Shown here piece after piece: positions 1 through 60,481 of a stretch of 60,481 bases of DNA. The stretch is from positions 1 to 60,481 of the IMG/VR virus record IMGVR_UViG_3300038462_000024. One strand, written 5' to 3'. Numbering within the stretch: the stretch's first letter is position 1; every line of letters begins with the position of its first letter. The DNA comes from a virus. Lineage: Duplodnaviria > Caudoviricetes. Position numbers and translations under genes: made by a program. The notes under the pieces are model-generated. The model was not told the origin of the DNA. It worked only from the letters and a program-made list of their open reading frames with translations, and did no database searches.

Positions 1-328
1 AAAGATACTTGTCGCCGTTTTCTAACTCGCAACCTTCAGAGGTCCATTGGATACGAATATTTCCGTATTCTTTGATTACAGCGTTCAACCATAGCTTGCC
101 GCCCTCGGCGCAGAGCTTGTCGCCCTCAGCTCGGAGCTTGTCGCCCTCGGCTCGGAGCTTGTCGCCTTCGGCCCAGAGCTTGTCGCCCTCGGCCCAGAGC
201 TTGCGGCCCTTGGCCCAGAGCTTGCTGCCCTCGGCGCAGAGCTTGTCGCCTTCGGCCCAGAGCTTGTCGCCCTCGGCTTGGAGCTTGCTGCGGGCGTCCC
301 ATGCGGCGTGGAGTTTTAAAGGGGCCAT
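1..328 (-). CDS. Heptad-repeat protein, 9-unit allele (3' end cut by window edge)
   Basis: Same ATG, leader and C-terminal sequence as 60007-60459; units (Q/W/C/R)A(E/K)G(D/S/R/G)KL. Confidence 0.8.
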   Translation of the reverse strand, partial: MAPLKLHAAWDARSKLQAEGDKLWAEGDKLCAEGSKLWAKGRKLWAEGDKLWAEGDKLRAEGDKLRAEGDKLCAEGGKLWLNAVIKEYGNIRIQWTSEGCELENGDKYL

Positions 329-350
329 TTGTAGGGTTTCCTATGTTAAA
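1..350. repeat. Left copy of terminal overlap (matches 60027-60481), containing 9 units of a 21-bp tandem repeat at ~92-280
   Basis: 1-127 and 227-350 are identical to the right end; the middle differs in unit number and unit identity. Confidence 0.95.
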
Positions 351-445
351 TTGGGGGCCGCCAGCCTAAGCACCGGGGGGAGGGAGGAAGGGCTGGCGGC
401 CGGGTTAGGACGTGCTGTTTAAAAACCGCGCTTCCAACCAAGTAT

Positions 446-475
446 AGTATAGCACAGCAAAGGAGTCTACACAAG
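446..475 (-). promoter_or_regulatory. Putative sigma70-type early promoter
   Basis: Minus strand CTTGTGT-N17-TATACT with GTGC before the -10 element. Confidence 0.6.
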
Positions 476-546
476 ATATGAATTGGCCGCCAAACTTATT
501 GAAAGCGGGGCGGCCAAGGCAGGGTCAGGTAAACGCCCGGAAGCGT

Positions 547-891
547 TTAATCAATAAACGGCGATTTCACAGTTTTCTGGTCCCGTGTCTTGATGACGAC
601 ACCCTTGACCAGCACAGGCTCGTTGCGGCCAAGTTTGCCGCGAAGGGCCTGCCCCACAGCCATGCGGTACATGCCCTGATTGGGGTACTCCCGCGCGAAA
701 CGGCCGGCCAAGCCATTTTCCACCACCACTGCACTCAGCTCCTCATCATCCGCCCCCAAAAGGGCACGGGAAACGGCATCGCCCGAGATTTGGGAGGTAT
801 AAGACTTACCCCCCTTTTTGAACTTTATGCGCTCGTATTTATATGCATCGCCAATCACGTTGCCCGTACGGGCGGTTTCGGTTTGTTCCAT
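547..891 (-). CDS. Hypothetical protein, paralog of the C-terminal domain of 1908-2483
   Basis: AAGGAG RBS before ATG 891; GD...NQGMYRMAVGQALR motif shared with 1908-2483. Confidence 0.75.
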   Translation of the reverse strand: MEQTETARTGNVIGDAYKYERIKFKKGGKSYTSQISGDAVSRALLGADDEELSAVVVENGLAGRFAREYPNQGMYRMAVGQALRGKLGRNEPVLVKGVVIKTRDQKTVKSPFID

Positions 892-939
892 TGTTATCTC
901 CTTGATTGGCGGCAATTAAAACACGGCGTCGTTCACTCG

Positions 940-1788
940 TCAATACTCTGGCCCCCACTGGGGGTATTGAGGGTATTGATGCCGCCGGGGGCTCAAGGGT
1001 AGACCATCGTCTATGTGCCCACAGTCATTAAATGAACAACCATTTCGAAACCCGTGCGCCCGAATGATCTCATCAGCTTGCTGGGTGTACATAAACGGGA
1101 CGGTTAGACCCCAGCCATATTGGTCAAAATCACACGCAGCCCCCGCATAGTGCCGAGAGTTGGGTACATGCCCACTGAAAGCCAAACACCCCATTCGTCG
1201 CGGCACATACCCCGCCGCGACGAAATCCGCTATTAGGTCTTGAATTGGGGAAGCTAAGTGCAGCGCAACAGTAACCGGCCCGGCCAGGGTTTGGACCCTG
1301 GCCATTTCACCCCAGCGGGGGGCGGGAAGAGGGAGGGGCATACGCGGCAGCCCCAAATGTGCCGGGTAGCCGTAATATTGAGGGTAGCCGTAATAGGTGG
1401 GAAACCCCCTGGAATAATACCCCAAATAGTCGTAATCGTCGGGGTGCTGAGAGGCTTGGGGGGATTTCCGCTTGGTGCGGAGGTGTGCCTTGGGGGGCAA
1501 AGCGGCGGGAGCGGCGGCGGGAGCGGTAGGAGCAGGGTCCGACAACTGGACCAGCAACGGACCCAAATCCACCACAGCAGCCAGGGGGTCCGCGTCATCC
1601 GCAAACCGGATTTTACGGATGACGGTGGCCTCGGGGGAAATAGGGGCAAAAACTGTCGTCTTGCGGACGACTAGGATGTTTGAGGGAGAAGGCGCAAATT
1701 TGTTGGGGGCGGCCTCAAGTGTGCTCAAGACCGGGAGCATCAAGGCAATGCTTATAAACACTAACACGGCGATTGATATCGGGCGCAT
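940..1788 (-). CDS. Signal-peptide/membrane-anchored protein with C-terminal M15-like Zn peptidase domain
   Basis: Hydrophobic N-terminus MRPISIAVLVFISIALMLPVLS; Pro/Tyr linker; SRHYAGAACDFD...GHID metal motif; GGAG RBS. Confidence 0.65.
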   Translation of the reverse strand: MRPISIAVLVFISIALMLPVLSTLEAAPNKFAPSPSNILVVRKTTVFAPISPEATVIRKIRFADDADPLAAVVDLGPLLVQLSDPAPTAPAAAPAALPPKAHLRTKRKSPQASQHPDDYDYLGYYSRGFPTYYGYPQYYGYPAHLGLPRMPLPLPAPRWGEMARVQTLAGPVTVALHLASPIQDLIADFVAAGYVPRRMGCLAFSGHVPNSRHYAGAACDFDQYGWGLTVPFMYTQQADEIIRAHGFRNGCSFNDCGHIDDGLPLSPRRHQYPQYPQWGPEY

Positions 1789-1907
1789 GTTAACTCCACC
1801 GGGAGAGACAAAACTTGGCCCTGAACCTTTCCCGTTAAGGTTCAGGGCCTGAGGGGGCAAGTCAAGGCGCGCGGCCTGCCCCCCAATCCGGCTCTACGCG
1901 GAAGGGG

Positions 1908-2483
1908 TCATTTCCAGATAACCTCGTGGCCCTTGCGGACCCTAGCGCGCAGCCGGTTACCAATATTCATACGCATCTGGCCGGAATTAAGCCACTCGTA
2001 GGAGGCAGTCCATACCTCGTTGGCATCGGCAAACTGCCGTAGCCGGTCGCGGTCGATTCGGAACTCGTCCGTCTCGGGGTCTTTAAAAGTCACATGTTTG
2101 GATATCTGCGAGGACAGGTCATCGCCGCAAGTCATTTTAAATGGGCGATAACGGATTTTGTAGCGGGACTTAATAATCGAATGGCTTTCAACCGCCTCTT
2201 CCGCTTCGGTGTCCGCCTCTTCCGCATTATCGAAATGCTCGTCCCCCTCGTTCTCTTCAGAGGCGTCGTCTTGTTCGATGCCGCGCCGGGTGCTTGGTTG
2301 CGTTTTAGCGTGGCCGTTCTCCAGTTTGGCGAGAGCCTGCTCCAGTACGGCCTTGGCCGGGAGTCCCGCTACCAAGTATTTATTCCCGTCCAGGTACGCA
2401 ACCACTTCGTTTTCCTCCACCTTGAGCTGGATGTTGAACTTGGCAGCTTTTTTAATCAGGGTGTGGTGGATGCTGATTGCCAT
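1908..2483 (-). CDS. Hypothetical protein with acidic linker and conserved C-terminal domain
   Basis: 191-aa ORF; CGD...NSGQMRMNIGNRLR motif; preceded by a TTGACA promoter candidate near 2526-2555. Confidence 0.8.
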   Translation of the reverse strand: MAISIHHTLIKKAAKFNIQLKVEENEVVAYLDGNKYLVAGLPAKAVLEQALAKLENGHAKTQPSTRRGIEQDDASEENEGDEHFDNAEEADTEAEEAVESHSIIKSRYKIRYRPFKMTCGDDLSSQISKHVTFKDPETDEFRIDRDRLRQFADANEVWTASYEWLNSGQMRMNIGNRLRARVRKGHEVIWK

Positions 2484-2586
2484 TTTGGTGTTCCCCTATG
2501 CCGGATTTACCTTGAATGATAACTAAGTAAACCACGACCAAACAGCGCTGTCAAGGGGTTTCATGGTCTGTGGCAAAGTGCCACAG

Positions 2587-2961
2587 TTACCTGGCCCCGT
2601 GTTCAACCGCCGCGCGAACTTTGTTTATTTTAACTTTGCGCCGCCCGTATTCAAAAAAGAAGCCAGGAACGGTAGGGGATATTTCCTCCACCATGTCGCG
2701 AACGTCGGACAATAAATGGCCGAACGCCCAACAAAAGCAGGGAACGGAAATCTCTGCCCACTCTCCCAATTCCTTGCAAAGTAAGCACATGTGGAACTCA
2801 GACAGTTGGCCGTCCCATTTGCCTACCACATGTTTGTACGCTGCTCTGATTGGAATCCTTGCCCCACACTCTGAGCACCTGTGAGGGCGGCGCGCGGCCT
2901 TTACATGGGTCTGCCTGTACCACTCCGGGGGGTCATAATCGCAATAACAGGACATGTTCAA
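2587..2961 (-). CDS. Cys-rich putative zinc-binding phage protein
   Basis: CxC, CSEC, CLLC and CFC motifs; in operon after the primase. Confidence 0.75.
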   Translation of the reverse strand: MNMSCYCDYDPPEWYRQTHVKAARRPHRCSECGARIPIRAAYKHVVGKWDGQLSEFHMCLLCKELGEWAEISVPCFCWAFGHLLSDVRDMVEEISPTVPGFFFEYGRRKVKINKVRAAVEHGAR

Positions 2962-2972
2962 TGCCTTTCGAA

Positions 2973-5243
2973 TTAATAGCGGGGGCGGGCAGGTTTGGTG
3001 GTAGTTGAGGGGATAGTTTCATCCGAACCCCAGTCGATTGGTTGGCCGATGTACGCGGAGAACATATCCCGGCAGCCTTCCAACGGCGGCAGCTTAATTG
3101 AACGTTGCCGGTGCCCTAGGTCCCGCCGCCAGTCCGGAGGAACAGTTAGATCGTCGGCCTCAGGTATGTCGTACATCGCGTAAACTTCCGAGGCTTCCCC
3201 CTTGAGGTATTTTTTCTTAAGGGTGGTTATGGCCACTTGCGAGGATGGGCACCGGTTTCTAAGTCTCAACTCGAAGTACCGGTAGAGCGCGGCGGTAGAC
3301 ACCAGCTCTGGCCAAAGCAGGAGAGAGGTGTTTTCCAAGTTATCGGCGGGGGCGGGCCGCTGGCACCACTTAGCCTCAAGGGGCAGGAGTTCCCCCCGGA
3401 TTAACAGTTCCATCCAGAGTGCATCAATGGGGTCCAAGTTCCGGGCGGCCACATCAAGGGTTATTTCGCTTTTAAGGTTGGTCCGGGGGATTTGAGGGAA
3501 ATACGGCCGTTCGAGTAGGAGTTTGTGGAGCGCAGCCTGGCCGTTCATATGGGTGCGCTCGTTGAGCACGGCCGCGATTAGCGCCTCGGGGGCCTTGCGA
3601 TCGCCTAGGTCGAACGTGGTAAACCGCCGGTCGCCGGGCTCAATTGGGGCGGGGTTATCATTGTTAGAAGAAAGTATGAGGCGGGAAAATGACTTAATGC
3701 GTTTAGCGTCAACCCCCTTGTGCTCAAGCATTTGGTAAGAATCGGTGATGAGGGACTTGATGATGCCGCGATGGCGTTTGTCCCCCCCGTACAGGGCTTC
3801 TTCGGAGTGGATAAGGAGGGCGGAGGCGCGATGCGCGTTAAAGTTGCCGGTGATGTGGGCCTCATGGGTAACGGGCACGTAGTAGTCACCAAGGATCTCC
3901 CCGAAATACTGAATAAACGTCGTTTTACCGGCACCGGGCACGCCAACCAAGACAACGGCGGTGCCGGGTTTTCCTTGGGGCTCGCGAACGATGTTGGCCA
4001 ACCAGTGGAGCATCCACTCCAGAGTCTCGCCGGACCCGCAAACAAATTTGGCTAGGTCTAACCAGGCGTCGCACCGGCCCTCACCGGGGGGAACGGCAAA
4101 TCCAGACCACAAGTTAAAAACAGGGGAATCGAGGTCCGTGGCCCCCGGCATGTTTTCAACGGCGGTGTAATTGCACGCCTGAGGGGATTGCAGCCAGATT
4201 TCCGCCGTGCGCCGGACTTTTTGCTTAGCGTCAATAAAAAAGTCTGAGGCCCGGAGATTAAGAAAGTCCCCCTTTTCCATAAACACCGGTAGGAAGCCGG
4301 GGGAACCATCGGTGCGGACCACGCGAAACTTACCGGAAAAATCGACCATGGCGAAATGCTCGTTGTAATACGCCATTTTCGAGGCCATGTTTTCTTGTTC
4401 CGGGGAGGCCATCAGCTCAAACAGCCGGTCGGTGAGGAGCGCGCCCACTTGTTCCCGGAGGCGGCCCCCTGCTGTCACTTTCCTCCCTTTAGAGGCGCGG
4501 GCATACGTGTGCTTGAGGGTGGGAATCCGGGATGAGTCCTTATCTCCAGTGAACTCCATCACCGCCTGGACTATTTCGGCGGCCTCATCTTCGGGCCAGT
4601 GGGAGAAATAGAACATTCCCGACAGGTGCTTGCACGGCTCATTGTGGTAACCCGGTTTCCAGACGTGCCGGGCGATTAGGGTGGCCAAGGCTGCCTTGCG
4701 AACGGCTCGAATTAATTGGGAGGAAATCTGGGTGGTTAATTGAGGGGGAGAGCCGGGCGCGGCCCAAGAGACTAGCTCCCCTGAGGGGTGGATGGAGCCG
4801 GGCAGCGCGGTTTGGTGGCCGCCATCGCCCCGGGCCTCGATGATGGTGGAACGGTCGAGGGGGTCAGTTATGGCAAACTTATCGAAACTGGGGGTATCAA
4901 CTAGGTAAAGGCGGTGGGACGCGGGGTTAGAGGACCGGCCAAAACAGGCGGGGGTTTTGGGCAGGAAGATGTTAGAAAAGTGACGGGCGTCGGGACCCCC
5001 GTCAATGTCGACATCCACCGGACCGTTGAACTGGGGGCCGGTGACTAAGCCAACTCCGCAGTTGCGGTTACACCAGTAGGATTCGGGAGGGGGGGTGTAA
5101 CCCGGTTTCGCATAGTCACCGGAGACGGGGGATTTGGATTGAAGAATGAGGGGGACGAGAGTAAAGCCTAGGCCACTGGCCCATTTAACAGTTTGCATGA
5201 CCGCTGGGGAAGAAAGGGCGGCGGTCTGCGGGTCGTTAGACAT
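2973..5243 (-). CDS. Bifunctional primase-polymerase / SF3-type helicase (DUF5906-like)
   Basis: N-terminal prim-pol motifs (DVDID, SHRLY, LPGSIHPSG); Walker A GVPGAGKT; SEEA Walker B; DRRF; GGAG RBS before ATG 5243. Confidence 0.9.
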   Translation of the reverse strand: MSNDPQTAALSSPAVMQTVKWASGLGFTLVPLILQSKSPVSGDYAKPGYTPPPESYWCNRNCGVGLVTGPQFNGPVDVDIDGGPDARHFSNIFLPKTPACFGRSSNPASHRLYLVDTPSFDKFAITDPLDRSTIIEARGDGGHQTALPGSIHPSGELVSWAAPGSPPQLTTQISSQLIRAVRKAALATLIARHVWKPGYHNEPCKHLSGMFYFSHWPEDEAAEIVQAVMEFTGDKDSSRIPTLKHTYARASKGRKVTAGGRLREQVGALLTDRLFELMASPEQENMASKMAYYNEHFAMVDFSGKFRVVRTDGSPGFLPVFMEKGDFLNLRASDFFIDAKQKVRRTAEIWLQSPQACNYTAVENMPGATDLDSPVFNLWSGFAVPPGEGRCDAWLDLAKFVCGSGETLEWMLHWLANIVREPQGKPGTAVVLVGVPGAGKTTFIQYFGEILGDYYVPVTHEAHITGNFNAHRASALLIHSEEALYGGDKRHRGIIKSLITDSYQMLEHKGVDAKRIKSFSRLILSSNNDNPAPIEPGDRRFTTFDLGDRKAPEALIAAVLNERTHMNGQAALHKLLLERPYFPQIPRTNLKSEITLDVAARNLDPIDALWMELLIRGELLPLEAKWCQRPAPADNLENTSLLLWPELVSTAALYRYFELRLRNRCPSSQVAITTLKKKYLKGEASEVYAMYDIPEADDLTVPPDWRRDLGHRQRSIKLPPLEGCRDMFSAYIGQPIDWGSDETIPSTTTKPARPRY

Positions 5244-5364
5244 GCGGCGGACTCCGTTGTGGGGCTTGTGCGGGAGCCAGAGACATGCTATAATCGCCTC
5301 TGGTAGCAATTAGGGCAAAAGAGTGCTCTGGTTGGGACTAGACACTAGAGCGCGGACACCCTCT

Positions 5365-5395
5365 AGACTAGCACATCGGCCCGTTGAGCGTCAAG
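5365..5395 (-). promoter_or_regulatory. Putative promoter for the primase operon
   Basis: Minus strand CTTGACG-N18-TAGTCT with GTGC before the -10 element, like other candidate promoters. Confidence 0.45.
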
Positions 5396-5725
5396 TAAGA
5401 ACGGACACTTGCCGGGCCGATCACATACCAGGAAGGGTGTCCCGAACGGCACATTTGCCGGGGGCACTGCACGCGGTCAAAGTGTGTTCGAAATATTAGT
5501 AGAGTTGACGCAATATTTGGTACAGGTAGCACGTTGAGCGGTTGTACAACCCCGTCGGACCACACGCCCCAGTTGGATAGGGCCACCCGCGAAGGTTGTA
5601 ATAGGGAGAAACGCTCAACCCGCCGCGCACCACGAGTTGCAGACAAGGCCATACTTGCTGCAACCAGAAGTGGGTACAACTTGTTCCGAGACACGATACT
5701 CGCGAAAGTTGCAGATCGCCACGTT

Positions 5726-5995
5726 CAGCCGTGTTCACACAACTAACCGAACTTTGAACACGGCTCTCTCACCCCAAACAGAAGCCCGAACGACGGGACC
5801 TGACGCCGGTTGTAGGGCCTCGAAGATCAAATGTTCACCTCGCGCGCGAATTTGTCTTACTTTCCTCAAATTTCGCGCGCGCGGGGAAGTCCCTCGGGAC
5901 CCCGAACATGCTGAACATGCTGAACATGGGCCTCCTCAAGCCCCGTCCGACGGGCATTTGTTAATGTTCAGAGTTCGGTTAAGTACTCTGAACAT
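5726..5995. other. Symmetric repeat-rich non-coding element, putative replication origin or packaging site
   Basis: Nested inverted repeats and multiple TGAACA/TGTTCA motifs between the divergent early and late arms. Confidence 0.5.
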
Positions 5996-6020
5996 ACCCG
6001 AACTTCAACCGCGCCGTGTG

Positions 6021-6035
6021 TTAAGCTCCGTTTAA
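6021..6035. promoter_or_regulatory. CtrA-type box TTAA-N7-TTAA
   Basis: TTAAGCTCCGTTTAA in the intergenic control region. Confidence 0.4.
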
Positions 6036-6358
6036 TGGTATCGGAGGTTGTGGCGGGGCGGCGCTGTATTCGTCCCGATACAGTGTAACGGGGGGACTAG
6101 ACAGCGGCCTCTCGATGTGCTACACTGCCCTCAGTTGATGTGGCCAGGGTTTGGGCAGAATATCGGGTTTGGTCAAGGGACGGGCTCAACTCGGGGATCT
6201 TCTCGAACCTTACGGCAGTCACCTTTCGGAGCTTTCAATCCGCCATTTGAGCCGTGGCACAGTTAGTTCTGGTGAATTCTAACTGAGATGAAGGCTTTGC
6301 ATCCCCCTGCAAATTCACCAGGGGTGCGGCGCATAGTCTCAAATTTGAGGCAAATAGC

Positions 6359-6877
6359 TTGAGGGACCCCAGTCGCGGATGGCTAATATTGCAGACGAAG
6401 CCAAATCAGGAGTCGGTTGCTAATGGCGCTCTTGCACGAGCCGGAATCACGGTGTATTACCCCCAAATACGGGTTGAGCAGACCAGAGCGCGTCAAACGC
6501 GTACCGTCAACAAGGCATTCCTGTCCCGGTATATTTTCGTGGCAGCTACTGGGGGTTTGGGCATCTATTGGCTCCGCCAGTATTCTGGTGTTGCTTCTAT
6601 TGTCCGAGTTGGTGAAGTTCCTGCGGTAGTTTCGGATGCGGTGGTAGAGGCAATCCGGTGCCGGGAAGTGGACGGATTTATTAAACTAGACCCTCCCCCT
6701 CCGGTGTGTTGCCAGTTCCAGTTGGGGCAACGGGTGAAGATTACTAGCGGGGCCCACCAAGGAATTAGGGGTGTGTTTCAGAAGCAAACGGGGGAACAAC
6801 GAGCGATGTTGTTCTTAAACTTGTTTGGACGGACAACCCGCGCCGAAATATCCCTGGTGGATTTGGTGGCGGTGTAA
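6359..6877 (+). CDS. NusG/RfaH-family transcription antitermination factor
   Basis: NGN-like WLILQTKPNQE...FLSRYIFV; KOW FQLGQRVKITSGAHQGIRGVF; first gene of the late arm. Confidence 0.9.
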   Translation: MRDPSRGWLILQTKPNQESVANGALARAGITVYYPQIRVEQTRARQTRTVNKAFLSRYIFVAATGGLGIYWLRQYSGVASIVRVGEVPAVVSDAVVEAIRCREVDGFIKLDPPPPVCCQFQLGQRVKITSGAHQGIRGVFQKQTGEQRAMLFLNLFGRTTRAEISLVDLVAV

Positions 6878-7593
6878 TGCGGCGACGTTTACACCAGGAC
6901 GCGGTGGAGGAAAAGCCGGTTCCGGTAAAGGAGGTAACCACGCCGGAGTTGGTTCCTCTGTTCAAGGAATTGGCTCTCCAAGAGTTGCGGCGTTGTGGTG
7001 GGCTGGCCTCGCTGATGTACCGGACTCACCGGTTTGATTCCCGTACCATTGCTAGATACCGGCGCACGGACCCCGAGTTTGATGCCCAGTGGGTGGCCCT
7101 CAAACGGGAGTTCCCCCGCCAAAACCGCCATAAGGATTCACCTCAAATGCGGGATAAGTTCCTGGCCTGCTTGCGCGATGGGTATTCCCCCACTAAGGCG
7201 GCCAAGGAAATCGGCCTCAGTTACATGTCGGCGAAGGCGTGGAAGGCCAAGGACCGGGAATTCTCCATTGAGTGGGACGAGGCTATGGAGGAGGGCACGG
7301 ACAGCCTGGAAGACGAGGCCCGCCGCCGAGCCGTGGATGGCGTGGCGCGACCCGTGTTTCAGCGGGGGGAACACGTTGGGGACACACAGGAATACAGCGA
7401 CGGTTTGTTGGTGACATTACTCCAAGCCCGCCGCCCCTGGAAATTCAAGAAGTTCCAGGATGTCAATCCCAACATTCCGCCTCCTTCCCTCAGTTTGCAG
7501 GCGGATCTATCCAAGATGACGGCCGTTGAGTTGGCCCAGCTATATCGCGAGACATTGGGCGCGCTTAATGGCGAAAAGCCCGGAGGAAACTGA
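6877..7593 (+). CDS. terS: Terminase small subunit
   Basis: HTH repeats plus LEDEARRRAVDG...YSDGLLVTLL motif; upstream of the large terminase. Confidence 0.8.
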   Translation: MRRRLHQDAVEEKPVPVKEVTTPELVPLFKELALQELRRCGGLASLMYRTHRFDSRTIARYRRTDPEFDAQWVALKREFPRQNRHKDSPQMRDKFLACLRDGYSPTKAAKEIGLSYMSAKAWKAKDREFSIEWDEAMEEGTDSLEDEARRRAVDGVARPVFQRGEHVGDTQEYSDGLLVTLLQARRPWKFKKFQDVNPNIPPPSLSLQADLSKMTAVELAQLYRETLGALNGEKPGGN

Positions 7594-7712
7594 TGAGACT
7601 GCTTATCGTGCTGCTTGTTGCTGCGTTTGCGGTTTCCGCCGCGACCGCTGGATGCCTTGTTGACCGCCGCACCGGTAGTATTTACTGTTGCGGCGATGCC
7701 TGTGGGAATTAG
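7593..7712 (+). CDS. 39-aa secreted/lipoprotein Cys-rich peptide (absent from ORF track)
   Basis: ATG overlaps the terS stop (TGATG), GGAGG RBS; MRLLIVLLVAAFAVSAATAGCLVDRRTGSIYCCGDACGN. Confidence 0.65.
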   Translation: MRLLIVLLVAAFAVSAATAGCLVDRRTGSIYCCGDACGN

Positions 7713-7752
7713 GGGTTTTGGCCTGGGGCCAAGTGAAAGGGAGAATGGTTAA

Positions 7753-9351
7753 ATGAAGCTTATTACTCGCCTATTGACTGGGCTGGCCCTGTTGCTGTTC
7801 GCGCCGGGGGCGCTCCTGGCCCAGACCTACCCTACCCAATTGCCCGTGTACATTCCGACTGCGGTAGAGCAGCCGACGATTCTCACGACAACTGGCGATG
7901 TGTATTTCACGGTTCAGGGGTTGAACACCGTCTCGGTGCAGTTCACCACTCTAACCGGCACGTTCACGGCTTCGGTTCAGGGGACCAATGAGGCCCCCTC
8001 AATTGCAAACGCCAGCGCCCATTGGTCGACGCTGAATATGACGCCACTGAATGGGGGGTCGACTGTCACCTCCGTTTCGACGGCGAGCACCTGGACGGTT
8101 GCATCGACGGGGCTTACTCGGCTGCGGGTTCATGTTTCGGCGCTTTCGACCGGCCCCATCACTGTTAACTTGGCTGGGACGCCGGGCGGCTCGGTTTCCT
8201 ATTCGGCGGGCTCGGTCGTGGTGACGGATGCGGAGGGCACCATTGCTCCCGGCACGGCCCCGGCTAATTCGCTGATCGCGGGGGGCACCTACAATAGTGC
8301 GGCCCCGACGTTTACGAACGGGCAATCGGGATCGCTGCAGCTAAACGCGGCGGGGCAGCTTATTGTCTCTGATGCTACCACCGAAGGCGTGATTACTGCG
8401 GCCACGGCCCCCACTAAGATGCAAATCGGCGGCGGCGTCTACACGGCGGCGGGTATCACATTGACCACAGGCCAGAGTGCGGCGCTGCAGGTTAATTCCA
8501 CGGGTCAGCTTACCGTTTCTGACGCCAGCACCGAAGGCGTGATTACGGCGGCTACCGCGCCAACCAAAATGCAACTCGGTGGTTTGGTTTACAATTCGGC
8601 GGCCCCGACGTTGACAAATGGCCAGAGCGCGGCGTTGCAGGCCACGGCGGCGGGACAGTTGTTAATTGCGGACGCAATTAACAACCTCACTGTAGGCGTA
8701 ATTACGGCGGCAACCGCGCCGGTGGACATGCAGTTGGGGGGTGCGGTTTACAATTCGGCGGCACCAACTTTGACTACTGGTCAGAGCGCGGCATTGCAGT
8801 CTAATGCTTCGGGCCAGCTTCTAGTTTCTGACACTGGCACTGAAGGCGTAATTACGGCGGCCACTGCGCCGACTAAGATGCAGGCAGTGGGTGCGGTTTA
8901 CAATTCCGCTGCCCCGACCCTGACCACGGGGCAGAGCGCGGCGTTGCAGGCGGATTCTTCGGGCAACCTGAAAGTTACTGCGACCGCCGATGCCGTTGTG
9001 GCGGCGGACCCCTGCCAGAGCCGCAACGTTGCCAAATCTTCGGTGTTGGCAATCATTTCCACGGCCACCACAACGGCACTAGTGCCCGTTTCGGGCAGCA
9101 AAGCGGTTTACGTCTGCGGTGTTTCGCTGGTCACTGGGACCGCCGATACGCTAAGCCTGGAATACGGCACGGGAACGGCTTGCGCCGCTGGCCCCTCCGC
9201 GCTCACCCCCGTGTATCCCGCAGCGACCATGGTCAACCTGGGTTTCGGCGGGGGGACGGTTGTTACAGCTCCTGCTTCAAACGGGCTGTGCGCGGTGTCC
9301 ACGGGCACCACGCCCTCTACCGAAGTGCTTGTTAGCTACGTTCAGCAGTAG
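7753..9351 (+). CDS. Signal-peptide-bearing Thr/Ala-rich repeat protein (fibre/adhesin-like)
   Basis: Sec-type signal ending ALLA/Q; five ~50-aa repeats (EGVITAATAPTKMQ...YNSAAPTLTTGQSAALQ); 4 Cys in the C-terminal domain. Confidence 0.8.
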   Translation: MKLITRLLTGLALLLFAPGALLAQTYPTQLPVYIPTAVEQPTILTTTGDVYFTVQGLNTVSVQFTTLTGTFTASVQGTNEAPSIANASAHWSTLNMTPLNGGSTVTSVSTASTWTVASTGLTRLRVHVSALSTGPITVNLAGTPGGSVSYSAGSVVVTDAEGTIAPGTAPANSLIAGGTYNSAAPTFTNGQSGSLQLNAAGQLIVSDATTEGVITAATAPTKMQIGGGVYTAAGITLTTGQSAALQVNSTGQLTVSDASTEGVITAATAPTKMQLGGLVYNSAAPTLTNGQSAALQATAAGQLLIADAINNLTVGVITAATAPVDMQLGGAVYNSAAPTLTTGQSAALQSNASGQLLVSDTGTEGVITAATAPTKMQAVGAVYNSAAPTLTTGQSAALQADSSGNLKVTATADAVVAADPCQSRNVAKSSVLAIISTATTTALVPVSGSKAVYVCGVSLVTGTADTLSLEYGTGTACAAGPSALTPVYPAATMVNLGFGGGTVVTAPASNGLCAVSTGTTPSTEVLVSYVQQ

Positions 9352-9366
9352 GGTTCCCGCAAGGGG

Positions 9367-9410
9367 CAGGCCGGGGGCTTAGTTTCCCTCACCTCCGGCC
9401 TGTTTTGTTT
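9367..9410 (+). terminator. Putative intrinsic terminator just upstream of terL
   Basis: CAGGCCGGGGG/CCTCCGGCCTG stem followed by TTTTGTTT. Confidence 0.5.
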
Positions 9411-9418
9411 GGGTTTGA

Positions 9419-11050
9419 ATGTCCGTTGCTTCTTCCATAGTTGACCGTTACCAGTTGATGGCCCGGATTGGCCTCAACCCGGACGCGATAGCTGTAGAGT
9501 TGGAAGTTTGCCGACGCGACATTTACCATTGGTTCGACTCCTGGTGCTGGACATACGACCCCCGCCGGGTTGCGGGCCAGGGGTTGACGGCGGAAAAGGG
9601 CCTGGCCCACATTCCCCTCGATCTGTTCGAGCGCCAGCGGGAATTGGTGGCTTGGACCGAAGAGCGAATATCGCTAGCGGAAGACGGGCTTTGCGAGAAA
9701 AGCCGCGATATTGGTTTCACTTGGGTTATGGGGGCTGTGGCCCTGCACAAGTGGTTGTTCGTTCCCGGTTTCAAGACCACATTTGGTTCCCGCAAAGAAG
9801 AATATGTAGATAAAATCGGCGATCCGGATTCGATCCTCGAAAAAATCCGGATGTTGCAACGGGGGTTCCCGCGCTGGATGATGCCCAGGGGGTGGGACCC
9901 TCAGAAACATGACAACTTCCTGCGCCTGTATAATCCCTCCAACGACAACCTGATACGGGGCGAGGCAGGGGACCAGATGGGGCGCGGCGGGCGCTCCACG
10001 CTTTACATAATTGACGAGGCGGCGTTTATTGAACGCGCGGACCGGGTGGAAGCATCCACCTCCGCGAATACTGATATCCGCATCTGGGGGTCATCAGTTA
10101 ACGGCATGGGCAATCTGTTTGCCCGCAAGCGGTTCGGGGGGTCGCTACACCCCCGGCAGATTTTCCGATACCATTACTTGCACGACCCCCGCAAGACCCC
10201 GGAGTGGATCGAGAAAAAGCGCCGGTCGTTGGAAGCCCACGTTTGGGCGTCGGAATACGAACTTGATTATTCCGCCTCGGTTGAGGGGATTTGCATCCCG
10301 GCTAAGTGGGTTGAGGCCGCCAAGATAATTAAAACCCTGGTTGAGATAATCCCTCACACTCGCGGCGTCGCGGGGGGCGACGTGGGGGCAGGCCGCGCTC
10401 AGTCCGTGGTGGTTTGCCGGTTTGGTCCAGTGGTTAGGCGGCCATGTGCGTGGGGCGAGCCGGACACTATTGAAACCGCGCACCGGATGGTGGATTTCGC
10501 TAAGCTGCAGACGTTCGTGCGGGAGGATGGCTGGCAGTGTTCGGTAGGCGAACTGCTTTATGATAACGTTGGTGTTGGCCGGGGCACAGGCGATGCGCTT
10601 AAGCGGCAAGATAAGCTCCCTTGCAAGGGTGTTAATGTGGGCATCCCCGCGTCTAAGACGATGTGGCCGGATGGGGAGACTTCGCAGGAGAAGTTTGTAA
10701 ATCTCAAGGCGGAGGCTTGGTGGATTACCCGCGAGCAGTTTAAGCGAACTTATGAGATGGTGCTGTTTATGCAGGGGAAACCCGGAGGCCAGGAACACGA
10801 GGCGTCAACCTTGATCTCGCTTCCGGACGACACTGAAGGGCCGGAGGCGATGGCCTTGGCAGGTCAGATTTCGTTGGTCAAGTGGCAGCGGGATGAAAAG
10901 GGCAAGATTCAGATAGAGTCGAAGCAGCATCTGGCGATGCGGGGGATAGCGTCCCCGGATTATGCGGACGCACTAATATTAACCAATGCCCGGATTTCCA
11001 CGCTGTCCACGTGGGAGGCGATGGCTGGAGCAGGAAACGCACTGTTTTAA
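9419..11050 (+). CDS. terL: Terminase large subunit
   Basis: EKSRDIGFTW (Walker A-like), IIDEAAF (Walker B); nuclease motifs GGDVG, YDNVGVG, SPDYADAL. Confidence 0.93.
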   Translation: MSVASSIVDRYQLMARIGLNPDAIAVELEVCRRDIYHWFDSWCWTYDPRRVAGQGLTAEKGLAHIPLDLFERQRELVAWTEERISLAEDGLCEKSRDIGFTWVMGAVALHKWLFVPGFKTTFGSRKEEYVDKIGDPDSILEKIRMLQRGFPRWMMPRGWDPQKHDNFLRLYNPSNDNLIRGEAGDQMGRGGRSTLYIIDEAAFIERADRVEASTSANTDIRIWGSSVNGMGNLFARKRFGGSLHPRQIFRYHYLHDPRKTPEWIEKKRRSLEAHVWASEYELDYSASVEGICIPAKWVEAAKIIKTLVEIIPHTRGVAGGDVGAGRAQSVVVCRFGPVVRRPCAWGEPDTIETAHRMVDFAKLQTFVREDGWQCSVGELLYDNVGVGRGTGDALKRQDKLPCKGVNVGIPASKTMWPDGETSQEKFVNLKAEAWWITREQFKRTYEMVLFMQGKPGGQEHEASTLISLPDDTEGPEAMALAGQISLVKWQRDEKGKIQIESKQHLAMRGIASPDYADALILTNARISTLSTWEAMAGAGNALF

Positions 11051-13158
11051 TGGCTACAATTCGCCCCAAATCGCCAGTTCAAAAAGCCGCCGTTCGCGCC
11101 AAGCGGGATGAAACCCGCTTAAGGAATCTGACTACGGCGGCGGGCGCGCCGGAAATTCCGGCGCTGGCTGAGGAGGCCCGAGAATTCTTGCGCGGCGCGG
11201 CGGTCAATGACGAAGCGGCAACTCGCACGTTGGATTCCTTTAATAACTTTATTCTTCAGCTCGGTACGGATACCGATAATGCGCTGTCTGCGTCCACTTA
11301 TGGTTTCAACCCGATTACTCGCATCCGGACCCTACTGGAGTGGATACACCGGGGGTCATGGTTGGGGGGCGTGGCGGTCGATTTGGTCGCCGAAGACATG
11401 GTGAAGATGGGCATCCAGTTCACCGGAGAGATTCCGCCCGATGACATTGAGAAGCTGCAGCGGGGGTTGGTCGATCTCGGCGTGTGGGAGGCGGTTTGCG
11501 ATACGGTGAAGTGGGGCCGCCTGTATGGGGGCGCGCTCGGCGTGATACTAATTGACGGTCAGAAACTAGATTCTCCGTTGCGGATTGATACGGTGGGCAA
11601 GGGACAGTTTAAGGGCCTGTTGTCTCTGGACCGCTGGATGGTCGAGCCGGACTTAGTTAATCTGGTGGATGATTACGGCCCTGCCCTGGGCTTACCCGCG
11701 TATTACCGGGTAACGTCCGACGCGCCCGCCTTAAACCTCAAGGTTATCCACTATTCCCGGTGTTTGCGGGTTGAGGGGATCAAGCTTCCCTATTGGCAGC
11801 GGGTGATGGAAAACCTGTGGGGGATTTCGGTGCTGGAGCGGCTCTATGATCGGATGGTTGCCTTTGATGCGGCCACCCAAGGGGCTGCGCAGCTTGTTCA
11901 TAAGATGTTCATCCGGATTTACAAGGTTAAGGGGCTCCGCGAGATCGCGTCGAGTAATACTAAGGCCCTGGCGGGGCTAATGGCATACCTTCAGATTATG
12001 CGCCGGGCGCAGTCTAATGAAGGTATCACGATGATCGATTCAGAGGATGATTATGTCCCTCACCAGCAGACCGTTAACACGGGCATTTCGGACACCTTGG
12101 CCCGGTTAGGCGAGCAGATTTGCGGCGCGCTGCAGATGCCAGGGGTGCGGCTATTCGGAACCTCGCCGGGCGGCCTCAACTCCTCCGGCGATTTCGAATT
12201 GCGGATGTACTACGATGGCATCCGTTTGCAGCAGAACCAAAAACTGAAAGTCCCCCTCACCACAATTATCCGGGTGCTGGCGAAATCGTTGGAGGTAGCG
12301 CTACCCAAGGTTTGGGATTTTGATTTCACCCCGCTTTGGCAGATGACGGAGGAGCAGAAAGCGCAAATTGCGTCCACTGACGCGGCGACCGTCGTTCAGG
12401 CGGAAGAGCGCAACCTAGTGTCGCAAAAGACCGCGATGAAGGAATTGAAGCAATCCTCGATTGTCACGGGCCGGTTTAGTAATATTACGGAAGACGACAT
12501 TGAGGCGGCGGATGACTCCATCGAGCCCCCGCAAGCCGAAGAGATGATGGGCGGTGCGGGCGTCGGCATGGGGGGTGAGGACGGCCCGGAGCCCGAGCGG
12601 GAGGGCGCGCCCGTCCCGAAGGCCGATAAGGGTCCGGCGGGGGGACGTGTTCGCGCCGCGAGTGTGCGGGACGCGGAGTGGGCGTGGCGAGCGGCGCGGG
12701 GGGCGCGCGGGCTACCAATTACGGATTTTCAAGGGGTGCCGGTAGTTATCGAGTGCCCGAAAGGCGACGTGCGCTGGCCGGGCGGCCCGCAGTGGCCAGT
12801 GGATTACGGGTATATTCGGGGCACGGTGAGCGCGGAGGGGCCGGACGAGGCGATTGACTGCTTCGTTGGGGACGACCGGGACTCAGATAGGGCGTTTATT
12901 GTTAATCATTTCACTGAAGAAGGCAAGTTCGAGGAACACAAGGTGTTCCTGGGGTATAGCAGCGTGCTGGGTGTTTTCAACGACTATCGGGAATCGTACG
13001 GGCGAGTGGTTCAGCGGCCGGAGGACGGCCCCCGCTATGTACAGGTCCCCGTGGTGGAATTGGTGGCGTACCTCCGATCGATTGACCCCGTGTTGCCCTT
13101 GGAACCGGTGGAAAACCCGCACTTGGGACCGGACGAACTGAAGACCGTTCATGCTTGA
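11050..13158 (+). CDS. Portal protein (DUF1073-like) with C-terminal inorganic pyrophosphatase-like domain
   Basis: KWGRLYGG, WGISVL, LFGTSPGGLNSSG portal motifs; C-terminal IECPKG...DYGYIRGT...DCFVG...EEHKVFLGY. Confidence 0.9.
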   Translation: MATIRPKSPVQKAAVRAKRDETRLRNLTTAAGAPEIPALAEEAREFLRGAAVNDEAATRTLDSFNNFILQLGTDTDNALSASTYGFNPITRIRTLLEWIHRGSWLGGVAVDLVAEDMVKMGIQFTGEIPPDDIEKLQRGLVDLGVWEAVCDTVKWGRLYGGALGVILIDGQKLDSPLRIDTVGKGQFKGLLSLDRWMVEPDLVNLVDDYGPALGLPAYYRVTSDAPALNLKVIHYSRCLRVEGIKLPYWQRVMENLWGISVLERLYDRMVAFDAATQGAAQLVHKMFIRIYKVKGLREIASSNTKALAGLMAYLQIMRRAQSNEGITMIDSEDDYVPHQQTVNTGISDTLARLGEQICGALQMPGVRLFGTSPGGLNSSGDFELRMYYDGIRLQQNQKLKVPLTTIIRVLAKSLEVALPKVWDFDFTPLWQMTEEQKAQIASTDAATVVQAEERNLVSQKTAMKELKQSSIVTGRFSNITEDDIEAADDSIEPPQAEEMMGGAGVGMGGEDGPEPEREGAPVPKADKGPAGGRVRAASVRDAEWAWRAARGARGLPITDFQGVPVVIECPKGDVRWPGGPQWPVDYGYIRGTVSAEGPDEAIDCFVGDDRDSDRAFIVNHFTEEGKFEEHKVFLGYSSVLGVFNDYRESYGRVVQRPEDGPRYVQVPVVELVAYLRSIDPVLPLEPVENPHLGPDELKTVHA

Positions 13159-13642
13159 TAGACACAGGAAAGGGGTGGGCATGGTTTGGCCCGTTCAGGC
13201 AGACATGCAGTCGTTTTACGGGAAGCCGGGGGAAAACTTGGTTTCCTTGACACCCCCCTTTAAGATGACGTACGGGGGCAGGCTAATTACGCATTTTTCG
13301 GTTAATTCCCGCTGTAGGGACAGTTTGGCGCGGGTATTGGCAACTGTTTGGGCAAAAGCCGGGCAAAAGCAGGCAACCGTGGATGATTGGGGCGTGTCGG
13401 TTTTTGCCGGGTGCTACAATGACCGGTCGATTTTGGGTAGCGGGCATCTTTCCTGCCATGCGTATGCGGCGGCCATTGACCTCGATCCGGAGCGGAACCC
13501 GTACGGCCACGATGTTCACGCCCGGCATTTCGTTGCGGGCTGCGCGGTTGTGGAGGCATTCAAGGGTGAGGGCTGGATTTGGGGGGGCGATTGGAGCGGG
13601 CCATATGACCCAATGCATTTTCAGGCCGCGCGGGTACGGTAG
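13151..13642 (+). CDS. M15-family peptidoglycan endopeptidase (endolysin candidate)
   Basis: YNDR...SCHAYAAAIDLD...WGGDW..DPMHFQ. Confidence 0.88.
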   Translation: MLDRHRKGVGMVWPVQADMQSFYGKPGENLVSLTPPFKMTYGGRLITHFSVNSRCRDSLARVLATVWAKAGQKQATVDDWGVSVFAGCYNDRSILGSGHLSCHAYAAAIDLDPERNPYGHDVHARHFVAGCAVVEAFKGEGWIWGGDWSGPYDPMHFQAARVR

Positions 13643-13650
13643 CATTTACA

Positions 13651-13680
13651 CTTGACGGCTGACGCCCCCTCTGCTTAAGT
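13651..13680 (+). promoter_or_regulatory. Putative promoter directly upstream of the tRNA-like element
   Basis: CTTGACG-N17-TTAAGT; same style as the promoter candidate at 48286-48315. Confidence 0.5.
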
Positions 13681-13684
13681 AAAG

Positions 13685-13742
13685 GGGGCGGGCCGGATGC
13701 GCTAGCTGTCTCAGCTATGGAGTTTGAGTCTCCACCGCCTCG
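13685..13742 (+). ncRNA. Miniature tRNA-like RNA lacking a D-stem
   Basis: 7-bp acceptor-like stem GGGGCGG/CCGCCTC; 5-bp T-stem TGGAG/CTCCA with 7-nt loop TTTGAGT; central hairpin TAGCTG-TCT-CAGCTA. Confidence 0.55.
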
Positions 13743-13757
13743 CCCTCGGAGAGGTAA

Positions 13758-14252
13758 GTGGTAGTTAAAAACGAGTGTGAATGGTGCGGTGATCCAACCA
13801 AGCCGGGGCGCAAGTTCTGCTCTAAGGAACACGCGCGAGAGTTCGCGGCGGATGTCCGGAAAGAAGCGTTCTTAGCGGCGGGGATTATGCCCGCTTTCTG
13901 TTTGCACTGCGGTAAGCTACTGCCAATGCGGCGCAGTAACTACTGCAATCAGGGGTGCCTGCGGGAACACAAGGCAAAGACCCCCTCAACGCCCCGGATT
14001 AAGCGCGGGCTTTGCCTGCCTAAGGGGCAGGCTATCATGTCCAAGGAACAGTTGGAGGCCTTGGCGCGAGAGGTCGTGCGGCTTGGGATTACGCGGGCGG
14101 CGGGGGAATTTGGATTGACCGCATCGCAGGCTATGGGCCGCCTATGGCGCAAGGGATACTCGTTCAACAAGGGAAAGCCCATCTCTGCCCCCTCAAATTG
14201 CGGCTTGACAAAGGCTGTCAAGGTATGTTTTAATAACGGGGTAGTGGTTTAA
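13758..14252 (+). CDS. Zinc-finger protein with C-terminal GcrA-like HTH
   Basis: CEWC...FCS and CLHC...YCNQGC; AAGEFGLTASQAMGRLWRKG resembles the GcrA N-terminal HTH. Confidence 0.6.
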   Translation: MVVKNECEWCGDPTKPGRKFCSKEHAREFAADVRKEAFLAAGIMPAFCLHCGKLLPMRRSNYCNQGCLREHKAKTPSTPRIKRGLCLPKGQAIMSKEQLEALAREVVRLGITRAAGEFGLTASQAMGRLWRKGYSFNKGKPISAPSNCGLTKAVKVCFNNGVVV

Positions 14253-14264
14253 ACGGGTGTCAAG

Positions 14265-14573
14265 ATGGAACATAGGGAAATAGACGAGTTGCGCCGGTAT
14301 GTTTGGGAAACGGCAGCAGAATTTGAGGTGGAGCTGCTTAGCCTCGCGGAGTTGATTGCTAGGCTGCAGGGGGTGGAGGCTACAATTCCCTCTTCGGGAA
14401 AAGCGACCGCTTCGCTCCAATGGCGATATGGTGAAGGCTGGGTAGCGGTGAGGGTCAGTTACATGCGGCCGGAAACTGACGAGGAGTGCGCGCGGCGGGT
14501 TGGCACTGAAAGGGAATTCGGTGCGATTCTGGCTCGGATGCGGGCAGAGGAAGGTCAAGGACTAGCCAGATGA
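14265..14573 (+). CDS. Hypothetical protein
   Basis: 102-aa ORF coupled to the next gene; preceded by palindromic CTTGACA-AAGGC-TGTCAAG promoter candidate at 14204-14222. Confidence 0.65.
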   Translation: MEHREIDELRRYVWETAAEFEVELLSLAELIARLQGVEATIPSSGKATASLQWRYGEGWVAVRVSYMRPETDEECARRVGTEREFGAILARMRAEEGQGLAR

Positions 14574-14983
14574 AAACATTGGCGGACGTAAATCGGGCTA
14601 ACCAGGCGTTTTGGAACCGGGGGACGCAGGACGCACAGAAACACGAGCCTGCGGGTTCGTCAAAGGGCGGTCAGTTTACTTCGGGTGGAGGTTCGGCGGG
14701 CGGCAAGGCTCCTGACCCTAAGCGCGCTAAACCCGGTAAAGGCGGCAGCAAGCCTAATTTTGGCCATGTCTCTTCCATGGGAAAGAATGCCGAAAAGGTG
14801 AAGCCGTTTAACTCCCGCGCTGACGCTGAAGCTGAAGCTGAAGCGGTCCGATTAGGGGGGCAACACGGTAAAGAATACCAGTTTACTGTTAGTCAGGGAT
14901 ATGCCCCGGATGACCCCCGCAAACCGGAATACCATGTTAATGTCAAGGTAGAGGGCAAGAATAGGGGAATGTTGTTTAAATGA
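14570..14983 (+). CDS. Putative capsid-internal protein with scaffold-like N-terminal helix
   Basis: MKTLADVNRANQAFW resembles the scaffold C-terminus; TQD/AQKHEPAGSSKGGQF motif variant. Confidence 0.7.
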   Translation: MKTLADVNRANQAFWNRGTQDAQKHEPAGSSKGGQFTSGGGSAGGKAPDPKRAKPGKGGSKPNFGHVSSMGKNAEKVKPFNSRADAEAEAEAVRLGGQHGKEYQFTVSQGYAPDDPRKPEYHVNVKVEGKNRGMLFK

Positions 14984-15366
14984 CCCGCAAGGCCCGGAAT
15001 TATCACGTCCATATTCACGTGAACGATGAGATAACCGGGTTTCTTACCGGCAACTCGGATAAGCGCCAGCAACCGGGCGGGCCGAATTTCGAATTGTACC
15101 GATCGTCAACTGGTATTCAGGACCAACAGGAATTGGATAAAACGGCAGACCTGATCGCGGCACAGGCCAGGGCTGAGCGGGCTAAGGCGGTCCGGGTGAA
15201 GGCGTCGGGCGCGGTGGAGTGGCAGGGGAGCCGGGGGTTGACTTCGGTTAATCTGTACCACGGGCGGCGCGCGGGGGTAACGAAAGAGGACTTGGAATAC
15301 ATGGTGCTCAAGCTGAAAGGCTTGGGGCTGGAAGTCCGGATATCGACGGCCACAGATAGGAAATAA
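14980..15366 (+). CDS. Putative capsid-internal protein with HVHIH motif
   Basis: N-terminal YHVHIHVND shared with the scaffold and other head-region proteins. Confidence 0.7.
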   Translation: MTRKARNYHVHIHVNDEITGFLTGNSDKRQQPGGPNFELYRSSTGIQDQQELDKTADLIAAQARAERAKAVRVKASGAVEWQGSRGLTSVNLYHGRRAGVTKEDLEYMVLKLKGLGLEVRISTATDRK

Positions 15367-15368
15367 CC

Positions 15369-15740
15369 ATGCACCAGGACACTGATTTGGTCAAGGCCAT
15401 CAAGGATTTAACCCGAGCCGTTTTGGCTCAAACTTCGGAGGAGAGACTACTCATGACTGCAATGGAAGACCTTCAGGCGGCGCTCGTCGCCACCCAGACC
15501 TCGCTTACCAATATCCAGACGGCCATCGGCGGTGCGACTGCCGCTATTACCAACGCTTCGGCGGACATTACGGCCCTGGCCGCCCAGCTTGCGGCGGCGC
15601 TTGCCGCTGGCGATCCGGTGGCTGTTGAGGCGGCGGCTCAGGCGTTTAATACGGCGGCGGCAAGCCTTGACTTGGCGGCTACGGGGCTTAATGACGCGGT
15701 TACGGCAGCCAATATCCCAGTTCCCGCAGCGGCTGCTTAA
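15369..15740 (+). CDS. Ala-rich coiled-coil protein
   Basis: Heptad Leu/Ala pattern; start at 15369 or 15453. Confidence 0.7.
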   Translation: MHQDTDLVKAIKDLTRAVLAQTSEERLLMTAMEDLQAALVATQTSLTNIQTAIGGATAAITNASADITALAAQLAAALAAGDPVAVEAAAQAFNTAAASLDLAATGLNDAVTAANIPVPAAAA

Positions 15741-15746
15741 ACCTCA

Positions 15747-18059
15747 ATGTCCCGGATGTTTCACGTCCACATTCAAGACCGGGCTCGCCGCCGTCGCGAT
15801 GAGTGGGGAGGGTTTCCGGACCCTTCTCCTCGGGCGGTTGCGGCGGCCCGCGAGATGTTTCCGGAAGATTCCCGGTTTGGGGAATCGGCTATTAACGATC
15901 CGGACGACGTGCTGCGGCGGATTAAGGCCGCAAGCGGAGTATCGGTGCTCCGGCAAGTGCTGTCTGAGTTGGAGACTGCCCGCAAAGAAGATGTGATTGA
16001 GATCGCGCGGCGGTTTACGGGGCGGAAAGCGGTTAGCACCAAAAAGGCAATCGACGATATTTGGACGACGTGGTACACGCGGCGCGGTACGGCGGATGCG
16101 GAGTGGCGGGAAGAGGAACACCCACGCAAAGATGATGGAAAGTTTGGTACGGGGGGTGACGGAGGCGTGCCCATCAGACAAGCTAGGCCACGAAAAGAGG
16201 CGGGGCTTGCGGTAACAGGGTTTCCCGTTGTTGATCTTCCCGAGAATACGCTGTCTAAGATAAAACAGGAGGCATGGGAACGGGCGGTTAAGGGCAAAGG
16301 GCCAAAACCCGATAAAATCAGAGTTCCGCTTTCTGAGTTAGTTTCATTTCAAGACGTGGTTGAAACCAGCAAAGTGAAAGCTATAGCTAAAAAATATAAA
16401 AGTGAAGAGGCTTTGTCGGAAATTGGGGACAGGCCCCGAGTTATTAAACTTGGTAATAAATACGTGCTTACGGATGGCAACCATCGAGCTAATGTCGCGC
16501 TGCTAAATAAACACAAAGAATTAGAAGTTAATTACTATGGGGATTTGACAGAGTTAGTTAAGGGAAATTCTGTTCAGGATAAGGATTGGGAAGAGCAAAA
16601 ACACCCCCGTAAAGAGGATGGAAAATTTGCAAAAGGCGGCGGTTCGGGCAAGAAGGTCGATTTGATGGCTGAGGCCAAGAGCCTCGGAATCAAAGTTACC
16701 ACTAAGACTACGGTGGCTCAGTTGCTGGCTGCGTTGGCGGCGGCCAAGGGTCAACCAGAACCGGAAGTGAAACCTAAGAAGATTGTTCCGGTCAAAAAAG
16801 TTAAGGAGCCGACTACGCTGTCCGGATGGCATACGTTAGCTACCAATGCTAAGATTTGGGTCGGTTCCCATTGGACGGTTGGACAAATAATAGCGGAGAT
16901 TGAAGACCGTCGACAGGTGCGGTTAAAACAATTTGAGGCTATGGGAGATCCCGTTTCCCCAGGGCTATCTGACACGGCCTTAGCTAAAGAGTACCGCAAA
17001 TTAGAGACGGAGGTCTACAAAGCGGGGGTTAAGATTGGGGCCGAGGTAGGGTTCGGCACACTGCCTACGGAAAACCATAAGGCATATTTGGAAAAAAAGG
17101 AATTAAACGCTAAGGCGAAAGCGCTTGGTGTTCCAGAAAAGGAATTAAATAAACCGAAGTTTGCCCTTGAAAAGGCCCTGGCTAAGTTAGCTTTGCTTAA
17201 GGAGCTTGAAGCGCTTAGTTGGGAAAAACTGGTATTGTTGGCCTTGAGGGACGGGTTGACTCTTCAGGCAATAACCAAGAGCAAGAGCAAGAGCACCCAA
17301 GCAGGGCTTGCTAAGTGGTTGTCGAAAAACACTTCGCACACGGAAGTGGCGGCTGCGCTTGCTGGTCCCAGTCTGGCCGGGCCGGACTGGGAGGGGCCGT
17401 GGAGCCCTGAAGTAGCCACGCCTCAACAGAAGAAAGCCATATATCGGTACACTGGGTGGGGATTTGAAAAAGTTAACGGGGCACTGCGCGGAAAATCTCC
17501 CCCTTCAGCATTTGAGGTCAAAGCAACTAAGTATTTAGATCAAATTACCCGTAATTCTACTTTTTCGGGTGTGCTTTACCGGGGCGTGTCTGCTAACACT
17601 TTACAAAAGTTTAGGGAGTTGGGAGTGACTGCGCCGGGCAAGGCCATTACAGATGACGCGTTCATGAGCTTTTCTAAGAGCAAGAAATTCGCGGCGGAGT
17701 GGAAACAGGGGGCTGTAATTGAGATGGTCGGGGGAAAGGGGTGTGCGGACATCAGCAGCATATCCGTACACAAAACGGAAGAGGAGGTGCTAGTGGCGCG
17801 GGGAGCTAGGCTTCGGGTTAAAAGTTGGGATGAGGCAGCTAAGACGCTAAAAGTTGTACTAGAGGGCACATCTTACACAGCTAAAACAGGAAAAGACGCG
17901 GCCCCTGACCCCCTGGCTGAATTGGATGAGGTTATGTCCAAAAGCCATAAGTGGGACATAACCTCGGAACCCCACGTAGACGGGGCTAGTTCGTTGGTTG
18001 ACCGGTGGGCTGCGGATGATGATTTCGGGCTGGGCGTGGTATTGGACGACGAAGAGTAG
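15747..18059 (+). CDS. Polyvalent head-associated protein: ParB-like domain, helix-extension-helix-like repeats, C-terminal ADP-ribosyltransferase (VIP2/Alt-like)
   Basis: LTDGNHRA (ParB-like); YTG...VNGALRG, LYRGV, FMSFS, TEEEVL (R-S-ExE ART motifs); immediately upstream of MuF. Confidence 0.85.
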   Translation: MSRMFHVHIQDRARRRRDEWGGFPDPSPRAVAAAREMFPEDSRFGESAINDPDDVLRRIKAASGVSVLRQVLSELETARKEDVIEIARRFTGRKAVSTKKAIDDIWTTWYTRRGTADAEWREEEHPRKDDGKFGTGGDGGVPIRQARPRKEAGLAVTGFPVVDLPENTLSKIKQEAWERAVKGKGPKPDKIRVPLSELVSFQDVVETSKVKAIAKKYKSEEALSEIGDRPRVIKLGNKYVLTDGNHRANVALLNKHKELEVNYYGDLTELVKGNSVQDKDWEEQKHPRKEDGKFAKGGGSGKKVDLMAEAKSLGIKVTTKTTVAQLLAALAAAKGQPEPEVKPKKIVPVKKVKEPTTLSGWHTLATNAKIWVGSHWTVGQIIAEIEDRRQVRLKQFEAMGDPVSPGLSDTALAKEYRKLETEVYKAGVKIGAEVGFGTLPTENHKAYLEKKELNAKAKALGVPEKELNKPKFALEKALAKLALLKELEALSWEKLVLLALRDGLTLQAITKSKSKSTQAGLAKWLSKNTSHTEVAAALAGPSLAGPDWEGPWSPEVATPQQKKAIYRYTGWGFEKVNGALRGKSPPSAFEVKATKYLDQITRNSTFSGVLYRGVSANTLQKFRELGVTAPGKAITDDAFMSFSKSKKFAAEWKQGAVIEMVGGKGCADISSISVHKTEEEVLVARGARLRVKSWDEAAKTLKVVLEGTSYTAKTGKDAAPDPLAELDEVMSKSHKWDITSEPHVDGASSLVDRWAADDDFGLGVVLDDEE

Positions 18060-18809
18060 TTGCCCCCTCACGCCGCCGTCTCTGAACAACGCCGAATTTG
18101 GGCGCACGTTAAGCGCGCTGAACGGTCATACTCCCGCAATCTGCGTTCGATTTCCCGGCAAATAGGCGTTATCACCAAAGAGCTTGCTCCTCACCCCGAT
18201 TCGCTGGAGGCTATGCTCCGGGAATACGCCCAGGTGCTGGTGCCTTGGGCGTATTCCGTGGCCTCCCGGATGCTTTCGGAGGCCCTGCGCCGGGATGACG
18301 CGGCCTGGAACCGGCTGTCGAAAACCATGAGCCGCGCGCTGGCGGAGGAAATCCGGGGTGCGCCAATCGGGGGCCGGTTACGCGAGTTGCAGCAGCAACA
18401 GGTTACTTTGATTACTTCGCTTCCCTTGGAAGCGGCCGAACGGGTGCACGCGCTGGCCCTAGAGATTCGGGTTTCCACGGCGGGCCGGGCTAAGGAGCTG
18501 GCCGCCGCGATCCTCGCCTCGGGCGACGTGTCGAAAGCTAGGGCCAACTGCATTGCTCGGACGGAAACGGCGCGGGTAGCCTCTAACTTCACTCAAGCCC
18601 GCGCGGAATTTGTGGGGTCTGAGGGGTACATTTGGCGCACTGCGGGGGATTTGGACGTCCGGAAGCTGCACCAAAAATTGAACGGGCAGTTTGTCCGATG
18701 GGACGCGCCACCAGTAGCGGGGAAGTCCAAAGCGGGGGAAATCCGGGCACACGCGGGGTGTTTTCCTAATTGCCGCTGCTATGCGGAACCGGTGGTGCCG
18801 GAAGTGTAA
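18060..18809 (+). CDS. MuF/SPP1 gp7-family head morphogenesis protein (no C-terminal extension)
   Basis: IARTETAR...YIWRTAGDLDVRKLH...HAGCFPNCRC. Confidence 0.93.
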   Translation: MPPHAAVSEQRRIWAHVKRAERSYSRNLRSISRQIGVITKELAPHPDSLEAMLREYAQVLVPWAYSVASRMLSEALRRDDAAWNRLSKTMSRALAEEIRGAPIGGRLRELQQQQVTLITSLPLEAAERVHALALEIRVSTAGRAKELAAAILASGDVSKARANCIARTETARVASNFTQARAEFVGSEGYIWRTAGDLDVRKLHQKLNGQFVRWDAPPVAGKSKAGEIRAHAGCFPNCRCYAEPVVPEV

Positions 18810-18819
18810 AATAGCCGCT

Positions 18820-19119
18820 ATGGAGGGCGTGCAGGTGTGTAGTTTCCTTACAGGCATTATGTGCCGGGTGTGCCTAAAAACCAAAACCTGTCGTGCCGTG
18901 GCCCCTCAATTGTCGCCGTCTTTGCCAGGAGTTGGTGCGCTTTTTGGGGGCGGGCTGTCGTTTGACCACGCTTGCCGGGTTGCCACTATGTTAGACGGGC
19001 TCGGCGTAACCGGTGAGGATTTGGAACTAGTCCAGGACCAGCTTCCGGAATACCATTGGGAGTGGAACGAGGAGGATGGGTTCCGGCCCTACCCGCATTC
19101 TTATCGCCGCAGGCACTGA
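18820..19119 (+). CDS. Hypothetical protein
   Basis: ORF filling the gap between MuF and the adaptor gene; start uncertain. Confidence 0.45.
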   Translation: MEGVQVCSFLTGIMCRVCLKTKTCRAVAPQLSPSLPGVGALFGGGLSFDHACRVATMLDGLGVTGEDLELVQDQLPEYHWEWNEEDGFRPYPHSYRRRH

Positions 19120-19131
19120 GGTACAATCAGG

Positions 19132-19530
19132 ATGGATATTGACGTCACGGATGTACTCTTGGACCCAATGATTGCGGGAGAACGCTTTACGGTCCTGCGC
19201 CGCCGGGAGCTGGTTAATAACCTAGGTGTGGCTGAGTGGCAATGGGAGACGTTTCCTAACATTATCGGTTCGGTTACGCCAACCGGGGATCAGAGCTTAG
19301 TCCGGGATGAGGGGTTCCAGGCGCAGGCTAAGACTATTTTGGTAATTACTGCCTTCAAGCTTCGGGGCGAGTCTAAGGACGAGGCCCGCCGCAATTACCA
19401 GCCGGACGTTGTGGTTTGGAATGAAAACTATTACATGGTTCGCACCGTGGATGACTATTCGCGGTATGGAGCGGGCTTTGTGCAAGCTGAATGTAGTTCA
19501 ACTGACTTGGTGGATCAGGCACCGCGCTAA
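19132..19530 (+). CDS. Head-tail adaptor/closure protein
   Basis: DVTDVLLDP...PDVVVW...DYSRYGAGFVQAEC pattern of this head module; context. Confidence 0.7.
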   Translation: MDIDVTDVLLDPMIAGERFTVLRRRELVNNLGVAEWQWETFPNIIGSVTPTGDQSLVRDEGFQAQAKTILVITAFKLRGESKDEARRNYQPDVVVWNENYYMVRTVDDYSRYGAGFVQAECSSTDLVDQAPR

Positions 19531-19545
19531 CCGGAGAAACATACA

Positions 19546-20538
19546 ATGATGACTGGTCTTGCGAATTTGAAATACGGGCGTTCTGGCCAGTTGTTGCCGA
19601 TGTCTCGCCCGGCTCGCCCCCTTTACCCTTTCCGTTGCCGGGCTAGGGCGCGCGACACGGGGCTTTCCGACTATTCGGCGAAGGCCCAGCTTAATTGGCT
19701 CACGGGCCAGGTAGCAATGCCCGCACTTCCCAACGTGTGGTTGTCGCTGTACACGGCGGTGGGAGCCGACGACAACACGGGGTTTACTGAGGTAACGGGC
19801 GGGGCATACGCCCGGCAGCAAGTCGCGGGCAATGTAGCCACTAACGGCACCACGGCTAACGGCAACGCCACGCTGCATTTCGCTTCGGTCCCGGCGTGGA
19901 TCGTGGCGGGCATGAGCATTTACGACACCACTGGGTCCGGCCTCATTCCAGCGGCCACCACGGTGTCTACGACGACCGGCACCACGGTAGTTATGAGTGC
20001 CAATGCTACCGGCGCGGGCGTCGGTTCGGGCGATAACATTGTGTTCTCGGCGTTCGCGGCCCCAACGGGGACCGGCCCCTCTCAGGCCACCAATTCGGCG
20101 GCGACGATTACGTTTCCTCAGGCAACGGCTAACTGGGGCACGGCCATCGCGTTTGGGCTTACCGATGCGAGCACCTCGGGCGACCTTCTTTCCTGGGACT
20201 ACTTGGGCAATCACGCATGGTTGCCCGCGTATGTTACGGCGGCATCCCCCGCCGTGCTCGATATTAAGGCACACGGGTACTCAATCGCGGACACCGTGGC
20301 ATTCTCGACGGAGTACGGCGGTACGGCCCCCTCGTTCTCGCAGTCGAATTTTACCGGGCTGCTCGCGGTCATCGCCACCAACTTTGCGACTGACGTTATC
20401 TCGGTGTCGAATGCCAGCACCAATGTTAACACGTCCACTAGCGGTTCGGGTATGGTGAGGAAGGTGCTGCAGCAGTCGATTCCAATCAACACGCAAGCGT
20501 CGTTCGCGGCCTCGTCGCTGGTAGTGGTATCGGCGTAA
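19546..20538 (+). CDS. Fibre/appendage protein with basic N-terminal propeptide
   Basis: WLSLYTA...TEVTGGAYARQ...ITFPQATANWG fibre-type motif; leader ending RCRARARD. Confidence 0.75.
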   Translation: MMTGLANLKYGRSGQLLPMSRPARPLYPFRCRARARDTGLSDYSAKAQLNWLTGQVAMPALPNVWLSLYTAVGADDNTGFTEVTGGAYARQQVAGNVATNGTTANGNATLHFASVPAWIVAGMSIYDTTGSGLIPAATTVSTTTGTTVVMSANATGAGVGSGDNIVFSAFAAPTGTGPSQATNSAATITFPQATANWGTAIAFGLTDASTSGDLLSWDYLGNHAWLPAYVTAASPAVLDIKAHGYSIADTVAFSTEYGGTAPSFSQSNFTGLLAVIATNFATDVISVSNASTNVNTSTSGSGMVRKVLQQSIPINTQASFAASSLVVVSA

Positions 20539-20587
20539 AACTTGAAGGGGCGCGAATGAAACATAGCTTGTTCGCGCCCGGCACATC

Positions 20588-23389
20588 ATGAGCACAACCG
20601 AGTTTAAGACCGCGACCGGGGCTGGATCGTTCCCGGTTCCGGTTGGCGTTACGTCCCTTACGCTCAAGGGCATTGGCGGCGGCGGCAACGGTTACGCCTC
20701 AACTGGCGGCGGCGGCGGTGGCGCGGGTGCGGCTTACGCGGCATCAACGATATCGGTCACAACCGCGCAGACCCTTTATTACAATATCGGCATTGGTGGA
20801 GGCACGTCCACAACAGGGCAGACCTGGGCTCAAATCGGGACCAATGCGGCTCCGTCGTCGAATACGGTTGGGATTTTAGCCCCTTACGGGCCGACAGCGA
20901 CAAGCACTACTGGTGCTGCCGCCGTCACGACCGGAGGAATAGGCACTACCGTTAACTACGGCGGCAGTGGGGGGAACACGACGGGCGGCGGCGGCGGCGC
21001 GGGTGGCCCAAATGGTTCTGGCGGCAAGGGCGGCAACAGCACGCAAGGTGCTGGTGGCGGTGGCGGCAATGGTGGGGGCACGGCGGGAGCTGATGGCTCC
21101 GGAGCCCCCGGCGGCGCGGGCGGCAATAATTCCGCCGGTAGCGGTAGCGGTGCGGGCGGAACGTCCGGTGGTCATAATGGCTCCGCCGGAACCAGCGGGG
21201 GTGGTGGCGGCGGCAGCTATTATACGGACGGCGCGGGTGGGCCAGGCAGCACTGGGACAGAATTCGACGCCAGCCATGGCTCAGGTAGTGGCGGCGGCGG
21301 GGGCTGGAAAGCGGCGGGGGGCAATGGCGGTCTTTACGGTGGTGGCGGGTCAGCCTCCGGCGGTTCGGGTGGAACCGCCGGAACTGGTGCTCAGGGCCTC
21401 CTTGTTATCACCTATGCCGCTACGGTTAGTTTGTCCGCTAAATCGAGTTCTGCGTCCACTTCCCGGCCTTCGGGGGTTTTTGCCGTGCGGCCTTCTGCTA
21501 AATCAAGGTTTGCATCTGCCCCCCGGTCCGCAGGGTCTTTTGCCCTTCGGTTATCGGCCAAAGAGCGGAGCGGGGTGTCGGTTAAGGTCCGGCCGAACTT
21601 AACCGTCCGGGGGGCGGGGGCAATTAAAGTCATCGGGGGGGATACAAGGATTGCGCCGCAGTTGCGGGCGGCGCTGGCTGCAAAAACCCTGTTTAGGGGG
21701 GCAATAACCAAAAACGTTCCGAACTTAACCATTATAAGTATGGCTAGGTCCTTTGTGGTGGCGTTTGCCCGCGCGGTGTCTAATTCCTCCACACAGGGAG
21801 TTGCGTTGTATGGTATAACCCGGTCAACGGCTCAAACTCGGGTTGGACCTCCGCAATTGGCTGCGGGAATGTTGGCTCGGGTTCGATCAAAAATGGGAGT
21901 TTGGTCCGCCCCCTCGTGGACCATACGGGTTTCGGCCAAGAGTGCTGCGGTGTCATTGGCACATGCGAACCCCAACTTGCTTATACAAGTTATTGCTTTA
22001 TTTGGCGGGTTCCGGGCGGCGGCTTGGCTTAAGTCTGGGCCGCAACTCTCCGCGAATTTGTTGGGTCAGTTGCGGTCGAAAGCCAGCGGCGCGATGGGTT
22101 TACCGAGCCTACCCTTACATATCCGAGCAGCCGTGTGGATGCGGAGCTGGGCAGGGGCGGCGGCCCAGCAATCGGGAGGACTTGGGGCGCGAATAACGGC
22201 TAGGGTTCGGGGTGTTTCGCACCCAACATTAGCCGTTTCAGTGGCCGGAACGAACCACACTAGGGGGGCCGTTACCGGCTGGCTATATTTAGGAGCCCCG
22301 TTACGGGCAATACTCCAAATGAACATAACGTTAGGCGCGGCGTTTGCTCGGATAATTAGTCCCTCCGCCCGGCTGGGGGAGGCGGTGCGCGGCGGGGCGC
22401 GTAGTTTCGCGGCCTCATCTCTATCGGGTTACGGGAGGCTCGCGATGTGGCTTAGACCCCGCCTCAGATACCCGATTCGGGTTACGGGGGTTTCGCGTAT
22501 CCGATTTGCGGAAACGGGCACTCCTCGGTTGCAATTGACTATTACCAAGGTGCGGGTTACTTCCCAAGTGTCGGGCGGGGCGGGAATCCGGGGACTAACA
22601 CGATTGGGGGGCCGAACCTTATCGCTCATCCGGGGCCGAGAGCGGCCTGCGTTAACCGTGGGGCTTTTTGGCCGGAGTGAAGCCCAAACCTTGGCCCGTA
22701 CTCGGTGGCGGCTGGCCGCCCGGTTGTTGGGGCGGGCGCGATCCGGGGCGGCGGCCTCGGGCAGCTTTTTGGGCAAGACGGCGCTCACCGCCGCTGCCCG
22801 GCTGGCGCAATTCTCGTCGATCAAACCCCGGCTGGCGCTCCGAAACCTGGCGGGCTCCTTGGCCTCAAGGGTGGCCGGGCGCACCCGGAACGTGGCCTCG
22901 TTATTGTCAGGCGTTTCGCGGCTGCGGTCTGGTTTCCGGGGGCAAGCATACTTGTTCAAACTGGGTCAGTTGGCTCAGGGGTTTTCGTTTTTCGGTCCGC
23001 ATCGCCGTCGCACTATTTCTATGGTAAATGGAGCAGTAACCTTGTCAGCTTGTTTGGACTTGTTGCCCCCCATTGACGCGGGAGTAGAGCGGGAATGGGT
23101 AACGTTTGATTACGGCCGCGTGTTGGTTGCCGGGGTAACTATTGTTTCGGCAACGGTTACATGCGTCGTGGAATCGGGGTCCGGCACGGACCTTACGCCT
23201 GGCGCTCGGTTGGTTGGGTCCCCGGTGGTTATTGCTTCGCCTCGGACCGGCGCGACCCGCGCGGCAATCGCGCAGTTGGTTGGCAATTGTCAGGCGGATG
23301 TGGTTTACCAGTTTCAATGTGTGGCCGCCACCACGGACGGGCAACTCCTGTCCCTGTGGGGCCGCCTCAGTTGTATAGCTCCGGAATAG
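20588..23389 (+). CDS. Glycine-rich fibre protein with long Arg/Ala-rich segment and C-terminal adaptor-like domain
   Basis: Gly-rich domain (~aa 1-280), low-complexity basic middle, C-terminal EWVTFDYG...TIVSATV domain. Confidence 0.75.
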   Translation: MSTTEFKTATGAGSFPVPVGVTSLTLKGIGGGGNGYASTGGGGGGAGAAYAASTISVTTAQTLYYNIGIGGGTSTTGQTWAQIGTNAAPSSNTVGILAPYGPTATSTTGAAAVTTGGIGTTVNYGGSGGNTTGGGGGAGGPNGSGGKGGNSTQGAGGGGGNGGGTAGADGSGAPGGAGGNNSAGSGSGAGGTSGGHNGSAGTSGGGGGGSYYTDGAGGPGSTGTEFDASHGSGSGGGGGWKAAGGNGGLYGGGGSASGGSGGTAGTGAQGLLVITYAATVSLSAKSSSASTSRPSGVFAVRPSAKSRFASAPRSAGSFALRLSAKERSGVSVKVRPNLTVRGAGAIKVIGGDTRIAPQLRAALAAKTLFRGAITKNVPNLTIISMARSFVVAFARAVSNSSTQGVALYGITRSTAQTRVGPPQLAAGMLARVRSKMGVWSAPSWTIRVSAKSAAVSLAHANPNLLIQVIALFGGFRAAAWLKSGPQLSANLLGQLRSKASGAMGLPSLPLHIRAAVWMRSWAGAAAQQSGGLGARITARVRGVSHPTLAVSVAGTNHTRGAVTGWLYLGAPLRAILQMNITLGAAFARIISPSARLGEAVRGGARSFAASSLSGYGRLAMWLRPRLRYPIRVTGVSRIRFAETGTPRLQLTITKVRVTSQVSGGAGIRGLTRLGGRTLSLIRGRERPALTVGLFGRSEAQTLARTRWRLAARLLGRARSGAAASGSFLGKTALTAAARLAQFSSIKPRLALRNLAGSLASRVAGRTRNVASLLSGVSRLRSGFRGQAYLFKLGQLAQGFSFFGPHRRRTISMVNGAVTLSACLDLLPPIDAGVEREWVTFDYGRVLVAGVTIVSATVTCVVESGSGTDLTPGARLVGSPVVIASPRTGATRAAIAQLVGNCQADVVYQFQCVAATTDGQLLSLWGRLSCIAPE

Positions 23390-23406
23390 CTGGGGCGGAT
23401 AGAGGT

Positions 23407-23493
23407 TGCCGGGCCTTGGGCTCAAGCCCGGCAGGGGCCGGTTGTTAGATCCGTATACCTCCATGCGGATAATCTACTGGGGCAACCGGCCCC
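23407..23493 (+). other. Structured intergenic element (two hairpins)
   Basis: TGCCGGG/CCCGGCA stem; GGGGCCGGTTG/CAACCGGCCCC outer stem enclosing ATCCGTAT/ATGCGGAT. Confidence 0.5.
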
Positions 23494-23512
23494 ACAACTA
23501 AAGGGAATTGAT

Positions 23513-24175
23513 ATGTTCCGATGGCTATCTGTTTTTGCGGTGGTAGCAACGCTCCTGTGGGGGGTTCCCTTCACCGCAACGTACACGGGTTTAGTTGCGA
23601 CATACGCAGCGAGTGAAGGTGCGGCGGCTTACGGGTCAACGGCCTACAGCAACACGGCGCTGAGTAACACTCCGGCGGTGGTCAAGGCAACTCCGGGGCT
23701 GCTTACTTCGTTCAACTGCTATAACTCCAACGCTACGGTCGAATATCTACAATTTGCGGATATTTTGGTGCAAGCCGTGGCCGTCACGGGCACGACCAAC
23801 GGCACGACCTCGACCAGCAGCAACGTTCTGCATTTCGCGGCGACCCCTTCGGGCGTAGCTGCGGGCCAGGATATTGTTGATACGTCAACGGGTTCGGCCA
23901 TCGCGGCGGGAACCACGGTCGTATCCTTTACGGCAACAACTGTTACCATGTCGGCCAATGCGGCGGGGGGCGGTGTTGGGGGCACGGACGGCATCACGTT
24001 TTTTACCCCGCCCAAGATGACGGTTGCGTTGACCCCCTCGACGGTCAGCAATAGCGCGTGGCCGGTTGGCGTTGGTTTTCCGTTCAATGCTATCAGCGTC
24101 GCGGCGACCTCCGGGGTAACGACGTATAGTGGCGCACCCAGCTCCGCGCTGGCTTGCACCTTTACCTATAATTAA
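23513..24175 (+). CDS. Signal-peptide-bearing Thr/Ser-rich protein sharing a ~70-aa module with 19546-20538
   Basis: Hydrophobic N-terminus; TTNGTT...LHFA...AGTTVVS...TVTMSANA module. Confidence 0.75.
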   Translation: MFRWLSVFAVVATLLWGVPFTATYTGLVATYAASEGAAAYGSTAYSNTALSNTPAVVKATPGLLTSFNCYNSNATVEYLQFADILVQAVAVTGTTNGTTSTSSNVLHFAATPSGVAAGQDIVDTSTGSAIAAGTTVVSFTATTVTMSANAAGGGVGGTDGITFFTPPKMTVALTPSTVSNSAWPVGVGFPFNAISVAATSGVTTYSGAPSSALACTFTYN

Positions 24176-24186
24176 GAGCGCAGGTA

Positions 24187-25908
<1,722 letters not shown>

Positions 25909-25932
25909 TCCTGGGAGCGGCTGGAGAAAATA

Positions 25933-26580
25933 ATGGAAAATACCTTCAAGTATGACAGCCGGTCGGCTCTGGCCGCTCCGGCAGTTCTAAGGCCCATTCA
26001 GCGGGGGCGTCACCGCACCTTGGATGTGGCCTTCAATTATCGGATGGGTGCGGGCTTCGCGGGCATGGTCACCCGCACCCATCCCGTCGCATTGGAGCCC
26101 AGTGTTCTGGACGCCACCAATCCGCCCACAACGTATGGGCAGGCCGTGGTGGTTAATACGGCGGCGAACTCCGTTCGAGTTGTTCTGTCCACCGATACCG
26201 CAATCACGACCATTTACGGCATCACGGTCCGGCCGTACCCGTTCCAGGCGTCGTCAAGCACGGGGGCATACGGCGCGGAGGGGTTTGCCACTTCGGCCTC
26301 GCTCCCCGTGCTGCAGGCGGGCCAGGTGGTGGATATCCTGCGCCAGGGGTACATCATGGTCCCCTGCGTAGGCTCGCCCACTAAGGGCGGAGAGGTTTTC
26401 CTCTGGATCGGCGCTACGGGCGGCGGGCATACCCATGGCTGCTTCGAGGCGGCCACATCTGGGGACGCCAACACCGTTGCGTTGAGTGGCTACCCTGGCG
26501 GGGCAATCCCGGCCACGGTGTCGTTTAACGGGCCGCTCGATACGACTTCGGGGCTGGTCGAGCTGGCGTTCAACATCTAA
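25933..26580 (+). CDS. Capsid decoration/cement protein
   Basis: Between scaffold and MCP; FNYRMGAGFAG, YGITVRPYP, ILRQGYI; ends ELAFNI. Confidence 0.8.
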   Translation: MENTFKYDSRSALAAPAVLRPIQRGRHRTLDVAFNYRMGAGFAGMVTRTHPVALEPSVLDATNPPTTYGQAVVVNTAANSVRVVLSTDTAITTIYGITVRPYPFQASSSTGAYGAEGFATSASLPVLQAGQVVDILRQGYIMVPCVGSPTKGGEVFLWIGATGGGHTHGCFEAATSGDANTVALSGYPGGAIPATVSFNGPLDTTSGLVELAFNI

Positions 26581-26599
26581 CAGAGGAAATTTGAAGCTA

Positions 26600-27763
26600 A
26601 TGCTTAATATTCAGCCTTCATTCCCTGCTCCGGCCATTATCCGGTTTCCAGGAGCACTTCGGGGCAGGGCGCGCGCCCTGGATAATCTAACAGGCTATGG
26701 GTGGGCGGGCAACCAGCGTACCCATGATGCCCTAGGCAATGCCATGGGTGCCCGGCTGGGGGGCAACTTCCGGACCAACGATGGTCGCACGGTGGATTCC
26801 ACGGGCGCATTCCTCGTCGGTGAGCTTGAACGGCTCGACATGACGCTGCACAACCCGCTGGTGGCGGTGACTTGGGGCCGCGACATCCAACTCCGCGACG
26901 ACGTTACCATCGCGGATGAAGTGTCGAGCTTCACGCTGTCCACATACGGTTCGCCGGGTTCGCTGGGCACAGGCAGTTCCATCGGCAACGGCAAAGCCTG
27001 GATCGGCAAGACCACTAACCAGATTACGGGCGTTGGCGTCGATATCGCCAAGATCCCGCACCCGCTGCGGCCTTGGGGCCTGGAAATCCGGTTCACCATT
27101 CTCGAACTGGAATCGGCGGCCAAACTCGGCCGCCCGGTCGATGCCCAGAAATACGCGGGCATGCAGCTCAAGCACCAAATGGACATCGACGAGCAGGTGT
27201 ACATCGGCGATACCGTCACGGGCGATACCGGCCTCATCAACAACGCGCTGGTGACTTCCCGGTTTAATCTTCCGGCGGGCGTCTCGGGCTCCACGGCTTG
27301 GGCATTCAAGACCCCGGACGAGATCCTGAACGATGTCAACTACGTGTTGACCACGACTTGGGCCAATTCCGGTTATGCGGTCATCCCCAGCCGCCTGTTG
27401 CTGCCCCCGACGCAATTCGGCTACATCAGCACGCAAAAAGTCTCCCTGGCAGGCAATGTGTCCATTCTGAAGTATATCCAGGAAAACAACCTGCTCACCA
27501 CATCCGGCCAGGGCAAACTTGAGATTTACCCCCTCAAGTGGCTGGTCGGCGCGGGCTTAGGTGGCACTATCGGCACGGCGGGCACCGTTGACCGCATGGT
27601 GGCATACACCAACGAAAAGGACCGCGTGCGCTACCCGATGACGCTCCTACAGCGCACGCCGATTCAATACGACTCGATTTACCACAAAACCACTTATTTC
27701 TGCCGCATGGGCGTTGTCGAGTGCGTCTACCCTGAAACGCTGTCGTATGGGGATGGGTTGTAG
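26600..27763 (+). CDS. Major capsid protein (DUF2184-like)
   Basis: TGAFLVGELERLD, TWGRDI, KTPDEILND, LLLPP..F, DRMVAY; GAGG RBS before ATG 26600. Confidence 0.93.
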   Translation: MLNIQPSFPAPAIIRFPGALRGRARALDNLTGYGWAGNQRTHDALGNAMGARLGGNFRTNDGRTVDSTGAFLVGELERLDMTLHNPLVAVTWGRDIQLRDDVTIADEVSSFTLSTYGSPGSLGTGSSIGNGKAWIGKTTNQITGVGVDIAKIPHPLRPWGLEIRFTILELESAAKLGRPVDAQKYAGMQLKHQMDIDEQVYIGDTVTGDTGLINNALVTSRFNLPAGVSGSTAWAFKTPDEILNDVNYVLTTTWANSGYAVIPSRLLLPPTQFGYISTQKVSLAGNVSILKYIQENNLLTTSGQGKLEIYPLKWLVGAGLGGTIGTAGTVDRMVAYTNEKDRVRYPMTLLQRTPIQYDSIYHKTTYFCRMGVVECVYPETLSYGDGL

Positions 27764-27793
27764 CCGTAGCAGACTATAACTAAATATAAAGAC

Positions 27794-27821
27794 AGGGACG
27801 GCGGGAGGCCCCGCCGTCCCT
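27794..27821 (+). terminator. Strong hairpin after MCP (stabiliser or terminator)
   Basis: Perfect 12-bp stem AGGGACGGCGGG-AGGC-CCCGCCGTCCCT; no U-tract. Confidence 0.55.
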
Positions 27822-27854
27822 CAGCCCCAGTAATCTTTGGAGGAATGTGTACCA

Positions 27855-28829
27855 ATGCCAGTTAGATCGTTCACCGGGCCGGACGGCCAGACGTTTAAAT
27901 TAGGCAGAAAAATCCCAACATCTCGCGCCCCGGTCCTGCGCTTAAAGAACTATATGACTACTGTGTTACCTCAGCTCCCCGCTGCTTATGATTACACCCC
28001 GATGGCCCAGGCGGCCCTTGGGCAGATGTACAATAACGATTCGCTGGGCGATTGCGTGATTGCCGCGATGGAGCACGTACAGGGCGTATTTACCGGAAAC
28101 GCCTCGGGCAGCCCGCTGCAGTTTTCGGCCAATCAGACCATTGGTATGTACTCGGCGGCGTGCGGGTATGTTCCCGGCCAGCCCAGGACGGACGCCGGTT
28201 GCGATATCCAGCAGGTGTTTTCTTATTGGGGAGATAAGGGGTCGCCCCAGGGATCTGGCCACAAGATCGCCGGTTGGTTGGCTGTGGATCCCACTTCGGT
28301 TACGGAAGTCCAAACGGCGATATGGCTGTTTGAAAATGTCTTTTTCGGGATTTGTATGCCCGATGCTTGGGTCAACCCTCTCCCCCGCCAATCGGGTTTC
28401 ATTTGGGATGCGGCGGGAAGCCCGGACCCCTACAACGGCCACTGCTTCCCCGGAGTGGCGTACGACTCGGCTGGAGTCGTTATTTCCACTTGGGCAATGC
28501 TGGGCCGGATTACATACAGGGCAATAGCCCAGTACGCGGCGGACAGGGCTCAGGGCGAGTTGTACACCGTCATCAGCCAGGATCAGTTGAATGCCGCCAG
28601 CGGGATGGCTCCCAATGGGTTCAATTGGGACCAACTGACGGCAGATTTCACAGCTCTAGGCGGCGGTGTGACGCCGCCCACGCCGCCCACGCCGCCCACG
28701 CCGCCCGCGACTCTGCTCCAGCAACTGGCCACCGACGTGCAAAAGCTCGTGTCGGACGCGCAGACGGACGGCGCGGCGGTTGCCCTGGACTTGGCGGCAA
28801 TTCTCGCGGCGGGCACGCCGAAATCCTAA
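27855..28829 (+). CDS. Papain-like cysteine peptidase
   Basis: NDSLGDCVIAA (Cys), GHCF (His), ISTW; PTP linker and helical tail; GGAGG RBS. Confidence 0.7.
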   Translation: MPVRSFTGPDGQTFKLGRKIPTSRAPVLRLKNYMTTVLPQLPAAYDYTPMAQAALGQMYNNDSLGDCVIAAMEHVQGVFTGNASGSPLQFSANQTIGMYSAACGYVPGQPRTDAGCDIQQVFSYWGDKGSPQGSGHKIAGWLAVDPTSVTEVQTAIWLFENVFFGICMPDAWVNPLPRQSGFIWDAAGSPDPYNGHCFPGVAYDSAGVVISTWAMLGRITYRAIAQYAADRAQGELYTVISQDQLNAASGMAPNGFNWDQLTADFTALGGGVTPPTPPTPPTPPATLLQQLATDVQKLVSDAQTDGAAVALDLAAILAAGTPKS

Positions 28830-28844
28830 CCACGGAGGTTTGAC

Positions 28845-29216
28845 TTGGATATCAATAGACCTGCGCCGGGCGCTACGCGCTGGCAGACCCCCGGCTCCGC
28901 ACCGTTCGGGATGCTTTCCCCGGAAACGGCTAAACTAAGGGAGGACGAACCAACTTTTACCATGGTTTTCCCTCAGGATGTGATTGTCACCCGTGATGAT
29001 ATGTCCAAGGTCCATTTCCGGATGGGAATCCAGGAAGTTCCCGAACACATCAAGGACCACTGGTATTTGCGGGGCGCGGGAGTAATTATGTACACCAAGC
29101 CCGAACCGGTTAAAGTTCCCGCACCTGCGGCGGCCGTGGCGCAGCCGGTTCCTCTGCCCGCTTCCTCGGCCCCGGTTAAAGCGCCGCCCCGCGCGTCGCA
29201 GAAATCCGGAGGTTAA
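28845..29216 (+). CDS. Small conserved head-region protein (STY1053-like)
   Basis: FRMGIQEVPEHIKDHWY motif; Pro/Ala tail. Confidence 0.65.
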   Translation: MDINRPAPGATRWQTPGSAPFGMLSPETAKLREDEPTFTMVFPQDVIVTRDDMSKVHFRMGIQEVPEHIKDHWYLRGAGVIMYTKPEPVKVPAPAAAVAQPVPLPASSAPVKAPPRASQKSGG

Positions 29217-29221
29217 GGGCT

Positions 29222-29560
29222 ATGCCGCTGACTAAAAAGGGGGAAAAGATCATGTCTCATATGAAGCAGGAATACGGGCCGAAGAAGGGGGAAGGCGTGT
29301 TCTACGCCTCCGCCAACAATGGCACGATTTCGGGTGTGCACCCCAAGGATTCGGACGATCCGAACGCGGTGCAGTTAATGGGGCCATTTAACCCCAAGTC
29401 GGCGGCCAAGCCCTCAATCGACCCGCCCCGGTTTCATGATAACATGGTGCCGGGCACGGGCGAGTTGGCGGGGGAGATTGTCAAGGTCCTCCCCGACAAT
29501 ATCTCGGCAGCGTCTATCAACGAGGCTAATAAGAAGTTGTGGCGGTCAGCCGGAGGCTAA
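29222..29560 (+). CDS. Small basic protein with scaffold-like C-terminal helix
   Basis: MPLTKKGEKIM...VFYASANNG N-terminal domain; SAASINEANKKLW C-terminus. Confidence 0.7.
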   Translation: MPLTKKGEKIMSHMKQEYGPKKGEGVFYASANNGTISGVHPKDSDDPNAVQLMGPFNPKSAAKPSIDPPRFHDNMVPGTGELAGEIVKVLPDNISAASINEANKKLWRSAGG

Positions 29561-29563
29561 CCC

Positions 29564-30064
29564 ATGATTACCCCCCAGTCTTTCCGCATCGATTACCCCG
29601 AATTTAGGGACCAAGGACGGTACCCGGATTCGGGCATTCAGCTTTTCGTCGCGGTCGCGGGGATGCTCTTCAATAAGCGGCTTTGGGGGGAACCTTCGGT
29701 TGCGGCGGCCAACCCGCCCACTACCATGTACGACATTGGGGTGGAGCTGTTCATAGCGCACAACTTGGCTTTGGAATTCCAACAGATTAAGGCGTCAGAA
29801 AATGGGGCCGTGCCCGGCCTCACCACTGGCGTTATTTCTAGTAAGAGCGTCGGCAGCGTTTCAATCAGTTACGATACGGCGTCAGGCGTCGAGGCCGATG
29901 CGGGCCATTGGAACTTGACCACCTATGGCATCCGGTTTATCCGGCTTAGCAAGCAGTTCGGGGCCGCGCCGTTTATCGCGGCGGGCAACATGGTTCCCAA
30001 TGACTGGTCAACAACCTCCACCCCCGCCTGGCCAGGGCCGCCGTTCTTTGGGTTTTCTAATTAG
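29564..30064 (+). CDS. Head-tail connector (DUF4054-like)
   Basis: FRIDYPEF...YPD...LFIAHNL...SVGSVSISYD...WNLTTYG. Confidence 0.85.
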   Translation: MITPQSFRIDYPEFRDQGRYPDSGIQLFVAVAGMLFNKRLWGEPSVAAANPPTTMYDIGVELFIAHNLALEFQQIKASENGAVPGLTTGVISSKSVGSVSISYDTASGVEADAGHWNLTTYGIRFIRLSKQFGAAPFIAAGNMVPNDWSTTSTPAWPGPPFFGFSN

Positions 30065-30074
30065 AGGCTGTAAG

Positions 30075-30719
30075 ATGGCTATACATATCCACATACATAC
30101 GGGGGATGCCTGGGAAGAGGAGAAACACCCCCGCAGAAAAGACGGAAAGTTTGGGGCGGGGGCAGGCGGCGTAGCTAAAACACCCAAAGCCGCCTCATCT
30201 AAACAAGCCCTTCTTCCTAGTGACCATAAAGCAACCGCCCCCCAGATCAAACGAGCGCTGGCTAAACTTAAGCCATCACCTGATGAGGACGCGGATTACA
30301 ACAGCCCTCTTCGCCGTGTTCCGGATGAGATTCCGGCCAGAGCGAGGGAATATGAAGACGAAGAGTACGAGGAGGAAGACGAAGATGAGCCCTATCGTAT
30401 CTCTCAAGAAATGGTCGAAGAGTTCCTAATTCCTAATTTGAAAGGAAAATATAGGAAACTGGGGGTGGAAATTGACCCGGCAACTGTTTTTTGTTGGCAG
30501 TCCGAACTGTGGAAAACCCCGCTTGAGATATATATGAAAAACCCCAACGAAGACACCGGCGGGGGCACGACGCGGCGACCTGTGGTAACTAAGTTGCACG
30601 GGATACCTGTTGTGCAAGACGGAAATCACAGGGTGGTGGCGGCGCTTCTTTCGGGCCGCAAAATAAAAGTGGATTATTATGACTTGGATAAGGCCAAGAA
30701 AGACGGGGTTGAGTGGTAA
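30075..30719 (+). CDS. ParB-like domain protein with HIHIH and WxExKHPR motifs
   Basis: MAIHIHIHTGDAWEEEKHPRRKDGKF; PVV...QDGNHRVVAA; GAGG RBS. Confidence 0.8.
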   Translation: MAIHIHIHTGDAWEEEKHPRRKDGKFGAGAGGVAKTPKAASSKQALLPSDHKATAPQIKRALAKLKPSPDEDADYNSPLRRVPDEIPARAREYEDEEYEEEDEDEPYRISQEMVEEFLIPNLKGKYRKLGVEIDPATVFCWQSELWKTPLEIYMKNPNEDTGGGTTRRPVVTKLHGIPVVQDGNHRVVAALLSGRKIKVDYYDLDKAKKDGVEW

Positions 30720-31322
30720 ATGCCCAGCCAAATTGAACACGTTTCCCATTTCCCCCAACTGGTCCGGGCACTCTGGTTTCTGGCCTCCCAACAGGTAATG
30801 GTTGGCGTTCCGGCGGAAGAAGCGCTGCGCAAACCGGAACCAGGGGAAAAGGGGAACATTAACAACGCTTTCCTGGCCTATATCCATGAGCACGGGAGCC
30901 CGGAAGCCAACGTGCCCCCTCGCCCCTTCCTGCGCCCCGCGATAGAGGAGATGCGCCCGGAAATCGTAACCCGGCTGCTAAAAATCGGCCGCGCGGCGTT
31001 AAAGGGCGACGTTGACGCGGTTACTAAGGGTTACCATATGTTGGGGCTTCGGGCGCAGAACAAGGTCCGAGCCAAGATCAATGAGGGAGTTCCTCCCCCG
31101 CTGGCCGACTCCACCCTCCGGGCTCGCGCCCGGCGCGGCCGGAAAGGCGCGGCGGTCGAATTGCAGCGCCGCGCGGGGCTAGCTCAACCGGTGTCCCCCG
31201 CCGCGTTGATGGCGGGAATGGACAACGCCAAGCCCCTAATTGACACTGGCCAGCTCCGCAATTCCATCACATATGTGATCCGAAAGGTGTCAACGCCTGC
31301 GGGGATTAAGTTTAATCCATGA
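30720..31322 (+). CDS. Neck/tail completion protein
   Basis: VMVGVP...LAYIHEHG...PPRPFLRP...KPLIDTGQLRNSI. Confidence 0.8.
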   Translation: MPSQIEHVSHFPQLVRALWFLASQQVMVGVPAEEALRKPEPGEKGNINNAFLAYIHEHGSPEANVPPRPFLRPAIEEMRPEIVTRLLKIGRAALKGDVDAVTKGYHMLGLRAQNKVRAKINEGVPPPLADSTLRARARRGRKGAAVELQRRAGLAQPVSPAALMAGMDNAKPLIDTGQLRNSITYVIRKVSTPAGIKFNP

Positions 31323-31909
31323 CCGGCGCAGCCATCCAGCCCATCGACGCGGTTTCCCCTCAAACTGGCGACAGCCTTAACCAATTTCTGCAGCCGTGGC
31401 TGGTTGCGATGTCTACGTTGCCTGGAAATATGGTGCGGCCCGCGTTCCAAGCAGATCCCCCTAATATTCCGGACGCGGGCGAAGCCTGGATGGCGTTTAG
31501 GTATTCAACCCGCCCGGCGGACGATTACCCCTATTTTGGGGCCGAGTTTGGAGCTGCGGCCCGCCCTGACGTACAAGTCATGCAGCGGCACGAGATGATC
31601 AGCGTGCTGTGCAGCTTCTTCGATCTCGGAATCGGAGGCCAGGCCGACGCGTTGGCCACTCTCACCCGCGATAACATCGCTGTCCCTCAAAATGTCGAGG
31701 TGCTCTCAGCCAACAATATGGGTATAGCCAATATTGGCACCTTGTCCCCAATTCCGGTTATAGTGAAAAACCGGTGGCAATACCGGGTGGATTTTCCGTT
31801 TACGGTTCGGCGAGAAATCATTAGAACTTACCCCGTACCCTCTGTGGCTAAAGTTGTGGGCACGGTCAACACCGGCAGCGGGTTAATTCAACCCTTCCAC
31901 AGCCCTTAA
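31319..31909 (+). CDS. Tail terminator protein
   Basis: Directly before the sheath; MVRPAFQ...WQYRVD pattern. Confidence 0.7.
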   Translation: MTGAAIQPIDAVSPQTGDSLNQFLQPWLVAMSTLPGNMVRPAFQADPPNIPDAGEAWMAFRYSTRPADDYPYFGAEFGAAARPDVQVMQRHEMISVLCSFFDLGIGGQADALATLTRDNIAVPQNVEVLSANNMGIANIGTLSPIPVIVKNRWQYRVDFPFTVRREIIRTYPVPSVAKVVGTVNTGSGLIQPFHSP

Positions 31910-31920
31910 AGGAACACAAG

Positions 31921-33420
31921 ATGTCTGCAGGTCTGTCGACTACCCGCATCATAAATGCCAACGTGAATTTAAGCGCGCCCCCATCCAGCGTGCCCAATTT
32001 CAACACGTTTTTGATTTTGGGTACGTCAACCATAATCGATACGGCTACCCGGATGCGGGCGTACAGCACCTTGGCTGAAATAGCTACGGATTTCGGCACA
32101 AGCGCTGAGGAATACTTGGCCGCAACGCTCTGGTTTGACCAGCTCCCTCAGCCTTCGCAGGCACTGGTTGGCCGGTGGTGCAAGACCGCCGCGCACGGCC
32201 AGTTGATTGGGGCCACGCTTCCGGCCGCCAGTCAACTGGCGGCGGCCTGGGACAGCATCTCTAACGGGTCCCTGAGAATAACCATCGATGGGGGCACCGT
32301 TCAAAACCTGTCGGGGTTAGATTTCACCGGGCTGTCAACCAGTTTCAACATGAACGGGGTGGCTTCGGTAATCTCGGCGGCTCTGGTGAGCATTGGGGCG
32401 GCGGCGGTTTGGAACGCGGTGTATCAACGGTTTGAGCTGACTTCCGCGTCTCCGGGCGCGGGCTCGGCGGTGTCGTTTGCCTCGGCTACGGGTTCTGGTA
32501 CGGATATTTCCGCACTAGCGGGGTTGGCGGTTGCCTCCTCGGGAGCATACGCGGCGGGCGGCACGGCGGCTGAAAGCGCGCTGAACACCGTGATTAATTT
32601 CGATAATCAGTTTTCATCGCAGTGGTATGGACTGGTCATTCCCAGCGCGGCGGATGCCGATCACGAGGCCGTGGCGGGGTACGTTGAGGGGGCAACCAAT
32701 CGGCATTTTTACGGGGTAAACACACAAGAATCGGCGGTTCTGGTTTCGGGGGACACCACATCAGTTCCGTACGCCCTCCAGCAGCTTCGGTACAATCGGA
32801 CGGCCACCCAATACAGCTCGTCTTCGGCGTACGCGGTGGCGTCTTTGTTGGGCCGCATTCTGCCCACTAACTGGAATAACAACAATTCCGCTATTACGTT
32901 ATTTGGCAAGACCGAGCCCGGAGTTGCGGCGGAAAACCTCACCACCAACCAAGTTGTGGCCCTTGAGGCCAAAAACTGCAACGTATTTGTTGCCTACAAC
33001 AACGGCACCGCGATCATTGAGCCGGGCAAGTGCGCATCGGGGCAGTTTATCGATACGATCGTTGGCCTGGATTGGTTGGTTGCCAGTATCCAGACCAATG
33101 TGTTTAATCTGATCGTGGGTTCCGCCACTAAAATTCCAGAGTCCGATTCCGGGATGCACCAGATCGGAACTGCCATTGAGGCCGGGCTTCAGGCGGCGGT
33201 TTACAACGGGTTGTGCGCGCCCGGCCCTTGGAGTGGGGCGGGGTTTGGGCAAATCAAGCCGGACGACTACCTGAATAAAGGGTATTACCTGTACATCCCC
33301 CCAATCTCCTCGATCTCGGATGCGGTTCGGGCGGGCCGAGACTCCGTTCCCTTCCAAGCGGCAGTTCGTATGGCGGGGGCCGTGCATTCGGCCAGTGTTA
33401 CCCTGAACATCGGCTTTTAA
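31921..33420 (+). CDS. Tail sheath protein (DUF3383-like)
   Basis: DFGTSAEEYLAA..WF.Q.PQP; TLFGKTEPGV; FIDTIVGLDW; AGAVHS. Confidence 0.9.
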   Translation: MSAGLSTTRIINANVNLSAPPSSVPNFNTFLILGTSTIIDTATRMRAYSTLAEIATDFGTSAEEYLAATLWFDQLPQPSQALVGRWCKTAAHGQLIGATLPAASQLAAAWDSISNGSLRITIDGGTVQNLSGLDFTGLSTSFNMNGVASVISAALVSIGAAAVWNAVYQRFELTSASPGAGSAVSFASATGSGTDISALAGLAVASSGAYAAGGTAAESALNTVINFDNQFSSQWYGLVIPSAADADHEAVAGYVEGATNRHFYGVNTQESAVLVSGDTTSVPYALQQLRYNRTATQYSSSSAYAVASLLGRILPTNWNNNNSAITLFGKTEPGVAAENLTTNQVVALEAKNCNVFVAYNNGTAIIEPGKCASGQFIDTIVGLDWLVASIQTNVFNLIVGSATKIPESDSGMHQIGTAIEAGLQAAVYNGLCAPGPWSGAGFGQIKPDDYLNKGYYLYIPPISSISDAVRAGRDSVPFQAAVRMAGAVHSASVTLNIGF

Positions 33421-33432
33421 AGGAGTCTCAGC

Positions 33433-33888
33433 GTGGCGACTTATTCGTTTATGGCGGTTAATGCCACTTTCACCGGGCTGGGCGGCTCGGTTCCCCTGGG
33501 CTATGGGTCCGCATCGGCCAAGGAGGGCCTTTCGTACGACCCCCTTGAGGATAAGGACCGCATGGAGGTTGGCGCGGACGGGGCGATTATGCATTCCCTC
33601 CGGGCGTCTAACGCCTCCCGGCTTACGGTGCGGCTGCTTAAAACCGCCCCGGCAAATGCGTTGCTGAACAATATGTACAACCTGCAGCGTATTCTCCTTT
33701 CGACCTGGGGCCAGAACGTCCTGCTAGTCTCAGATACGCAGAGGGGGGATATTATCAGTGGCGACACTATTGCGTTCGCCCGCCATCCCGTGGTAACGTG
33801 GGCGGAAGACGCCAACCATAACGAATGGACGTTTTACGGAAACGTAATTCCCATCTTGGGGTTGGGCGTCCCGGACGTCAATACTTAG
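33433..33888 (+). CDS. Tail tube protein (DUF3277-like)
   Basis: TYSF...M.VGADG...TVRLLKTAP.N..L; follows the sheath. Confidence 0.85.
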   Translation: MATYSFMAVNATFTGLGGSVPLGYGSASAKEGLSYDPLEDKDRMEVGADGAIMHSLRASNASRLTVRLLKTAPANALLNNMYNLQRILLSTWGQNVLLVSDTQRGDIISGDTIAFARHPVVTWAEDANHNEWTFYGNVIPILGLGVPDVNT

Positions 33889-33924
33889 GGTTGACGTCCC
33901 CCCGCAACAGGTATTGGAGGCCAC

Positions 33925-34407
33925 GTGGCACAGGTTAAGGGGGCGAATTCGCCCCGCAACGTTCAAGGCGAATCGGGCAGCCCCGAAGGCAATCCGGCCG
34001 GAGTTCCCGGCCCCTCCGAGGTGCTGGTTAGCGGGCAGCAGTATTTAGTCCGCCGCCTCAGCACTTTCGACCAGTTCGAGATTGCCCGTAAACTGTCCCC
34101 CGTGCTGTCCATGATGGCGCTCCAAACGGACCGGGCTAAGCTAGCCCAGGGCTTCCCTCAGGCGTTTTGCGCCTTGACCGCTGGCCTGGCTAAGGAGGAC
34201 GTGGAAGAGCTGTATCGGCTGATACTGGGCGCGGTGCTTAGAAGCCAACAAGGCCAATGGGTGCCGGTTTACGTCAGCGGGCAGCTAGCGTTTGTTGATA
34301 TCGGCATGGCGGATATGTTAAACTTAGTTTGGGCGGTGTTGGAGGCGCACCGGCTGGTGGATTTTTTCGCTGGCGGCCTGTCCGTTATGGAGGGGCTTCA
34401 GAGGTAG
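33925..34407 (+). CDS. Tail assembly chaperone (G-like)
   Basis: LSTFDQFEIARKLSP; between tube and tape measure. Confidence 0.8.
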   Translation: MAQVKGANSPRNVQGESGSPEGNPAGVPGPSEVLVSGQQYLVRRLSTFDQFEIARKLSPVLSMMALQTDRAKLAQGFPQAFCALTAGLAKEDVEELYRLILGAVLRSQQGQWVPVYVSGQLAFVDIGMADMLNLVWAVLEAHRLVDFFAGGLSVMEGLQR

Positions 34408-34595
34408 ATTGGGCGTCGACCGAATACAGTTGGTTGTTAGTCCCCTGCACTGAGGGCGGCCTGTGCAATTACCTGTGGTTAAAAACGGGGGCGGTTGATC
34501 TGATTGATTTATGCCTCATGCATGACCACATCGCCGCGACTAGGGAAAATGAACGCCGTCAACAAAACTGGGTAAGCACTAAGGGCAATGTATAA
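34362..34595 (+). CDS. -1 frameshift extension of the tail chaperone (GT-like)
   Basis: Slippery T TTT TTC at 34362-34368; -1 frame encodes WLLVP...LKTG.VDL.DL..M.D...EN and abuts the tape measure start. Confidence 0.7.
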   Translation, partial: FFRWRPVRYGGASEVDWASTEYSWLLVPCTEGGLCNYLWLKTGAVDLIDLCLMHDHIAATRENERRQQNWVSTKGNV

Positions 34596-35979
34596 CTTAG
34601 AAGAATACCTAGTAAAACTCGGCTTCAAGGTGGATGAGGCGCAGTGGAAGACGTTTGCTACTGCCGTAGCTAAATCCGGTTCCCTGGTGTACGACCTGGG
34701 CGCGGCGGCTTTCAGGGCGGCCGAGGCGATTGGGGTGGCCGTCGAGGTAATTGCTCGCCGTTACGAGCAGCTTTATTACTCGTCCCAGCGCACCGGGGCC
34801 AGTGTAGGGATGCTGCTCAACTACTCCTTCGCGGCGACCCAGATAGGCGTTTCGTCGGAAACTGCCCGGCATTCGGTGGAGTCATTTACTCAGGCGCTGC
34901 GGCTTAATCCGGGCCTACAAGGTATGCTCACCAATTTGGGTGTTGGTGCCGCCGATCCAGTAACGCGCATGCAAACCATGGTGGAGCGGCTCAAGGCGCA
35001 GTTCGGCGAGCGGGGATATTTCGCGGCGGCTCAGATTGCGAACATGTACGGGCTGGATGAGACAACCTTCCGGCAAATGTGGTCTAACATGGAGAGGTTA
35101 AAGACCTCCCAGACCGAAAACCAAGTCCGCATGCGGGGGGCGGGGCTCGACGCGGATAAGGCGGCGGTTAAATTCACCGATTTCGCCCGCGCAGTTAACC
35201 GGCTGGAGGCTGCGTTCGGTGTGTTGAAAGACCGTATCACCGTGTCGTTTGCTGGGCCTGTTCAAGCCGGAATAGACCGGTTAACTAAGCTGGTTGACCT
35301 GGGGTCAAACCTGTATAACGCCTGGGCTGACCCCGAACATGACCCTTACGGGGAGGGCGCGGCCTCCGGCGTTTCTCGGGGGGCCAAGTCTTCCGCCAAA
35401 TCCAGTAAGGCCGCACCTAGCGGAGCCAGCGGGGCTATTGACTACTTCGTCAAACAGGGTTGGACGGTCGAGCAGGCTACGGGCATCGCGGCTAATCTGT
35501 ATGCGGAGAGCGGGTTTAAGCCGGGGAACACTAACCCGGCTAGCGGCATGTACGGTTTGGCCCAATGGGACAAGGGCCGCCGAGGGGATTTCCAAGCGTG
35601 GTCTGGCCATTCCATTTACGGGTCCAGCACTGACGAGCAGATGGCTTTTGTTCAACACGAATTGACGGCGGGCAAGGAACGGGGTGCGGGGGCGCGGCTG
35701 CGCGGAGCTAAAACCGCTAAGGAAGCGGGCTATGCTTTCGGCCGGTACTACGAGCGCCCAGACTTGGCGGGGGATGCGATTGCCAACCAGCGCGGGCAAC
35801 TAGCTGAATATTGGGGCAACAAGGGCGGTGGGGGCGGGGCTCAGAACGTCACCCAGACCAACAATATCAACGTCAATGGTGCGGGGGACCCCAAGGCCAC
35901 GGCCAACGCGGTTGGCGCGGCGATGAACGCGCAGAACCAACAAATGCGGCAGATGATTCGGGGGGATACGGTCAGATAA
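34588..35979 (+). CDS. Tape measure protein with C-terminal phage tail lysozyme domain
   Basis: EEYLVKLGFKVD N-terminus; GIAANLYAESG...GLAQW...YERP lysozyme motifs. Confidence 0.88.
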   Translation: MYNLEEYLVKLGFKVDEAQWKTFATAVAKSGSLVYDLGAAAFRAAEAIGVAVEVIARRYEQLYYSSQRTGASVGMLLNYSFAATQIGVSSETARHSVESFTQALRLNPGLQGMLTNLGVGAADPVTRMQTMVERLKAQFGERGYFAAAQIANMYGLDETTFRQMWSNMERLKTSQTENQVRMRGAGLDADKAAVKFTDFARAVNRLEAAFGVLKDRITVSFAGPVQAGIDRLTKLVDLGSNLYNAWADPEHDPYGEGAASGVSRGAKSSAKSSKAAPSGASGAIDYFVKQGWTVEQATGIAANLYAESGFKPGNTNPASGMYGLAQWDKGRRGDFQAWSGHSIYGSSTDEQMAFVQHELTAGKERGAGARLRGAKTAKEAGYAFGRYYERPDLAGDAIANQRGQLAEYWGNKGGGGGAQNVTQTNNINVNGAGDPKATANAVGAAMNAQNQQMRQMIRGDTVR

Positions 35980-36557
35980 TGGCAATCTCCCCCTTTTCCT
36001 TGATGCTTCCGGCCGCCGCGATTTTGAGCGAGGTTTTCTCAGGCTCGATATTTATTCGACCTAGAAATATCGCCGGGTTCGTGGCGGACGTGACGCTCGA
36101 AGAGCGCCATGCGGATATGATGACGATCACCGAACACCCGGTGGAAAACGGGGCTAACATTTCGGATCACTGTTTTAAACAGCCCGCCCGGCTCACCCTT
36201 ACTGCCGGATTTTCCAATTCGGGGCCGAACGCCGGATTTAGCCTATCTTACATCGACGAGACGTATCAAAACTTCTTGTCGCTTCAAGCCTCCCGCGAGC
36301 CCTTTACTATTCAAACCGGCAAGCGCGCGTACACCAACATGTTGATGGCCTCCCTGGTTGAGGTCACCGACGCTAATCATGAGAACGCGATGATGCTGGT
36401 GATGGAGTGCCACGAAATACTAATCGCGAACACTCAAACCGTATCCGTTCCCCCCTCCAACGTGCAGGCCAACCCTCAAGTTACCGGGGCACCGGCCCAA
36501 ACAGGTACAGCAGCTTTGCAGCCCGCCCCCAATTTTAACGCAACCGCCGCCCCATGA
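35979..36557 (+). CDS. Dit-like tail tube initiator/baseplate protein
   Basis: ITEHPVENGANISDH; TGKRAYTNML. Confidence 0.8.
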   Translation: MAISPFSLMLPAAAILSEVFSGSIFIRPRNIAGFVADVTLEERHADMMTITEHPVENGANISDHCFKQPARLTLTAGFSNSGPNAGFSLSYIDETYQNFLSLQASREPFTIQTGKRAYTNMLMASLVEVTDANHENAMMLVMECHEILIANTQTVSVPPSNVQANPQVTGAPAQTGTAALQPAPNFNATAAP

Positions 36558-36865
36558 CCACGGCGTACGAAATACCCTTAAAAAATGAAGCGCAGCAGCT
36601 CAACATTACAATTGAGGGGGTAGTGTACAGCTTGGCTTTGGCGTGGAATACGTTTGCGGGGGCCTGGTACTTAGATGTTTCTGATCAAAACTTAACCCCT
36701 ATCCTGCAGGGGGTAAAACTGCTACCGGGAGGGGACCTATTAGCCCCTTACGCCTACCTGGGGTTCGGATTTGAATTGGTGGTTCAGACTGACCACGACA
36801 CGTTTGCCGCGCCGACTTACGCCAATTTGGGTGTCGATTCCCACCTATACGCCGTGTTTGCATGA
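36554..36865 (+). CDS. Baseplate plug-like protein
   Basis: EIPL...WN...WYLD...G.DLL.PY.YLG; context. Confidence 0.7.
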   Translation: MTTAYEIPLKNEAQQLNITIEGVVYSLALAWNTFAGAWYLDVSDQNLTPILQGVKLLPGGDLLAPYAYLGFGFELVVQTDHDTFAAPTYANLGVDSHLYAVFA

Positions 36866-37806
36866 GCAGCCAGTATCTACGAAAGGTCGGGCTGGTGGTG
36901 GCTACGGGCAGCCAGGGCCTGGACCTGTCTAATATGCAAATGCAGTTCGCCACCCAGCAGGCCGATCAAACCGCCCCCAACACCGCATATATCCGGGTGT
37001 TTAATCTGAAGGACTCTACCGCCAAAGCTATTCAAAACGAGTTCCAGACCGTATCGCTCCAGGCGGGATATGAAAACGGGAACTATGCCCAGATTTTCAA
37101 CGGGCAGATTATGCAAGTAAAGCGCGGCCGGATAGACGCGGTTACCAAATACCTGGACATCATGGCCTCAGATGGGGACTTATTTCACCATTTCGGGTTT
37201 ATCAATAACACGCTCGCGGCGGGCAACACCAGCGCGGCCAACCAATACGCGGCCATCCAGGGGGTGGCTACGGGCACCGGGGTGAATGAACACCCCAATA
37301 ATGCTAGTGCACTCGCCGCTACGGGCGGCGTGCTGCCCAGGGGCAAGGTACAGTTTGGGCTGGCGCGGTATCAACTCGATAAGCTCACCGCATCCAAAGC
37401 CATGTCGTGGTATATCAAGGATGGGCAATTAATCCTCAAGCCCCTAACGGGGTATTTGCCGGGTGAGGCGGTAGTGCTTACCTCCAAGACGGGCATGATT
37501 GGTATACCCGAAGCCACCAACCAAGGCATTGAATTGAGGTGCTTGCTCAACCCCCTTATTAGCGTTGGGACCCAAGTTAAACTGGACAACAAGTCCATTA
37601 ATCAGACGACGCAACGCCAGTTCGGCGGGCTGTACCCCGGCTGGACAGATATTAACTTCTTTGCCTCCACGGCGGACGATGGGGTTTACCAAACTATCGT
37701 GGTCGAGCACTTCGGCGATATTCGCGGCAACCAATGGGAATCCCACTTGACCTGTCTCGCCTTAGATAAGAGTTCAGGCGCGGGCAGCTCGATTAGGGCA
37801 TATTAA
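36862..37806 (+). CDS. Baseplate hub protein
   Basis: A.IRVFNL, LQAGY, IF.GQI, GMIGIPE, CLLNP. Confidence 0.8.
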   Translation: MSSQYLRKVGLVVATGSQGLDLSNMQMQFATQQADQTAPNTAYIRVFNLKDSTAKAIQNEFQTVSLQAGYENGNYAQIFNGQIMQVKRGRIDAVTKYLDIMASDGDLFHHFGFINNTLAAGNTSAANQYAAIQGVATGTGVNEHPNNASALAATGGVLPRGKVQFGLARYQLDKLTASKAMSWYIKDGQLILKPLTGYLPGEAVVLTSKTGMIGIPEATNQGIELRCLLNPLISVGTQVKLDNKSINQTTQRQFGGLYPGWTDINFFASTADDGVYQTIVVEHFGDIRGNQWESHLTCLALDKSSGAGSSIRAY

Positions 37807-38480
37807 TGGACCGGCGCGAACGGTATAACAACATGGTTGTCGCGGTCCGGGCGATGCTCCACCAGGAGCGGGCAGACATGTGGACGGCGCTCCCGGCCAT
37901 TGTTCAGAGCTATGACCCTACTAAGGTTTCCGTATCGGTTCAACCCTCAATCATGGGGCAATTCCGGCAACAAAACGGCCCCAATGCGGATGAGGCATGG
38001 GTAGACGTCAAGTTACCGGTATTGGTCGACTGCCCTGTGTTCTTCCCAGGGGGTGGGGGCTATCTCCTGTCGTTTCCGTTGGCCAAGGGGGATGAGGGCG
38101 GCGTGATTTTTTCGGCGCGTTGTATTGACGCCTGGTGGCAATCGGGGGGAGTTCAGCGCCAGGCCGAACTCCGGATGCACGACCTGTCGGACGGAATGTT
38201 TATTCCGGGGTTGTTTTCCCTGCCGCGTGTGCCCGTTAACCTTTCCAACACCGACGTGCAACTAAGGAATATGGCGGGGGATTGCTCGGTTAGTATTAAC
38301 CCAGCTAAACAAATAGTCATAGTCGCTCCGGGGGGCGTAGCAATTCAAGGGGCGTTGACTGTAACTGGGGACATTACCGGGGGGTTGGGTTCGGCGGACC
38401 AGGTTGGGTTGCGCACTCACACGCATTCGGGCGTATCAACGGGCGGGGCGCAAACCACCGCACCAGTGGCGGGAACATGA
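37806..38480 (+). CDS. Baseplate central spike (gp138-like)
   Basis: ALPAIVQSYDP, RMHDLSDG; C-terminal HTH(S) metal-binding tip. Confidence 0.85.
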   Translation: MDRRERYNNMVVAVRAMLHQERADMWTALPAIVQSYDPTKVSVSVQPSIMGQFRQQNGPNADEAWVDVKLPVLVDCPVFFPGGGGYLLSFPLAKGDEGGVIFSARCIDAWWQSGGVQRQAELRMHDLSDGMFIPGLFSLPRVPVNLSNTDVQLRNMAGDCSVSINPAKQIVIVAPGGVAIQGALTVTGDITGGLGSADQVGLRTHTHSGVSTGGAQTTAPVAGT

Positions 38481-38833
38481 GAGTCAGGGCGGAAGACAGC
38501 AACGGCGATTACACATTCGGGCGCGGCTCGGGAAACTTCCTGGTGGATACGCCCGCCGTGGTTGGTCAACTGGTTGCCAACGAGCTGGGGCTCATGGAGG
38601 GGGAATGGTTTCTAGACAAGACGGCGGGCACCCCCTGGTGGCAAAAAATAATCGGGTATGGCGGCAATTATGATACCGCGCTGCGCGGGGTGATCTTAGG
38701 AGTGAATGGGGTAACGGGGCTTACTAATTATTCAAGCACGTTGAGCCCGGACAGCCGCGCGTTGACCGTAGTTGGAAATCTCCAGACCGTGTTTGGCCCC
38801 TTTCCTTTAACCGCAACCTTGCCGGTGGTGTGA
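38477..38833 (+). CDS. Baseplate wedge subunit (gp25-like)
   Basis: D.NGDYTFG...GEWFLD..AGTPW. Confidence 0.75.
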   Translation: MRVRAEDSNGDYTFGRGSGNFLVDTPAVVGQLVANELGLMEGEWFLDKTAGTPWWQKIIGYGGNYDTALRGVILGVNGVTGLTNYSSTLSPDSRALTVVGNLQTVFGPFPLTATLPVV

Positions 38834-40048
38834 ATGACGCTAGCGCTTCAAATCGGCCCGGCGGGGGCAACGGCCCCTAGTTACGCAAACATCCTGACTT
38901 ATTATCAGGACTCGTATTCGGGCATTTACGGTTCGGACAGCGACCTGACTGAAAAAAGTCAGGACGGCCAGTTCCTAGTTGTATTCTCACAGGCGGTGTA
39001 CGACGCCAACCAGATGGGGTTGGCGGTGTACAGTTCGTTTTCTCCAAGCTCGGCACAAGGGGCGGCCTTATCCTCCCTGGTAAAAATTAACGGTCTGCGC
39101 CGCAAGGCCGCCAGCCAGAGCACGGCCACCGTAACGGTTACTGGGGTTGCTAACTCAGTGGTTGTCAACGGGTTGGTGGGGGATAATATCAACCAAAATA
39201 CGCAATGGGCACTTCCGCCCACTGTTACTATCCCCTCGGGGGGCTCGATCTCGGCGGTTGCTACTTGCACCCTGGCGGGGGCCACGGCGTCCGCCGCCCA
39301 TACCTTAACCGAAATTCTGAACCCCCAATTGGGATGGCAAACGGCGGACAACGCCGCTGCGGCCACGATTGGCGACCCGGTGGAAACAGACCCCCAATTG
39401 CTGGCCCGCCAACAGATTTCCGTGGCTGCCCCCTCGATTACCCCGGTAGGATCCCTTCGGGCCAATTTGGCCGCGTTGGCGGGAGTGGGGCATGTTCAAG
39501 TATATGAAAACGATACCGGTGTTACGGATTCGCTCGGACTTCCTCCGCATAGCGTGTCGGCGGTAGTTGAGGGGGGCACGGCCGCTAGTATTGCCCAGAC
39601 GATACAGAACATTAAGTCGATTGGATGCAGCACGTGCGGCACCTCGTCATTAACTGTACTTGACCAAAACGGAATGCCCAAGACGATTAAGTGGTATCCG
39701 TTAGCCACTATTCCGTTAACTATTGTTGTGCACCTAAATGCGCTCTCCGGGTATAATTCCACTACGGCTACCTATATCAAACAGGCTCTTTCACACTTCG
39801 TATCGGAGTTCGGGGTTGGGGAAAGTTCATACCTTAGCCGCCTGTACAGCCCGGCGCAGTTGAAGGGGGCGGAGGCCGTGGCCGGGACCGGTTTGACGCA
39901 GACTCAGTTAGACGCGCTGTCTAACACCTTTTCGATTAACTCAATCCTGCAGGCGCGCACCGGTTCGCCCTCGGCCGCCAACGCTGTTGCTTCATTTTAT
40001 GAGATATTCTCGGCGGCCGTCGCGGACATCTCGGTTGTCTTACCATGA
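38834..40048 (+). CDS. Baseplate J-like wedge protein
   Basis: IYG...DGQF, A.G..L...NGLRR, ETD..L, YEND. Confidence 0.88.
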   Translation: MTLALQIGPAGATAPSYANILTYYQDSYSGIYGSDSDLTEKSQDGQFLVVFSQAVYDANQMGLAVYSSFSPSSAQGAALSSLVKINGLRRKAASQSTATVTVTGVANSVVVNGLVGDNINQNTQWALPPTVTIPSGGSISAVATCTLAGATASAAHTLTEILNPQLGWQTADNAAAATIGDPVETDPQLLARQQISVAAPSITPVGSLRANLAALAGVGHVQVYENDTGVTDSLGLPPHSVSAVVEGGTAASIAQTIQNIKSIGCSTCGTSSLTVLDQNGMPKTIKWYPLATIPLTIVVHLNALSGYNSTTATYIKQALSHFVSEFGVGESSYLSRLYSPAQLKGAEAVAGTGLTQTQLDALSNTFSINSILQARTGSPSAANAVASFYEIFSAAVADISVVLP

Positions 40049-40803
40049 CTGATTTCGTCGGCTACTGGGAAGAGCCGGGGGTTATTGCTAACGACTTGTG
40101 GTCCATCCCAGTCAACTGGACAACGGGCGTTGGCCCCGCCGTGGGCACCGTGGCCGCGTGGTTGAGCCGGGTTACGTCCAAGTTTCAAAGCAAACCCAAT
40201 TTCATGAACACCGTGGCGGTAACGGTGCAACCCCTGGCCGATACGTTAACCCAGTTAAGCCTCATTCCCTCATTGTATGACTTGGATTCGGCGGTGGGTT
40301 CCCAATTGGATGTCGTGGGGGAATGGGTGGGCATCACCCGGTATGTGCAGACTCCCTTAACTGGGGTGTATTTTTCTTTCGATACGGTAGGCGTTGGGTT
40401 TGATCAGGGGACATGGTTTGGCCCCTATGATTCCACGACGGGCGCTACCCGGTTGGGGGACGACACCTATCGAACACTGCTCCGGGCCAAGATCGCGGCC
40501 AATCACTGGGACGGCACGAAGCCGGGAGCTTATGCCGCCTGGGCGGCCCTATTCCCCGCTACGTTCGATGTGCTAATACAAGATACGGGGGGTATGCATA
40601 TGGCGTATGCCTTGCTCGGCCCCACTCCAGACGCCGTTACCTTGGCTTTGTTTACTCAGGGGTACTTGTCGTTGAAACCGTCTGGTGTTCAAATCGATGC
40701 GTTTATGACGCCATCAGTGCCCTCTACCCCCTATTTTGGATTTGACGCTCAAAACAGCTCGGTGTCGGGATTTGATGTCGGAGCTTGGGGCAACCTGAAC
40801 TGA
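40045..40803 (+). CDS. Baseplate wedge protein (DUF2612-like)
   Basis: DLDSAVGSQLDVVGEWVG...DDTYRTLLRAKIAANHWDG. Confidence 0.85.
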   Translation: MTDFVGYWEEPGVIANDLWSIPVNWTTGVGPAVGTVAAWLSRVTSKFQSKPNFMNTVAVTVQPLADTLTQLSLIPSLYDLDSAVGSQLDVVGEWVGITRYVQTPLTGVYFSFDTVGVGFDQGTWFGPYDSTTGATRLGDDTYRTLLRAKIAANHWDGTKPGAYAAWAALFPATFDVLIQDTGGMHMAYALLGPTPDAVTLALFTQGYLSLKPSGVQIDAFMTPSVPSTPYFGFDAQNSSVSGFDVGAWGNLN

Positions 40804-40812
40804 GGAGCCTAA

Positions 40813-42042
40813 ATGTCTACTGTCGATTTTCTTCCGTTTGCTAACGGTGCAACCAGCCCCAATGTCATCGACCAAGCCACCTATGTGGCTGCCCAGTCAA
40901 CCGGCCTGTGGGGAGACATTGGCTTCACTGCGGGCATCGCGTATTCCGATTATTTGAATAAGGTTTGGCGGCAGTCCTCAGTTATGTCCGCCGCCCTGGC
41001 CCATGCGATCTCGAACACCTTGGGTGTGGATGTTCTGGACCCCGGCGGCCCCTCGGCGGTCACGGCGTTAACCGCGCAGCTCTTGTCAACGATGGCCGCT
41101 GCGGCCGTGGCCTCGGCTCCGCCGGTTTCCCCTCAGGGCCGGTTGACCTTGACCACCAATACGCCCGTGTTGCAGGCTGACGTTACCGGGGCGACCGTCG
41201 TTTATTATACGGCGTGCGTGGGTAATTACTTGCCCATATGGAACGGCACCCAATTTGTTAACTACCAGTTCAGCTCGGACCTTACCTTGAGTTTGACGGG
41301 AGCGGCGTCAGCCAATACCCTTGTGGACGTGTACGGAATTAACCACTCGGGCAGCGCAGTGTTAGGCTTCAGCCCAGTTTGGGCTAATTCCACTCCGGGG
41401 ACATGTTCTCGGGGCACAGGCGCGGGCACCACTCAACTAGTTCGTACGGGGGGCCTATGGACTAATGCCAACACTATTACATTGTTGAACGGGGCCACTA
41501 CATATAGCGCCATACCGGCGGGACAGGCCACCTATCTGGGGTCCTTGTATCTCGACGGTACGGCAGGTCAAGTTTCCTGCCTGGGTGCCTTCGGGCAAAA
41601 TAGAAAATGGGGAGTTTGGAATACCTATAATAGGAAAACTACTGCTTTGCTGGGCGGGGACGCGACTGCATCCTGGGCAAGTGTTCCGGCCGCGTGGCGG
41701 CAATCTAACGCGGCGGCGGGCAACGCCGTGTTTTCGTTTACTGGGCTTCCCGAAGAGAGCGTAGGTCTTACATTTGGGCAAAACGTTGTGGTTCAGCAGG
41801 TTGGAGCTACACAATTCATTGGGATTGGGGTTAACTCCACAACGACCCCATCGGGGTTGCTGGCCAGCGTAGTCGGCGGGGTTTCCAATGCCATCGGTGC
41901 GACTATAACGGCTGCCCATAGGTTGCCGCCGTCTTTGGGTATAAACAAAATAAACATGCTTGAGTACGGCTGGGGCAACATCTATGGCATATTTTATGGG
42001 ACCAACGCAAGTATGCAGTTGACCGCTAGTTATATGAGCTGA
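40813..42042 (+). CDS. Tail fibre / receptor-binding protein
   Basis: DFLPFA...LNKVWRQSS baseplate-anchor N-terminus; beta-rich C-terminus. Confidence 0.8.
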   Translation: MSTVDFLPFANGATSPNVIDQATYVAAQSTGLWGDIGFTAGIAYSDYLNKVWRQSSVMSAALAHAISNTLGVDVLDPGGPSAVTALTAQLLSTMAAAAVASAPPVSPQGRLTLTTNTPVLQADVTGATVVYYTACVGNYLPIWNGTQFVNYQFSSDLTLSLTGAASANTLVDVYGINHSGSAVLGFSPVWANSTPGTCSRGTGAGTTQLVRTGGLWTNANTITLLNGATTYSAIPAGQATYLGSLYLDGTAGQVSCLGAFGQNRKWGVWNTYNRKTTALLGGDATASWASVPAAWRQSNAAAGNAVFSFTGLPEESVGLTFGQNVVVQQVGATQFIGIGVNSTTTPSGLLASVVGGVSNAIGATITAAHRLPPSLGINKINMLEYGWGNIYGIFYGTNASMQLTASYMS

Positions 42043-42100
42043 GGAGACTGCCCTATCTCTGGTATTTGAAGTTCTCAGGCCCCGTTTAGGATTTAAAACA

Positions 42101-42346
42101 ATGAAACCATCTTTTAGCATGTGGCTTAATGTTCTCGTCGCGGTGTTGGCTGGAATATCCAGCGGCGCTATCTCATTAACAGACATCCTAGACCCCGTAA
42201 CTGCCCATAAAATCGTGGCGTGGACCACGTTTTTGGTAGCAGTCATCGCCGTAGCCAATGTTGGGTTACATGGAATGTCCACCCCCAACCGGGGGCCGCT
42301 CCTTAAGTATCTTGAGGCGGACCCAAAGGGAACTAACGTTGATTAA
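42101..42346 (+). CDS. Holin-like small membrane protein
   Basis: Two hydrophobic segments; end of the late operon. Confidence 0.55.
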   Translation: MKPSFSMWLNVLVAVLAGISSGAISLTDILDPVTAHKIVAWTTFLVAVIAVANVGLHGMSTPNRGPLLKYLEADPKGTNVD

Positions 42347-42435
42347 ACGTCCGAACGTCGGGGGCGGCCTCATCGCGGGCGGGAGAGCGCGGCGGTCCTA
42401 ATATAGCGGGGGGAGGGGTCCCGCCCGTCCTTTAT

Positions 42436-42765
42436 CTACCCCTGCTCGCGGGCGGACCCCTCTCCTTCCTCGGGTCCCGCTCCCAGCCCCTTAAAGGCCA
42501 CCCAGCGCCGAGTAATTAGTCGAGTGTGTGTATCCCCAGTGGTGAATCTGGCCCCCCTCTCTATGTCCATTTCCAGATTATGGGCAGCCTTTCCCTCCCT
42601 CCAAAATCTTACCTTCCCTTTAAGCCCCTGTTTTAACAGTTCCCGGCACGCGGCGTGCTCGGGGTCGAAACTATGTGTTAGAGTTTTACCCCCGTAGACG
42701 GCGGCGTATTTGTATCCCCGGACTCCGGCGAGAGAAAGGGGGACAATGTACACGTCAATACACAT
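42436..42765 (-). CDS. Hypothetical protein (counter-oriented insert)
   Basis: AAGGA RBS, 109 aa; GC-rich hairpin at ~42408-42466 at its 3' end. Confidence 0.6.
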   Translation of the reverse strand: MCIDVYIVPLSLAGVRGYKYAAVYGGKTLTHSFDPEHAACRELLKQGLKGKVRFWREGKAAHNLEMDIERGARFTTGDTHTRLITRRWVAFKGLGAGPEEGEGSAREQG

Positions 42766-42792
42766 GTTGGTCCTTTTCAGCAGGAACGTCCA

Positions 42793-43146
42793 ATGGCTAC
42801 ACCGGACATCAAGGAGTGGGTGTACAAGCTCCGGAGTGAGATTACTACGACTCTTGGGCTTGTAAATTTTGCAATAATCTTTACATTGTTTCTTAACCAG
42901 TTAGGCGTGTTTGGGATTGGGACTCGAATATCCACTTGCGAAGTCCACGCGGTGGAATTCGAAAACCGCATAACTGCGGCATCTAACCGGCAGGACGCGT
43001 TCGAACGGGAAACCCGCGAGCAGCTAAGCCGTACGTTGGGTCAGTACCCCCGCTTTGAACAGAGTTTGGCCGCAATTAATGACCGGTTAAGTCAGTTAGA
43101 GTGGGGCGCGCCTAATCCGGGACGCCGGACTAAATCCCGGCCGTAA
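42793..43146 (+). CDS. Single-TM coiled-coil protein (lysis accessory candidate)
   Basis: One hydrophobic helix followed by coiled coil; AGGA RBS. Confidence 0.55.
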   Translation: MATPDIKEWVYKLRSEITTTLGLVNFAIIFTLFLNQLGVFGIGTRISTCEVHAVEFENRITAASNRQDAFERETREQLSRTLGQYPRFEQSLAAINDRLSQLEWGAPNPGRRTKSRP

Positions 43147-43149
43147 CTG

Positions 43150-43491
43150 TTATGTGCCGGGCTTGGTGGAAAATCCCGGCATTTGAACGGGGTCTATGCG
43201 GGCGACTGCGGGAACCCGTTCTCGCAGGGCCTGTTTAAATAAGTCTTTGATCTTATTTCTTAGGGCTATTGTGTCAACAGGTTTAGGGGTGGCCGTGGCT
43301 TCGCTCATAACTTCCCCCATCGCGGCGGCCATTGCGGCCACTTGGAGATCCCGAGGGTAAGGAGCCATTGAAACACTGAGGCCGTTTACCAAAACGGCTA
43401 TGTGGGGGCGGCACTGGTTGACCAGCCCCATAAAAGCCTGATTGGGGGGAAGAGGTGCGCCGTTAACTTTGGGAGCGGGGGACTCGGACAT
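43150..43491 (-). CDS. Hypothetical protein
   Basis: 113-aa ORF with AACCCAGGA leader. Confidence 0.7.
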   Translation of the reverse strand: MSESPAPKVNGAPLPPNQAFMGLVNQCRPHIAVLVNGLSVSMAPYPRDLQVAAMAAAMGEVMSEATATPKPVDTIALRNKIKDLFKQALRERVPAVARIDPVQMPGFSTKPGT

Positions 43492-43517
43492 TAAAAGGTT
43501 CCTGGGTTAAGACTAAA

Positions 43518-43554
43518 CAGCTCCGGCAATCGGGTGGCTAGACTGCCGGAGCTG
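43518..43554 (-). terminator. Putative terminator hairpin
   Basis: 11-bp stem CAGCTCCGGCA/TGCCGGAGCTG followed by TTT on the minus strand. Confidence 0.45.
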
Positions 43555-43588
43555 GAACGCTAGGTGCGTTCTAAGGTTTAAGCTCGGG

Positions 43589-43786
43589 CTAGTGGCGACG
43601 TTTGTTTAGCTCTTCTTGCGCTTTTCGCAGGTTTTCCGAGATTTGTTCCTGCTGCTTGCGTTGGGCCTCTTGCTGCTGCCGGGTTGTTTCCTGGCGCTGG
43701 CGTTCCTGCTCTTGCAGGCGTTTCAGGTTTTCCTGCACTTGCCGGGCTTGTTCGAGCAGTCTGCGTTGTTCGTCCTGGTCAGCCAT
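43589..43786 (-). CDS. Gln/Glu/Arg-rich coiled-coil peptide
   Basis: 65 aa; internal ENL(K/R) repeat; AGGA RBS. Confidence 0.65.
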   Translation of the reverse strand: MADQDEQRRLLEQARQVQENLKRLQEQERQRQETTRQQQEAQRKQQEQISENLRKAQEELNKRRH

Positions 43787-43819
43787 AACTGAAAATCCTA
43801 TATGTTAAGGAGTGGCAGG

Positions 43820-44101
43820 TTAGTCGCCGTAGTAGATTTCGCGGGACCGGCCGCGTTCCCAGCCCTGGTTTCCGTGGTGCCATTCGGTGTAGTACTCACC
43901 GCGCTGGCCCCTGTACCCTCGGAAGGTGCCCCCCTGGTAATAGTGGTCGCGGTCAAGATGCCGGGTGTAGTTCTGGCCCGCTTGCCAGGACTGGCTATAC
44001 CGCCACGGGGGCTCATATGTGGAGTATGTTTGCCAGTCGCCTCCTTGGGCAGTTGACCAGGAAAGAAGGGACAGGGCGGCGCAAGTAAGAAGTAGTTTCA
44101 T
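43820..44101 (-). CDS. Small secreted Trp/Tyr/Gly-rich protein
   Basis: Signal peptide MKLLLTCAALSLLSWSTAQG. Confidence 0.65.
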   Translation of the reverse strand: MKLLLTCAALSLLSWSTAQGGDWQTYSTYEPPWRYSQSWQAGQNYTRHLDRDHYYQGGTFRGYRGQRGEYYTEWHHGNQGWERGRSREIYYGD

Positions 44102-44158
44102 ATTTGAAATCCCTATGTGTGGAGTTTGAGGGGGCGTAAACCCCCTCAAGTTTGCAGT

Positions 44159-44512
44159 TTACTTAAGCGGCACAGCAACCGGGGGGTTGTAGTGGTGGCC
44201 GTAAGGGCGACCATAGCTGCCGTACGGGTTACCGCCCATATAGCCGCCCATATAGCCGCCGTACGGGACAGTAAGTCCCTGGGCAAACCCAAGCGGCTGG
44301 CCGCCCATGACCATTCCACCCAGAAGAAGCTGGAGGGGGACAAGCGGGGTAAGGACGCCGCCCGGATACCAGCCACCCATACCAATCATACCGCCGCCGT
44401 AAGCGCCGTTAAAACCACCGTTGTGGTGTCCGTGGGCAGACGCGGCCGAGAAGGGGGTTGCTGCCAGGGCGATAGAAGCCACTAGCGCTACAAATGCAGT
44501 CCTAAGTTTCAT
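44159..44512 (-). CDS. Small secreted Gly/Tyr/Met-rich protein
   Basis: Signal peptide MKLRTAFVALVASIALAATPFSAASA; GGYMGGYMGG; AAGGA RBS; hairpin at 44127-44150 downstream. Confidence 0.7.
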   Translation of the reverse strand: MKLRTAFVALVASIALAATPFSAASAHGHHNGGFNGAYGGGMIGMGGWYPGGVLTPLVPLQLLLGGMVMGGQPLGFAQGLTVPYGGYMGGYMGGNPYGSYGRPYGHHYNPPVAVPLK

Positions 44513-44783
44513 GTGAAAATGTCCTTCACTTGTTGTTTGAGCCGTTTTGCAAACGGTGCAGCGGTCGAACGGCTCCACGCCGCGCACATATGGAAGCCCC
44601 AGTGTACTCTGTTGCGCTCGGTCGATTTCCTGGGCAACGCGGTCAATTCGTTCCTGTATTGAACAGTTGAAAGAGCTGTTTTTAGGGGCCTTGCCGCTTA
44701 GCGAGGCGAAGATCAACCAATACCACACGGGGGCTCCTTTGTCAAGGTGGGAATAATCAAGTATATGGTGTACCCCGTGATAG

Positions 44784-45008
44784 TTAGTTCAGCGCCGGGC
44801 ATTCTAGGCGGTCCTCTTCAAACCCTGTGACAACTTGGGCATTTTCGCAACCTTCCTGGCGAAGTTTTTCTGCGTACTCTGCGGCTGCTTCAGGGGTTTT
44901 GAATGAACGAAAGAACCCCTCCCAACGGACTACCCGGCCCTCACGAAGGGCCTGCTTCCAGGCTTCGGCGCGGTCTTGCGCCGCTTGTTTATTGGATACA
45001 CGCCTCAT
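44784..45008 (-). CDS. Hypothetical protein
   Basis: 74 aa with AGGAGG RBS. Confidence 0.7.
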   Translation of the reverse strand: MRRVSNKQAAQDRAEAWKQALREGRVVRWEGFFRSFKTPEAAAEYAEKLRQEGCENAQVVTGFEEDRLECPALN

Positions 45009-45062
45009 GTTTGGCCTCCTGGGTTAAAGACTAAAAGGGAAGGGGCCGGAGCCCCCTCCTAA

Positions 45063-45884
45063 TTATTTGGCTTGCGTCAGTTGTTTCTGAAGCTTGTTAA
45101 TCTGCCGGGTAATAACTCCCCGGTCGCGGGCGGAAAGATTCCGGCCGGTCTTAGTGTCGGCCCAGTTCTTAGCAACGGATTTGACCCGCACCAAGGGAGT
45201 TACTGTCAATGCAACAGCCTTGGGAGAACGGCCCCCGGCCATCGCACCCAACCAGAAAATCGTGGTCAGGATTTCCAGCGCCAGCGCTTTAACTATCGGG
45301 TCCGCCCGGCCGACTGCGGCCGCGTCCAGACCAGTAACCCAAGCCACGGTAGCCGCCGTGGGGTCGGCCTCGCCAGGCCGACCCGATCGGAGAACTGCTT
45401 TATTAGCCTGAATTCTGCCGTCTAGCCCCTCAACTCGCACGCAAAACGCGCGCTGAGAACGGGACTGAGGGCGAGTGCAGCTAGCTGTAACGGACCAAGC
45501 CACGTCGAGCTTGGCTGTCTTGAGGTCTGAAAACAACTGGCTGTTTTCGTCGCGCGCGTTGTCATATTGCTCGATAACGCCTGTTTTAGCTTCCACCGAA
45601 TTGGTGCGGTGGAGTGCGGTAAACCCTACCGCGTTCAAGACGATGACCAGGAACGCTAGGGCGTAACCCCCGCGAAGTGCCCACATCGTTGCTTTGTCTC
45701 CGGCCTGCTTGGCCTGCGCCGCGCGAGGTAGTAGAAACCAGGACCCAACGACGACGCTCACAAAGGCCAAGCCGAAAACGTAGCCTTCCCAGGTGCTCGC
45801 CATAGTGAAGCCCATGCGAAATGCGGCGGTGCCGCAGTACAAGCCCGTGGCGGTGCCGCAGGCAGCTAGAATTACTCGGTTCAT
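45063..45884 (-). CDS. Multi-pass membrane protein with soluble coiled-coil domain
   Basis: 3 N-terminal hydrophobic helices, Cys pair, a further TM helix; AGGAG RBS. Confidence 0.75.
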   Translation of the reverse strand: MNRVILAACGTATGLYCGTAAFRMGFTMASTWEGYVFGLAFVSVVVGSWFLLPRAAQAKQAGDKATMWALRGGYALAFLVIVLNAVGFTALHRTNSVEAKTGVIEQYDNARDENSQLFSDLKTAKLDVAWSVTASCTRPQSRSQRAFCVRVEGLDGRIQANKAVLRSGRPGEADPTAATVAWVTGLDAAAVGRADPIVKALALEILTTIFWLGAMAGGRSPKAVALTVTPLVRVKSVAKNWADTKTGRNLSARDRGVITRQINKLQKQLTQAK

Positions 45885-45936
45885 GGTAGTATCTCCTATG
45901 TTGGTTTGAGCCTCTACGCCGAAGAATGCTGAGATT

Positions 45937-46214
45937 TTTGCAAGCGTCTCTTGAAGACGGCCCGGCTAAGGGCCGCCAGGGATGGGTTACGCATTTGCCG
46001 TCAGCAATTTGCTAACGAAAGCGGAAAACTCGCCGGGTGTAGAAGTTTCCGCTTTGATGCGCAGGATGCCGCGAAAGAACCCTTGATCTTTAGGGGCGGC
46101 GATAATCGGCACCAGCTTGTCTAAAATGGCTTCGATTTGTTTGGCGTCGAACTTGCGCGTATGTGTCATCGTCGTTCTCCTGGGGTTAGACCGTCCACAG
46201 GAGACGCTTGCAAA
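45937..46214. repeat. 24-bp imperfect inverted repeats flanking a 60-aa ORF
   Basis: 45937-45960 vs reverse complement of 46191-46214: 21/24 identical. Confidence 0.75.
45987..46169 (-). CDS. Small hypothetical protein inside the inverted repeat
   Basis: AGGAG RBS; first gene after a strong promoter candidate. Confidence 0.7.
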   Translation of the reverse strand: MTHTRKFDAKQIEAILDKLVPIIAAPKDQGFFRGILRIKAETSTPGEFSAFVSKLLTANA

Positions 46215-46263
46215 TTTGCTTTAGGGTGTCACGGCGATTGCCTGTCCAGAGCCTCTAAAAAAC

Positions 46264-46294
46264 AGTATACCACATCTGACAGGGGTTTGTCAAG
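46264..46294 (-). promoter_or_regulatory. Strong sigma70-type early promoter
   Basis: CTTGACA-N18-TATACT with TG extension. Confidence 0.7.
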
Positions 46295-46336
46295 CCCTGG
46301 AATACGCAAATACTCCGTGTCAGATGCGGCGCGTTG

Positions 46337-46720
46337 TCACACCTTTTTGGGCGGAGTCAGGTATTCGAATTTATGCCCCTTGTACAGTTCGAATTCCTCG
46401 ATTGGTATAACCTTCGCCGCTAGGTGGTTTTTAGCCAGGATTGTGGCAGATTTCAAATTGGGGCACCGGGCCAGTAACGCCATATGGCTGACGCCGCCTC
46501 GGTTTTCAAAACAGATTACGCCGTACGGGAATTTGTTGAATTTTATGGTCAATTCTTTCACCACTTGAGATACACGCCGGGTGCTGACACCCTGTTTACT
46601 GGCGATTTCCGATAGAAGCAAGCCCTCCTTTATTCGGGCGGTGTAAATGTCTACGTCCCGCCATTTGCGGGCATCCAGTTGCTGAGGGGTTTTACCGTAA
46701 ATTCTACCTGTGCTTAACAT
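46337..46720 (-). CDS. HTH DNA-binding protein
   Basis: LLSEIASKQGVSTRRVSQVV HTH. Confidence 0.65.
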   Translation of the reverse strand: MLSTGRIYGKTPQQLDARKWRDVDIYTARIKEGLLLSEIASKQGVSTRRVSQVVKELTIKFNKFPYGVICFENRGGVSHMALLARCPNLKSATILAKNHLAAKVIPIEEFELYKGHKFEYLTPPKKV

Positions 46721-46750
46721 CGAAACACTCCGATTGGTTGAACTTAAAGC

Positions 46751-48250
46751 CTACTCCGCTACGTCTACTAACACCAGTTCTGACTTAGCGCGCGTGTACG
46801 CCACGTAAATCAGGTTATTCTCCTGCTCCAGTTCCCATTCTTGCCGGGCGAAGATTGAGGGCATATAACGGTTTTGCCCCAGCAAGAATACCCGGTTCCA
46901 CTCGCGGCCCTTGGCCTTGTGGATGGTGGAAAGGGACAGGCGCGAGGCCCCAACTTCCTCACTGTCCTTAAAGATGTGTTCGATGCGGGCGCGTAACTGC
47001 TCCACCTCGTCCAGTCCCTCCGCCAGCACGGAAATCGTGCCTGCCCGGTCAACCAGCGCGGCGGCGGCCATGTCCTTCCCAACGCTCTTAAGTTTTTCCC
47101 TTTCCGTTTGAACAAAGTGCTCCATTCGAAGTAACAAATCCGAGCAAGCACTACACTTGAACCGGGAAATGAATTTGAGCAAGCCCTTGCCGATGTCGCG
47201 CCCCTCGACGTGGGCGGGCAGCCCCTTAGCAATCAGGATGTACGCGGCGGCCACCAGGGGGCGCGTATTCCGGCACAGGATAACATCCTCTCCAATTTTA
47301 AACTCGGTTTGATACAGTTGGGCCTCAGTTATGGTCGAAACGGAACCTTCGGGAGCCGACTCGTGGGCCTCGATGTGGGACACAACGGTTTGCGCCGCCT
47401 CCACCACGCGCTTAGGGCACCTATAGGTGACCGTAAGGGGCAGTTGGGTACACTTGAAGTCTTTTATTATCCGGTCGACTGCGGCGGCGTCAGCCCCATT
47501 GAAGCCGTAAATGGCCTGGTTACGATCCCCCACGAACATTGCCCGGCCGTCCCGCCTCAACATCTTGCGGGCCAAGATGCGCCGAATCGGGTTGGTGTCT
47601 TGGGCCTCGTCAGTCAACACCCAGTCGTGCTCAAACATGCGCAGGCCCGACACGGTGGGCATGTACAACATGTCGTTGAAATCGCAGTATTGGGGGGCCA
47701 GCTCAATATGCAAAAGCAGCGCGTCGGTCGAACGCTTGATTAGGTCCGCCACGGTCAGACTGGCAGGCAGGTCATACTCAATGCCGAAATGATCAATTAT
47801 GTCCAGCCAGTGTTGCCCAAACCCTGGAGACATGCCCGTCGTCCCGATTCCCCGCTGCTTGGCTTGGCCAACCAGGTTATCTACGATGGAAATGAGGTTG
47901 GCCGGGGTCCGCAACCGTTCAGCAACAATCCGAGATTTCTCCTTGGCTGCCTCAGGCCCGGCTTTGACTTGGGGGTACTGCCGCCGCCACGCGGCCAGCC
48001 CGAACTTGTGGAAAGTGCCCGTATACACTTTCTGGCTCAGGCCCGCCGCGTGAATCTTGGCCGTGATTTCGTCGGCGATTTTCTTGTTGAAGGCCACGAA
48101 CGCCACTTGGCCGGACATCCGGGAGCATGCTTCAATTAGTGTAGTAGTCTTACCCGCACCCGCTACGGCTTCAACAAAAGCGCTTCCGTGTCCGTTTTCC
48201 ACCCAGTTGAACACCGCGAGCTGCTGAGGGCTCCAAATCCGTTCTGACAT
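46751..48250 (-). CDS. UvrD/Rep-like SF1 helicase
   Basis: AVAGAGKTT, DEAQD, VGDRNQAIYGF, TYRCP, TIHKAKGREW, YVAYTRA. Confidence 0.93.
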   Translation of the reverse strand: MSERIWSPQQLAVFNWVENGHGSAFVEAVAGAGKTTTLIEACSRMSGQVAFVAFNKKIADEITAKIHAAGLSQKVYTGTFHKFGLAAWRRQYPQVKAGPEAAKEKSRIVAERLRTPANLISIVDNLVGQAKQRGIGTTGMSPGFGQHWLDIIDHFGIEYDLPASLTVADLIKRSTDALLLHIELAPQYCDFNDMLYMPTVSGLRMFEHDWVLTDEAQDTNPIRRILARKMLRRDGRAMFVGDRNQAIYGFNGADAAAVDRIIKDFKCTQLPLTVTYRCPKRVVEAAQTVVSHIEAHESAPEGSVSTITEAQLYQTEFKIGEDVILCRNTRPLVAAAYILIAKGLPAHVEGRDIGKGLLKFISRFKCSACSDLLLRMEHFVQTEREKLKSVGKDMAAAALVDRAGTISVLAEGLDEVEQLRARIEHIFKDSEEVGASRLSLSTIHKAKGREWNRVFLLGQNRYMPSIFARQEWELEQENNLIYVAYTRAKSELVLVDVAE

Positions 48251-48285
48251 TTCCTATCTCCTCTGGTCGCACGATTAACAAGTAC

Positions 48286-48315
48286 AGTTAAGCACAAATC
48301 TCGCCGCTTGTCAAG
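48286..48315 (-). promoter_or_regulatory. Putative promoter
   Basis: CTTGACA-N17-TTAACT with GTGC before the -10 element. Confidence 0.55.
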
Positions 48316-48324
48316 TCGTAATTG

Positions 48325-48837
48325 TCAACGGGTTTTCATGGTGTAGTGTGAACAGGCATAGGTTCGGGTGGTTCTGTCAAAATATACATCTTGAAGCCCG
48401 GTTTCAGGCCCTGTTATTTTAACGTGAACCGTTTCCCCGTTATTGTCCCCCTCCCACGAGGCCCAACTGTAGATTACGGCGGCTTCTCCCCCGCCCTCCG
48501 CCCGGCTAGGTTTTCCATCGGAATGAAAGCCATTTTCAACTAGGCGTCTGCCGATATTGTTCAATAGGGGCGTAAATGAGTCCAGCCTGTCGGAGGGCAG
48601 AGCGGCCACGACCACAGACACTAGGCCCGGCAGCAGGCGTAGTTTTGTTTCGTTAGGAAAGTTGCCCTCCTTCAGCGCGGCCACCACTTCCCTGTATCTA
48701 AGTTCCATGGCGCGGACAGCCGACAGCTCTGCTTGCTGCTGTTTCAAGTAGTCTGCAAATACCACATCGAACATTCTGTATTGAAGGGAAGGAACGGGAT
48801 GCGCCGCAGCTATGGGTGCGTCGAAAAAGTCAGCCAT
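48325..48837 (-). CDS. Hypothetical protein
   Basis: 170 aa; AGGAG RBS. Confidence 0.7.
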   Translation of the reverse strand: MADFFDAPIAAAHPVPSLQYRMFDVVFADYLKQQQAELSAVRAMELRYREVVAALKEGNFPNETKLRLLPGLVSVVVAALPSDRLDSFTPLLNNIGRRLVENGFHSDGKPSRAEGGGEAAVIYSWASWEGDNNGETVHVKITGPETGLQDVYFDRTTRTYACSHYTMKTR

Positions 48838-48852
48838 TGGTTTTCTCCTATT

Positions 48853-50271
48853 TTACGGGTTTCGGTAGCTTTGCATTGCTAACATAAGGCGGTCAACGTA
48901 GTCCGCCACGTTTTTCTTATTTCGAAGGGCCTCGATTGGCACTAAGTCAACCGGCGAAGCACATAGATCGAAATAATCACACGGTTGGTCCTGTTCGCCC
49001 CGGTGAATTCGGTCATTCATTTGCAGCCGATCACGCAGCCAATATGAGTTCTCGTAATAAATCAGCCGGTTAGCCCGGTCTTCCCCCTCTCCCCCCAGAA
49101 ACGTGTGGCCCATACACGCGGCGGACTGTTGCGCCACTAATATCCGGCAACTCGGGTCTTCGTTAAACTTCCGCTTTTCCGCGTTCTGCTCTTCGGCTTT
49201 CATTCCTCCCTTGAAAAACGCCGGTCTAACTCCCCACTTAGTTAATGCGGCAAACAGTTGTACTCCAGATTCCCGGTACACATACGAAACAATGGTCTTG
49301 CCGGGGCCTGCGTCGTGGATGTCCTTAACCGCTTGGATTTTAGGGTTAGCCCCGGCCGAGACTAACACCTCAGCTACGTCGCCATCCATCAAAATTCCGG
49401 AGGAAATCTGTTGAAGCTTGGCCGTGCGGTTCAAGACTAAACTAACCGATATTTCCCGGCCGTTAACAACTGTGCCGAACTCCTCCAACATGGCTTTGTA
49501 GTGCCGGAATTGCGCGGGCACCATTTCGACCATCGTCGGTTCATGCCAAATTTGAGGGGGCAGGTCCTTGCGCCAGTCACACTTCAAAGCCCGAAAGGCG
49601 TGTTTATCCAGGATGGGCGTCAGCCGTTCCTCGTTTTGTATTCCGATGACCTGCCGCCCCTGAAACCCCCCCTTCTTAGCAAACCGCGTCTTGAACGCAT
49701 AAGGGTTTACCCCGTTTAGCCCTCCCAATATCCGAATTTGGGACCAATAGTTAGTAACGTCCTTAGTTAACGGCGTGCCGTTCAGCCCCCTCACCATTAC
49801 CGCTAGTTGGGCGATTTGGATACTCTTTTTAGTCACCTGAGATTCGAAGTTACTAATGCAACTAGTTTCATCAAAGGCCAGGAAGCTTGGCCGCGAGGTA
49901 AGCAGCTTTTCTAGGGCCTCAAATCCCCGGTCGGTGCGCACCATTTCGTAATTAACCGCATAAAGGCTGCGCTTTCCCTTATCCGGGGGTTTATGCTTAG
50001 GCCAATACCCGGTTTCAATCCCAGCCGCGCCCCATTCGCGAGGGGCTAAGGTCCAGTCAAGTTTGAACGATTGAGGGGCCACCACCACCATAGTTTCTAA
50101 CTCGGAATTCAACCACTCATTGAGGGTGAGGGGGGTTTTCCCCAGCCCCTGTTCTAGCCAAAACCCATATTTGGCCTGGCCGTTGGCGCGGCGCATGGCT
50201 TCCATTTGCACCGCCCAAGGTTTCCGCCCATACTTGCCGTGGTTCAAGTTCCACTTAAGCCAGTCGGCCAT
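48853..50271 (-). CDS. SNF2-like SF2 helicase
   Basis: EQGLGKT, NYE, DETS, LNGTP, Q..DRIHR. Confidence 0.88.
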   Translation of the reverse strand: MADWLKWNLNHGKYGRKPWAVQMEAMRRANGQAKYGFWLEQGLGKTPLTLNEWLNSELETMVVVAPQSFKLDWTLAPREWGAAGIETGYWPKHKPPDKGKRSLYAVNYEMVRTDRGFEALEKLLTSRPSFLAFDETSCISNFESQVTKKSIQIAQLAVMVRGLNGTPLTKDVTNYWSQIRILGGLNGVNPYAFKTRFAKKGGFQGRQVIGIQNEERLTPILDKHAFRALKCDWRKDLPPQIWHEPTMVEMVPAQFRHYKAMLEEFGTVVNGREISVSLVLNRTAKLQQISSGILMDGDVAEVLVSAGANPKIQAVKDIHDAGPGKTIVSYVYRESGVQLFAALTKWGVRPAFFKGGMKAEEQNAEKRKFNEDPSCRILVAQQSAACMGHTFLGGEGEDRANRLIYYENSYWLRDRLQMNDRIHRGEQDQPCDYFDLCASPVDLVPIEALRNKKNVADYVDRLMLAMQSYRNP

Positions 50272-50584
50272 TGCTTCCTATCCAACCCGCACTAATAAAC
50301 CGCCTGGTCAGTTTCAACTTCCGCTTGGCCGAAAGTTTGGCGTACAGCGCTTTACGAATGCGGCGCAGCGAGATTAATAGTTGAACAGGGGCAGGCAAGT
50401 GGGCAATTGAGGGGTCCGAGGGGTGCGGGTTGCTGACACGGCGGGGGATTATGGGGCGCAGCGCCTCAACTCTGTCCAATCTCCTGTGTTCGTCGTCGCA
50501 GTAATAGGACCCTAGGGCGAGCCGGGCGGGGGACAGAGACTCCCCGCAATACTGGCACCACGTGATGGCTTTAGTCTCAACCAT
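50255..50584 (-). CDS. Hypothetical protein with CxxC motif
   Basis: CQYC...YC..EH; AGGAG RBS. Confidence 0.6.
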   Translation of the reverse strand: MVETKAITWCQYCGESLSPARLALGSYYCDDEHRRLDRVEALRPIIPRRVSNPHPSDPSIAHLPAPVQLLISLRRIRKALYAKLSAKRKLKLTRRFISAGWIGSNGRLA

Positions 50585-50601
50585 GTTAGTCTACTCCTAT
50601 G

Positions 50602-52266
50602 TTAATCCGAACAGCTTCCGTCAATAAAGCAAAGCTTAGGGGCGGTCGCATCGGTAAGTACGCCTTGACGCTTGCCTGCGCCCCGGTATGTGGTACACCC
50701 TTTGGCCCCTCCTTTCCACGCCCGAACGTAGACCTGGTTGAACTCCTCCCAGGTGACTTCAGACCCTACGTTACATGTCTTAGATACGGCGCTGTCAACG
50801 TGTTGCTGGGCCATCAACAGGACGTTTAGGTGGTCATCGACGCTGCATTGTTCAGCAGTTCTTCCCTTAACTCCGAAGCGGGCCACCCCGTAGTCAGCAA
50901 TTTCTACCAGCTCGGGGCCGTCCGCCATTTTAACCATACGCAATGTTGAGTGTGCAAACACGGGCTCAATCCCTCCGGACACGTTGTCCGCTGTCAAGCT
51001 TATCGTACCAGTCGGCGCGATCGATGTCAAGTGTGAATTGCGTATTCCGTGGGTCTTAATATCCGCCTGAAGACCAATAGGAAGCGTGTTGATAAACCGG
51101 CCCGCCGCATATTTTTCTTTATCCCAAAGGGGAAAGGCCCCCTTTTCTTCCGCCAGGGCCACACTGGCCCGGTAACAACCATCGCGGAGTACTGTCAATA
51201 TTCGGGCAGACCAATCCAGGAACGCCTCGCAACCATAAGGGGCACCCAGTGCCTCAACTGCGTTAGCCAACCCCATGACGCCCAACCCCATACGGCGTTT
51301 ACTTTTAGCCTCAAGCTCTTGAGGGGGTAGAGGGTATCGGGCTCTATCCACCACATTGTCCATGGCCCGTACCACGGGGGGGATATCAACCGCAAACTGG
51401 GCAAAATCAAATTCCCAGGCCCCCTCGGACCAGTTCATATAGGCGGGTAAGTTGAAGCTGCCCAGCAGGCACGCGCCGTTCGGCGGTAAGGGTTGTTCCC
51501 CACATGGGTTAGTTGCGGCAATTTTCTCACAATACCACAGGTTGTTCCACTTGTTGATGGTATCAATGAACAACACGCCGGGCTCCGCAAAGTCCCAAGT
51601 GGAACGCATCAGTTCCGCCCACAGGTCGCGGGCGTTAACGGTGCTAAAATGCCTGTCTCCCCAACGCAGGTCAAACGTGGTATCGGCTTCGAGCGTGGCC
51701 ATGAATTCGTCAGTAATCCCTACGGACAGGTTCATAGTTGTTAACGAGTGCTCGTCCTGTTTGGCCCGGATAAAATCCAGGATGTCCGGATGGTCAACCC
51801 TGAGCACACCCATCTGAGCAGCAGCCCGGTTTCCCGCCCCGTTAATGGTGGAGTTGATCACATGAAACACGTTCATGAAAGAAACTGGGCCGCTGGCTTT
51901 GGTGTCCAAGCTGGCGATGCGCTCCCCCCTCGGGCGCAGGGGAGAAAAATCATACCCAATGCCGCCGCCCAGCCTCAATGTTTCGGCGGCTTCCGTAGCT
52001 ACACCCATAATTCCCTGGATGCTGTCCGGGATTTCCCGAGACACAAAGCAGTTGTATGGGGTAGCGGTTCTAGTGGCCCCAATGGCAGACCAAACCCGGC
52101 CAGGGGGTGAAAACCGCCCCCCTAGCAGACAATCCCGGAACGCGTGGTAATGCGCCTCGTTGTCTTTGAGGGCATCGGCCACTCGGTTGCATGCCCCTCT
52201 AAACGATTCCCCCGCCGCCCGATATTTTTCTGCGTGTATCTGTTCAGAAATGCTTAATGTTGGCAT
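50602..52266 (-). CDS. nrdJ: Class II (adenosylcobalamin-dependent) ribonucleotide reductase
   Basis: NCFV, GGGIG, TNPCGEQPL, ACLLGS, IAPTGTIS, SKTCN; no NrdB beta subunit seen. Confidence 0.9.
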   Translation of the reverse strand: MPTLSISEQIHAEKYRAAGESFRGACNRVADALKDNEAHYHAFRDCLLGGRFSPPGRVWSAIGATRTATPYNCFVSREIPDSIQGIMGVATEAAETLRLGGGIGYDFSPLRPRGERIASLDTKASGPVSFMNVFHVINSTINGAGNRAAAQMGVLRVDHPDILDFIRAKQDEHSLTTMNLSVGITDEFMATLEADTTFDLRWGDRHFSTVNARDLWAELMRSTWDFAEPGVLFIDTINKWNNLWYCEKIAATNPCGEQPLPPNGACLLGSFNLPAYMNWSEGAWEFDFAQFAVDIPPVVRAMDNVVDRARYPLPPQELEAKSKRRMGLGVMGLANAVEALGAPYGCEAFLDWSARILTVLRDGCYRASVALAEEKGAFPLWDKEKYAAGRFINTLPIGLQADIKTHGIRNSHLTSIAPTGTISLTADNVSGGIEPVFAHSTLRMVKMADGPELVEIADYGVARFGVKGRTAEQCSVDDHLNVLLMAQQHVDSAVSKTCNVGSEVTWEEFNQVYVRAWKGGAKGCTTYRGAGKRQGVLTDATAPKLCFIDGSCSD

Positions 52267-52268
52267 GG

Positions 52269-52592
52269 TTAGACCCTCCTCGGGTCTTTAGTCCCATCGC
52301 GAAGCAACGCGAGATAAATCAGAAACGCAAAATTCGCGGTGTCGAACGCCTCCTGCAGCGAGTTGGGGTCAAACTTGTCCTTGAGGATTTGTTCGGTTAG
52401 CTCCCCAACCTCCCCCATGAGTTTCAACATTAACTCAGGTATTTGCGGCTTGTTGGGGGCGTCTTTGTGGGCGTTTAAATTAAGCTTGTAAATCATACCG
52501 GCAAAGAACAGGAGCAACTCGGTCCGGTAGTGGTTGAGGGCGGCGGGCAGCGGTATGCGCAGGTCCTGCGCGACGAGAGTTCCGTCAAGCAT
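52269..52592 (-). CDS. mazZ: MazG-like all-alpha dNTP pyrophosphohydrolase (MazZ/DUF550-like)
   Basis: EVGEL...EAFDTANF (ExxE...ExxD); directly downstream of purZ. Confidence 0.7.
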   Translation of the reverse strand: MLDGTLVAQDLRIPLPAALNHYRTELLLFFAGMIYKLNLNAHKDAPNKPQIPELMLKLMGEVGELTEQILKDKFDPNSLQEAFDTANFAFLIYLALLRDGTKDPRRV

Positions 52593-52616
52593 TATTAGTC
52601 ACCCCATTTGAGGAGA

Positions 52617-53687
52617 TTACAGGGACATATTCTCAATATCGGTTGTGGCGGGGCCAAACGCGGCTAGAAAATGCGGGGGGGCCACGCCTACCAGCTTGGC
52701 CTCTTCTTTTAATTTAGAAATAAGCTGGTACACGGCGGCTCGATCAGGCAGATAATCACAGAAAGTTAACAAGAAGATTTCTGGCCGGACTTTAACCAAC
52801 GCGTGCTCCGCCTGCTCAAAGGAGAATGTGAACACCCGCCGGGGGCGCTTGGTGACCGTGGTTAATTCAACCGGAACTCCCAGCCGCTCCCAGGAGGTTT
52901 CGTCCTGATCGGGGTAGCAGCCACCGGAAGAGTGCTCTCCCAGGTTTCCCACCCGAATAGGGAAAGTGCGCATAACCAGCAGGGACCCCCCGCAAAATAC
53001 TGGGTGAACTCCCGCGTCGTTCATGGCCCCCTCAATTGTGCTGTTCCGGCTGGTGCAATAAGGGTAGAACTGCCCGTCTAAACTGAGGTCTAATCCTTGA
53101 GGGACTTCGGCTAACACGGACTCCCCCGCCCATAGTGCTTGGTTTAAATCGAGGGGGCGGCAATAGGGGGTTAAAGACCGCACGTCTCTAGCGATTGGTC
53201 CTCCCCTCAACACTTTTCGAGCTAGGGCTTGTCCCACTCCTTTACACGTGGATGAGATGCGGGTTTGGGGGGACCCTTCATATCGTTCAAACTCAACGCA
53301 ATCCTTAGTGATAATGGCGGCGTTGGGGTGGATCTGAACGAGATGCCGGTGTTTCTCTGGAATGAAAGTAGAAATTTCATCCATAAGCATCTTCGGGTTA
53401 AAAACCGCCCCGGCGTTGAGGTAAATTCGGGGGTATAAGTCATTGTCCAGTGCGATGAGAGCGGCCGTGGGCAACAAGTTAGTAACGCGGGTGTTGCCCC
53501 GGTAGACACTGGTATGCCCTGCCTGCGCCCCCGCGTTGGTGGTGATAATGTCGAAGGTGCGGCCCCGCTTTTCCGCCAGCTCCGCCGCCAAATACGCGGC
53601 GGCGGCCCCCTTGCCCTCACTGCCGTATTGGCCGCCGATAACGAAAGACATCCGGCCAGCGGCCAGTAGGTTGAGCAGTCTCGACAT
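52617..53687 (-). CDS. purZ: PurZ-family aminodeoxyadenylosuccinate synthetase (2-aminoadenine pathway)
   Basis: GGQYGSEGKG (Ser where PurA has the catalytic Asp), AGHT, QG..LS...YPYCTSR, RTFPIRV, ELTTVTKRPRR, TFCDY; short 356-aa form. Confidence 0.88.
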   Translation of the reverse strand: MSRLLNLLAAGRMSFVIGGQYGSEGKGAAAAYLAAELAEKRGRTFDIITTNAGAQAGHTSVYRGNTRVTNLLPTAALIALDNDLYPRIYLNAGAVFNPKMLMDEISTFIPEKHRHLVQIHPNAAIITKDCVEFERYEGSPQTRISSTCKGVGQALARKVLRGGPIARDVRSLTPYCRPLDLNQALWAGESVLAEVPQGLDLSLDGQFYPYCTSRNSTIEGAMNDAGVHPVFCGGSLLVMRTFPIRVGNLGEHSSGGCYPDQDETSWERLGVPVELTTVTKRPRRVFTFSFEQAEHALVKVRPEIFLLTFCDYLPDRAAVYQLISKLKEEAKLVGVAPPHFLAAFGPATTDIENMSL

Positions 53688-53714
53688 TACCTGATTCTCC
53701 TTGGACGGGATGTT

Positions 53715-53912
53715 TTAATACTTGCGGGTTAAAACAACGTTGATGGGCTCAAAGTGCCCTTTTGGACCTCGTTGCACCTCAAAGCTGATGCTAACGTCCA
53801 ATTCCGTTGCCTTGTTCATGACGCCAGCCACCTCGTTAAGGAGGGGAAGCAAGTGGGACTTAAGCTCAAGTATCTGCTCATCAATACTTGGCAGTTCTAG
53901 TTTGTTCGGCAT
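53715..53912 (-). CDS. Hypothetical protein
   Basis: 65 aa; GAGGAG RBS. Confidence 0.65.
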   Translation of the reverse strand: MPNKLELPSIDEQILELKSHLLPLLNEVAGVMNKATELDVSISFEVQRGPKGHFEPINVVLTRKY

Positions 53913-53915
53913 TGG

Positions 53916-54506
53916 TTACTTCTCCTCGGGGGTTGGGTCAATAAGGTAGACGCGTAAACTACCCCGCCAGGTTTTTCGAAGGTGAAAGACGCCGCAACCC
54001 AGATCTACCTCAACATACCCGCTCCCGGCGTCGGGGTCCCCGCTCCCGGAGGGCATCGTGCCGCCGGTACGCCCGCCCGGTACGCCCGCCTCCCCCTGGT
54101 CGAGCCGGGGACCCCGACACGCCTCGCGGCCCGCTCGCGTTCGGCTATACCCCCCAGGGGAGGGAGTCTTTTCGGCGTCTAAGTCGTACCCCGCGCTCTG
54201 GGGTTGGACAACTCGGGGGTCGGGCTTGGCCTCGGGGTCCCCGGCGGGCGCAACTGGAATCCGGTCGAGTGCCATTTGGGCGTACCCGATGATATCCTGC
54301 CAGTGGTCATGGGCATTGGGGTTTCCAGCCGTAAGCCGCGCGAGCTTGTGGACAATCATCTCCACGGCTTCCCGCTGGGCGTACGTCAGCTTCCGCCAGC
54401 TCGGCGTTTTGTGCAGAATGTTCTTTATTTCCTGCGCCGTGTTGGCCATGTCAGTAAAATCCCCATGGGTCTTAGCCCGGTTGTTAATCATATCATGTAT
54501 GGTCAT
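53916..54506 (-). CDS. DUF6378-like alpha-helical protein with low-complexity tail
   Basis: R..THGDF...MIVHKLAR...G.....DHWQDIIGYA. Confidence 0.7.
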   Translation of the reverse strand: MTIHDMINNRAKTHGDFTDMANTAQEIKNILHKTPSWRKLTYAQREAVEMIVHKLARLTAGNPNAHDHWQDIIGYAQMALDRIPVAPAGDPEAKPDPRVVQPQSAGYDLDAEKTPSPGGYSRTRAGREACRGPRLDQGEAGVPGGRTGGTMPSGSGDPDAGSGYVEVDLGCGVFHLRKTWRGSLRVYLIDPTPEEK

Positions 54507-54985
54507 CGATACTCCTGGGGGGCAGACCCCTGTATGGCTCTAGTAATGTACTCAACCAGCGCGGGGGTGCGGGGGTCAAGTTTGACGTATTCACCTATGG
54601 GCAGGGCAAACTTGGTGTGAATAGGGGGTACCTGGTGCTCACCAATAGGGGCAACAAGTCTGAACTGCTCGAACCACAGGACAGTCACCCAGATATCCCG
54701 GCAGTTTTTGCCCGCAAAGCTTAGCACACCCGTGGGCATGCCCGCAAGATGAAAGTCCCTCAGAAACCGAAATTGGGGGACAGTGATTTCGACTGCGGTA
54801 TGGACAATGCGCAGGGGCACCGCGTACCGGTTAAACTTCACCTCCAACAGCGCGGTGGGCATCTCGGGAAGCTTAACCAGCAAGTCCGCCACACCGGTTA
54901 GGAAGCGGTTGCTCAGCTTGTGGGCACAACCCCCTGCCGCCTTGATTGATTTAACTGTGATTGACTGCAACTCGGTTTCAAGCAC
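54503..54985 (-). CDS. VRR-NUC/PD-(D/E)XK nuclease (resolvase-like)
   Basis: E..LQ...GVADL...LEVK...Q..F; GTG start after AAGGAG. Confidence 0.75.
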   Translation of the reverse strand: MLETELQSITVKSIKAAGGCAHKLSNRFLTGVADLLVKLPEMPTALLEVKFNRYAVPLRIVHTAVEITVPQFRFLRDFHLAGMPTGVLSFAGKNCRDIWVTVLWFEQFRLVAPIGEHQVPPIHTKFALPIGEYVKLDPRTPALVEYITRAIQGSAPQEYR

Positions 54986-54992
54986 TGAGCGG

Positions 54993-56849
54993 CTACTCCT
55001 TAAGTTCTCCGTAAGTGGCAACCCCCCAATCCGGCCCCTCACCCGAATCCACCCGCATGGGGACATCAAGCGTAATCGGCTGACCGGGGGAAAAATCTAC
55101 CATTATCCGGCCGCACTCCTCGTAAACCGGCCGGTGCTCCTCGGAGAACTGATAGTCGAGGGAATCGTGGATGCTCAGCATCACCTGAATTGGCCGCCCA
55201 ATGCTGGCTAGGTATTCATCAATCTGAACCATCTTCAATTTGATGATATCCGCGTTGCCCCCCTGCAGCAGCCGGTTGACGGCCACGTAGGATTTTTGCG
55301 GGTCATTCAACCGGGCCTTGCGGCCAAGCAAGGATCGCACATATCCGCGCCGTTTTAGAATGCTGGATGCCTCATATTGCAGCCGCTTGATTTCCGGCAG
55401 CCGCTTGAAATACTCCTCCCATACCCGCTCGGCCTCATCTTCTGTAATCTTATACTTTTTGACAAGCACGCCCTTGCCGCCGCCTGTAAGCAAGGTCTGG
55501 TTGACGCGCTTTCCGGTTTGCCGGTCGAGCCCGGTAGCGTCGGCCACGGCTTGGTGCGCGTCAGCACTGGGGTTGTTGCAATAATCATCCATTAAGACCT
55601 TACAGCGGGAATAGTAAGCCAAAAGTCTGGGCTCCGCCTGGCTAAAGTCCCGGCTCCCCCAGATCTTACCCTCATCGGGGACAAATATTGACCGGAATGC
55701 GCGCCCCAAGGTGTAATCCGAATGGTGAGGGATTTGCATTAGGTTGGGATTGCTAGATGATAGCCGCCCGGTAATTGTGCCGAAATCGTCGTTGCGTAAC
55801 TGATTGTAATCAGCATGCACCCGACCATTGAACAGATGCGTGTCGAGCATCGGCTGGATAAATGAGCTAAGTAGCGTCTTGAGTTTTCGGATCTTGACCA
55901 CGGCCAGCCCCGCCGGATGCGTTTCCAGCCAAGACTCGGGGAATGAAGGTCGCCGCAGTTTTTCAGTTAGCGGCCAGTCCGTGGCCTTGTTGGCCTCGCA
56001 CCATTTCTGCACGTCGGAGGGGGACTTGGGGTTGAAGCCTTCGGGAAACCCCCGCAATAACTGCTCAACCTGGGTGCGGATGTTCGAATGGAGCAGGTGG
56101 AGCCGCTCCTCGTCGATCCGAATTCCCAACATGGTCTGGCGAACCAAAATCGGAATTAACCGGCACTCAATGTCATGAACTCGAAGCAACTCTTCCTTAG
56201 CCAGCCGTTCGCGCTGCCATGCTATTAACTGCCAAGTAGTCGTGCCGTCTCCTTGGGCGTATTCGGCTGCCACTGCATCATTGCCGGGCAACCGCCAATA
56301 ATGTCCCATGACTTCCCGATCAGACAATTCTTCGTTGGGGAACTGAGCTTGGATATGGGCTTTAAGGCCGCCGCCTTTTTTCTCTTGTACCCCGGCTACT
56401 TTAGCGCAGTGGTCCAGGGAAAACTTGCCTTGCCACTCATTGAGCAAGGCGGCGTTAATCATTGAATCTTCGTACTGCGCGCATTGCCGGGTGTACCCCA
56501 CGCGCCACAGCATCTTCAGGTCGTAAGAAAGGTTGTGGCCAAGAACCTTTAAACTTGGCCGCTCTAATCGGGCAACTAGCTCGTCCTCCCACGCCTCAGT
56601 GTGGCCGTCCCAGTTCGTGGGGGTTTGAGGGGGCAGAGCGCTACTTAAGTTTCCGCCCGCCACATGCCGCACGGGCAGATAATAGGAATCCTGGGGGGCG
56701 GGTCCAAAGGCCAGGGCATAACCCACAATGTGGTTTCGCTTGGTGTCCAAACCAGACGTTTCCACATCCACTACGGCCTCATCGGCCCGCGCCAGCCGGT
56801 TTAAAACTTCGCTTAGGGCATCGGGGGAAACGTCGGACTTGGAGGCCAT
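54993..56849 (-). CDS. Family A DNA polymerase with 3'-5' exonuclease
   Basis: DVETSGL, HNLSYD, YAQGD; TGRLSSSNPNL; motif A DFSQAEPR; motif B RQTGKRVNQTLLTG; motif C IHDS. Confidence 0.95.
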   Translation of the reverse strand: MASKSDVSPDALSEVLNRLARADEAVVDVETSGLDTKRNHIVGYALAFGPAPQDSYYLPVRHVAGGNLSSALPPQTPTNWDGHTEAWEDELVARLERPSLKVLGHNLSYDLKMLWRVGYTRQCAQYEDSMINAALLNEWQGKFSLDHCAKVAGVQEKKGGGLKAHIQAQFPNEELSDREVMGHYWRLPGNDAVAAEYAQGDGTTTWQLIAWQRERLAKEELLRVHDIECRLIPILVRQTMLGIRIDEERLHLLHSNIRTQVEQLLRGFPEGFNPKSPSDVQKWCEANKATDWPLTEKLRRPSFPESWLETHPAGLAVVKIRKLKTLLSSFIQPMLDTHLFNGRVHADYNQLRNDDFGTITGRLSSSNPNLMQIPHHSDYTLGRAFRSIFVPDEGKIWGSRDFSQAEPRLLAYYSRCKVLMDDYCNNPSADAHQAVADATGLDRQTGKRVNQTLLTGGGKGVLVKKYKITEDEAERVWEEYFKRLPEIKRLQYEASSILKRRGYVRSLLGRKARLNDPQKSYVAVNRLLQGGNADIIKLKMVQIDEYLASIGRPIQVMLSIHDSLDYQFSEEHRPVYEECGRIMVDFSPGQPITLDVPMRVDSGEGPDWGVATYGELKE

Positions 56850-56851
56850 TG

Positions 56852-57097
56852 TTACCGCTTTCTGGGGGGCGTAAGGAGCGACAGGGGGTCCACGGCTTCG
56901 AGAATCTCATCGAGCTGGTCGCACAGCCGGTCGAGAGTGGCAGCCAGGGGATATCCCGGAGTTTTGAGGGCCACTTGAGGGCCGCGCAACCTAGATAGCT
57001 TTTCCAGGGCTACGACCAATTGGGCACGGGCAAGCCGGATTCCATCCAAGATAGGGGCATAAACCGAAAGCTCATCCGGCGGATTTAAGTCAGGCAT
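56852..57097 (-). CDS. Hypothetical helical protein
   Basis: 81-aa ORF in the operon. Confidence 0.6.
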   Translation of the reverse strand: MPDLNPPDELSVYAPILDGIRLARAQLVVALEKLSRLRGPQVALKTPGYPLAATLDRLCDQLDEILEAVDPLSLLTPPRKR

Positions 57098-57435
57098 TTT
57101 TTAGACCCTTTCGCAACGCAGTGATTAACCGGTTTAATTGGCCACCAAAACTCCATCCACACATACCCCCCTTGGGTGAGCCAGATAGCGGGGCTGTTTG
57201 ATCCCAACCAAGGAGGTTGAAGCGCGCCGTTAAGTAAAGTTGAACCCGCCAGCACCACCAGGCCAAATAGAGCGGCTTTCTTAATAGAGGTTTTCAGGGG
57301 GTGGCGCTTTTGTTGCTGCTCCGGGGCGGGGGCGCAACAAAAGACGTTGGGGGCCGCAATGACTCGAATAACGCGGCCCCTCCTATCGCACACGGGCACG
57401 GTTCGGCTAACTTTGGTGTTTTTGGCTTCAGTCAT
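57085..57435 (-). CDS. Hypothetical membrane protein
   Basis: One hydrophobic segment; CATAGGG leader. Confidence 0.5.
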   Translation of the reverse strand: MTEAKNTKVSRTVPVCDRRGRVIRVIAAPNVFCCAPAPEQQQKRHPLKTSIKKAALFGLVVLAGSTLLNGALQPPWLGSNSPAIWLTQGGYVWMEFWWPIKPVNHCVAKGSKKCLT

Positions 57436-57480
57436 TTCTAGGTTCCCTATGTCTCATCGAAACGGCCCGGAGTGTGCTAC

Positions 57481-57690
57481 TTAGATTGCGTCTAGTGTCC
57501 CCACGTTTTTCTCATAAAGGCTAGTCAACCAAGCCCATTGCTTTTCCGACAGCCACATATCCGCACCATACTTTTCGTAGCGCTCACCCTGGTCTTTAAT
57601 GAACTGGTTCGCGGACCCTGGAAGGTCTAACCCATCCAGCGCCATCAGAATGGCCTCCAGCTTTTTAGTCTCGTCGGGGCTGAGGGGCAT
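57481..57690 (-). CDS. Hypothetical protein
   Basis: 69 aa; GGAGG RBS; LSEKQW motif. Confidence 0.7.
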   Translation of the reverse strand: MPLSPDETKKLEAILMALDGLDLPGSANQFIKDQGERYEKYGADMWLSEKQWAWLTSLYEKNVGTLDAI

Positions 57691-58093
57691 CGGTTTCCTC
57701 CGGGGGGTTAGGGTTGGCCAACGCAGCAGTGCGCAACAGCGCGGTGCCTAGAGCTTCCGCGTCGGCTAAGGGAATAACCAGGAACGTGTGGATAGGGGAG
57801 GGGGGCAACCCCTCCACCTGTTCGCAGGCCATCACCCGGATGTGGGAGCCATCACCCCAAAGGGAGAACGCGTTGGCGAAGAGGGGTTGCACCCCGTTGC
57901 CAACGCGCACCTTCTGTGGGGGGGCCGGAGGCTGAGGCATCGGAGCGTTAACATGTGTGCCCGGCAGTACTTCGCCGGGCATATCTACGCCCCTCACAGC
58001 TTCAACGGTTTGCTTTAGCCGGTTTAGGGCTTCAGTTGCGGCATCGAGGGAAATACCACCGGGGGCCTCAGTATGCGGGCCGTTTTCCTGCAT
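57665..58093 (-). CDS. Hypothetical protein
   Basis: GGAGG RBS before ATG 58093. Confidence 0.6.
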   Translation of the reverse strand: MQENGPHTEAPGGISLDAATEALNRLKQTVEAVRGVDMPGEVLPGTHVNAPMPQPPAPPQKVRVGNGVQPLFANAFSLWGDGSHIRVMACEQVEGLPPSPIHTFLVIPLADAEALGTALLRTAALANPNPPEETDAPQPRRD

Positions 58094-58958
58094 CTTCCCC
58101 TCCCACATCCTCATCAGATTCTTCCTGCTGCAGCCCCTCAAGATCGCGGATTTGCGGTGCCGCCTTCAAGAACTGGTCATACATCTCCTTGTATTGGTTG
58201 TAAAGGGACTGGTCCGCCAGTAGCCCATTCGCGCGGGGGATTAGGGTCTTAAATGACTTGCCCTCCCGGTTGGTGGTGTTGACGGAGGAAAACTCGTAGA
58301 CCTGCCCAAAAATCGGCCGGTTGCGGGTTTTCAACGTGCTTTGGAATTTTCGCGCTACGCCGATGGTGGAGCGCTGGAAGGTAAGCACGGCCGGAAGTAA
58401 TTCGGGGTGTTGGGGGAAGATCAACACGAAGTTATACATGAGGGTTGCGGCGGGCGGCGATGAGGCGTTGTCCGGGTCGAGCGTACCCCATTGGGCGAGG
58501 CCAGAATCCTCCACCGTAGGGGCGGTGTCCCAGGTGACTTTCTTGCCCCCGTCTATCTTGTTTAAAGTAACCTCGAACGAGGCGTGCGGCGGGACCCAGT
58601 GGCGGCCGTCATCGGCGCGGGCCAGGATGCCGCCCCCCGAATCCTGAGGCCGCCATAGGATATAGCGCTTGTCGCGGTACACCGGAACGGCCAGAAACTT
58701 AGGCCCCAAGTTAAACTCGGCAGCGGTGTGCCAGAAATCGCCAGTCTTGAGCCCATCGAAGGTTTCTAATTCCGGCGATGTCCCTTGCATCAACTTGATG
58801 CGCGGAACGGAGATGTCGTCGGAACCAATGCTTTCAGTCCCCATGCCCGCGTCGGCGCGCATGAAGTCAGGCAGGTCATCGGTAAGGGCTAAGGAAAGTT
58901 GGGGTTCCGCTGTTTTGGCGGGCAGAGTCGTTTTCGCGGCTGCGGGGGGTCTGGCCAT
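58068..58958 (-). CDS. Putative ssDNA-binding/annealing protein
   Basis: D...PRIKLMQ.TSPE N-terminus, acidic C-terminal tail ending in an aromatic residue; replication-operon context. Confidence 0.6.
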   Translation of the reverse strand: MARPPAAAKTTLPAKTAEPQLSLALTDDLPDFMRADAGMGTESIGSDDISVPRIKLMQGTSPELETFDGLKTGDFWHTAAEFNLGPKFLAVPVYRDKRYILWRPQDSGGGILARADDGRHWVPPHASFEVTLNKIDGGKKVTWDTAPTVEDSGLAQWGTLDPDNASSPPAATLMYNFVLIFPQHPELLPAVLTFQRSTIGVARKFQSTLKTRNRPIFGQVYEFSSVNTTNREGKSFKTLIPRANGLLADQSLYNQYKEMYDQFLKAAPQIRDLEGLQQEESDEDVGGEDAGKRPAY

Positions 58959-58968
58959 GGGTTTACTC

Positions 58969-59529
58969 CTATTTTTTGGTTGAAGTGACGGAAGTGGTTT
59001 GAGTGAGGGTGACGTTGAAAAGGTCCGGGGGCGGCTCTACATTAGTTTCCTCTAGTTGTTCCTTGACTGCGGCGGAGAGCGTCTGGGTATTAACAGCGGG
59101 CTGAATTAGGTCCCCAAGCCCGTTCTCCTTTAACCAAGCAAACGCAGGTTCCTTAGCTCCTGGCTTTACCGCCACCCACAGCCGGGAGGAAGTTCCCACC
59201 CGGAACCCCTCAGCCAGGGGGACGTTGGTGACCCCCGATATTTCCATGCTTGTAGGCACTGCGTTAGTCTTGTAGTATTCAAACAGCGCGCTGAACTGTT
59301 TTTCCAACAGCTCCATGTCATTTTTAAGAAAATGGAGGGCCACAAAATTCCGGGCCAAACTCACAACCCCCAACCGGGAGGCGTTAAACATAGCCCGCCT
59401 TAACTCGCGGAGGCTTTGGCTAAGCCCCGCGAGCGCGGCGCTGATTTCAGGCAAGGGGGATTGAGGCCCGATCAAGGAGGGGGGCAAGAGGGTAAAGTCG
59501 GTAAACTCGGAGGGCTTTTTGGTCACCAC
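58969..59529 (-). CDS. Conserved phage replication-region protein
   Basis: AFAWLKENGLGDLIQPAVNTQTLSA motif; coiled-coil N-terminus. Confidence 0.7.
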   Translation of the reverse strand: MVTKKPSEFTDFTLLPPSLIGPQSPLPEISAALAGLSQSLRELRRAMFNASRLGVVSLARNFVALHFLKNDMELLEKQFSALFEYYKTNAVPTSMEISGVTNVPLAEGFRVGTSSRLWVAVKPGAKEPAFAWLKENGLGDLIQPAVNTQTLSAAVKEQLEETNVEPPPDLFNVTLTQTTSVTSTKK

Positions 59530-59549
59530 TAGACTCCTATATCAAAGCT

Positions 59550-59579
59550 ACCGTAGCACGGGGGAGAGAGATGCACAAG
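59550..59579 (-). promoter_or_regulatory. Putative promoter for the replication operon
   Basis: CTTGTGC-N17-TACGGT with GTGC before the -10 element; same style as 446-475. Confidence 0.45.
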
Positions 59580-59622
59580 TACCAAATCAGGATTAAACCA
59601 ATCCCTAAGTTCAATCTGGTGG

Positions 59623-59976
59623 TTACACGCCCCCTGAGGGGCCAGGGTCGCGTGGGCCAATTCCAGTTAAGTGCACTGGCATGTACCCAGTGGCGGCTTT
59701 AACATAGCGTAGAACTTTAAACCGGGGCAACGCCCGGCCGAGCAAGGCACTGAGGTACACGAGTTGTAGATGGTCCCCGACAATCAGCAGGTAGTCTTCG
59801 GGGTTGAACTCCGACACTGCGGCCAACATGCGGGAATAAAAAAGTGTGGGGATTTGGCCGGTGTCGTCCACCTCGTCGGGGTATATATACCGGTCGTTAA
59901 TAAATTTGAGGCGGCCCCACTGTTCGGCAGAACCGATGTCGTCAAGAACGGGGTGCGGGACGTAGACTAGGGGCAT
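59623..59976 (-). CDS. Hypothetical protein
   Basis: 117 aa; A...G...FNPEDYLLIVGD pattern. Confidence 0.7.
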   Translation of the reverse strand: MPLVYVPHPVLDDIGSAEQWGRLKFINDRYIYPDEVDDTGQIPTLFYSRMLAAVSEFNPEDYLLIVGDHLQLVYLSALLGRALPRFKVLRYVKAATGYMPVHLTGIGPRDPGPSGGV

Positions 59977-60006
59977 CAGGGGCGATCCTATGGGGAAAAG
60001 ATGTGT

Positions 60007-60459
60007 TCAAACCCGCTCGGAATTGAAAAGATACTTGTCGCCGTTTTCTAACTCGCAACCTTCAGAGGTCCATTGGATACGAATATTTCCGTATTCTTTG
60101 ATTACAGCGTTCAACCATAGCTTGCCGCCCTCGGCGCAGAGCTTGTCGCCCTCGGCTTGGAGCTTGTCGCCTTCGGCCCAGAGCTTGCTGCCCTCGGCGT
60201 AGAGCTTGCCGCCCTCGGCTCGGAGCTTGCCGCCTTCGGCTCGGAGCTTGCTGCCCTCGGCTCGGAGCTTGTCGCCCTCGGCTCGGAGCTTGTCGCCTTC
60301 GGCCCAGAGCTTGTCGCCCTCGGCGTAGAGCTTGCGGCCCTTGGCTCGGAGCTTGCCGCCCTCGGCGCAGAGCTTGTCGCCTTCGGCCCAGAGCTTGTCG
60401 CCCTCGGCTTGGAGCTTGCTGCGGGCGTCCCATGCGGCGTGGAGTTTTAAAGGGGCCAT
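60007..60459 (-). CDS. Heptad-repeat protein, 14-unit allele
   Basis: 14 x (W/C/R/Y/Q)A(E/K)G(D/G/S/R)KL plus a unique C-terminal ~35 aa; CATAGGA leader. Confidence 0.8.
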   Translation of the reverse strand: MAPLKLHAAWDARSKLQAEGDKLWAEGDKLCAEGGKLRAKGRKLYAEGDKLWAEGDKLRAEGDKLRAEGSKLRAEGGKLRAEGGKLYAEGSKLWAEGDKLQAEGDKLCAEGGKLWLNAVIKEYGNIRIQWTSEGCELENGDKYLFNSERV

Positions 60460-60481
60460 TTGTAGGGTTTCCTATGTTAAA
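60027..60481. repeat. Right copy of terminal overlap with 14 units of the 21-bp repeat (~60118-60411)
   Basis: 105 bp (5 x 21) longer than the left copy. Confidence 0.95.

Follow-up and report, generated by a model that had tools for sequence, protein, structure and literature searches.

Scaffold-copied leaders on unrelated head-cluster proteins suggest an undescribed mode of cargo loading and trimming in tailed-phage heads

Outside T4, by what means do tailed phages select, load and trim the proteins that they inject with their DNA? The DNA analyzed here (60,481 nucleotides, referred to as the window) is a complete tailed phage of 60.5 kb in which several proteins of the head module are probably carried inside the head. 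An earlier note on this DNA had proposed that such proteins follow a grammar of address tag, Asp-ending site, the motif WxExxHPRxxxGKF (HPR motif) and payload. Our analysis found this grammar to be real, recurrent and non-random, although the restriction of the HPR motif to capsids did not hold. The leader grammar of the head cargo, for which we found no description in the literature, reads as T4-like capsid targeting in a new form. The presence of common tags on otherwise unrelated proteins of the head cluster, and on many other phage proteins, suggests an undescribed system for loading and trimming cargo in heads.

The first element of the grammar is a strand with alternating histidines. The pattern HxHI[HQ], said in the earlier note to lie near the N-terminus of three head proteins and inside the protease-scaffold, occurs exactly four times in the six frames of the 60,481 bases, always in head genes and always on the plus strand, as do all the features given below. 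Three copies fall within residues 4-13 of their proteins: at nt 15004 in gene 14980-15366 (residues 9-13), at nt 15762 in gene 15747-18059 (residues 6-10) and at nt 30084 in gene 30075-30719 (residues 4-8). The fourth, at nt 24814, corresponds to residues 210-214 of a DUF2213 prohead protease fused to a scaffold (24187..25908; protease at residues 16-176, PF09979, E 2.6e-46), within the internal strand GHVHIHVGGG (nt 24811-24840). At the sequence level, the His tag of 14980, 15747 and 30075 is a copy of this strand, and the copies differ at synonymous codon sites, which places their conservation at the protein level. A short N-terminal leader is common to these three otherwise unrelated head proteins. 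In the 128-aa product of 14980, which had no family match in Pfam, PHROG or NCBIfam, it is composed of Met, seven residues, HVHIH (nt 15004-15018) and V-N-D (14980..15027); in the 770-aa polyvalent protein encoded by 15747 it reads MSRMF, HVHIQ, D (15747..15779). The 214-aa product of 30075 has a composite leader (30075..30170) made of MAIHIHIH, T-G-D, an HPR motif (30111-30152) and a Gly-rich spacer, and AGAGG lies 8-12 bases before its ATG. A histidine triad (HIT) protein was also considered, since the string H-phi-H-phi-H-phi-phi fits; it was rejected because the HIT motif belongs within a fold of about 100 residues, whereas here the string sits either in a disordered linker or in leaders only 11-16 residues long, and Pfam gave no HIT domain in the strand-bearing proteins of the window.

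The protein from which these addresses appear to be copied has the features of a head protease. H80, S135 and H159 do not vary across 32 sequences, and the ten-residue blocks of residues 11-160 average a pLDDT of at least 94 in the structure model, with residues 197-238 below 50. The best Foldseek matches of the model were T4 gp21 (5jbl) and herpesvirus assemblins, with weak E-values (2.6e-3 and weaker) and a probability of 0.9-0.97. The modelled assemblin-like fold, together with the conserved Ser and two His, places it among the prohead serine proteases of the gp21/herpesvirus type. The His strand lies in a low-confidence linker of this model, as expected of a linear motif, and was not docked on the protease in the AF2 model.

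A second address is the C-terminal helix of the same protein, IKTAAELNNLHREYYSKS (nt 25852-25905), which had been described as echoed in 14570 and 29222. The echo was recovered by a profile and not by pairwise BLASTP, which gave no similarity between 14570 and the scaffold. The profile, whose 19 columns derive from the C-termini of 44 scaffolds in other phages, was run against all 825 ORFs of the window. Its three best matches were 29222 at its C-terminus (i-E 0.17), 14570 at its N-terminus (0.18) and the window's own scaffold at its C-terminus (0.44), the next being 4.4. In the 137-aa protein (gene 14570-14983) the copy is N-terminal (14570..14632), is also detected by a regular expression at residue 7 and is followed by T-Q-D; in the 112-aa protein (gene 29222-29560) it is C-terminal (29501..29557) and is conserved in the homologue of a related phage, L001. 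A scan of 82 sources, namely 80 loci in addition to L001 and the window, gave terminal copies of the helix signature only in the latter two.

The six Asp-ending triplets TQD, VND, TAD, VQD, TGD and VRD were all present where the earlier note had set them, after a tag or before a payload. Furthermore, W.E..HPR...GKF occurs three times in the window (nt 16104, 16587 and 30111), each time 2-3 residues after the Asp, and a profile of 100 copies of the motif returned only those three (i-E 7e-14 to 5e-13; next match 5.6). In the 770-aa protein, a first payload junction (16089..16166; profile i-E 3.2e-13) made of T-A-D, the HPR motif (16104-16145) and a Gly-rich spacer stands before a ParB/Srx-like module with the core DGNHR (16431..16538). 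A second junction (16572..16649; i-E 6.8e-14), with V-Q-D, the HPR motif (16587-16628) and another Gly-rich spacer, comes after it, and the C-terminal end bears the predicted ADP-ribosyltransferase (ART) payload (residues 557-706, 17415..17864; PF03496 E 2.4e-12, PF01129 E 6.8e-6). In 30075, the composite leader is followed by another ParB/Srx-like payload core with DGNHR (30576..30680). The proposed pyrophosphatase-like domain was likewise borne out, as the C-terminal extension of the portal (12661..13017) contains S-V-R-D-A-E-W (12661-12687) and then an InPase (12721-13017; PF18823 E 1.6e-17). The DAEW of this extension was not significant with the motif profile and is a mere resemblance, and a stretch of 14570 (14633-14704) previously read as a degenerate HPR motif was not significant either (best i-E 8.9). 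The gene for a MuF-like minor head protein (18060..18809; PF04233 E 4.5e-12; phrog_324 E 6.6e-57) starts a single base downstream of the polyvalent protein's stop codon.

The tags also recur and co-occur in other phages. The His-alternating strand is present at the same position in 18 of 32 aligned DUF2213 protease-scaffolds. His-tagged cargo was found in 18 of 79 loci around HPR genes, 17 of these 18 having a DUF2213 protease, and tagged cargo and strand-bearing protease occurred together in all 17 assessable loci. In 15 of these proteases the strand was detected by a strict regular expression and in one by eye (L421, SIHIHVG); the 17th is cut by the contig end, but the strand was seen in L351 of the same contig. 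None of the 35 DUF2213 loci lacking tags had the strand, and the pairing likewise holds in L001, G001, G002 and G004. The loci are phylogenetically related, so that p-values overstate their independence; grouped by eye, they represent about 6 tagged and 12 untagged lineages. Additionally, a profile of 7 leaders searched against 1.84e9 (1.84 billion) protein-cluster representatives matched 1,700 of them at E<=1e-3, of which 230 reached E<=1e-10, and in 59 of about 150 best matches the His strand and the motif lay within the first 70 residues. These 59 carriers are unrelated small proteins with the leader at their extreme N-terminus. No Pfam family was assigned to 55 of 60 tagged proteins examined.

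Comparison with L001, which is 81% identical to the window, showed that cargo genes have been gained and lost between the two. The L001 homologue of 14980 keeps HLHIHVND; 14570 and 30075 have no counterpart in L001 (for 30075, at the corresponding place). In the homologue of 15747 the strand reads LRIRLLD, with Arg replacing His, which indicates that His is not essential. The frame of this homologue ends inside the first HPR motif, with MuF directly after it, and the boundary of the payload block of 15747 between the two phages falls exactly at that motif.

With respect to the Asp-ending site, every unique context from DUF2213 loci (40 of 40) had an Asp at most four residues before the W of the HPR motif, vs 15 of 41 contexts from loci where the roughly 10 kb covered on each side gave no DUF2213 match (Fisher p 7.7e-11). 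The Asp is present in DUF2213 contexts even when no His strand precedes it, e.g. behind portals. Between the His strand and the HPR motif T-[RK]-D-[AS] is conserved, and 47 of 87 best leader-profile matches have T at the second position ahead of the Asp. T.D was not enriched after the strand of the scaffolds themselves (6 of 10 scaffolds vs 40 of 67 background windows). In the contexts compared, the Asp before the HPR motif tracks the loci of DUF2213 proteases, and it is only from this co-variation that we infer cleavage after the Asp.

Motifs, positions, conservation and the co-variation with the protease family are direct observations, and a mechanism can be proposed that would join them. 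The address elements would be copied pieces of the phage's own DUF2213 protease-scaffold, either the His strand or the C-terminal helix, and such a piece may let the cargo join the protease/scaffold core during prohead assembly, as the capsid-targeting sequence does in T4. The DUF2213 serine protease would then cut after the Asp, removing the address and separating the modules of the 770-aa polyvalent protein. The payloads (ParB/Srx-like, ADP-ribosyltransferase and others) would remain in the head, carrying the HPR motif at the N-terminus created by the cut, where it could meet a binding partner, and would leave the head together with the DNA. Taken as a whole, this account of a scaffold-copied address, an Asp-ending site, usually an HPR-Gly payload head, and a payload trimmed by the protease has in our view slightly better than even prospects of being correct. 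A wider reading, which we hold tentatively and rate somewhat below even, is that HPR-Gly is a universal payload head, that the residues before the W reflect the head-protease specificity of each lineage and that addresses copied from scaffold or protease suffice to load any protein. HPR-Gly would then mark the start of every delivered module in polyvalent proteins of tailed phages and in related toxins and, with the residues before the W encoding the protease specificity of the lineage, polyvalent proteins would be true polyproteins.

As a payload-boundary module, the HPR motif is far more general than this system, and other lineages put their own conserved residues before it. It has matches in at least 132 stretches of viral DNA and at least 126 of prokaryotic DNA and is not peculiar to DUF2213/DUF2184 heads, since it also stands behind portals of four families, behind MuF, behind proteases of the Mu and S78 types and behind two Rhs shells. 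In 27 of 66 viral motif ORFs it stands behind a head-internal anchor (19 portals, 4 MuF, 3 DUF2213 and 1 S78 protease). At least two motifs were present in 88 of 149 best matches, with a median spacing of 267 residues, and each giant multi-motif protein has its own conserved residues directly before the W. Two Rhs/YD-shell toxins have the motif about 10 residues after DPxGL, and it forms the very N-terminus of chromosomal M23, lysozyme and GH108 proteins (peptidoglycan hydrolases) and of deamidases, whose genes adjoin housekeeping genes for gyrase, ABC-transporter or ribonucleotide reductase. The motif is thus not specific to capsids and is found where a prohead protease cannot act. These occurrences outside prophage head modules favour the view that HPR-Gly serves delivered effectors in general as a boundary or 'pre-payload' cassette, with a role like that of the conserved pre-toxin motifs in polymorphic toxins and none in capsid loading or prohead proteolysis. 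Such a cassette would mark recombination swap points or function in the target cell once delivered, the tags before it being incidental lineage-specific leaders. The association of the motif with portals of four families and proteases of at least three points the same way, as do the difference between the window and L001 that stops exactly at the motif and the frequent position of the motif at the very N-terminus, the W being at most 10 residues from the earliest start in 47 of 106 genome-contig contexts, so that nothing is left to cut off. We still regard such a cassette as unlikely; it leaves unexplained that the residues before the W co-vary with the protease family and are conserved within each giant protein, and that the His tag equals the protease-scaffold strand in every assessable locus. 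In addition, the eight residues fixed in every copy recovered from many phyla, seven of them specified by the search pattern, argue for a partner at the protein level and not only for a DNA recombination handle.

Cleavage would be dispensable if the His strand were a co-assembly element only, with strands of scaffold and cargo pairing, possibly bridged by a metal between their His faces, the cargo acting as a pseudo-scaffold subunit and the Asp being part of the HPR motif structure, e.g. a helix cap. His alternating with Ile/Val is indeed the pattern of a beta strand with two faces, metal binding by HxHxH loops is known (e.g. PMC8773511), the protease model places the strand in a flexible linker, and an Asp three residues before the W is not confined to DUF2213 loci, being fairly frequent elsewhere as well (32 of 127 viral contexts). 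We judge this reading quite improbable: it is at odds with the T-[RK]-D-[AS] conserved between strand and motif, with an Asp that does not depend on a preceding His strand in the DUF2213 contexts and with the Arg that replaces His in L001. As for chance, low complexity or recent intragenomic copying without function, the shortness of the motifs and the marginal E-values of the scaffold-helix profile (0.17-0.44) would allow for it, but the absence of further copies in six frames, the synonymous differences between copies, their terminal positions and hundreds of independent occurrences in other records make it extremely improbable.

Scaffold-copied addressing followed by trimming, the account that we prefer, resembles the capsid-targeting system of T4, in which internal proteins, otherwise unrelated, share a short N-terminal leader believed to guide them into the core of the scaffold and to end at the protease site, as described in PMC3012670. 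The likeness extends to the protease, gp21 being the best fold match of the one in the window. The sequences differ; the leader here copies a strand of a DUF2213 protease-scaffold fusion from another Pfam family, the predicted site ends in Asp, a second and far more widespread motif follows it, and packaging and cleavage are predictions here. The gp21 cleavage site ends in Glu, an acidic ending that the Asp site resembles.

Polyvalent proteins with ART, ParB-like, InPase, NUDIX, PBECR and LPD domains have been described as encoded among head genes, and effectors of this kind fused to portal, MuF or capsid protease are predicted to be injected with the DNA (Iyer et al. 2017, PMC5512222; PMC9503650); one polyvalent protein has been reported in virions of phi24B (doi 10.64898/2026.04.10.717836). 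The 770-aa protein, with a ParB/Srx-like module and an ART and encoded between portal and MuF, belongs to this class, as does the portal with its InPase. 'HPR' does not occur in the main text of PMC5512222 and PMC9503650, where no description of the junction motif, the His tag or the Asp site was found; processing is credited there to zincin-like metallopeptidase domains, none of which was found by Pfam in the proteins of the window. The MuF polymorphic toxins of temperate phages, presented by Jamet et al. 2017 (PMC5576092) in a main text that contains none of the words motif, linker, cleav and HPR, are alike in having variable payloads, toxins or effectors, attached behind a conserved module of a head protein. 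Assignment to these toxins, in which MuF and a C-terminal toxin form one polypeptide, was rejected because MuF (18060-18809) is a separate ORF after the stop of the ART-bearing protein.

Cargo-loading peptides of encapsulins and C-terminal helices of scaffolds bind HK97-fold shells; cargo that bears a copy of such a short terminal helix can occupy the shell site of the native partner, and the reuse of the scaffold C-terminal signature at the termini of 14570 and 29222 is similar, capsid binding being a candidate role by analogy. Viral polyproteins and the pre-toxin motifs of polymorphic toxins have repeated junctions, with a lineage-specific stretch before a constant element. The payload-sized spacing of the HPR motif and its position after the DPxGL site of Rhs are alike in this respect, whereas the constant HPR element lies on the payload side and is common to many phyla and several delivery contexts. 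Polyvalent proteins have so far been catalogued by domain, not by processing. The grammar in 1,700 representatives and its co-variation with the head protease family make the loading and trimming question directly testable. It would also offer a way to predict ejected effectors in metagenomic phages. If the wider reading is true, sequence alone would tell which proteins uncultured phages eject, and the specificities of head proteases could be deduced by co-variation. The analysis also flags a 14-residue motif that no entry in Pfam, NCBIfam or PDB covers.

Lastly, the ParB-like segments of 15747 and 30075, for which Pfam gave no match in the window proteins, are identical at 18 of 36 residues around DGNHR (pairwise E 7e-7). 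The model of 30075 (mean pLDDT 63) gave weak matches to sulfiredoxin, SerK, ParB and Noc folds (E 0.03-0.4, probability >0.9), and a related tagged protein, P0134, matches ParBc_2 at 26.0 bits (cut-off 23.6).

Judging by the gene content of the window (60,481 bases, a record estimated to be 100% complete), the phage is myovirus-like and the tagged genes lie in its head module. The + strand of the window encodes a portal (PF06381) with an InPase domain at its C-terminus, an M15 peptidase whose gene (13151-13642) overlaps the end of the portal gene, several small genes after it, the 770-aa protein of gene 15747, which ends in an ADP-ribosyltransferase, and MuF, followed by fibre-like and Gly-rich proteins. 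The same strand carries a DUF2213 protease fused to a scaffold (24187-25908), a cement protein and a PF09950 major capsid protein, a DUF4054 adaptor, neck proteins, a DUF3383 sheath and, after the capsid gene, a 330-aa protein without a tag (27837-28829; phrog_19005) with a PTPPTPPTPP linker. The M15 peptidase, also untagged, may be a virion-associated wall hydrolase.

According to an earlier note, otherwise unrelated head proteins of this phage share short modules, and the modules were indeed found. Scanning six frames revealed exactly four copies of the His tag, HxHI[HQ] (nt 15004, 15762, 24814 and 30084), three of them ending at or before residue 13 of an ORF and one inside the protease-scaffold, and three copies of W.E..HPR...GKF, the HPR motif (nt 16104, 16587 and 30111). 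Copies of the modules differ from each other at synonymous positions, and all six Asp-ending triplets proposed to separate tag from payload lie at the positions claimed for them. A profile of 100 HPR motif copies gave just three clear matches in the window. With this profile neither an HPR-like stretch in gene 14570 (i-E 8.9) nor the portal's DAEW was significant as a further copy.

The His tag was found to track the protease. At the position of the window's GHVHIHVG, 18 of 32 aligned DUF2213 protease-scaffolds carry a His-alternating strand; reading the alignment by eye, four of the remaining 14 have R[LV]VIEVK and ten nothing comparable. Among 79 loci around HPR-motif genes, 18 contain His-tagged cargo, 17 of these together with a DUF2213 protease, and the eighteenth is a 6.9-kb fragment whose cargo is identical to one found beside a DUF2213 protease in another locus (L383). 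The strand is present in all 17 proteases (strict regex finds 15, L421 was recognised by eye, and for L368, which is cut by the contig end, the strand is seen in L351 on the same contig) and is missing from all 35 DUF2213 loci whose HPR cargo is untagged (Fisher p 3e-14, computed with 36 untagged loci, a difference that changes it little); the paired loci are related, amounting by eye to about 6 tagged and about 12 untagged lineages. The pairing also holds in L001, a relative of the window, and in G001, G002 and G004, the last of which has three tagged genes in tandem ahead of the portal, one of them resembling a 2H phosphoesterase and lacking the HPR motif. In sequence, then, the His tag copies the strand of the protease-scaffold. 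The prophage-like contig of G004 (C92; loci L348-L350) is titled as a Flavobacterium MAG and, having a high G+C content by eye, may be mis-binned.

In the protease-scaffold the strand follows the protease domain and precedes the first scaffold helix; the structural model leaves this segment disordered (pLDDT <50, residues 197-238). The protease domain itself was modelled confidently, with T4 gp21 and herpesvirus assemblins as best structural matches, and H80, S135 and H159 are invariant in the alignment. Docking of the strand on the protease in cis was discarded, as the model leaves the strand disordered, and so was a HIT domain, since the strand is an 11-16-residue leader or a disordered linker and Pfam shows no HIT.

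The Asp site co-varies with the protease family as well. An Asp lies at most four residues before the W of the HPR motif in 40/40 unique contexts from DUF2213 loci (22 at -3 only, 11 at -2 only) and in 15/41 contexts from loci without a DUF2213 match (p 7.7e-11), and the rule of the DUF2213 loci is the same behind a portal, a helical leader or a His strand. The grammar of tag, Asp site and payload proposed in the earlier note does recur, and its Asp goes with DUF2213 loci, but T.D is not enriched after the scaffold strand (6/10 vs 40/67 elsewhere in these T/D-rich proteins). Giant polyvalent proteins carry up to 15 motif copies by regex, or up to 18 matched stretches by HMMER, at a median distance of 267 residues, and each has its own conserved residues just before W, which vary between proteins; such a pattern would be expected if these were polyproteins, each cut by the protease of its own lineage. 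Five HPR junctions in a 1,354-aa ORF of one IMG/VR contig (L031/L032) share a near-identical upstream stretch, [IV]-x-D-[AV]-E-W, and the ORF has a weak PI3/PI4-kinase-like match at its end.

His strand, Asp site and HPR motif also recur together as a composite leader. Seven aligned leaders from six contig lineages share invariant M, H, D, W, E, HPR, G, F and two Gly, and the derived profile, searched over 1.84 billion representatives, matched 1,700 at E<=1e-3, 230 at E<=1e-10 and 4 at E<=1e-30. The 60 examined among the 1,700 all start with M-x-[KR]-x-[IV]-H-[IV]-H-[IVL]-H and continue, after 0-6 residues, with T-[RK]-D-[AS] and the HPR motif; 55 of them have no Pfam family, and in the other five the match lies outside the leader. 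By regex on the best 149 of the 1,700, strand and motif fall within the first 70 residues in 59 (the window's own protein left out), with T at -2 from the Asp in 47/87 and R or K at -1 in 37/87. NCBIfam showed nothing over the leader in 19 scanned proteins, 14 of them leader-bearing. Searching with whole proteins, a word-index homology search of the tagged cargo 30075 returned the self match alone among 469 candidates, tblastn of 30075 against phages gave no match, and the same search with P0038, a tagged protein, gave just a C-terminal domain match in one portal.

An echo of the scaffold's C-terminal helix had also been claimed for 14570 and 29222, and here the two approaches disagree. A profile built from 44 scaffold C-termini of other phages ranked, among 825 window ORFs, the 29222 C-terminus (i-E 0.17), the 14570 N-terminus (0.18) and the window's scaffold C-terminus (0.44) ahead of the next at 4.4, which supports the echo, but BLASTP of 14570 against the window's scaffold found no similarity. 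A helix-signature regex over 82 sources (80 loci, L001 and the window) matched 44 + strand contexts, 39 of them protease-scaffold C-termini and the others being 14570, 29222, the L001 homologue of 29222 and two sites probably due to chance; on the - strand of these sources there were 4 matches. In DUF2213 phages without the His strand (L353, L385, L389, L398, L410, L418 and L419), x-D-A-x-W is preceded in small HPR proteins by a leader of 15-25 residues that looks like an amphipathic helix and may represent a second class of address element. BLASTP gave nothing for the L385 leader as a copy of its own scaffold helix.

The HPR motif is widespread. Its back-translated DNA pattern matched at least 132 viral-contig and at least 126 prokaryotic genome-contig stretches, against one or two matches per collection expected by chance (hand arithmetic); a reversed control gave none in the window. 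Among the matches listed, the 127 unique contexts from viruses yield a longer consensus, (D)-A-[ED]-W-x-E-[SE]-[KD]-HPR-x-x-D-GKF-G/T-x-GGGG, with D at -3 from W in 32/127 vs a 7% background, and the motif follows a head-internal anchor in 27 of 66 viral ORFs scanned (15 Phage_portal_3, 3 Portal_Mu, 1 lambda-type portal, 4 MuF, 3 DUF2213 and 1 S78_2 protease). Payloads behind it include LPD3, LPD13, PBECR1-3, ART, InPase, NUDIX, Zeta toxin, RelA_SpoT and topoisomerase IB, and no Pfam match in the 66 ORFs overlaps the motif itself. The genome-contig ORFs scanned for domains (57/82) add Phage_portal, a Mu-like protease I that itself starts with the motif, and payloads such as M23, lysozyme, GH108 and glutamine deamidase. 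The motif lies at or near the N-terminus of several prohead proteases (Mu-like protease I in L233 and L296, DUF2213 in L418 and L420). Among the matches listed, the W is at most 10 residues from the earliest possible start in 47/106 genome contexts vs 7/90 viral ones. Two Rhs/YD-shell toxins carry the motif about 10 residues past the DPxGL site; they come from Nitratidesulfovibrio / Desulfovibrio contigs, where it precedes a pesticin-like lysozyme (L238) and a glucosaminidase (L248). Additionally, some Gastranaerophilales copies adjoin gyrase, ABC-transporter or ribonucleotide-reductase genes, not phage genes. Stand-alone proteins on Gastranaerophilales MAG contigs (L251, L253, L275, L276, L279, L283, L297 and others) start with M-x-x-W-N-E-x-E-HPR..GKF-T-[FY]-K-N-G-G, finish with an M23, lysozyme, GH108 or glutamine-deamidase domain and show no signal peptide by eye. 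No PDB chain matched the motif at E<=10, and tblastn with its 23 residues, an insensitive search that gives no evidence of absence, found none in plasmids and 4 weak matches in phages.

We read the system as a putative grammar of leaders for cargo carried inside the head. In this reading, an address element taken over from the protease-scaffold would let the cargo join the assembling core, the DUF2213 protease would cut the Asp-ending site, and the payload would retain the HPR element at the N-terminus so created. The proposed address and cutting steps have a parallel in the T4 capsid-targeting sequence (PMC3012670), the payload repertoire is like that of polyvalent proteins (PMC5512222, PMC9503650), and one polyvalent protein has been detected by proteomics in phi24B virions (doi 10.64898/2026.04.10.717836). 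The HPR element is not simply a prohead-protease site or a capsid address, since it is present in Rhs toxins and stand-alone chromosomal enzymes; a function in the retention or exit of the mature payload is weakly favoured over that of a pure linker or a recombination role. Effectors packaged in the head, packaging directed by leaders and mimicry of the scaffold are kinds already known, but these particular elements, the way they are coupled and how widely they occur appear to be undescribed. 'HPR' is absent from the main text of PMC5512222, whose supplementary alignments might show the motif, and of PMC9503650, and words for motif, linker or cleavage do not occur in the main text of the MuF-toxin paper (PMC5576092). 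String searches for the HPR motif and HxHxH found no description and, among the matches listed, no phage paper; likewise, literature searches on DUF2213, MuF/effector packaging and polyvalent proteins since 2018 gave no description among the matches listed.

Lastly, comparison with L001, whose protease is 81% identical to that of the window, revealed modularity. L001 retains homologues of 14980 and 29222, tags included, and has no counterpart of 14570 or 30075; its version of 15747 breaks off within the first HPR motif, MuF starts immediately after, and the block of ParB-like module, second motif and ART is missing. The L001 MuF (3124-4320) has 398 aa vs 249 aa in the window, with a C-terminal extension of about 150 residues. 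Between MuF and protease (window 19546-23389; L001 4741-9483) lie two genes, one for a Gp80-like fibre protein (PF23140) and one for a Gly-rich protein without family (933 aa in the window, 1,240 aa in L001), which possibly encode head fibres or decorations. The scaffold part (window 24900-25700) is of extreme low complexity, alternating basic and acidic blocks (RRRHSD, then Asp runs of up to about 17), and this run is shorter in L001.

Follow-up and report, generated by a model that had tools for sequence, protein, structure and literature searches.

The data support the alternating histidine motif HxHxH as a shared, selected feature that links a phage scaffold gene with head-module proteins. 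The motif is non-random and conserved at the protein level, stands strictly N-terminally in diverse head-module proteins, is followed by an Asp site and co-occurs with a copy in the scaffold. Its carriers are mostly uncultured myophages with a scaffold fused to a prohead protease of gp21 fold (DUF2213). The best explanation is a short, modular and cleavable leader for capsid targeting, which would dock on the corresponding strand of the scaffold as a functional analogue of the T4 CTS. We give this reading a probability of about 0.55. Literature searches yielded no description of an HxHxH leader or scaffold element.

Histidine motifs in the head module

The window, the whole stretch of DNA that was analysed, is a complete myophage contig of 60,481 bases. 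The original prediction had located four HxHxH peptides in it. All four were found in place, each within a real plus-strand ORF (Table 1). A six-frame count over the whole window detected H[VILA]H[VILA][HQ] exactly four times, at these four sites. In 200 dinucleotide-preserving shuffles, the motif occurred 0.355 times on average and at most twice, and 0 of 200 reached 4. The amino acid composition of the 24 head and tail CDSs (7,181 residues) predicts 0.011 occurrences in total and 0.0004 within the 12 N-terminal residues; three near-N-terminal motifs were observed. The recurrence is confirmed as real and far beyond chance. In the three head-module proteins, the motif lies 2–12 residues from the protein's own start. 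The start codon of tagged protein 3 follows a GAGG at a distance of about 9 nt and comes after the stop of the preceding gene.

The predicted identity of 16 of 17 bases between the 17-mers at 15004 and 24814 was reproduced. The flanks of the two 17-mers are unrelated, so the identity is a codon-level coincidence of one peptide; a DNA duplication is ruled out as its source. Codons vary among the four sites (CAC/CAT; ATT/ATC/ATA; GTC/GTT).

Tagged protein 1 has only one relative, P0122 (84% identity), which kept the leader. Tagged protein 2 contains two HPRKxDGKF cassettes, a DGNHR module and a C-terminal ADP-ribosyltransferase (Pfam ADPrib_exo_Tox E 2.4e-12, ART E 6.8e-6; PHROG Alt-like ART E 2e-4). 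The DGNHR module is also present at the C-terminus of tagged protein 3, which had no family match in Pfam or PHROG. A search of 1.84 billion representatives retrieved 66 distant matches to this protein, 26 with leader and cassette at their own N-terminus. Giant polyvalent proteins contain 2–9 copies of the HPR-GKF cassette each; HxHxH was absent throughout all giant polyvalent matches to tagged protein 3. Among the window leaders, MAIHIHIH represents the canonical form M-(A/T/S)-x-H. The other two are atypical, one with the first His at residue 9 and one with two His only (HVHIQ). The MuF-like gene is a marker of a neighbourhood of head-internal or minor head proteins.

Table 1. Features of the histidine-motif system in the window
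Feature	Position	Strand	Remarks
YHVHIHVND	15001-15027	+	residues 8-16 of ORF 14980-15366
FHVHIQD	15759-15779	+	residues 5-11 of ORF 15747-18059
GHVHIHVG (scaffold copy)	24811-24834	+	residues 209-216 of ORF 24187-25908
IHIHIHTGD	30081-30107	+	residues 3-11 of ORF with ATG 30075
Tagged protein 1, 128 aa, no known family	14980..15366	+	leader MTRKARNYHVHIHVND at 14980-15027
Tagged protein 2, 770 aa, polyvalent-type	15747..18059	+	leader MSRMFHVHIQD at 15747-15779
Tagged protein 3, 214 aa	30075..30719	+	leader MAIHIHIHTGD at 30075-30107, then directly AWEEEKHPRRKDGKFG
HPR-GKF cassette	16095..16145	+	Asp just before: TAD, then AEWREEEHPRKDDGKF
Further HPR-GKF cassettes	starts 16578, 30105		
HPR-GKF cassette, degenerate copy	14624-14677		
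MuF-like head morphogenesis protein	18060..18809	+	Pfam Phage_Mu_F E 4.5e-12; PHROG head morphogenesis E 6.6e-57
Prohead protease-scaffold fusion gene, 573 aa	24187..25908	+	Pfam DUF2213, PHROG 'head maturation protease' families
DUF2213 domain, aa 16-176	24232..24714	+	fold of T4 gp21 and herpesvirus assemblin proteases
Highly charged middle region	24877..25473	+	12 copies of R-R-[HR]-[AS]-D, poly-Asp runs
Major capsid protein	26600..27763	+	Pfam Major_capside E 1e-72
R-T-H-D of capsid protein	26717-26728		just ahead of conserved core
R-T-N-D of capsid protein	26771-26782		just ahead of conserved core (core start TVDSTGAFLV)

The protease-scaffold fusion and its relatives

The gene originally predicted as scaffold retains this assignment for one part, but its DUF2213 match and gp21 fold identify it as a prohead protease-scaffold fusion. 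The protein matched Pfam PF09979 (DUF2213) with 158.1 bits (cut-off 22, E 2.6e-46) over residues 16-176. Residues 1-170 of the AF2 model have a pLDDT >90. For the protease domain, VIA-align identified T4 gp21 as best structural match (5jbl_A, Z 11.2, rmsd 2.8, 130 aligned residues), with herpes proteases at Z 6-8.7. Foldseek supported the gp21/assemblin fold with E 3e-3 to 5e-3 and a probability of 0.95-0.99. The candidate catalytic residues H80 and S135 are invariant in 32 sequences and 55 residues apart, as are H85 and S140 of gp21.

Scaffold characteristics are the position immediately before the cement and major capsid genes, a confident helical domain in the C-terminal part (AF2, residues 430-540) and a relative located inside a capsid. 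This relative is the only solved one, Pa193 gp24, annotated as 'scaffolding protein' (9b40_G, E 2.3e-5 over the DUF2213 domain). The linker 178-237 contains the scaffold motif and is disordered in the monomer model (pLDDT <50), which has no strand at the motif. The R-R-[HR]-[AS]-D copies in the charged region are candidate multiple protease sites for scaffold removal. At equivalent places, related scaffolds have KTGD, TRD or TKD.

The original prediction named absence of the motif from homologous scaffolds as a refutation; it passes this check, as 52 of 120 homologues carry the motif (48 with an earlier, narrower pattern). Each has exactly one element, always after the protease domain and 31-217 aa (median 58) past its end. 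The position is conserved, the flanking sequence is not. A forward survey covered 78 non-redundant loci. Of the 29 loci with scaffold motif, 12 had one or more tagged ORFs on the gene strand (20 ORFs), versus 2 of 49 loci without, both judged noise (Fisher p = 6.3e-5). The opposite-strand control had 2/29 and 5/49. For 17 of the 29 motif-bearing scaffolds, the 10-kb flanks had no tagged gene, so either the scaffold copy has its own function or cargo genes are located farther away.

The reverse survey started from a DNA pattern for M-A-x-HIHIH in IMG/VR, with 47 matches of which 41 were read as true gene starts. A DUF2213 gene was present in 17 of 25 records examined and in all five records that were at least 90% complete. 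The motif was present in 17/17 of these DUF2213 scaffolds. The scaffold gene and otherwise unrelated head-module proteins share the motif, as had been proposed, and N-terminal copies occur solely in genomes with the scaffold motif. The original interpretation is supported in part. On the protease tree, the scaffold motif clusters, with 11 changes versus 23.7 in shuffles. Supported branches provided only five independent contrasts: the tag followed the scaffold motif in a median of 2, ran counter to it in 0 and showed no difference in 3. A sign test on these five was not significant. The co-occurrence of tag and scaffold motif is not phylogenetically independent and is inflated by shared ancestry.

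Proposed function of the leader

The 53 credible distinct leaders have the consensus M-(A/T/S)-x-H-I-H-(I/V)-H...(K/R)-T-(R/K)-D↓A (arrow, predicted cut), which is biased at the positions of M-A-x-HIHIH because about 30 leaders were obtained with a pattern fixing them. The first His is located at M-x-x-H in 45 leaders. An Asp follows within 7 residues of the His run in 47/53 leaders versus 1,680 of 5,903 control N-termini. Ala is at P1' in 28, Thr at P3 in 29 and Arg or Lys at P2 in 29 leaders. The tagged proteins have 64-914 aa, are mutually unrelated and mostly lack a PHROG family. Their genes all share the strand of the scaffold gene, at distances of 0.5-9 kb. Like a CTS, the motif is a short N-terminal leader on unrelated head-module proteins.

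T-x-D sites recur at the N-termini of capsid proteins and throughout scaffolds (KTGD/TRD/TKD). In relatives of the window capsid protein, R-A-R-T-R-D takes the place of the two window sites; this R-T-R-D precedes the conserved core, and HxHxH is absent there. Therefore, the predicted cleavage would not depend on the His element, which must have another role. The T-x-D↓A after the N-terminal copies resembles a protease site, so the tag is probably removed.

We infer that the tagged proteins are packaged, that the leader physically binds the scaffold, that the two motif copies pair homotypically and that the protease cuts behind the Asp. While the prohead assembles, internal or ejected proteins would dock on the protease-scaffold with their leaders. 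In the most economical version, the leader and the one matching strand of the flexible scaffold linker would pair edge to edge. After shell closure, the protease would cut behind the Asp in (K/R)-T-(R/K)-D↓A past the leader. The cut would free the cargo inside the head, and small fragments would exit.

The tag may instead be an exosite docking signal for the protease domain, timing N-terminal processing or activation. The scaffold copy would then be an autoprocessing or autoinhibitory segment, and packaging would not be the purpose. This is unlikely, but it has several points in its favour: the scaffold motif lies in the same polypeptide as the protease, about 30-60 residues past the domain, the T-x-D↓A site comes after the motif in tagged proteins, and some scaffolds have a site right behind the motif, such as THVHVHSAGRTRD↓A in L017. 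Co-occurrence with the scaffold gene suits protease binding as well as binding to the linker strand. However, the same T-x-D sites in capsid proteins and motif-less scaffolds without HxHxH indicate that the predicted cleavage is independent of the element, and motif-less relatives have proteases of similar sequence. It is unlikely that a leader of 10-20 residues holds such diverse proteins inactive. If the protease is inside the prohead, binding to it is effectively packaging too. Docking on another prohead partner, for example the inner face of the capsid, the portal or MuF, is considered improbable. The scaffold copy would serve self-association only, and co-occurrence would reflect shared ancestry. 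Cargo peptides of encapsulins bind the shell and not a scaffold. The 17 motif-bearing scaffolds without tagged neighbour indicate that the scaffold copy can exist alone, and the independent contrasts are too few to prove coupling. Yet the scaffold motif is present in all 17 scaffolds of genomes found by their tag versus 29/78 in the forward survey, and the identical pattern of tag and scaffold copy would be left unexplained.

Even less probable is an element that is primarily a site for Zn, Ni or Cu in the proteins' own function after ejection, with no role in assembly. The alternating His on one face matches designed Zn-dependent peptides. M-(A/T/S)-x-H in 45/53 leaders would yield NH2-X-X-His after Met removal, a possible ATCUN site, and the small residue 2 agrees with the rules of methionine aminopeptidase. 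An ATCUN metal site is a free NH2-X-X-His N-terminus with His as third residue. But a common catalytic need is unlikely for mutually unrelated proteins, the conserved cleavage-like site suggests that the element is discarded, and this reading does not account for its confinement to genomes with the scaffold copy. It is hardly credible that the element is a signal at the nucleotide level close to start codons, for translation or in the mRNA, or a compositional accident. Three of the four window sites are within 40 nt of a start codon, and two share 16 of 17 bases. Against a signal, codons differ among sites, flanks are unrelated, the scaffold copy is 620 nt inside its own gene and the amino acid pattern is kept across loci of differing codon use. 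Against an accident, no shuffle reached four occurrences.

For the capsid-targeting leader, the synthetic peptides of the same pattern that form Zn-dependent beta-sheets make a beta-strand, its pairing and metal binding physically plausible. A metal-bridged 'histidine zipper' is a speculative and rather doubtful extension: the His rows of cargo leader and scaffold strand would co-ordinate Zn2+ (or Ni2+/Cu2+) in an intermolecular beta-sheet. Co-ordination of Ni2+/Cu2+ would be helped by the NH2-X-X-His end after Met removal. If true, the zipper would be a natural counterpart of designed catalytic-amyloid heptads and a reversible pH- and metal-sensitive latch for cargo loading, which the fused protease would afterwards remove. 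In that case, 8-12 residues together with the cognate strand would be a portable, orthogonal system for protein encapsidation.

Comparison with known systems

Polyvalent and MuF-linked multidomain effectors, including ART and ParB-like modules, are predicted to be packaged into the heads of phages with portal and terminase (Iyer et al. 2017, accessible part). The HPR-GKF cassette of the window proteins recurs in such giants. In contrast, the accessible part of that paper does not mention a His leader or a T-x-D site, and the giant matches are without HxHxH. Inside the capsid of Pseudomonas phage Pa193, part of the 'putative scaffolding protein' gp24 (PDB 9B40) was observed at the five-fold vertices; a protease domain or His motif is not described in the accessible part of the structure paper.

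The synthetic peptides Ac-YVHVHVHV and Ac-IHIHIQI with HXH motif form beta-sheet amyloids that need Zn(II) for activity. Their alternating aliphatic/His heptad has near-copies in FHVHIQD and IHIHIHT of the window, and HVHIHV also alternates. The designed peptides are synthetic, isolated and fibril-forming.

Head and ejection proteins of the giant phages SPN3US (gp245) and phiKZ lose N-terminal propeptides, some of only 20-24 residues. Their prohead protease cuts at a short consensus with an acidic end, with multiple sites in scaffold-like regions. Unlike the window leaders with a His motif and a subsequent T-x-D site, these propeptides have no common targeting motif and are cut after Glu.

The diverse internal proteins of T4 have only the conserved CTS in common, which directs their encapsidation into the scaffolding core. 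T4 Alt is itself a packaged and injected protein. Mullaney & Black 1996 is reportedly a reference on the CTS of T4 head-internal proteins. The sequence class of the window leaders is entirely different, with alternating His and aliphatic residues. The predicted P1 is Asp instead of the Glu of gp21-type proteases, and the window protease is fused to the scaffold. The cognate tag copy in the scaffold suggests homotypic docking, a mechanism not known for T4. To our knowledge, the T4 CTS has no His pattern, and homology with the HxHxH leader is not claimed. The likeness is functional: as on IPI-III and Alt, a short N-terminal leader on unrelated head-internal proteins would target the scaffolding core and be coupled to processing by the prohead protease. 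The window protease has the gp21 fold, and one of the tagged proteins has an Alt-like ART.

The HxHxH peptides of the head module

The window spans one whole IMG/VR viral contig (CheckV completeness 100%), and the motif lies in its myophage head-neck-tail module. The portal gene is followed by genes for an M15 peptidase, several small ORFs, a 770-aa polyvalent-type protein with an ADP-ribosyltransferase (ART) at its C-terminus, a MuF protein, head-fibre-like proteins, a 573-aa 'scaffold', a cement protein, the major capsid protein, neck proteins and the sheath. Isolated phages gave no match at the DNA level to positions 14000-31000 (megablast). By scaffold protein, Burkholderia phage BgManors32 comes closest among isolates (39% identity).

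Coordinates of features in the window
Feature	Position	Remark
Portal protein	11011-13158	InPase match at residues 571-669
HPR-GKF cassette	14624-14677	
Tagged protein 1	14980-15366	128 aa; motif at 15001-15027
Tagged protein 2	15747-18059	770 aa, polyvalent-type; motif at 15759-15779
HPR-GKF cassette	16095-16145	
DGNHR module	16473-16487	in tagged protein 2
HPR-GKF cassette	16578-16628	
ART-MuF junction	18057-18062	TAG at 18057-18059, TTG start at 18060
Fibre-like and 933-aa proteins	19546-23389	
'Scaffold'	24187-25908	573 aa; motif at 24811-24834
Charge blocks of the 'scaffold'	24877-25473	middle third
ORF resembling BgManors32 gp69	28845-29216	
Tagged protein 3	30075-30719	214 aa; motif at 30081-30107
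HPR-GKF cassette	30105-30152	
DGNHR module	30618-30632	in tagged protein 3

The four HVHIH-type peptides of the original prediction, one inside the scaffold and three at the N-termini of putative cargo (tagged proteins 1-3), were all found in place and within + strand ORFs. In a six-frame count, H[VILA]H[VILA][HQ] matched four times across the window, at exactly these sites. Dinucleotide-preserving shuffles (200) gave a mean of 0.355 matches and never more than two. The amino acid composition of the 24 head/tail CDSs (7,181 residues) predicts 0.011 matches, and 0.0004 for their first 12 residues, where three were observed. The claimed 16/17 DNA identity between positions 15004 and 24814 is real and confined to the codons of the motif. 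Unrelated flanks at these two sites and different codons at the other two point to selection on the peptide and to no recent DNA duplication.

Other features of the module were observed. Residues 571-669 of the portal protein form a C-terminal domain matching Pfam InPase 'Inorganic Pyrophosphatase' (PF18823, E 1.6e-17). The ORF with the ART ends at a TAG, and the MuF-like ORF starts at the next codon in the same frame; with read-through of the TAG, or before a recent split, the two would make up an ART-MuF fusion of about 1,020 aa. TAG closes six of the 24 listed genes and is thus not generally reassigned. Two further proteins are encoded between the head genes: one is Gp80 fibre-like (PF23140, E 1.4e-20), the other has 933 aa, a long N-terminal part rich in Gly and no family match; together they may form a head fibre or decoration.

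A protease-scaffold with a matching His element

Scaffold residues 16-176 match Pfam DUF2213 (E 2.6e-46), and PHROGs labels the family 'head maturation protease'. The AlphaFold2 model, based on a 32-sequence alignment, was confident at residues 1-170 and in a helical C-terminal domain (430-540). Residues 178-237, which contain the HVHIH motif, and the charged middle were disordered in the monomer, leaving the motif without structure. Superposition of the N-terminal domain ranked gp21, the prohead protease of T4, first (Z 11.2, rmsd 2.8 Å, 130 residues), followed by herpesvirus assemblins (Z 6-8.7); Foldseek agreed weakly with this fold. His80 and Ser135 are invariant in the alignment, with a spacing like the catalytic H85/S140 of gp21. 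Among relatives by sequence, only Pa193 gp24 has a solved structure; it is a 'putative scaffolding protein' to its authors, who located part of it inside the capsid. The scaffold role assigned in the original prediction is retained, but the DUF2213 match and the gp21 fold correct a plain scaffold to a protease-scaffold fusion, modelled with the motif in a flexible linker just past the protease.

The middle third of the protein has extreme charge blocks: 12 R-R-[HR]-[AS]-D repeats between runs of up to 16 Asp. Its nearest relatives share this style (protein P0001 and loci L009, L011, L032 and L034); these four loci have neither a His element nor tagged genes.

The motif recurs in homologous scaffolds. 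Exactly one alternating His/aliphatic element was present in 52 of the 120 best homologues (48 with a narrower earlier pattern), always downstream of the protease domain at a distance of 31-217 residues (median 58) and typically reading tHvHvH(l)(N/G/P)G. The remaining homologues have variants such as EIHNH or no element. An absence from homologous scaffolds, which would have counted against the original prediction, was thus not observed.

Co-occurrence with tagged genes was surveyed in both directions. The forward survey, an alignment-based IMG/VR scan that yielded 80 loci with flanks of at most 10 kb, comprised 78 loci after merging of identical scaffolds, window and BgManors32 included. The scaffold element was present in 29. 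Tagged ORFs on the same strand occurred in 12 of these 29 loci (20 ORFs) versus two of the 49 loci without the element (Fisher p = 6.3e-5), and the latter two look like noise. The opposite-strand control gave 2/29 and 5/49. Examples of tagged starts are MTIHIHIHKARD..., MSKHIHIHLPSKKTKD..., MATHIHVHLGRTRD... and MARHIHVHVHDGSFNESDHPRAENGKF...; every tagged gene of this survey is 0.5-9 kb away from the scaffold gene and shares its strand. The reverse survey searched IMG/VR with a DNA pattern for M-A-x-HIHIH and gave 47 matches in 43 stretches, 41 of which read as real gene starts, mostly with an upstream Shine-Dalgarno sequence, and six as chance. Twenty-five of 40 records were examined, the 15 omitted being contigs of at most 7.4 kb. 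A DUF2213 gene was present in 17 of the 25 and in all five that were at least 90% complete; all 17 scaffolds had the element. The link between scaffold and tagged proteins holds, and the original prediction is supported in part.

On a protease-domain tree, whose set included locus L083 where L086 belonged, the scaffold element was clustered (11 changes versus 23.7 in shuffles). Supported branches carried only five contrasts; the tag changed along with the element in a median of two, against it in none and stayed the same in three, and the sign test was not significant. As a property of lineages the association is strong; repeated co-evolution is not proven. Other alternating scaffold strands (e.g., VIEVK) revealed no parallel system, with 5-mer self-matches in 4/49 loci versus 61/482 cross-pair controls.

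In cultured phages, the only tagged protein found was gp73 of BgManors32 (L001 9187-9720), encoded just before the scaffold gene and starting with MARHLHIFIHTHD; the scaffold element of this phage reads QIHIHM. Gp73 matches internal parts of PHROG profiles 2,118 and 2,434 positions long (phrog_18222, E 4.7e-39) and so has the look of a single module from a giant polyvalent protein, encoded on its own. BgManors32 gp69 (MVKLHVHTPF) was rejected as a chance resemblance; it aligns by eye with an internal part of a window ORF (Table). The other half of the BgManors32 genome had no credible tag, nor did the whole genome of Bordetella phage vB_BaM-IFTN9, whose scaffold is motif-less. The tag-rich clade was also searched for cultured relatives; none is close, the best isolates being at most 45% identical.

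Leader anatomy and the putative Asp site

All loci together yielded 61 distinct leader candidates. Eight were dropped (five judged out-of-frame noise, one atypical, two internal starts of scaffold genes), leaving 53. The first His is placed as M-x-x-H in 45, and residue 2 is Ala, Thr or Ser in 49, the share of Ala being raised by the pattern used in the search. In 47 of 53 leaders, versus 1,680 of 5,903 control N-termini, the first Asp is found at most seven residues from the His run. Around this Asp, P4 is K/R/H in 41, P3 Thr in 29, P2 R/K in 29 and P1' Ala in 28 leaders. This gives the consensus M-(A/T/S)-x-H-I-H-(I/V)-H-φ-x(0-7)-(K/R)-T-(R/K)-D↓A, the arrow marking the putative cut. The tagged proteins are 64-914 aa long and have no mutual relationship; most of those scanned lack a PHROG family.

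Similar sites occur elsewhere in the head. The major capsid protein of relatives has R-A-R-T-R-D shortly past its start, before the conserved core T(F/Y)D..T(I/V)DSTGAFL, and that of the window has R-T-H-D and R-T-N-D at the same place. KTGD, TRD and TKD occur in many copies across scaffolds, and the scaffold of the window has its 12 R-R-[HR]-[AS]-D repeats. A spread of this kind, over capsid propeptide, scaffold and internal proteins, is what a prohead-protease site classically shows. Proteases of the gp21 type cleave after Glu; Asp at the cut site would be a related acidic specificity, and by this sequence pattern the tag is probably cleaved off.

HMMER matched tagged protein 3 to 66 others among 1.84 billion representatives. 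The leader is located at residue 4-6 in 26 of them, followed by D-x-W-E-E-x-K-HPR-xxx-G-K-F-G, with near-variants in two more. The other matches (132-2,407 residues) are mostly large polyvalent-type proteins with up to nine internal HPR-GKF cassettes; HxHxH occurs nowhere in them, which makes the leader a strictly N-terminal module. The cassette is an inter-domain element separate from it. A 5.8-billion-protein index yielded one homologue of tagged protein 1 and none of tagged protein 3.

The cassette, D-x(0-5)-W-x-E-x-x-H-P-R-x-x-x-G-K-F-G-x-G-G, always starts a few residues past an Asp. In 12 of 53 tagged proteins, versus 16 of 5,903 control N-termini, it comes after the His leader. Giant polyvalent proteins contain it two to nine times, as if it flagged borders between modules or N-termini newly made by cleavage. 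It matches part of phrog_30637. A DGNHR module of about 36 residues is also common to tagged proteins 2 and 3 (50% identity, E 5e-6). Pfam did not recognise it up to E 10, and a ParB-like label was dropped as no ParB family was among the matches. P0127, a distant match, has a similar DDGHHR module at its start. Short frames in L086 (4842-4964) and L069 (7953-8069) end in the motif, reading ...GKHIHIHLGKAK and ...RGIHIHFHKGV before the stop; these may represent tags at the C-terminus or short unattached 'decoy' peptides.

Proposed capsid targeting and its alternatives

HxHxH is best read as a cleavable capsid-targeting leader acting through the protease-scaffold, with a probability of about 0.55. 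Its likely receptor would be the matching strand, one per scaffold molecule. The synthetic peptides Ac-IHIHIQI and Ac-YVHVHVHV form beta-sheets by self-assembly and require Zn(II) to be active, which makes the predicted strand pairing, possibly metal-assisted, physically reasonable. Complex prediction of scaffold residues 1-260 (with alignment) and residues 1-45 of tagged protein 3 scored 0.00 in two control-less runs and is no evidence either way.

A function as protease exosite only is the foremost alternative, though an improbable one: the capsid protein carries the Asp site but no HxHxH, hence cleavage is not determined by the His element. Binding of the tag to another receptor in the prohead is less likely still, and a metal site serving the tagged proteins' own function is doubtful. 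A nucleotide-level signal or chance is least plausible of all, given shuffles that never exceeded two matches, differing codons and unrelated flanks.

A defined signal for head loading of proteins is known for few phages only, T4 above all. The HxHxH system is sequence-defined and widespread, and its probable receptor is legible in the genome as the matching scaffold strand; the recognition step is therefore directly testable with peptides and reporter fusions. The leader provides a simple marker for injected effectors, candidates for anti-defence or host takeover and nearly all ORFans, in metagenomic phages. The T-x-D↓A consensus would be the first working specificity for the DUF2213 protease family, and a leader of about 10 residues could tag foreign proteins for capsid packaging. 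Literature searches, at listing level and in one case over the best 25 of 111 entries, found no description of the motif in phages. The closest working model is the capsid targeting sequence of T4: diverse internal proteins share only this one conserved leader, which encapsidates them into the scaffolding core and can bring foreign proteins in.

Follow-up and report, generated by a model that had tools for sequence, protein, structure and literature searches.

A probable Z-DNA myovirus with a PurZ-clade synthetase and none of the known dATP-clearing genes

The 60,481-nt stretch of DNA analyzed here (hereafter the window) makes up an entire IMG/VR virus record, and its gene content points to a probable myovirus with DNA containing 2-aminoadenine (Z), produced by a pathway of the PurZ kind. 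Alongside the genes of a contractile tail, we find a cassette comprising a PurZ-clade succino-amino-deoxyadenylate synthetase, a MazZ-2-type MazG-like gene, and a family A DNA polymerase of the PurZ-linked clade. What distinguishes this cassette is not the tail that accompanies it but the loss of DatZ and other known dATP-clearing genes, the occurrence of a ribonucleotide reductase gene (nrdJ) in the slot so vacated, and a form of PurZ with Asp at the donor-base position. Current accounts hold dATP removal, by DatZ, DUF550, or DutZ, to be a part of every Z-genome system. Two diverged and near-complete genomes with PurZ, MazZ-2, and the PurZ-linked polymerase but without DatZ (and, in the window, without the other such enzymes as well) provide a concrete case in which to ask whether dATP removal is dispensable or has been replaced.

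Genome architecture

The record is rated 100% complete by CheckV. Bases 1 to 350 recur at positions 60027 to 60481, except for five 21-bp repeat units, and this overlap between the two ends suggests a closed or terminally redundant genome. We accordingly treat the record as the whole ~60-kb genome of an uncultured peat or soil phage with a contractile-tail gene set, as read from its genes. The G+C content of the window is 57.2%, and no tRNA was found in it. The plus-strand arm carries the virion genes, while the minus-strand arm codes for a primase-polymerase, UvrD- and SNF2-type helicases, NrdJ, PurZ, and PolA (Table 1). A contractile-tailed phage had been put forward in the original prediction, and the sheath, hub, and wedge genes bear this out for a tail that is known here from its genes. 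Megablast of positions 40000 to 60481 against phages gave no match.

Table 1. Features of the window discussed in the text
Feature	Coordinates	Strand	Remarks
Primase-polymerase/DUF5906 replicative protein	2973..5309	-	
Small terminase, 532-aa ORF not assigned to a family, large terminase, portal	6877..13158	+	
Head maturation protease, structural protein, major head protein	24187..27763	+	
Tail sheath	31921..33420	+	phrog_205, E 3.9e-102
Virion structural protein at tube position (phrog_280), tail assembly chaperone, tape measure	33433..35979	+	
Baseplate hub and two wedge subunits (phrog_196, phrog_120, phrog_6), structural protein (phrog_587)	36862..40803	+	
UvrD-type helicase	46751..48250	-	
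SNF2-type helicase	48853..50271	-	36% identity to helicase of Z-phage OH
Class II (adenosylcobalamin) ribonucleotide reductase NrdJ	50602..52266	-	TIGR02504 NrdJ_Z
MazZ-2-type MazG-like NTP pyrophosphohydrolase (predicted), 107 aa	52269..52592	-	E61, E64, E81, D84
PurZ-clade succino-amino-deoxyadenylate synthetase (predicted), 356 aa	52617..53687	-	Ser23, Tyr21, Thr276, Phe309, Asp311, Tyr312
65-aa ORF between DUF6378 and PurZ genes	53715..53912	-	No homologue found
DUF6378 protein, 196 aa	53916..54506	-	Conserved only in first ~90 aa
188-aa ORF, no known family	54503..55069	-	53% identity to sister-genome copy
Family A DNA polymerase (DpoZ-like) with 3'-5' exonuclease; groups with PurZ-linked polymerases	54993..56849	-	
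Pam3 gp34-, gp33-, and gp32-like genes	58068..59976	-	

The PurZ-clade enzyme and its active-site residues

The ORF coding for the predicted synthetase contains VIGGQYGSEGKGAAA (Ser23; GGQYGSEGKG), along with MRTFPIRVGN and LLTFCDYLP (Asp311). It is thus the PurA homologue with GSEGKG, RTFPIRV, and a Ser in place of the PurA catalytic Asp that had been recognized in the original prediction. In profile searches, it recovers Pfam PF00709 (E 1.9e-25) and phrog_1211, described as “2-aminooxy adenylosuccinate synthetase” (E 5.3e-57). Its best solved relatives are the PurZ proteins of phiVC8 (6FM1; E 2.1e-44) and S-2L (7ODX; 2.3e-34), followed more weakly by the PurA of P. horikoshii (5K7X; 2.1e-30) and by 7VF6 (1.6e-17), which is the PurZ0 of Gordonia phage Archimedes (PMC12884076). 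Of the 204 GenBank phage records that match, the top one belongs to Ochrobactrum phage OH (36.5% identity). The NCBIfam PurZ model NF038379 is the best model for the protein, with a score of 195.5 bits that lies below the curated cut-off of 300.

Ser23 aligns with S14 of phiVC8 PurZ and with the catalytic Asp of E. coli PurA (the Asp13 position). This Ser by itself proves little, because Ser-type PurA-like genes are present on many bacterial chromosomes. Its neighbors in the pocket are more informative: phiVC8 F12 corresponds to Tyr21 of the window protein (Tyr as in S-2L) and T262 to Thr276, so that the three residues forming the pocket for dGMP's 2-amino group are retained, with the roles of these Ser/Tyr/Thr residues as given in section 8 of bioRxiv 10.1101/2025.10.22.683976. 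The same section ascribes to F295 and Y298 stacking on the adenine of ATP; these correspond to Phe309 and Tyr312 of the window protein, and PurZ0 has Met and Gln, respectively, at these positions. In the P-loop, phiVC8 T15 is replaced by Glu24, the state seen in PurA and PurZ0.

The donor-base position, equivalent to phiVC8 N297, is occupied by Asp311. The original prediction had equated the Asp of TFCD with that of the GTP-specificity motif of PurA and, from this, had proposed a GTP-using enzyme of the PurZ0 type. The equivalence stands, in that Asp311 aligns with the Asp of TKLD in E. coli PurA and with that of PurZ0; the assignment to PurZ0 does not (see below). Of 82 viral PurZ sources, 30 have Asp at this position, 49 have Asn, and 2 have Gln, with one sequence being cut; all four characterized PurZ proteins have Asn or Gln there. 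Since the same Asp occurs in 30 of these 82 environmental sources and the characterized enzymes are uniformly Asn or Gln, Asp311 does not settle the phosphate donor. ATP is named as the donor for PurZ in the introduction of PMC12884076, with one sentence in section 24 of that paper giving the donor preferences reversed, and the introduction of bioRxiv 10.1101/2025.10.22.683976 places the origin of ATP/dATP use in PurZ after PurZ0. The split between Asp and Asn at this position (30 versus 49 of 82) offers a simple target for an assay and would tell whether the donor can be read from the sequence.

MazZ-2, the PurZ-linked polymerase, and DUF6378

The 107-aa ORF lies 24 nt downstream of the PurZ gene. 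It is matched by no Pfam, PHROG, or NCBIfam model and has only four homologues in a collection of 5.8 billion proteins; its best PDB profile match, 2p06, is weak (E 0.075). However, tblastn recovers gp33 of OH (E 2.4e-7) and p26 of phiVC8 (E 0.01), the MazG-like genes for which the name MazZ-2 variant is used in PMC8342488. An HMM made from the window protein and its four homologues only detects the same two proteins (48.9 bits for OH gp33 and 21.2 bits for phiVC8 p26) and gives no match to S-2L MazZ, the DUF5664 protein of Wayne, or the MazG genes of Pam3. The acidic residues E61, E64, E81, and D84 are invariant in the MazZ-2 alignment, four acidic residues being the criterion for this variant in PMC8342488. 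With the OH and phiVC8 proteins added, the HMM finds a match in 61 of the 82 PurZ sources, and the match comes directly after PurZ in 15 of the 16 sources inspected (window included), the exception being L019, which has no match. On these similarities, we assign the 107-aa protein to the MazZ-2 family. The original prediction had placed a MazG-like gene of the MazZ/DUF550 kind next to PurZ; a MazZ-type gene is indeed the neighbor, but it belongs to MazZ-2 and not to DUF550, as neither DUF550 (PF04447) nor DUF5664 matches the small ORF or any other part of the window.

The family A polymerase has phiVC8 DpoZ as its best PDB match (7PBK; 6.4e-40, versus 2.2e-35 for Klenow) and the DpoZ model NF038380 as its best NCBIfam model (287.2 bits, below the cut-off of 500). 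In a tree of 58 polymerases, it falls in a clade of 46 rows (SH-aLRT 96) that consists solely of PurZ-linked genes and that of OH, and its branching order resembles that of the PurZ tree. This clade shows no supported grouping with the DpoZ clade of phiVC8, SH-Ab, and PMBT28. Another clade unites six polymerases from phages that lack PurZ; of these phages, five were checked, and PF00709 was found in none. The DUF6378 protein accompanies PurZ in 55 of the 82 loci. It has no similarity to the DUF5664 protein of Wayne, and a search of a protein-cluster Atlas with it recovered DUF6378 clusters only. PADLOC returned nothing for the PurZ, MazZ-2, and DUF6378 proteins.

Loss of known dATP-clearing genes

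A DatZ HMM finds a match in 70 of the 82 PurZ sources, and none in the window or in the most closely related genome of the set, its sister (described below). Likewise, PF12917, PF01966, and PF13023 are all without a match in the window, and PF12917 and PF01966 are without one in the whole sister record; in the positive controls, PF12917 detected DatZ in four of four (phiVC8, OH, S-2L, and G002). The dUTPase and NDT accessory genes of PurZ0 phages were sought in the window with PF00692 and PF05014, which gave no match at E <= 1. Hence, by these profiles, the window is devoid of DatZ, DUF550, DUF5664, dUTPase, and NDT, and the sister genome of DatZ.

In most PurZ loci, DatZ holds the slot that is occupied in the window by NrdJ. 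The latter scores 496.8 bits against TIGR02504 NrdJ_Z (cut-off 399.95) and is 58% identical to the NrdJ of cyanophage Pam3; the RNR that had been seen next to the PurZ and MazG-like pair is therefore confirmed. PurZ, MazZ, and DatZ occur in a row in the nearest PurZ relatives (L011, L012, L014, L015, L018 to L021, and L023), which implies that the lineage of the window has lost DatZ.

A model for Z-DNA synthesis and its alternatives

Taking the gene content as a guide, we consider it probable that the window represents a contractile-tailed phage with a reduced Z-DNA cassette, the presence of Z in its DNA being predicted from the genes. In the pathway that we propose, NrdJ would enlarge the supply of deoxynucleotides and the MazZ-2 enzyme would convert dGTP to dGMP, which PurZ would then condense with aspartate to yield succino-2-amino-deoxyadenylate. 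The PurB and kinases of the host would complete the synthesis of dZTP, and the phage's own DpoZ-like PolA would insert Z opposite T. In the absence of DatZ, A may be replaced either completely or only in part.

One possibility, which we hold to be the less likely course, is that the cassette works but replaces A only in part, resulting in mixed A/Z DNA with nothing removing dATP. The absence of DatZ, DUF550, DUF5664, dUTPase, and NDT from the window is in keeping with this, as are findings in E. coli, where incomplete Z-clusters gave lower substitution and omission of datZ caused it to fall (PMC8342488, section 11). Further, if Asp311 were to signify the use of GTP, PurZ would spare dATP too. 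Against partial replacement, a PurZ-linked polymerase is present, DpoZ being said to reject dATP, and the cassette has been kept in two diverged genomes of the lineage. MazZ-2 could also take dATP, like the enzyme of SH-Ab 15497 (PMC8342488, discussion).

A second option, which we advance only tentatively, is a Z genome made without any known dATP-clearing enzyme, in which MazZ-2 (acting on both dATP and dGTP), the polymerase, or the DUF6378 protein might exclude A, and in which the Asp-bearing PurZ would use GTP. If true, the use of ATP would be a variable property within the PurZ clade.

It is improbable that the PurA-like gene serves only to change nucleotide pools, whether by draining dGMP, by contributing to AMP synthesis, or in some similar way, with no Z entering the DNA. 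The missing DatZ, a score below the curated PurZ cut-off, and the commonness of Ser-type PurA-like genes in bacterial chromosomes would fit such a role; however, the pocket residues specific to PurZ are retained, and MazZ-2 and the PurZ-linked PolA have been coinherited with PurZ.

Phylogenetic placement relative to PurZ0

The original prediction had named a phylogeny of PurA, PurZ, and PurZ0 as a check on the type of enzyme. For this, we collected 81 IMG/VR loci (80 from an alignment scan, plus L010) and 80 prokaryote-genome loci, and used as references the genes of phiVC8, S-2L, SH-Ab 15497, PMBT28, and OH, those of four PurZ0 phages, and E. coli PurA. In the resulting IQ-TREE phylogeny (84 rows; LG+C20+F+G4; SH-aLRT support), the window enzyme pairs with that of the sister genome (99) inside a clade of 12 rows (100). 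The next set out is a clade of 16 rows (97), all members of which have GSE in the P-loop, and the outermost is the PurZ clade of 59 rows (99), which includes every characterized PurZ (phiVC8, S-2L, SH-Ab 15497, and PMBT28). The four PurZ0 rows group on their own (100), next to Ser-type genes from bacteria and archaea. Two further trees, of the AU-test set and of a set with phages Bm1 and BCSR129, also place the window enzyme within PurZ.

The enzyme is hence assigned, on phylogenetic grounds, to the PurZ clade and not to PurZ0. That it is of the PurZ0 type, as had been proposed, is very improbable: Asp311 and Glu24 do agree with PurZ0 and PurA, but the protein is nested within PurZ, and constraining it and the sister-genome enzyme to group with PurZ0 costs 90.95 in lnL and is rejected by the AU test (p-AU 0.000108; 40 of the 84 rows, LG+G4). 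It also has the Phe and Tyr in place of the Met and Gln of PurZ0, and its match to the PurZ0 structure is far weaker than that to phiVC8 PurZ. Finally, the window yielded no homologue of dutZ (dUTPase) or dmtZ (NDT), and dutZ is reported in 98 of 98 PurZ0 genomes (PMC12884076, section 24).

A sister genome and the integrity of the contig

The sister genome (G042, with its PurZ locus listed as L078) is a 58,252-bp record, 98% complete, with the same gene order as the window. Identities between the two are 70% for the sheath, 68% for PolA, 57% for PurZ, and 70% for NrdJ. The sister genome carries two tandem MazZ-2 copies, a duplication that we mention beside the possible action of MazZ-2 on dATP.

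At least half of the sequence words of window positions 50000 to 57000 were present in five runs from four studies with peat or soil labels, one of these runs possibly being the source of the record. In each of four runs, 30 of 30 bins across positions 38000 to 57900 were covered. One run yielded a variant strain at 95 to 99% identity, with a single contig spanning 52489 to 54506 and thereby holding PurZ and two neighbors together. It is extremely improbable that the contig is a chimera assembled from a myovirus and a Z-phage: although the contigs of the other runs (0.5 to 3 kb) do not reach from the structural module to the replication module, the independent sister record has the same sheath and PurZ module on one 58-kb contig, the bins across positions 38000 to 57900 are fully covered in four runs, and the overlapping ends are those expected of a closed genome.

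Contractile tails among PurZ phages

The original prediction had suggested that a sheath-bearing Z-phage would be notable, the tailed Z-phages known to it being sipho- or podoviruses. The novelty was overstated, as a phrog_205 sheath occurs together with PurZ in Burkholderia phages Bm1 and BCSR129. These are the two records with a phrog_205 match among 14 GenBank PurZ or PurZ0 phage records examined (of 204 that match). The window sheath protein, used as a query, missed the sheath of BCSR129, which phrog_205 detected. Since blanks from protein queries are thus weak, our survey of IMG/VR relied on phrog_205, PF04984, PF17482, and PF04865 combined. It covered the 50 PurZ records of at least 25 kb from the 80 loci found, out of 315 IMG/VR PurZ hits. 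Phrog_205 matched only the sister genome, PF04984 and PF17482 matched only a contig of 142 kb (G029), and PF04865 matched both. In the reverse direction, the five phages with the closest sheath (Burkholderia phages vB_E192a, PL1, Magia, and BgManors32 and Edwardsiella phage ZHS) gave no PurZ (0 of 5), in a search run with no positive control.

Thus, PurZ is combined with a contractile tail in at least three unrelated settings, namely, the window lineage, Bm1 with BCSR129, and the 142-kb contig, having entered such genomes on no fewer than three separate occasions, which implies that the cassette moves between virion types. Bm1 is a myovirus whose contractile tail is documented by electron microscopy (PMC12003559); the words adenylosuccinate, aminoadenine, and diaminopurine are absent from the main text of that paper. 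Among the papers searched, none joined “PurZ” with “tail sheath,” with the caveat that sheath-bearing records may be among the PurZ viruses listed in the supplements to PMC12884076 and to the 2021 Science papers, and those with “PurZ” and “myovir” gave no description of such a phage, as judged partly from titles. Contractile-tail phages that carry PurZ and exist in culture are already in GenBank, unremarked, and supply material at hand in which to look for Z in a myovirus.

Comparison with known systems

The Z-cluster of phiVC8 and S-2L comprises purZ, mazZ, and datZ (PMC8342488). Like that cluster, the window codes for an enzyme of the PurZ clade in which Ser replaces Asp13 of PurA and has, as in phiVC8, a MazG-like gene of the MazZ-2 type directly downstream and a family A polymerase nearby. 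Unlike that cluster, the window lacks datZ and has NrdJ in that place; its P-loop reads GSEGKG rather than GSTGKG, and its donor-base residue is Asp rather than Asn or Gln. Moreover, phiVC8 and S-2L are a podovirus and a siphovirus, whereas the window has contractile-tail genes.

Among individual phages, one parallel is Ochrobactrum phage vB_OspP_OH (NC_070933.1), which gives the best GenBank match not only for PurZ but also for PolA (32% identity), the helicase (36%), and MazZ-2 (32%). Its genes run in the order PolA, an intervening gene, a DUF6378-type gene, PurZ, MazZ-2, and, further on, the helicase, as in the window. It differs in possessing DatZ and in being a 41-kb phage, a podovirus by name, in which searches for sheath and baseplate proteins were without a match. 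Bm1 (PP183292.1) and BCSR129 (MW460247.1) are cultured, combine PurZ with the phrog_205 sheath, and, in BCSR129, have hub, wedge, and major-head PHROGs resembling those of the window. However, their PurZ is of the classical form (GSTGKG/LNFANY) and sister to that of phiVC8 (SH-aLRT 97), and their structural proteins are only 21 to 31% identical to those of the window. Genes annotated for Bm1 include those for PolA and PurZ, a small ORF, DatZ (a difference from the window), a helicase, and a DUF6378-like “phosphofructokinase.”

The PurZ0 phages (Arthrobacter phage Wayne and Gordonia phages; PMC12884076) share with the window the Ser at the catalytic position, the P-loop Glu, and the donor-base Asp. 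They are nevertheless distinct in forming a separate clade, in having Met and Gln for Phe and Tyr, and in carrying DutZ, DmtZ, and DUF5664, all of which are missing from the window. Also comparable is the Pseudanabaena myophage Pam3 (ON014755.1), which provides matches for 17 of the 75 window proteins, including NrdJ, the large terminase, PolA, and the gp32- to gp34-like proteins. In contrast to the predicted Z-DNA cassette of the window, the annotation of the Pam3 replication arm gives a thymidine-hypermodification set (aGPT-Pplase, Nmad5, and thymidylate synthase) and names no PurZ gene.

Genes accompanying PurZ

A recurrent companion of PurZ is an ORF of the DUF6378 type, which lies within 10 kb of it in 55 of the 82 sources of the viral PurZ set (loci L010-L090), often directly upstream. 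This ORF is also present in the Ochrobactrum phage OH and in the cultured Burkholderia phage Bm1, where it is annotated as "phosphofructokinase"; a term search found no mention of DUF6378 in either of two Z-DNA papers. MazZ-2, a single-copy gene in the window, occurs as two tandem copies in the sister genome G042, with identities of 62% and 66% to that of the window.

As for the phosphate donor, a single sentence in section 24 of PMC12884076 gives the preferences of PurZ0 and PurZ as "ATP and GTP, respectively," which is contradicted by the introduction of the same paper, where PurZ is said to use ATP.

Coordinates of features in the window and in compared loci
Feature	Source	Coordinates	Remark
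DUF6378-type ORF	window	53916-54506	
Tandem MazZ-2 copies	L078 (G042)	11137-11891	
PurA-like locus	L124	2488-4095	chromosomal example
PurA-like locus	L168	2446-4044	chromosomal example
Terminal overlap	window	1-422 and 60007-60481	
532-aa ORF	window	7753-9351	between small and large terminase genes; signal-peptide-like start
933-aa ORF	window	20588-23389	large ORF
Region varying in run X3	window	43997-46244	accessory genes

Ser-type PurA-like genes of cellular genomes

Bacterial and archaeal chromosomes carry many Ser-type PurA-like genes, with GSEGKG and an Asp at the TKLD place (L097-L176). Half of these loci (40/80) code for fusions of at least 480 aa, in which a P-loop kinase-like domain forms the N-terminal part; in both fusions tested (L124 and L168), this part gave weak PADLOC matches to VakA and a "dCTPase" model. 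The seven fusion proteins included in the tree form a clade of their own, outside both PurZ and PurZ0.

Genome ends and strain variation

The gene containing the terminal overlap is made up of 21-bp (7-aa) tandem repeats, the number of which is uncertain or variable, since five repeat units and a few bases distinguish one end copy from the other. In sequencing run X3, the variant strain shows three differences from the window, all in a region of accessory genes: a deletion of 18 bases, a skip of 272 bases, and a replacement of 334 bases. A PHROG search returned no match for either of the two large ORFs, of 532 aa and 933 aa.

Other contractile-tailed phages

Bm1 and BCSR129 (L190, L191, and L194) are cultured myoviruses bearing PurZ, and Bm1 also encodes DatZ; the Bm1 paper (PMC12003559) contains no discussion of a Z genome. 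The 142-kb G029, a large uncultured phage (L060, L091, and L092), combines classical PurZ with a Phage_sheath_1 sheath and Baseplate_J, and neither MazZ-2 nor DatZ was found within 10 kb of its PurZ. Its sister contigs (111-161 kb) present the same picture. In the distant myophage relative Pam3 (L183/L184), a thymidine-hypermodification set occupies the replication arm where the window has its PurZ set; related backbones, as in this pair, appear to carry different DNA-modification cassettes.
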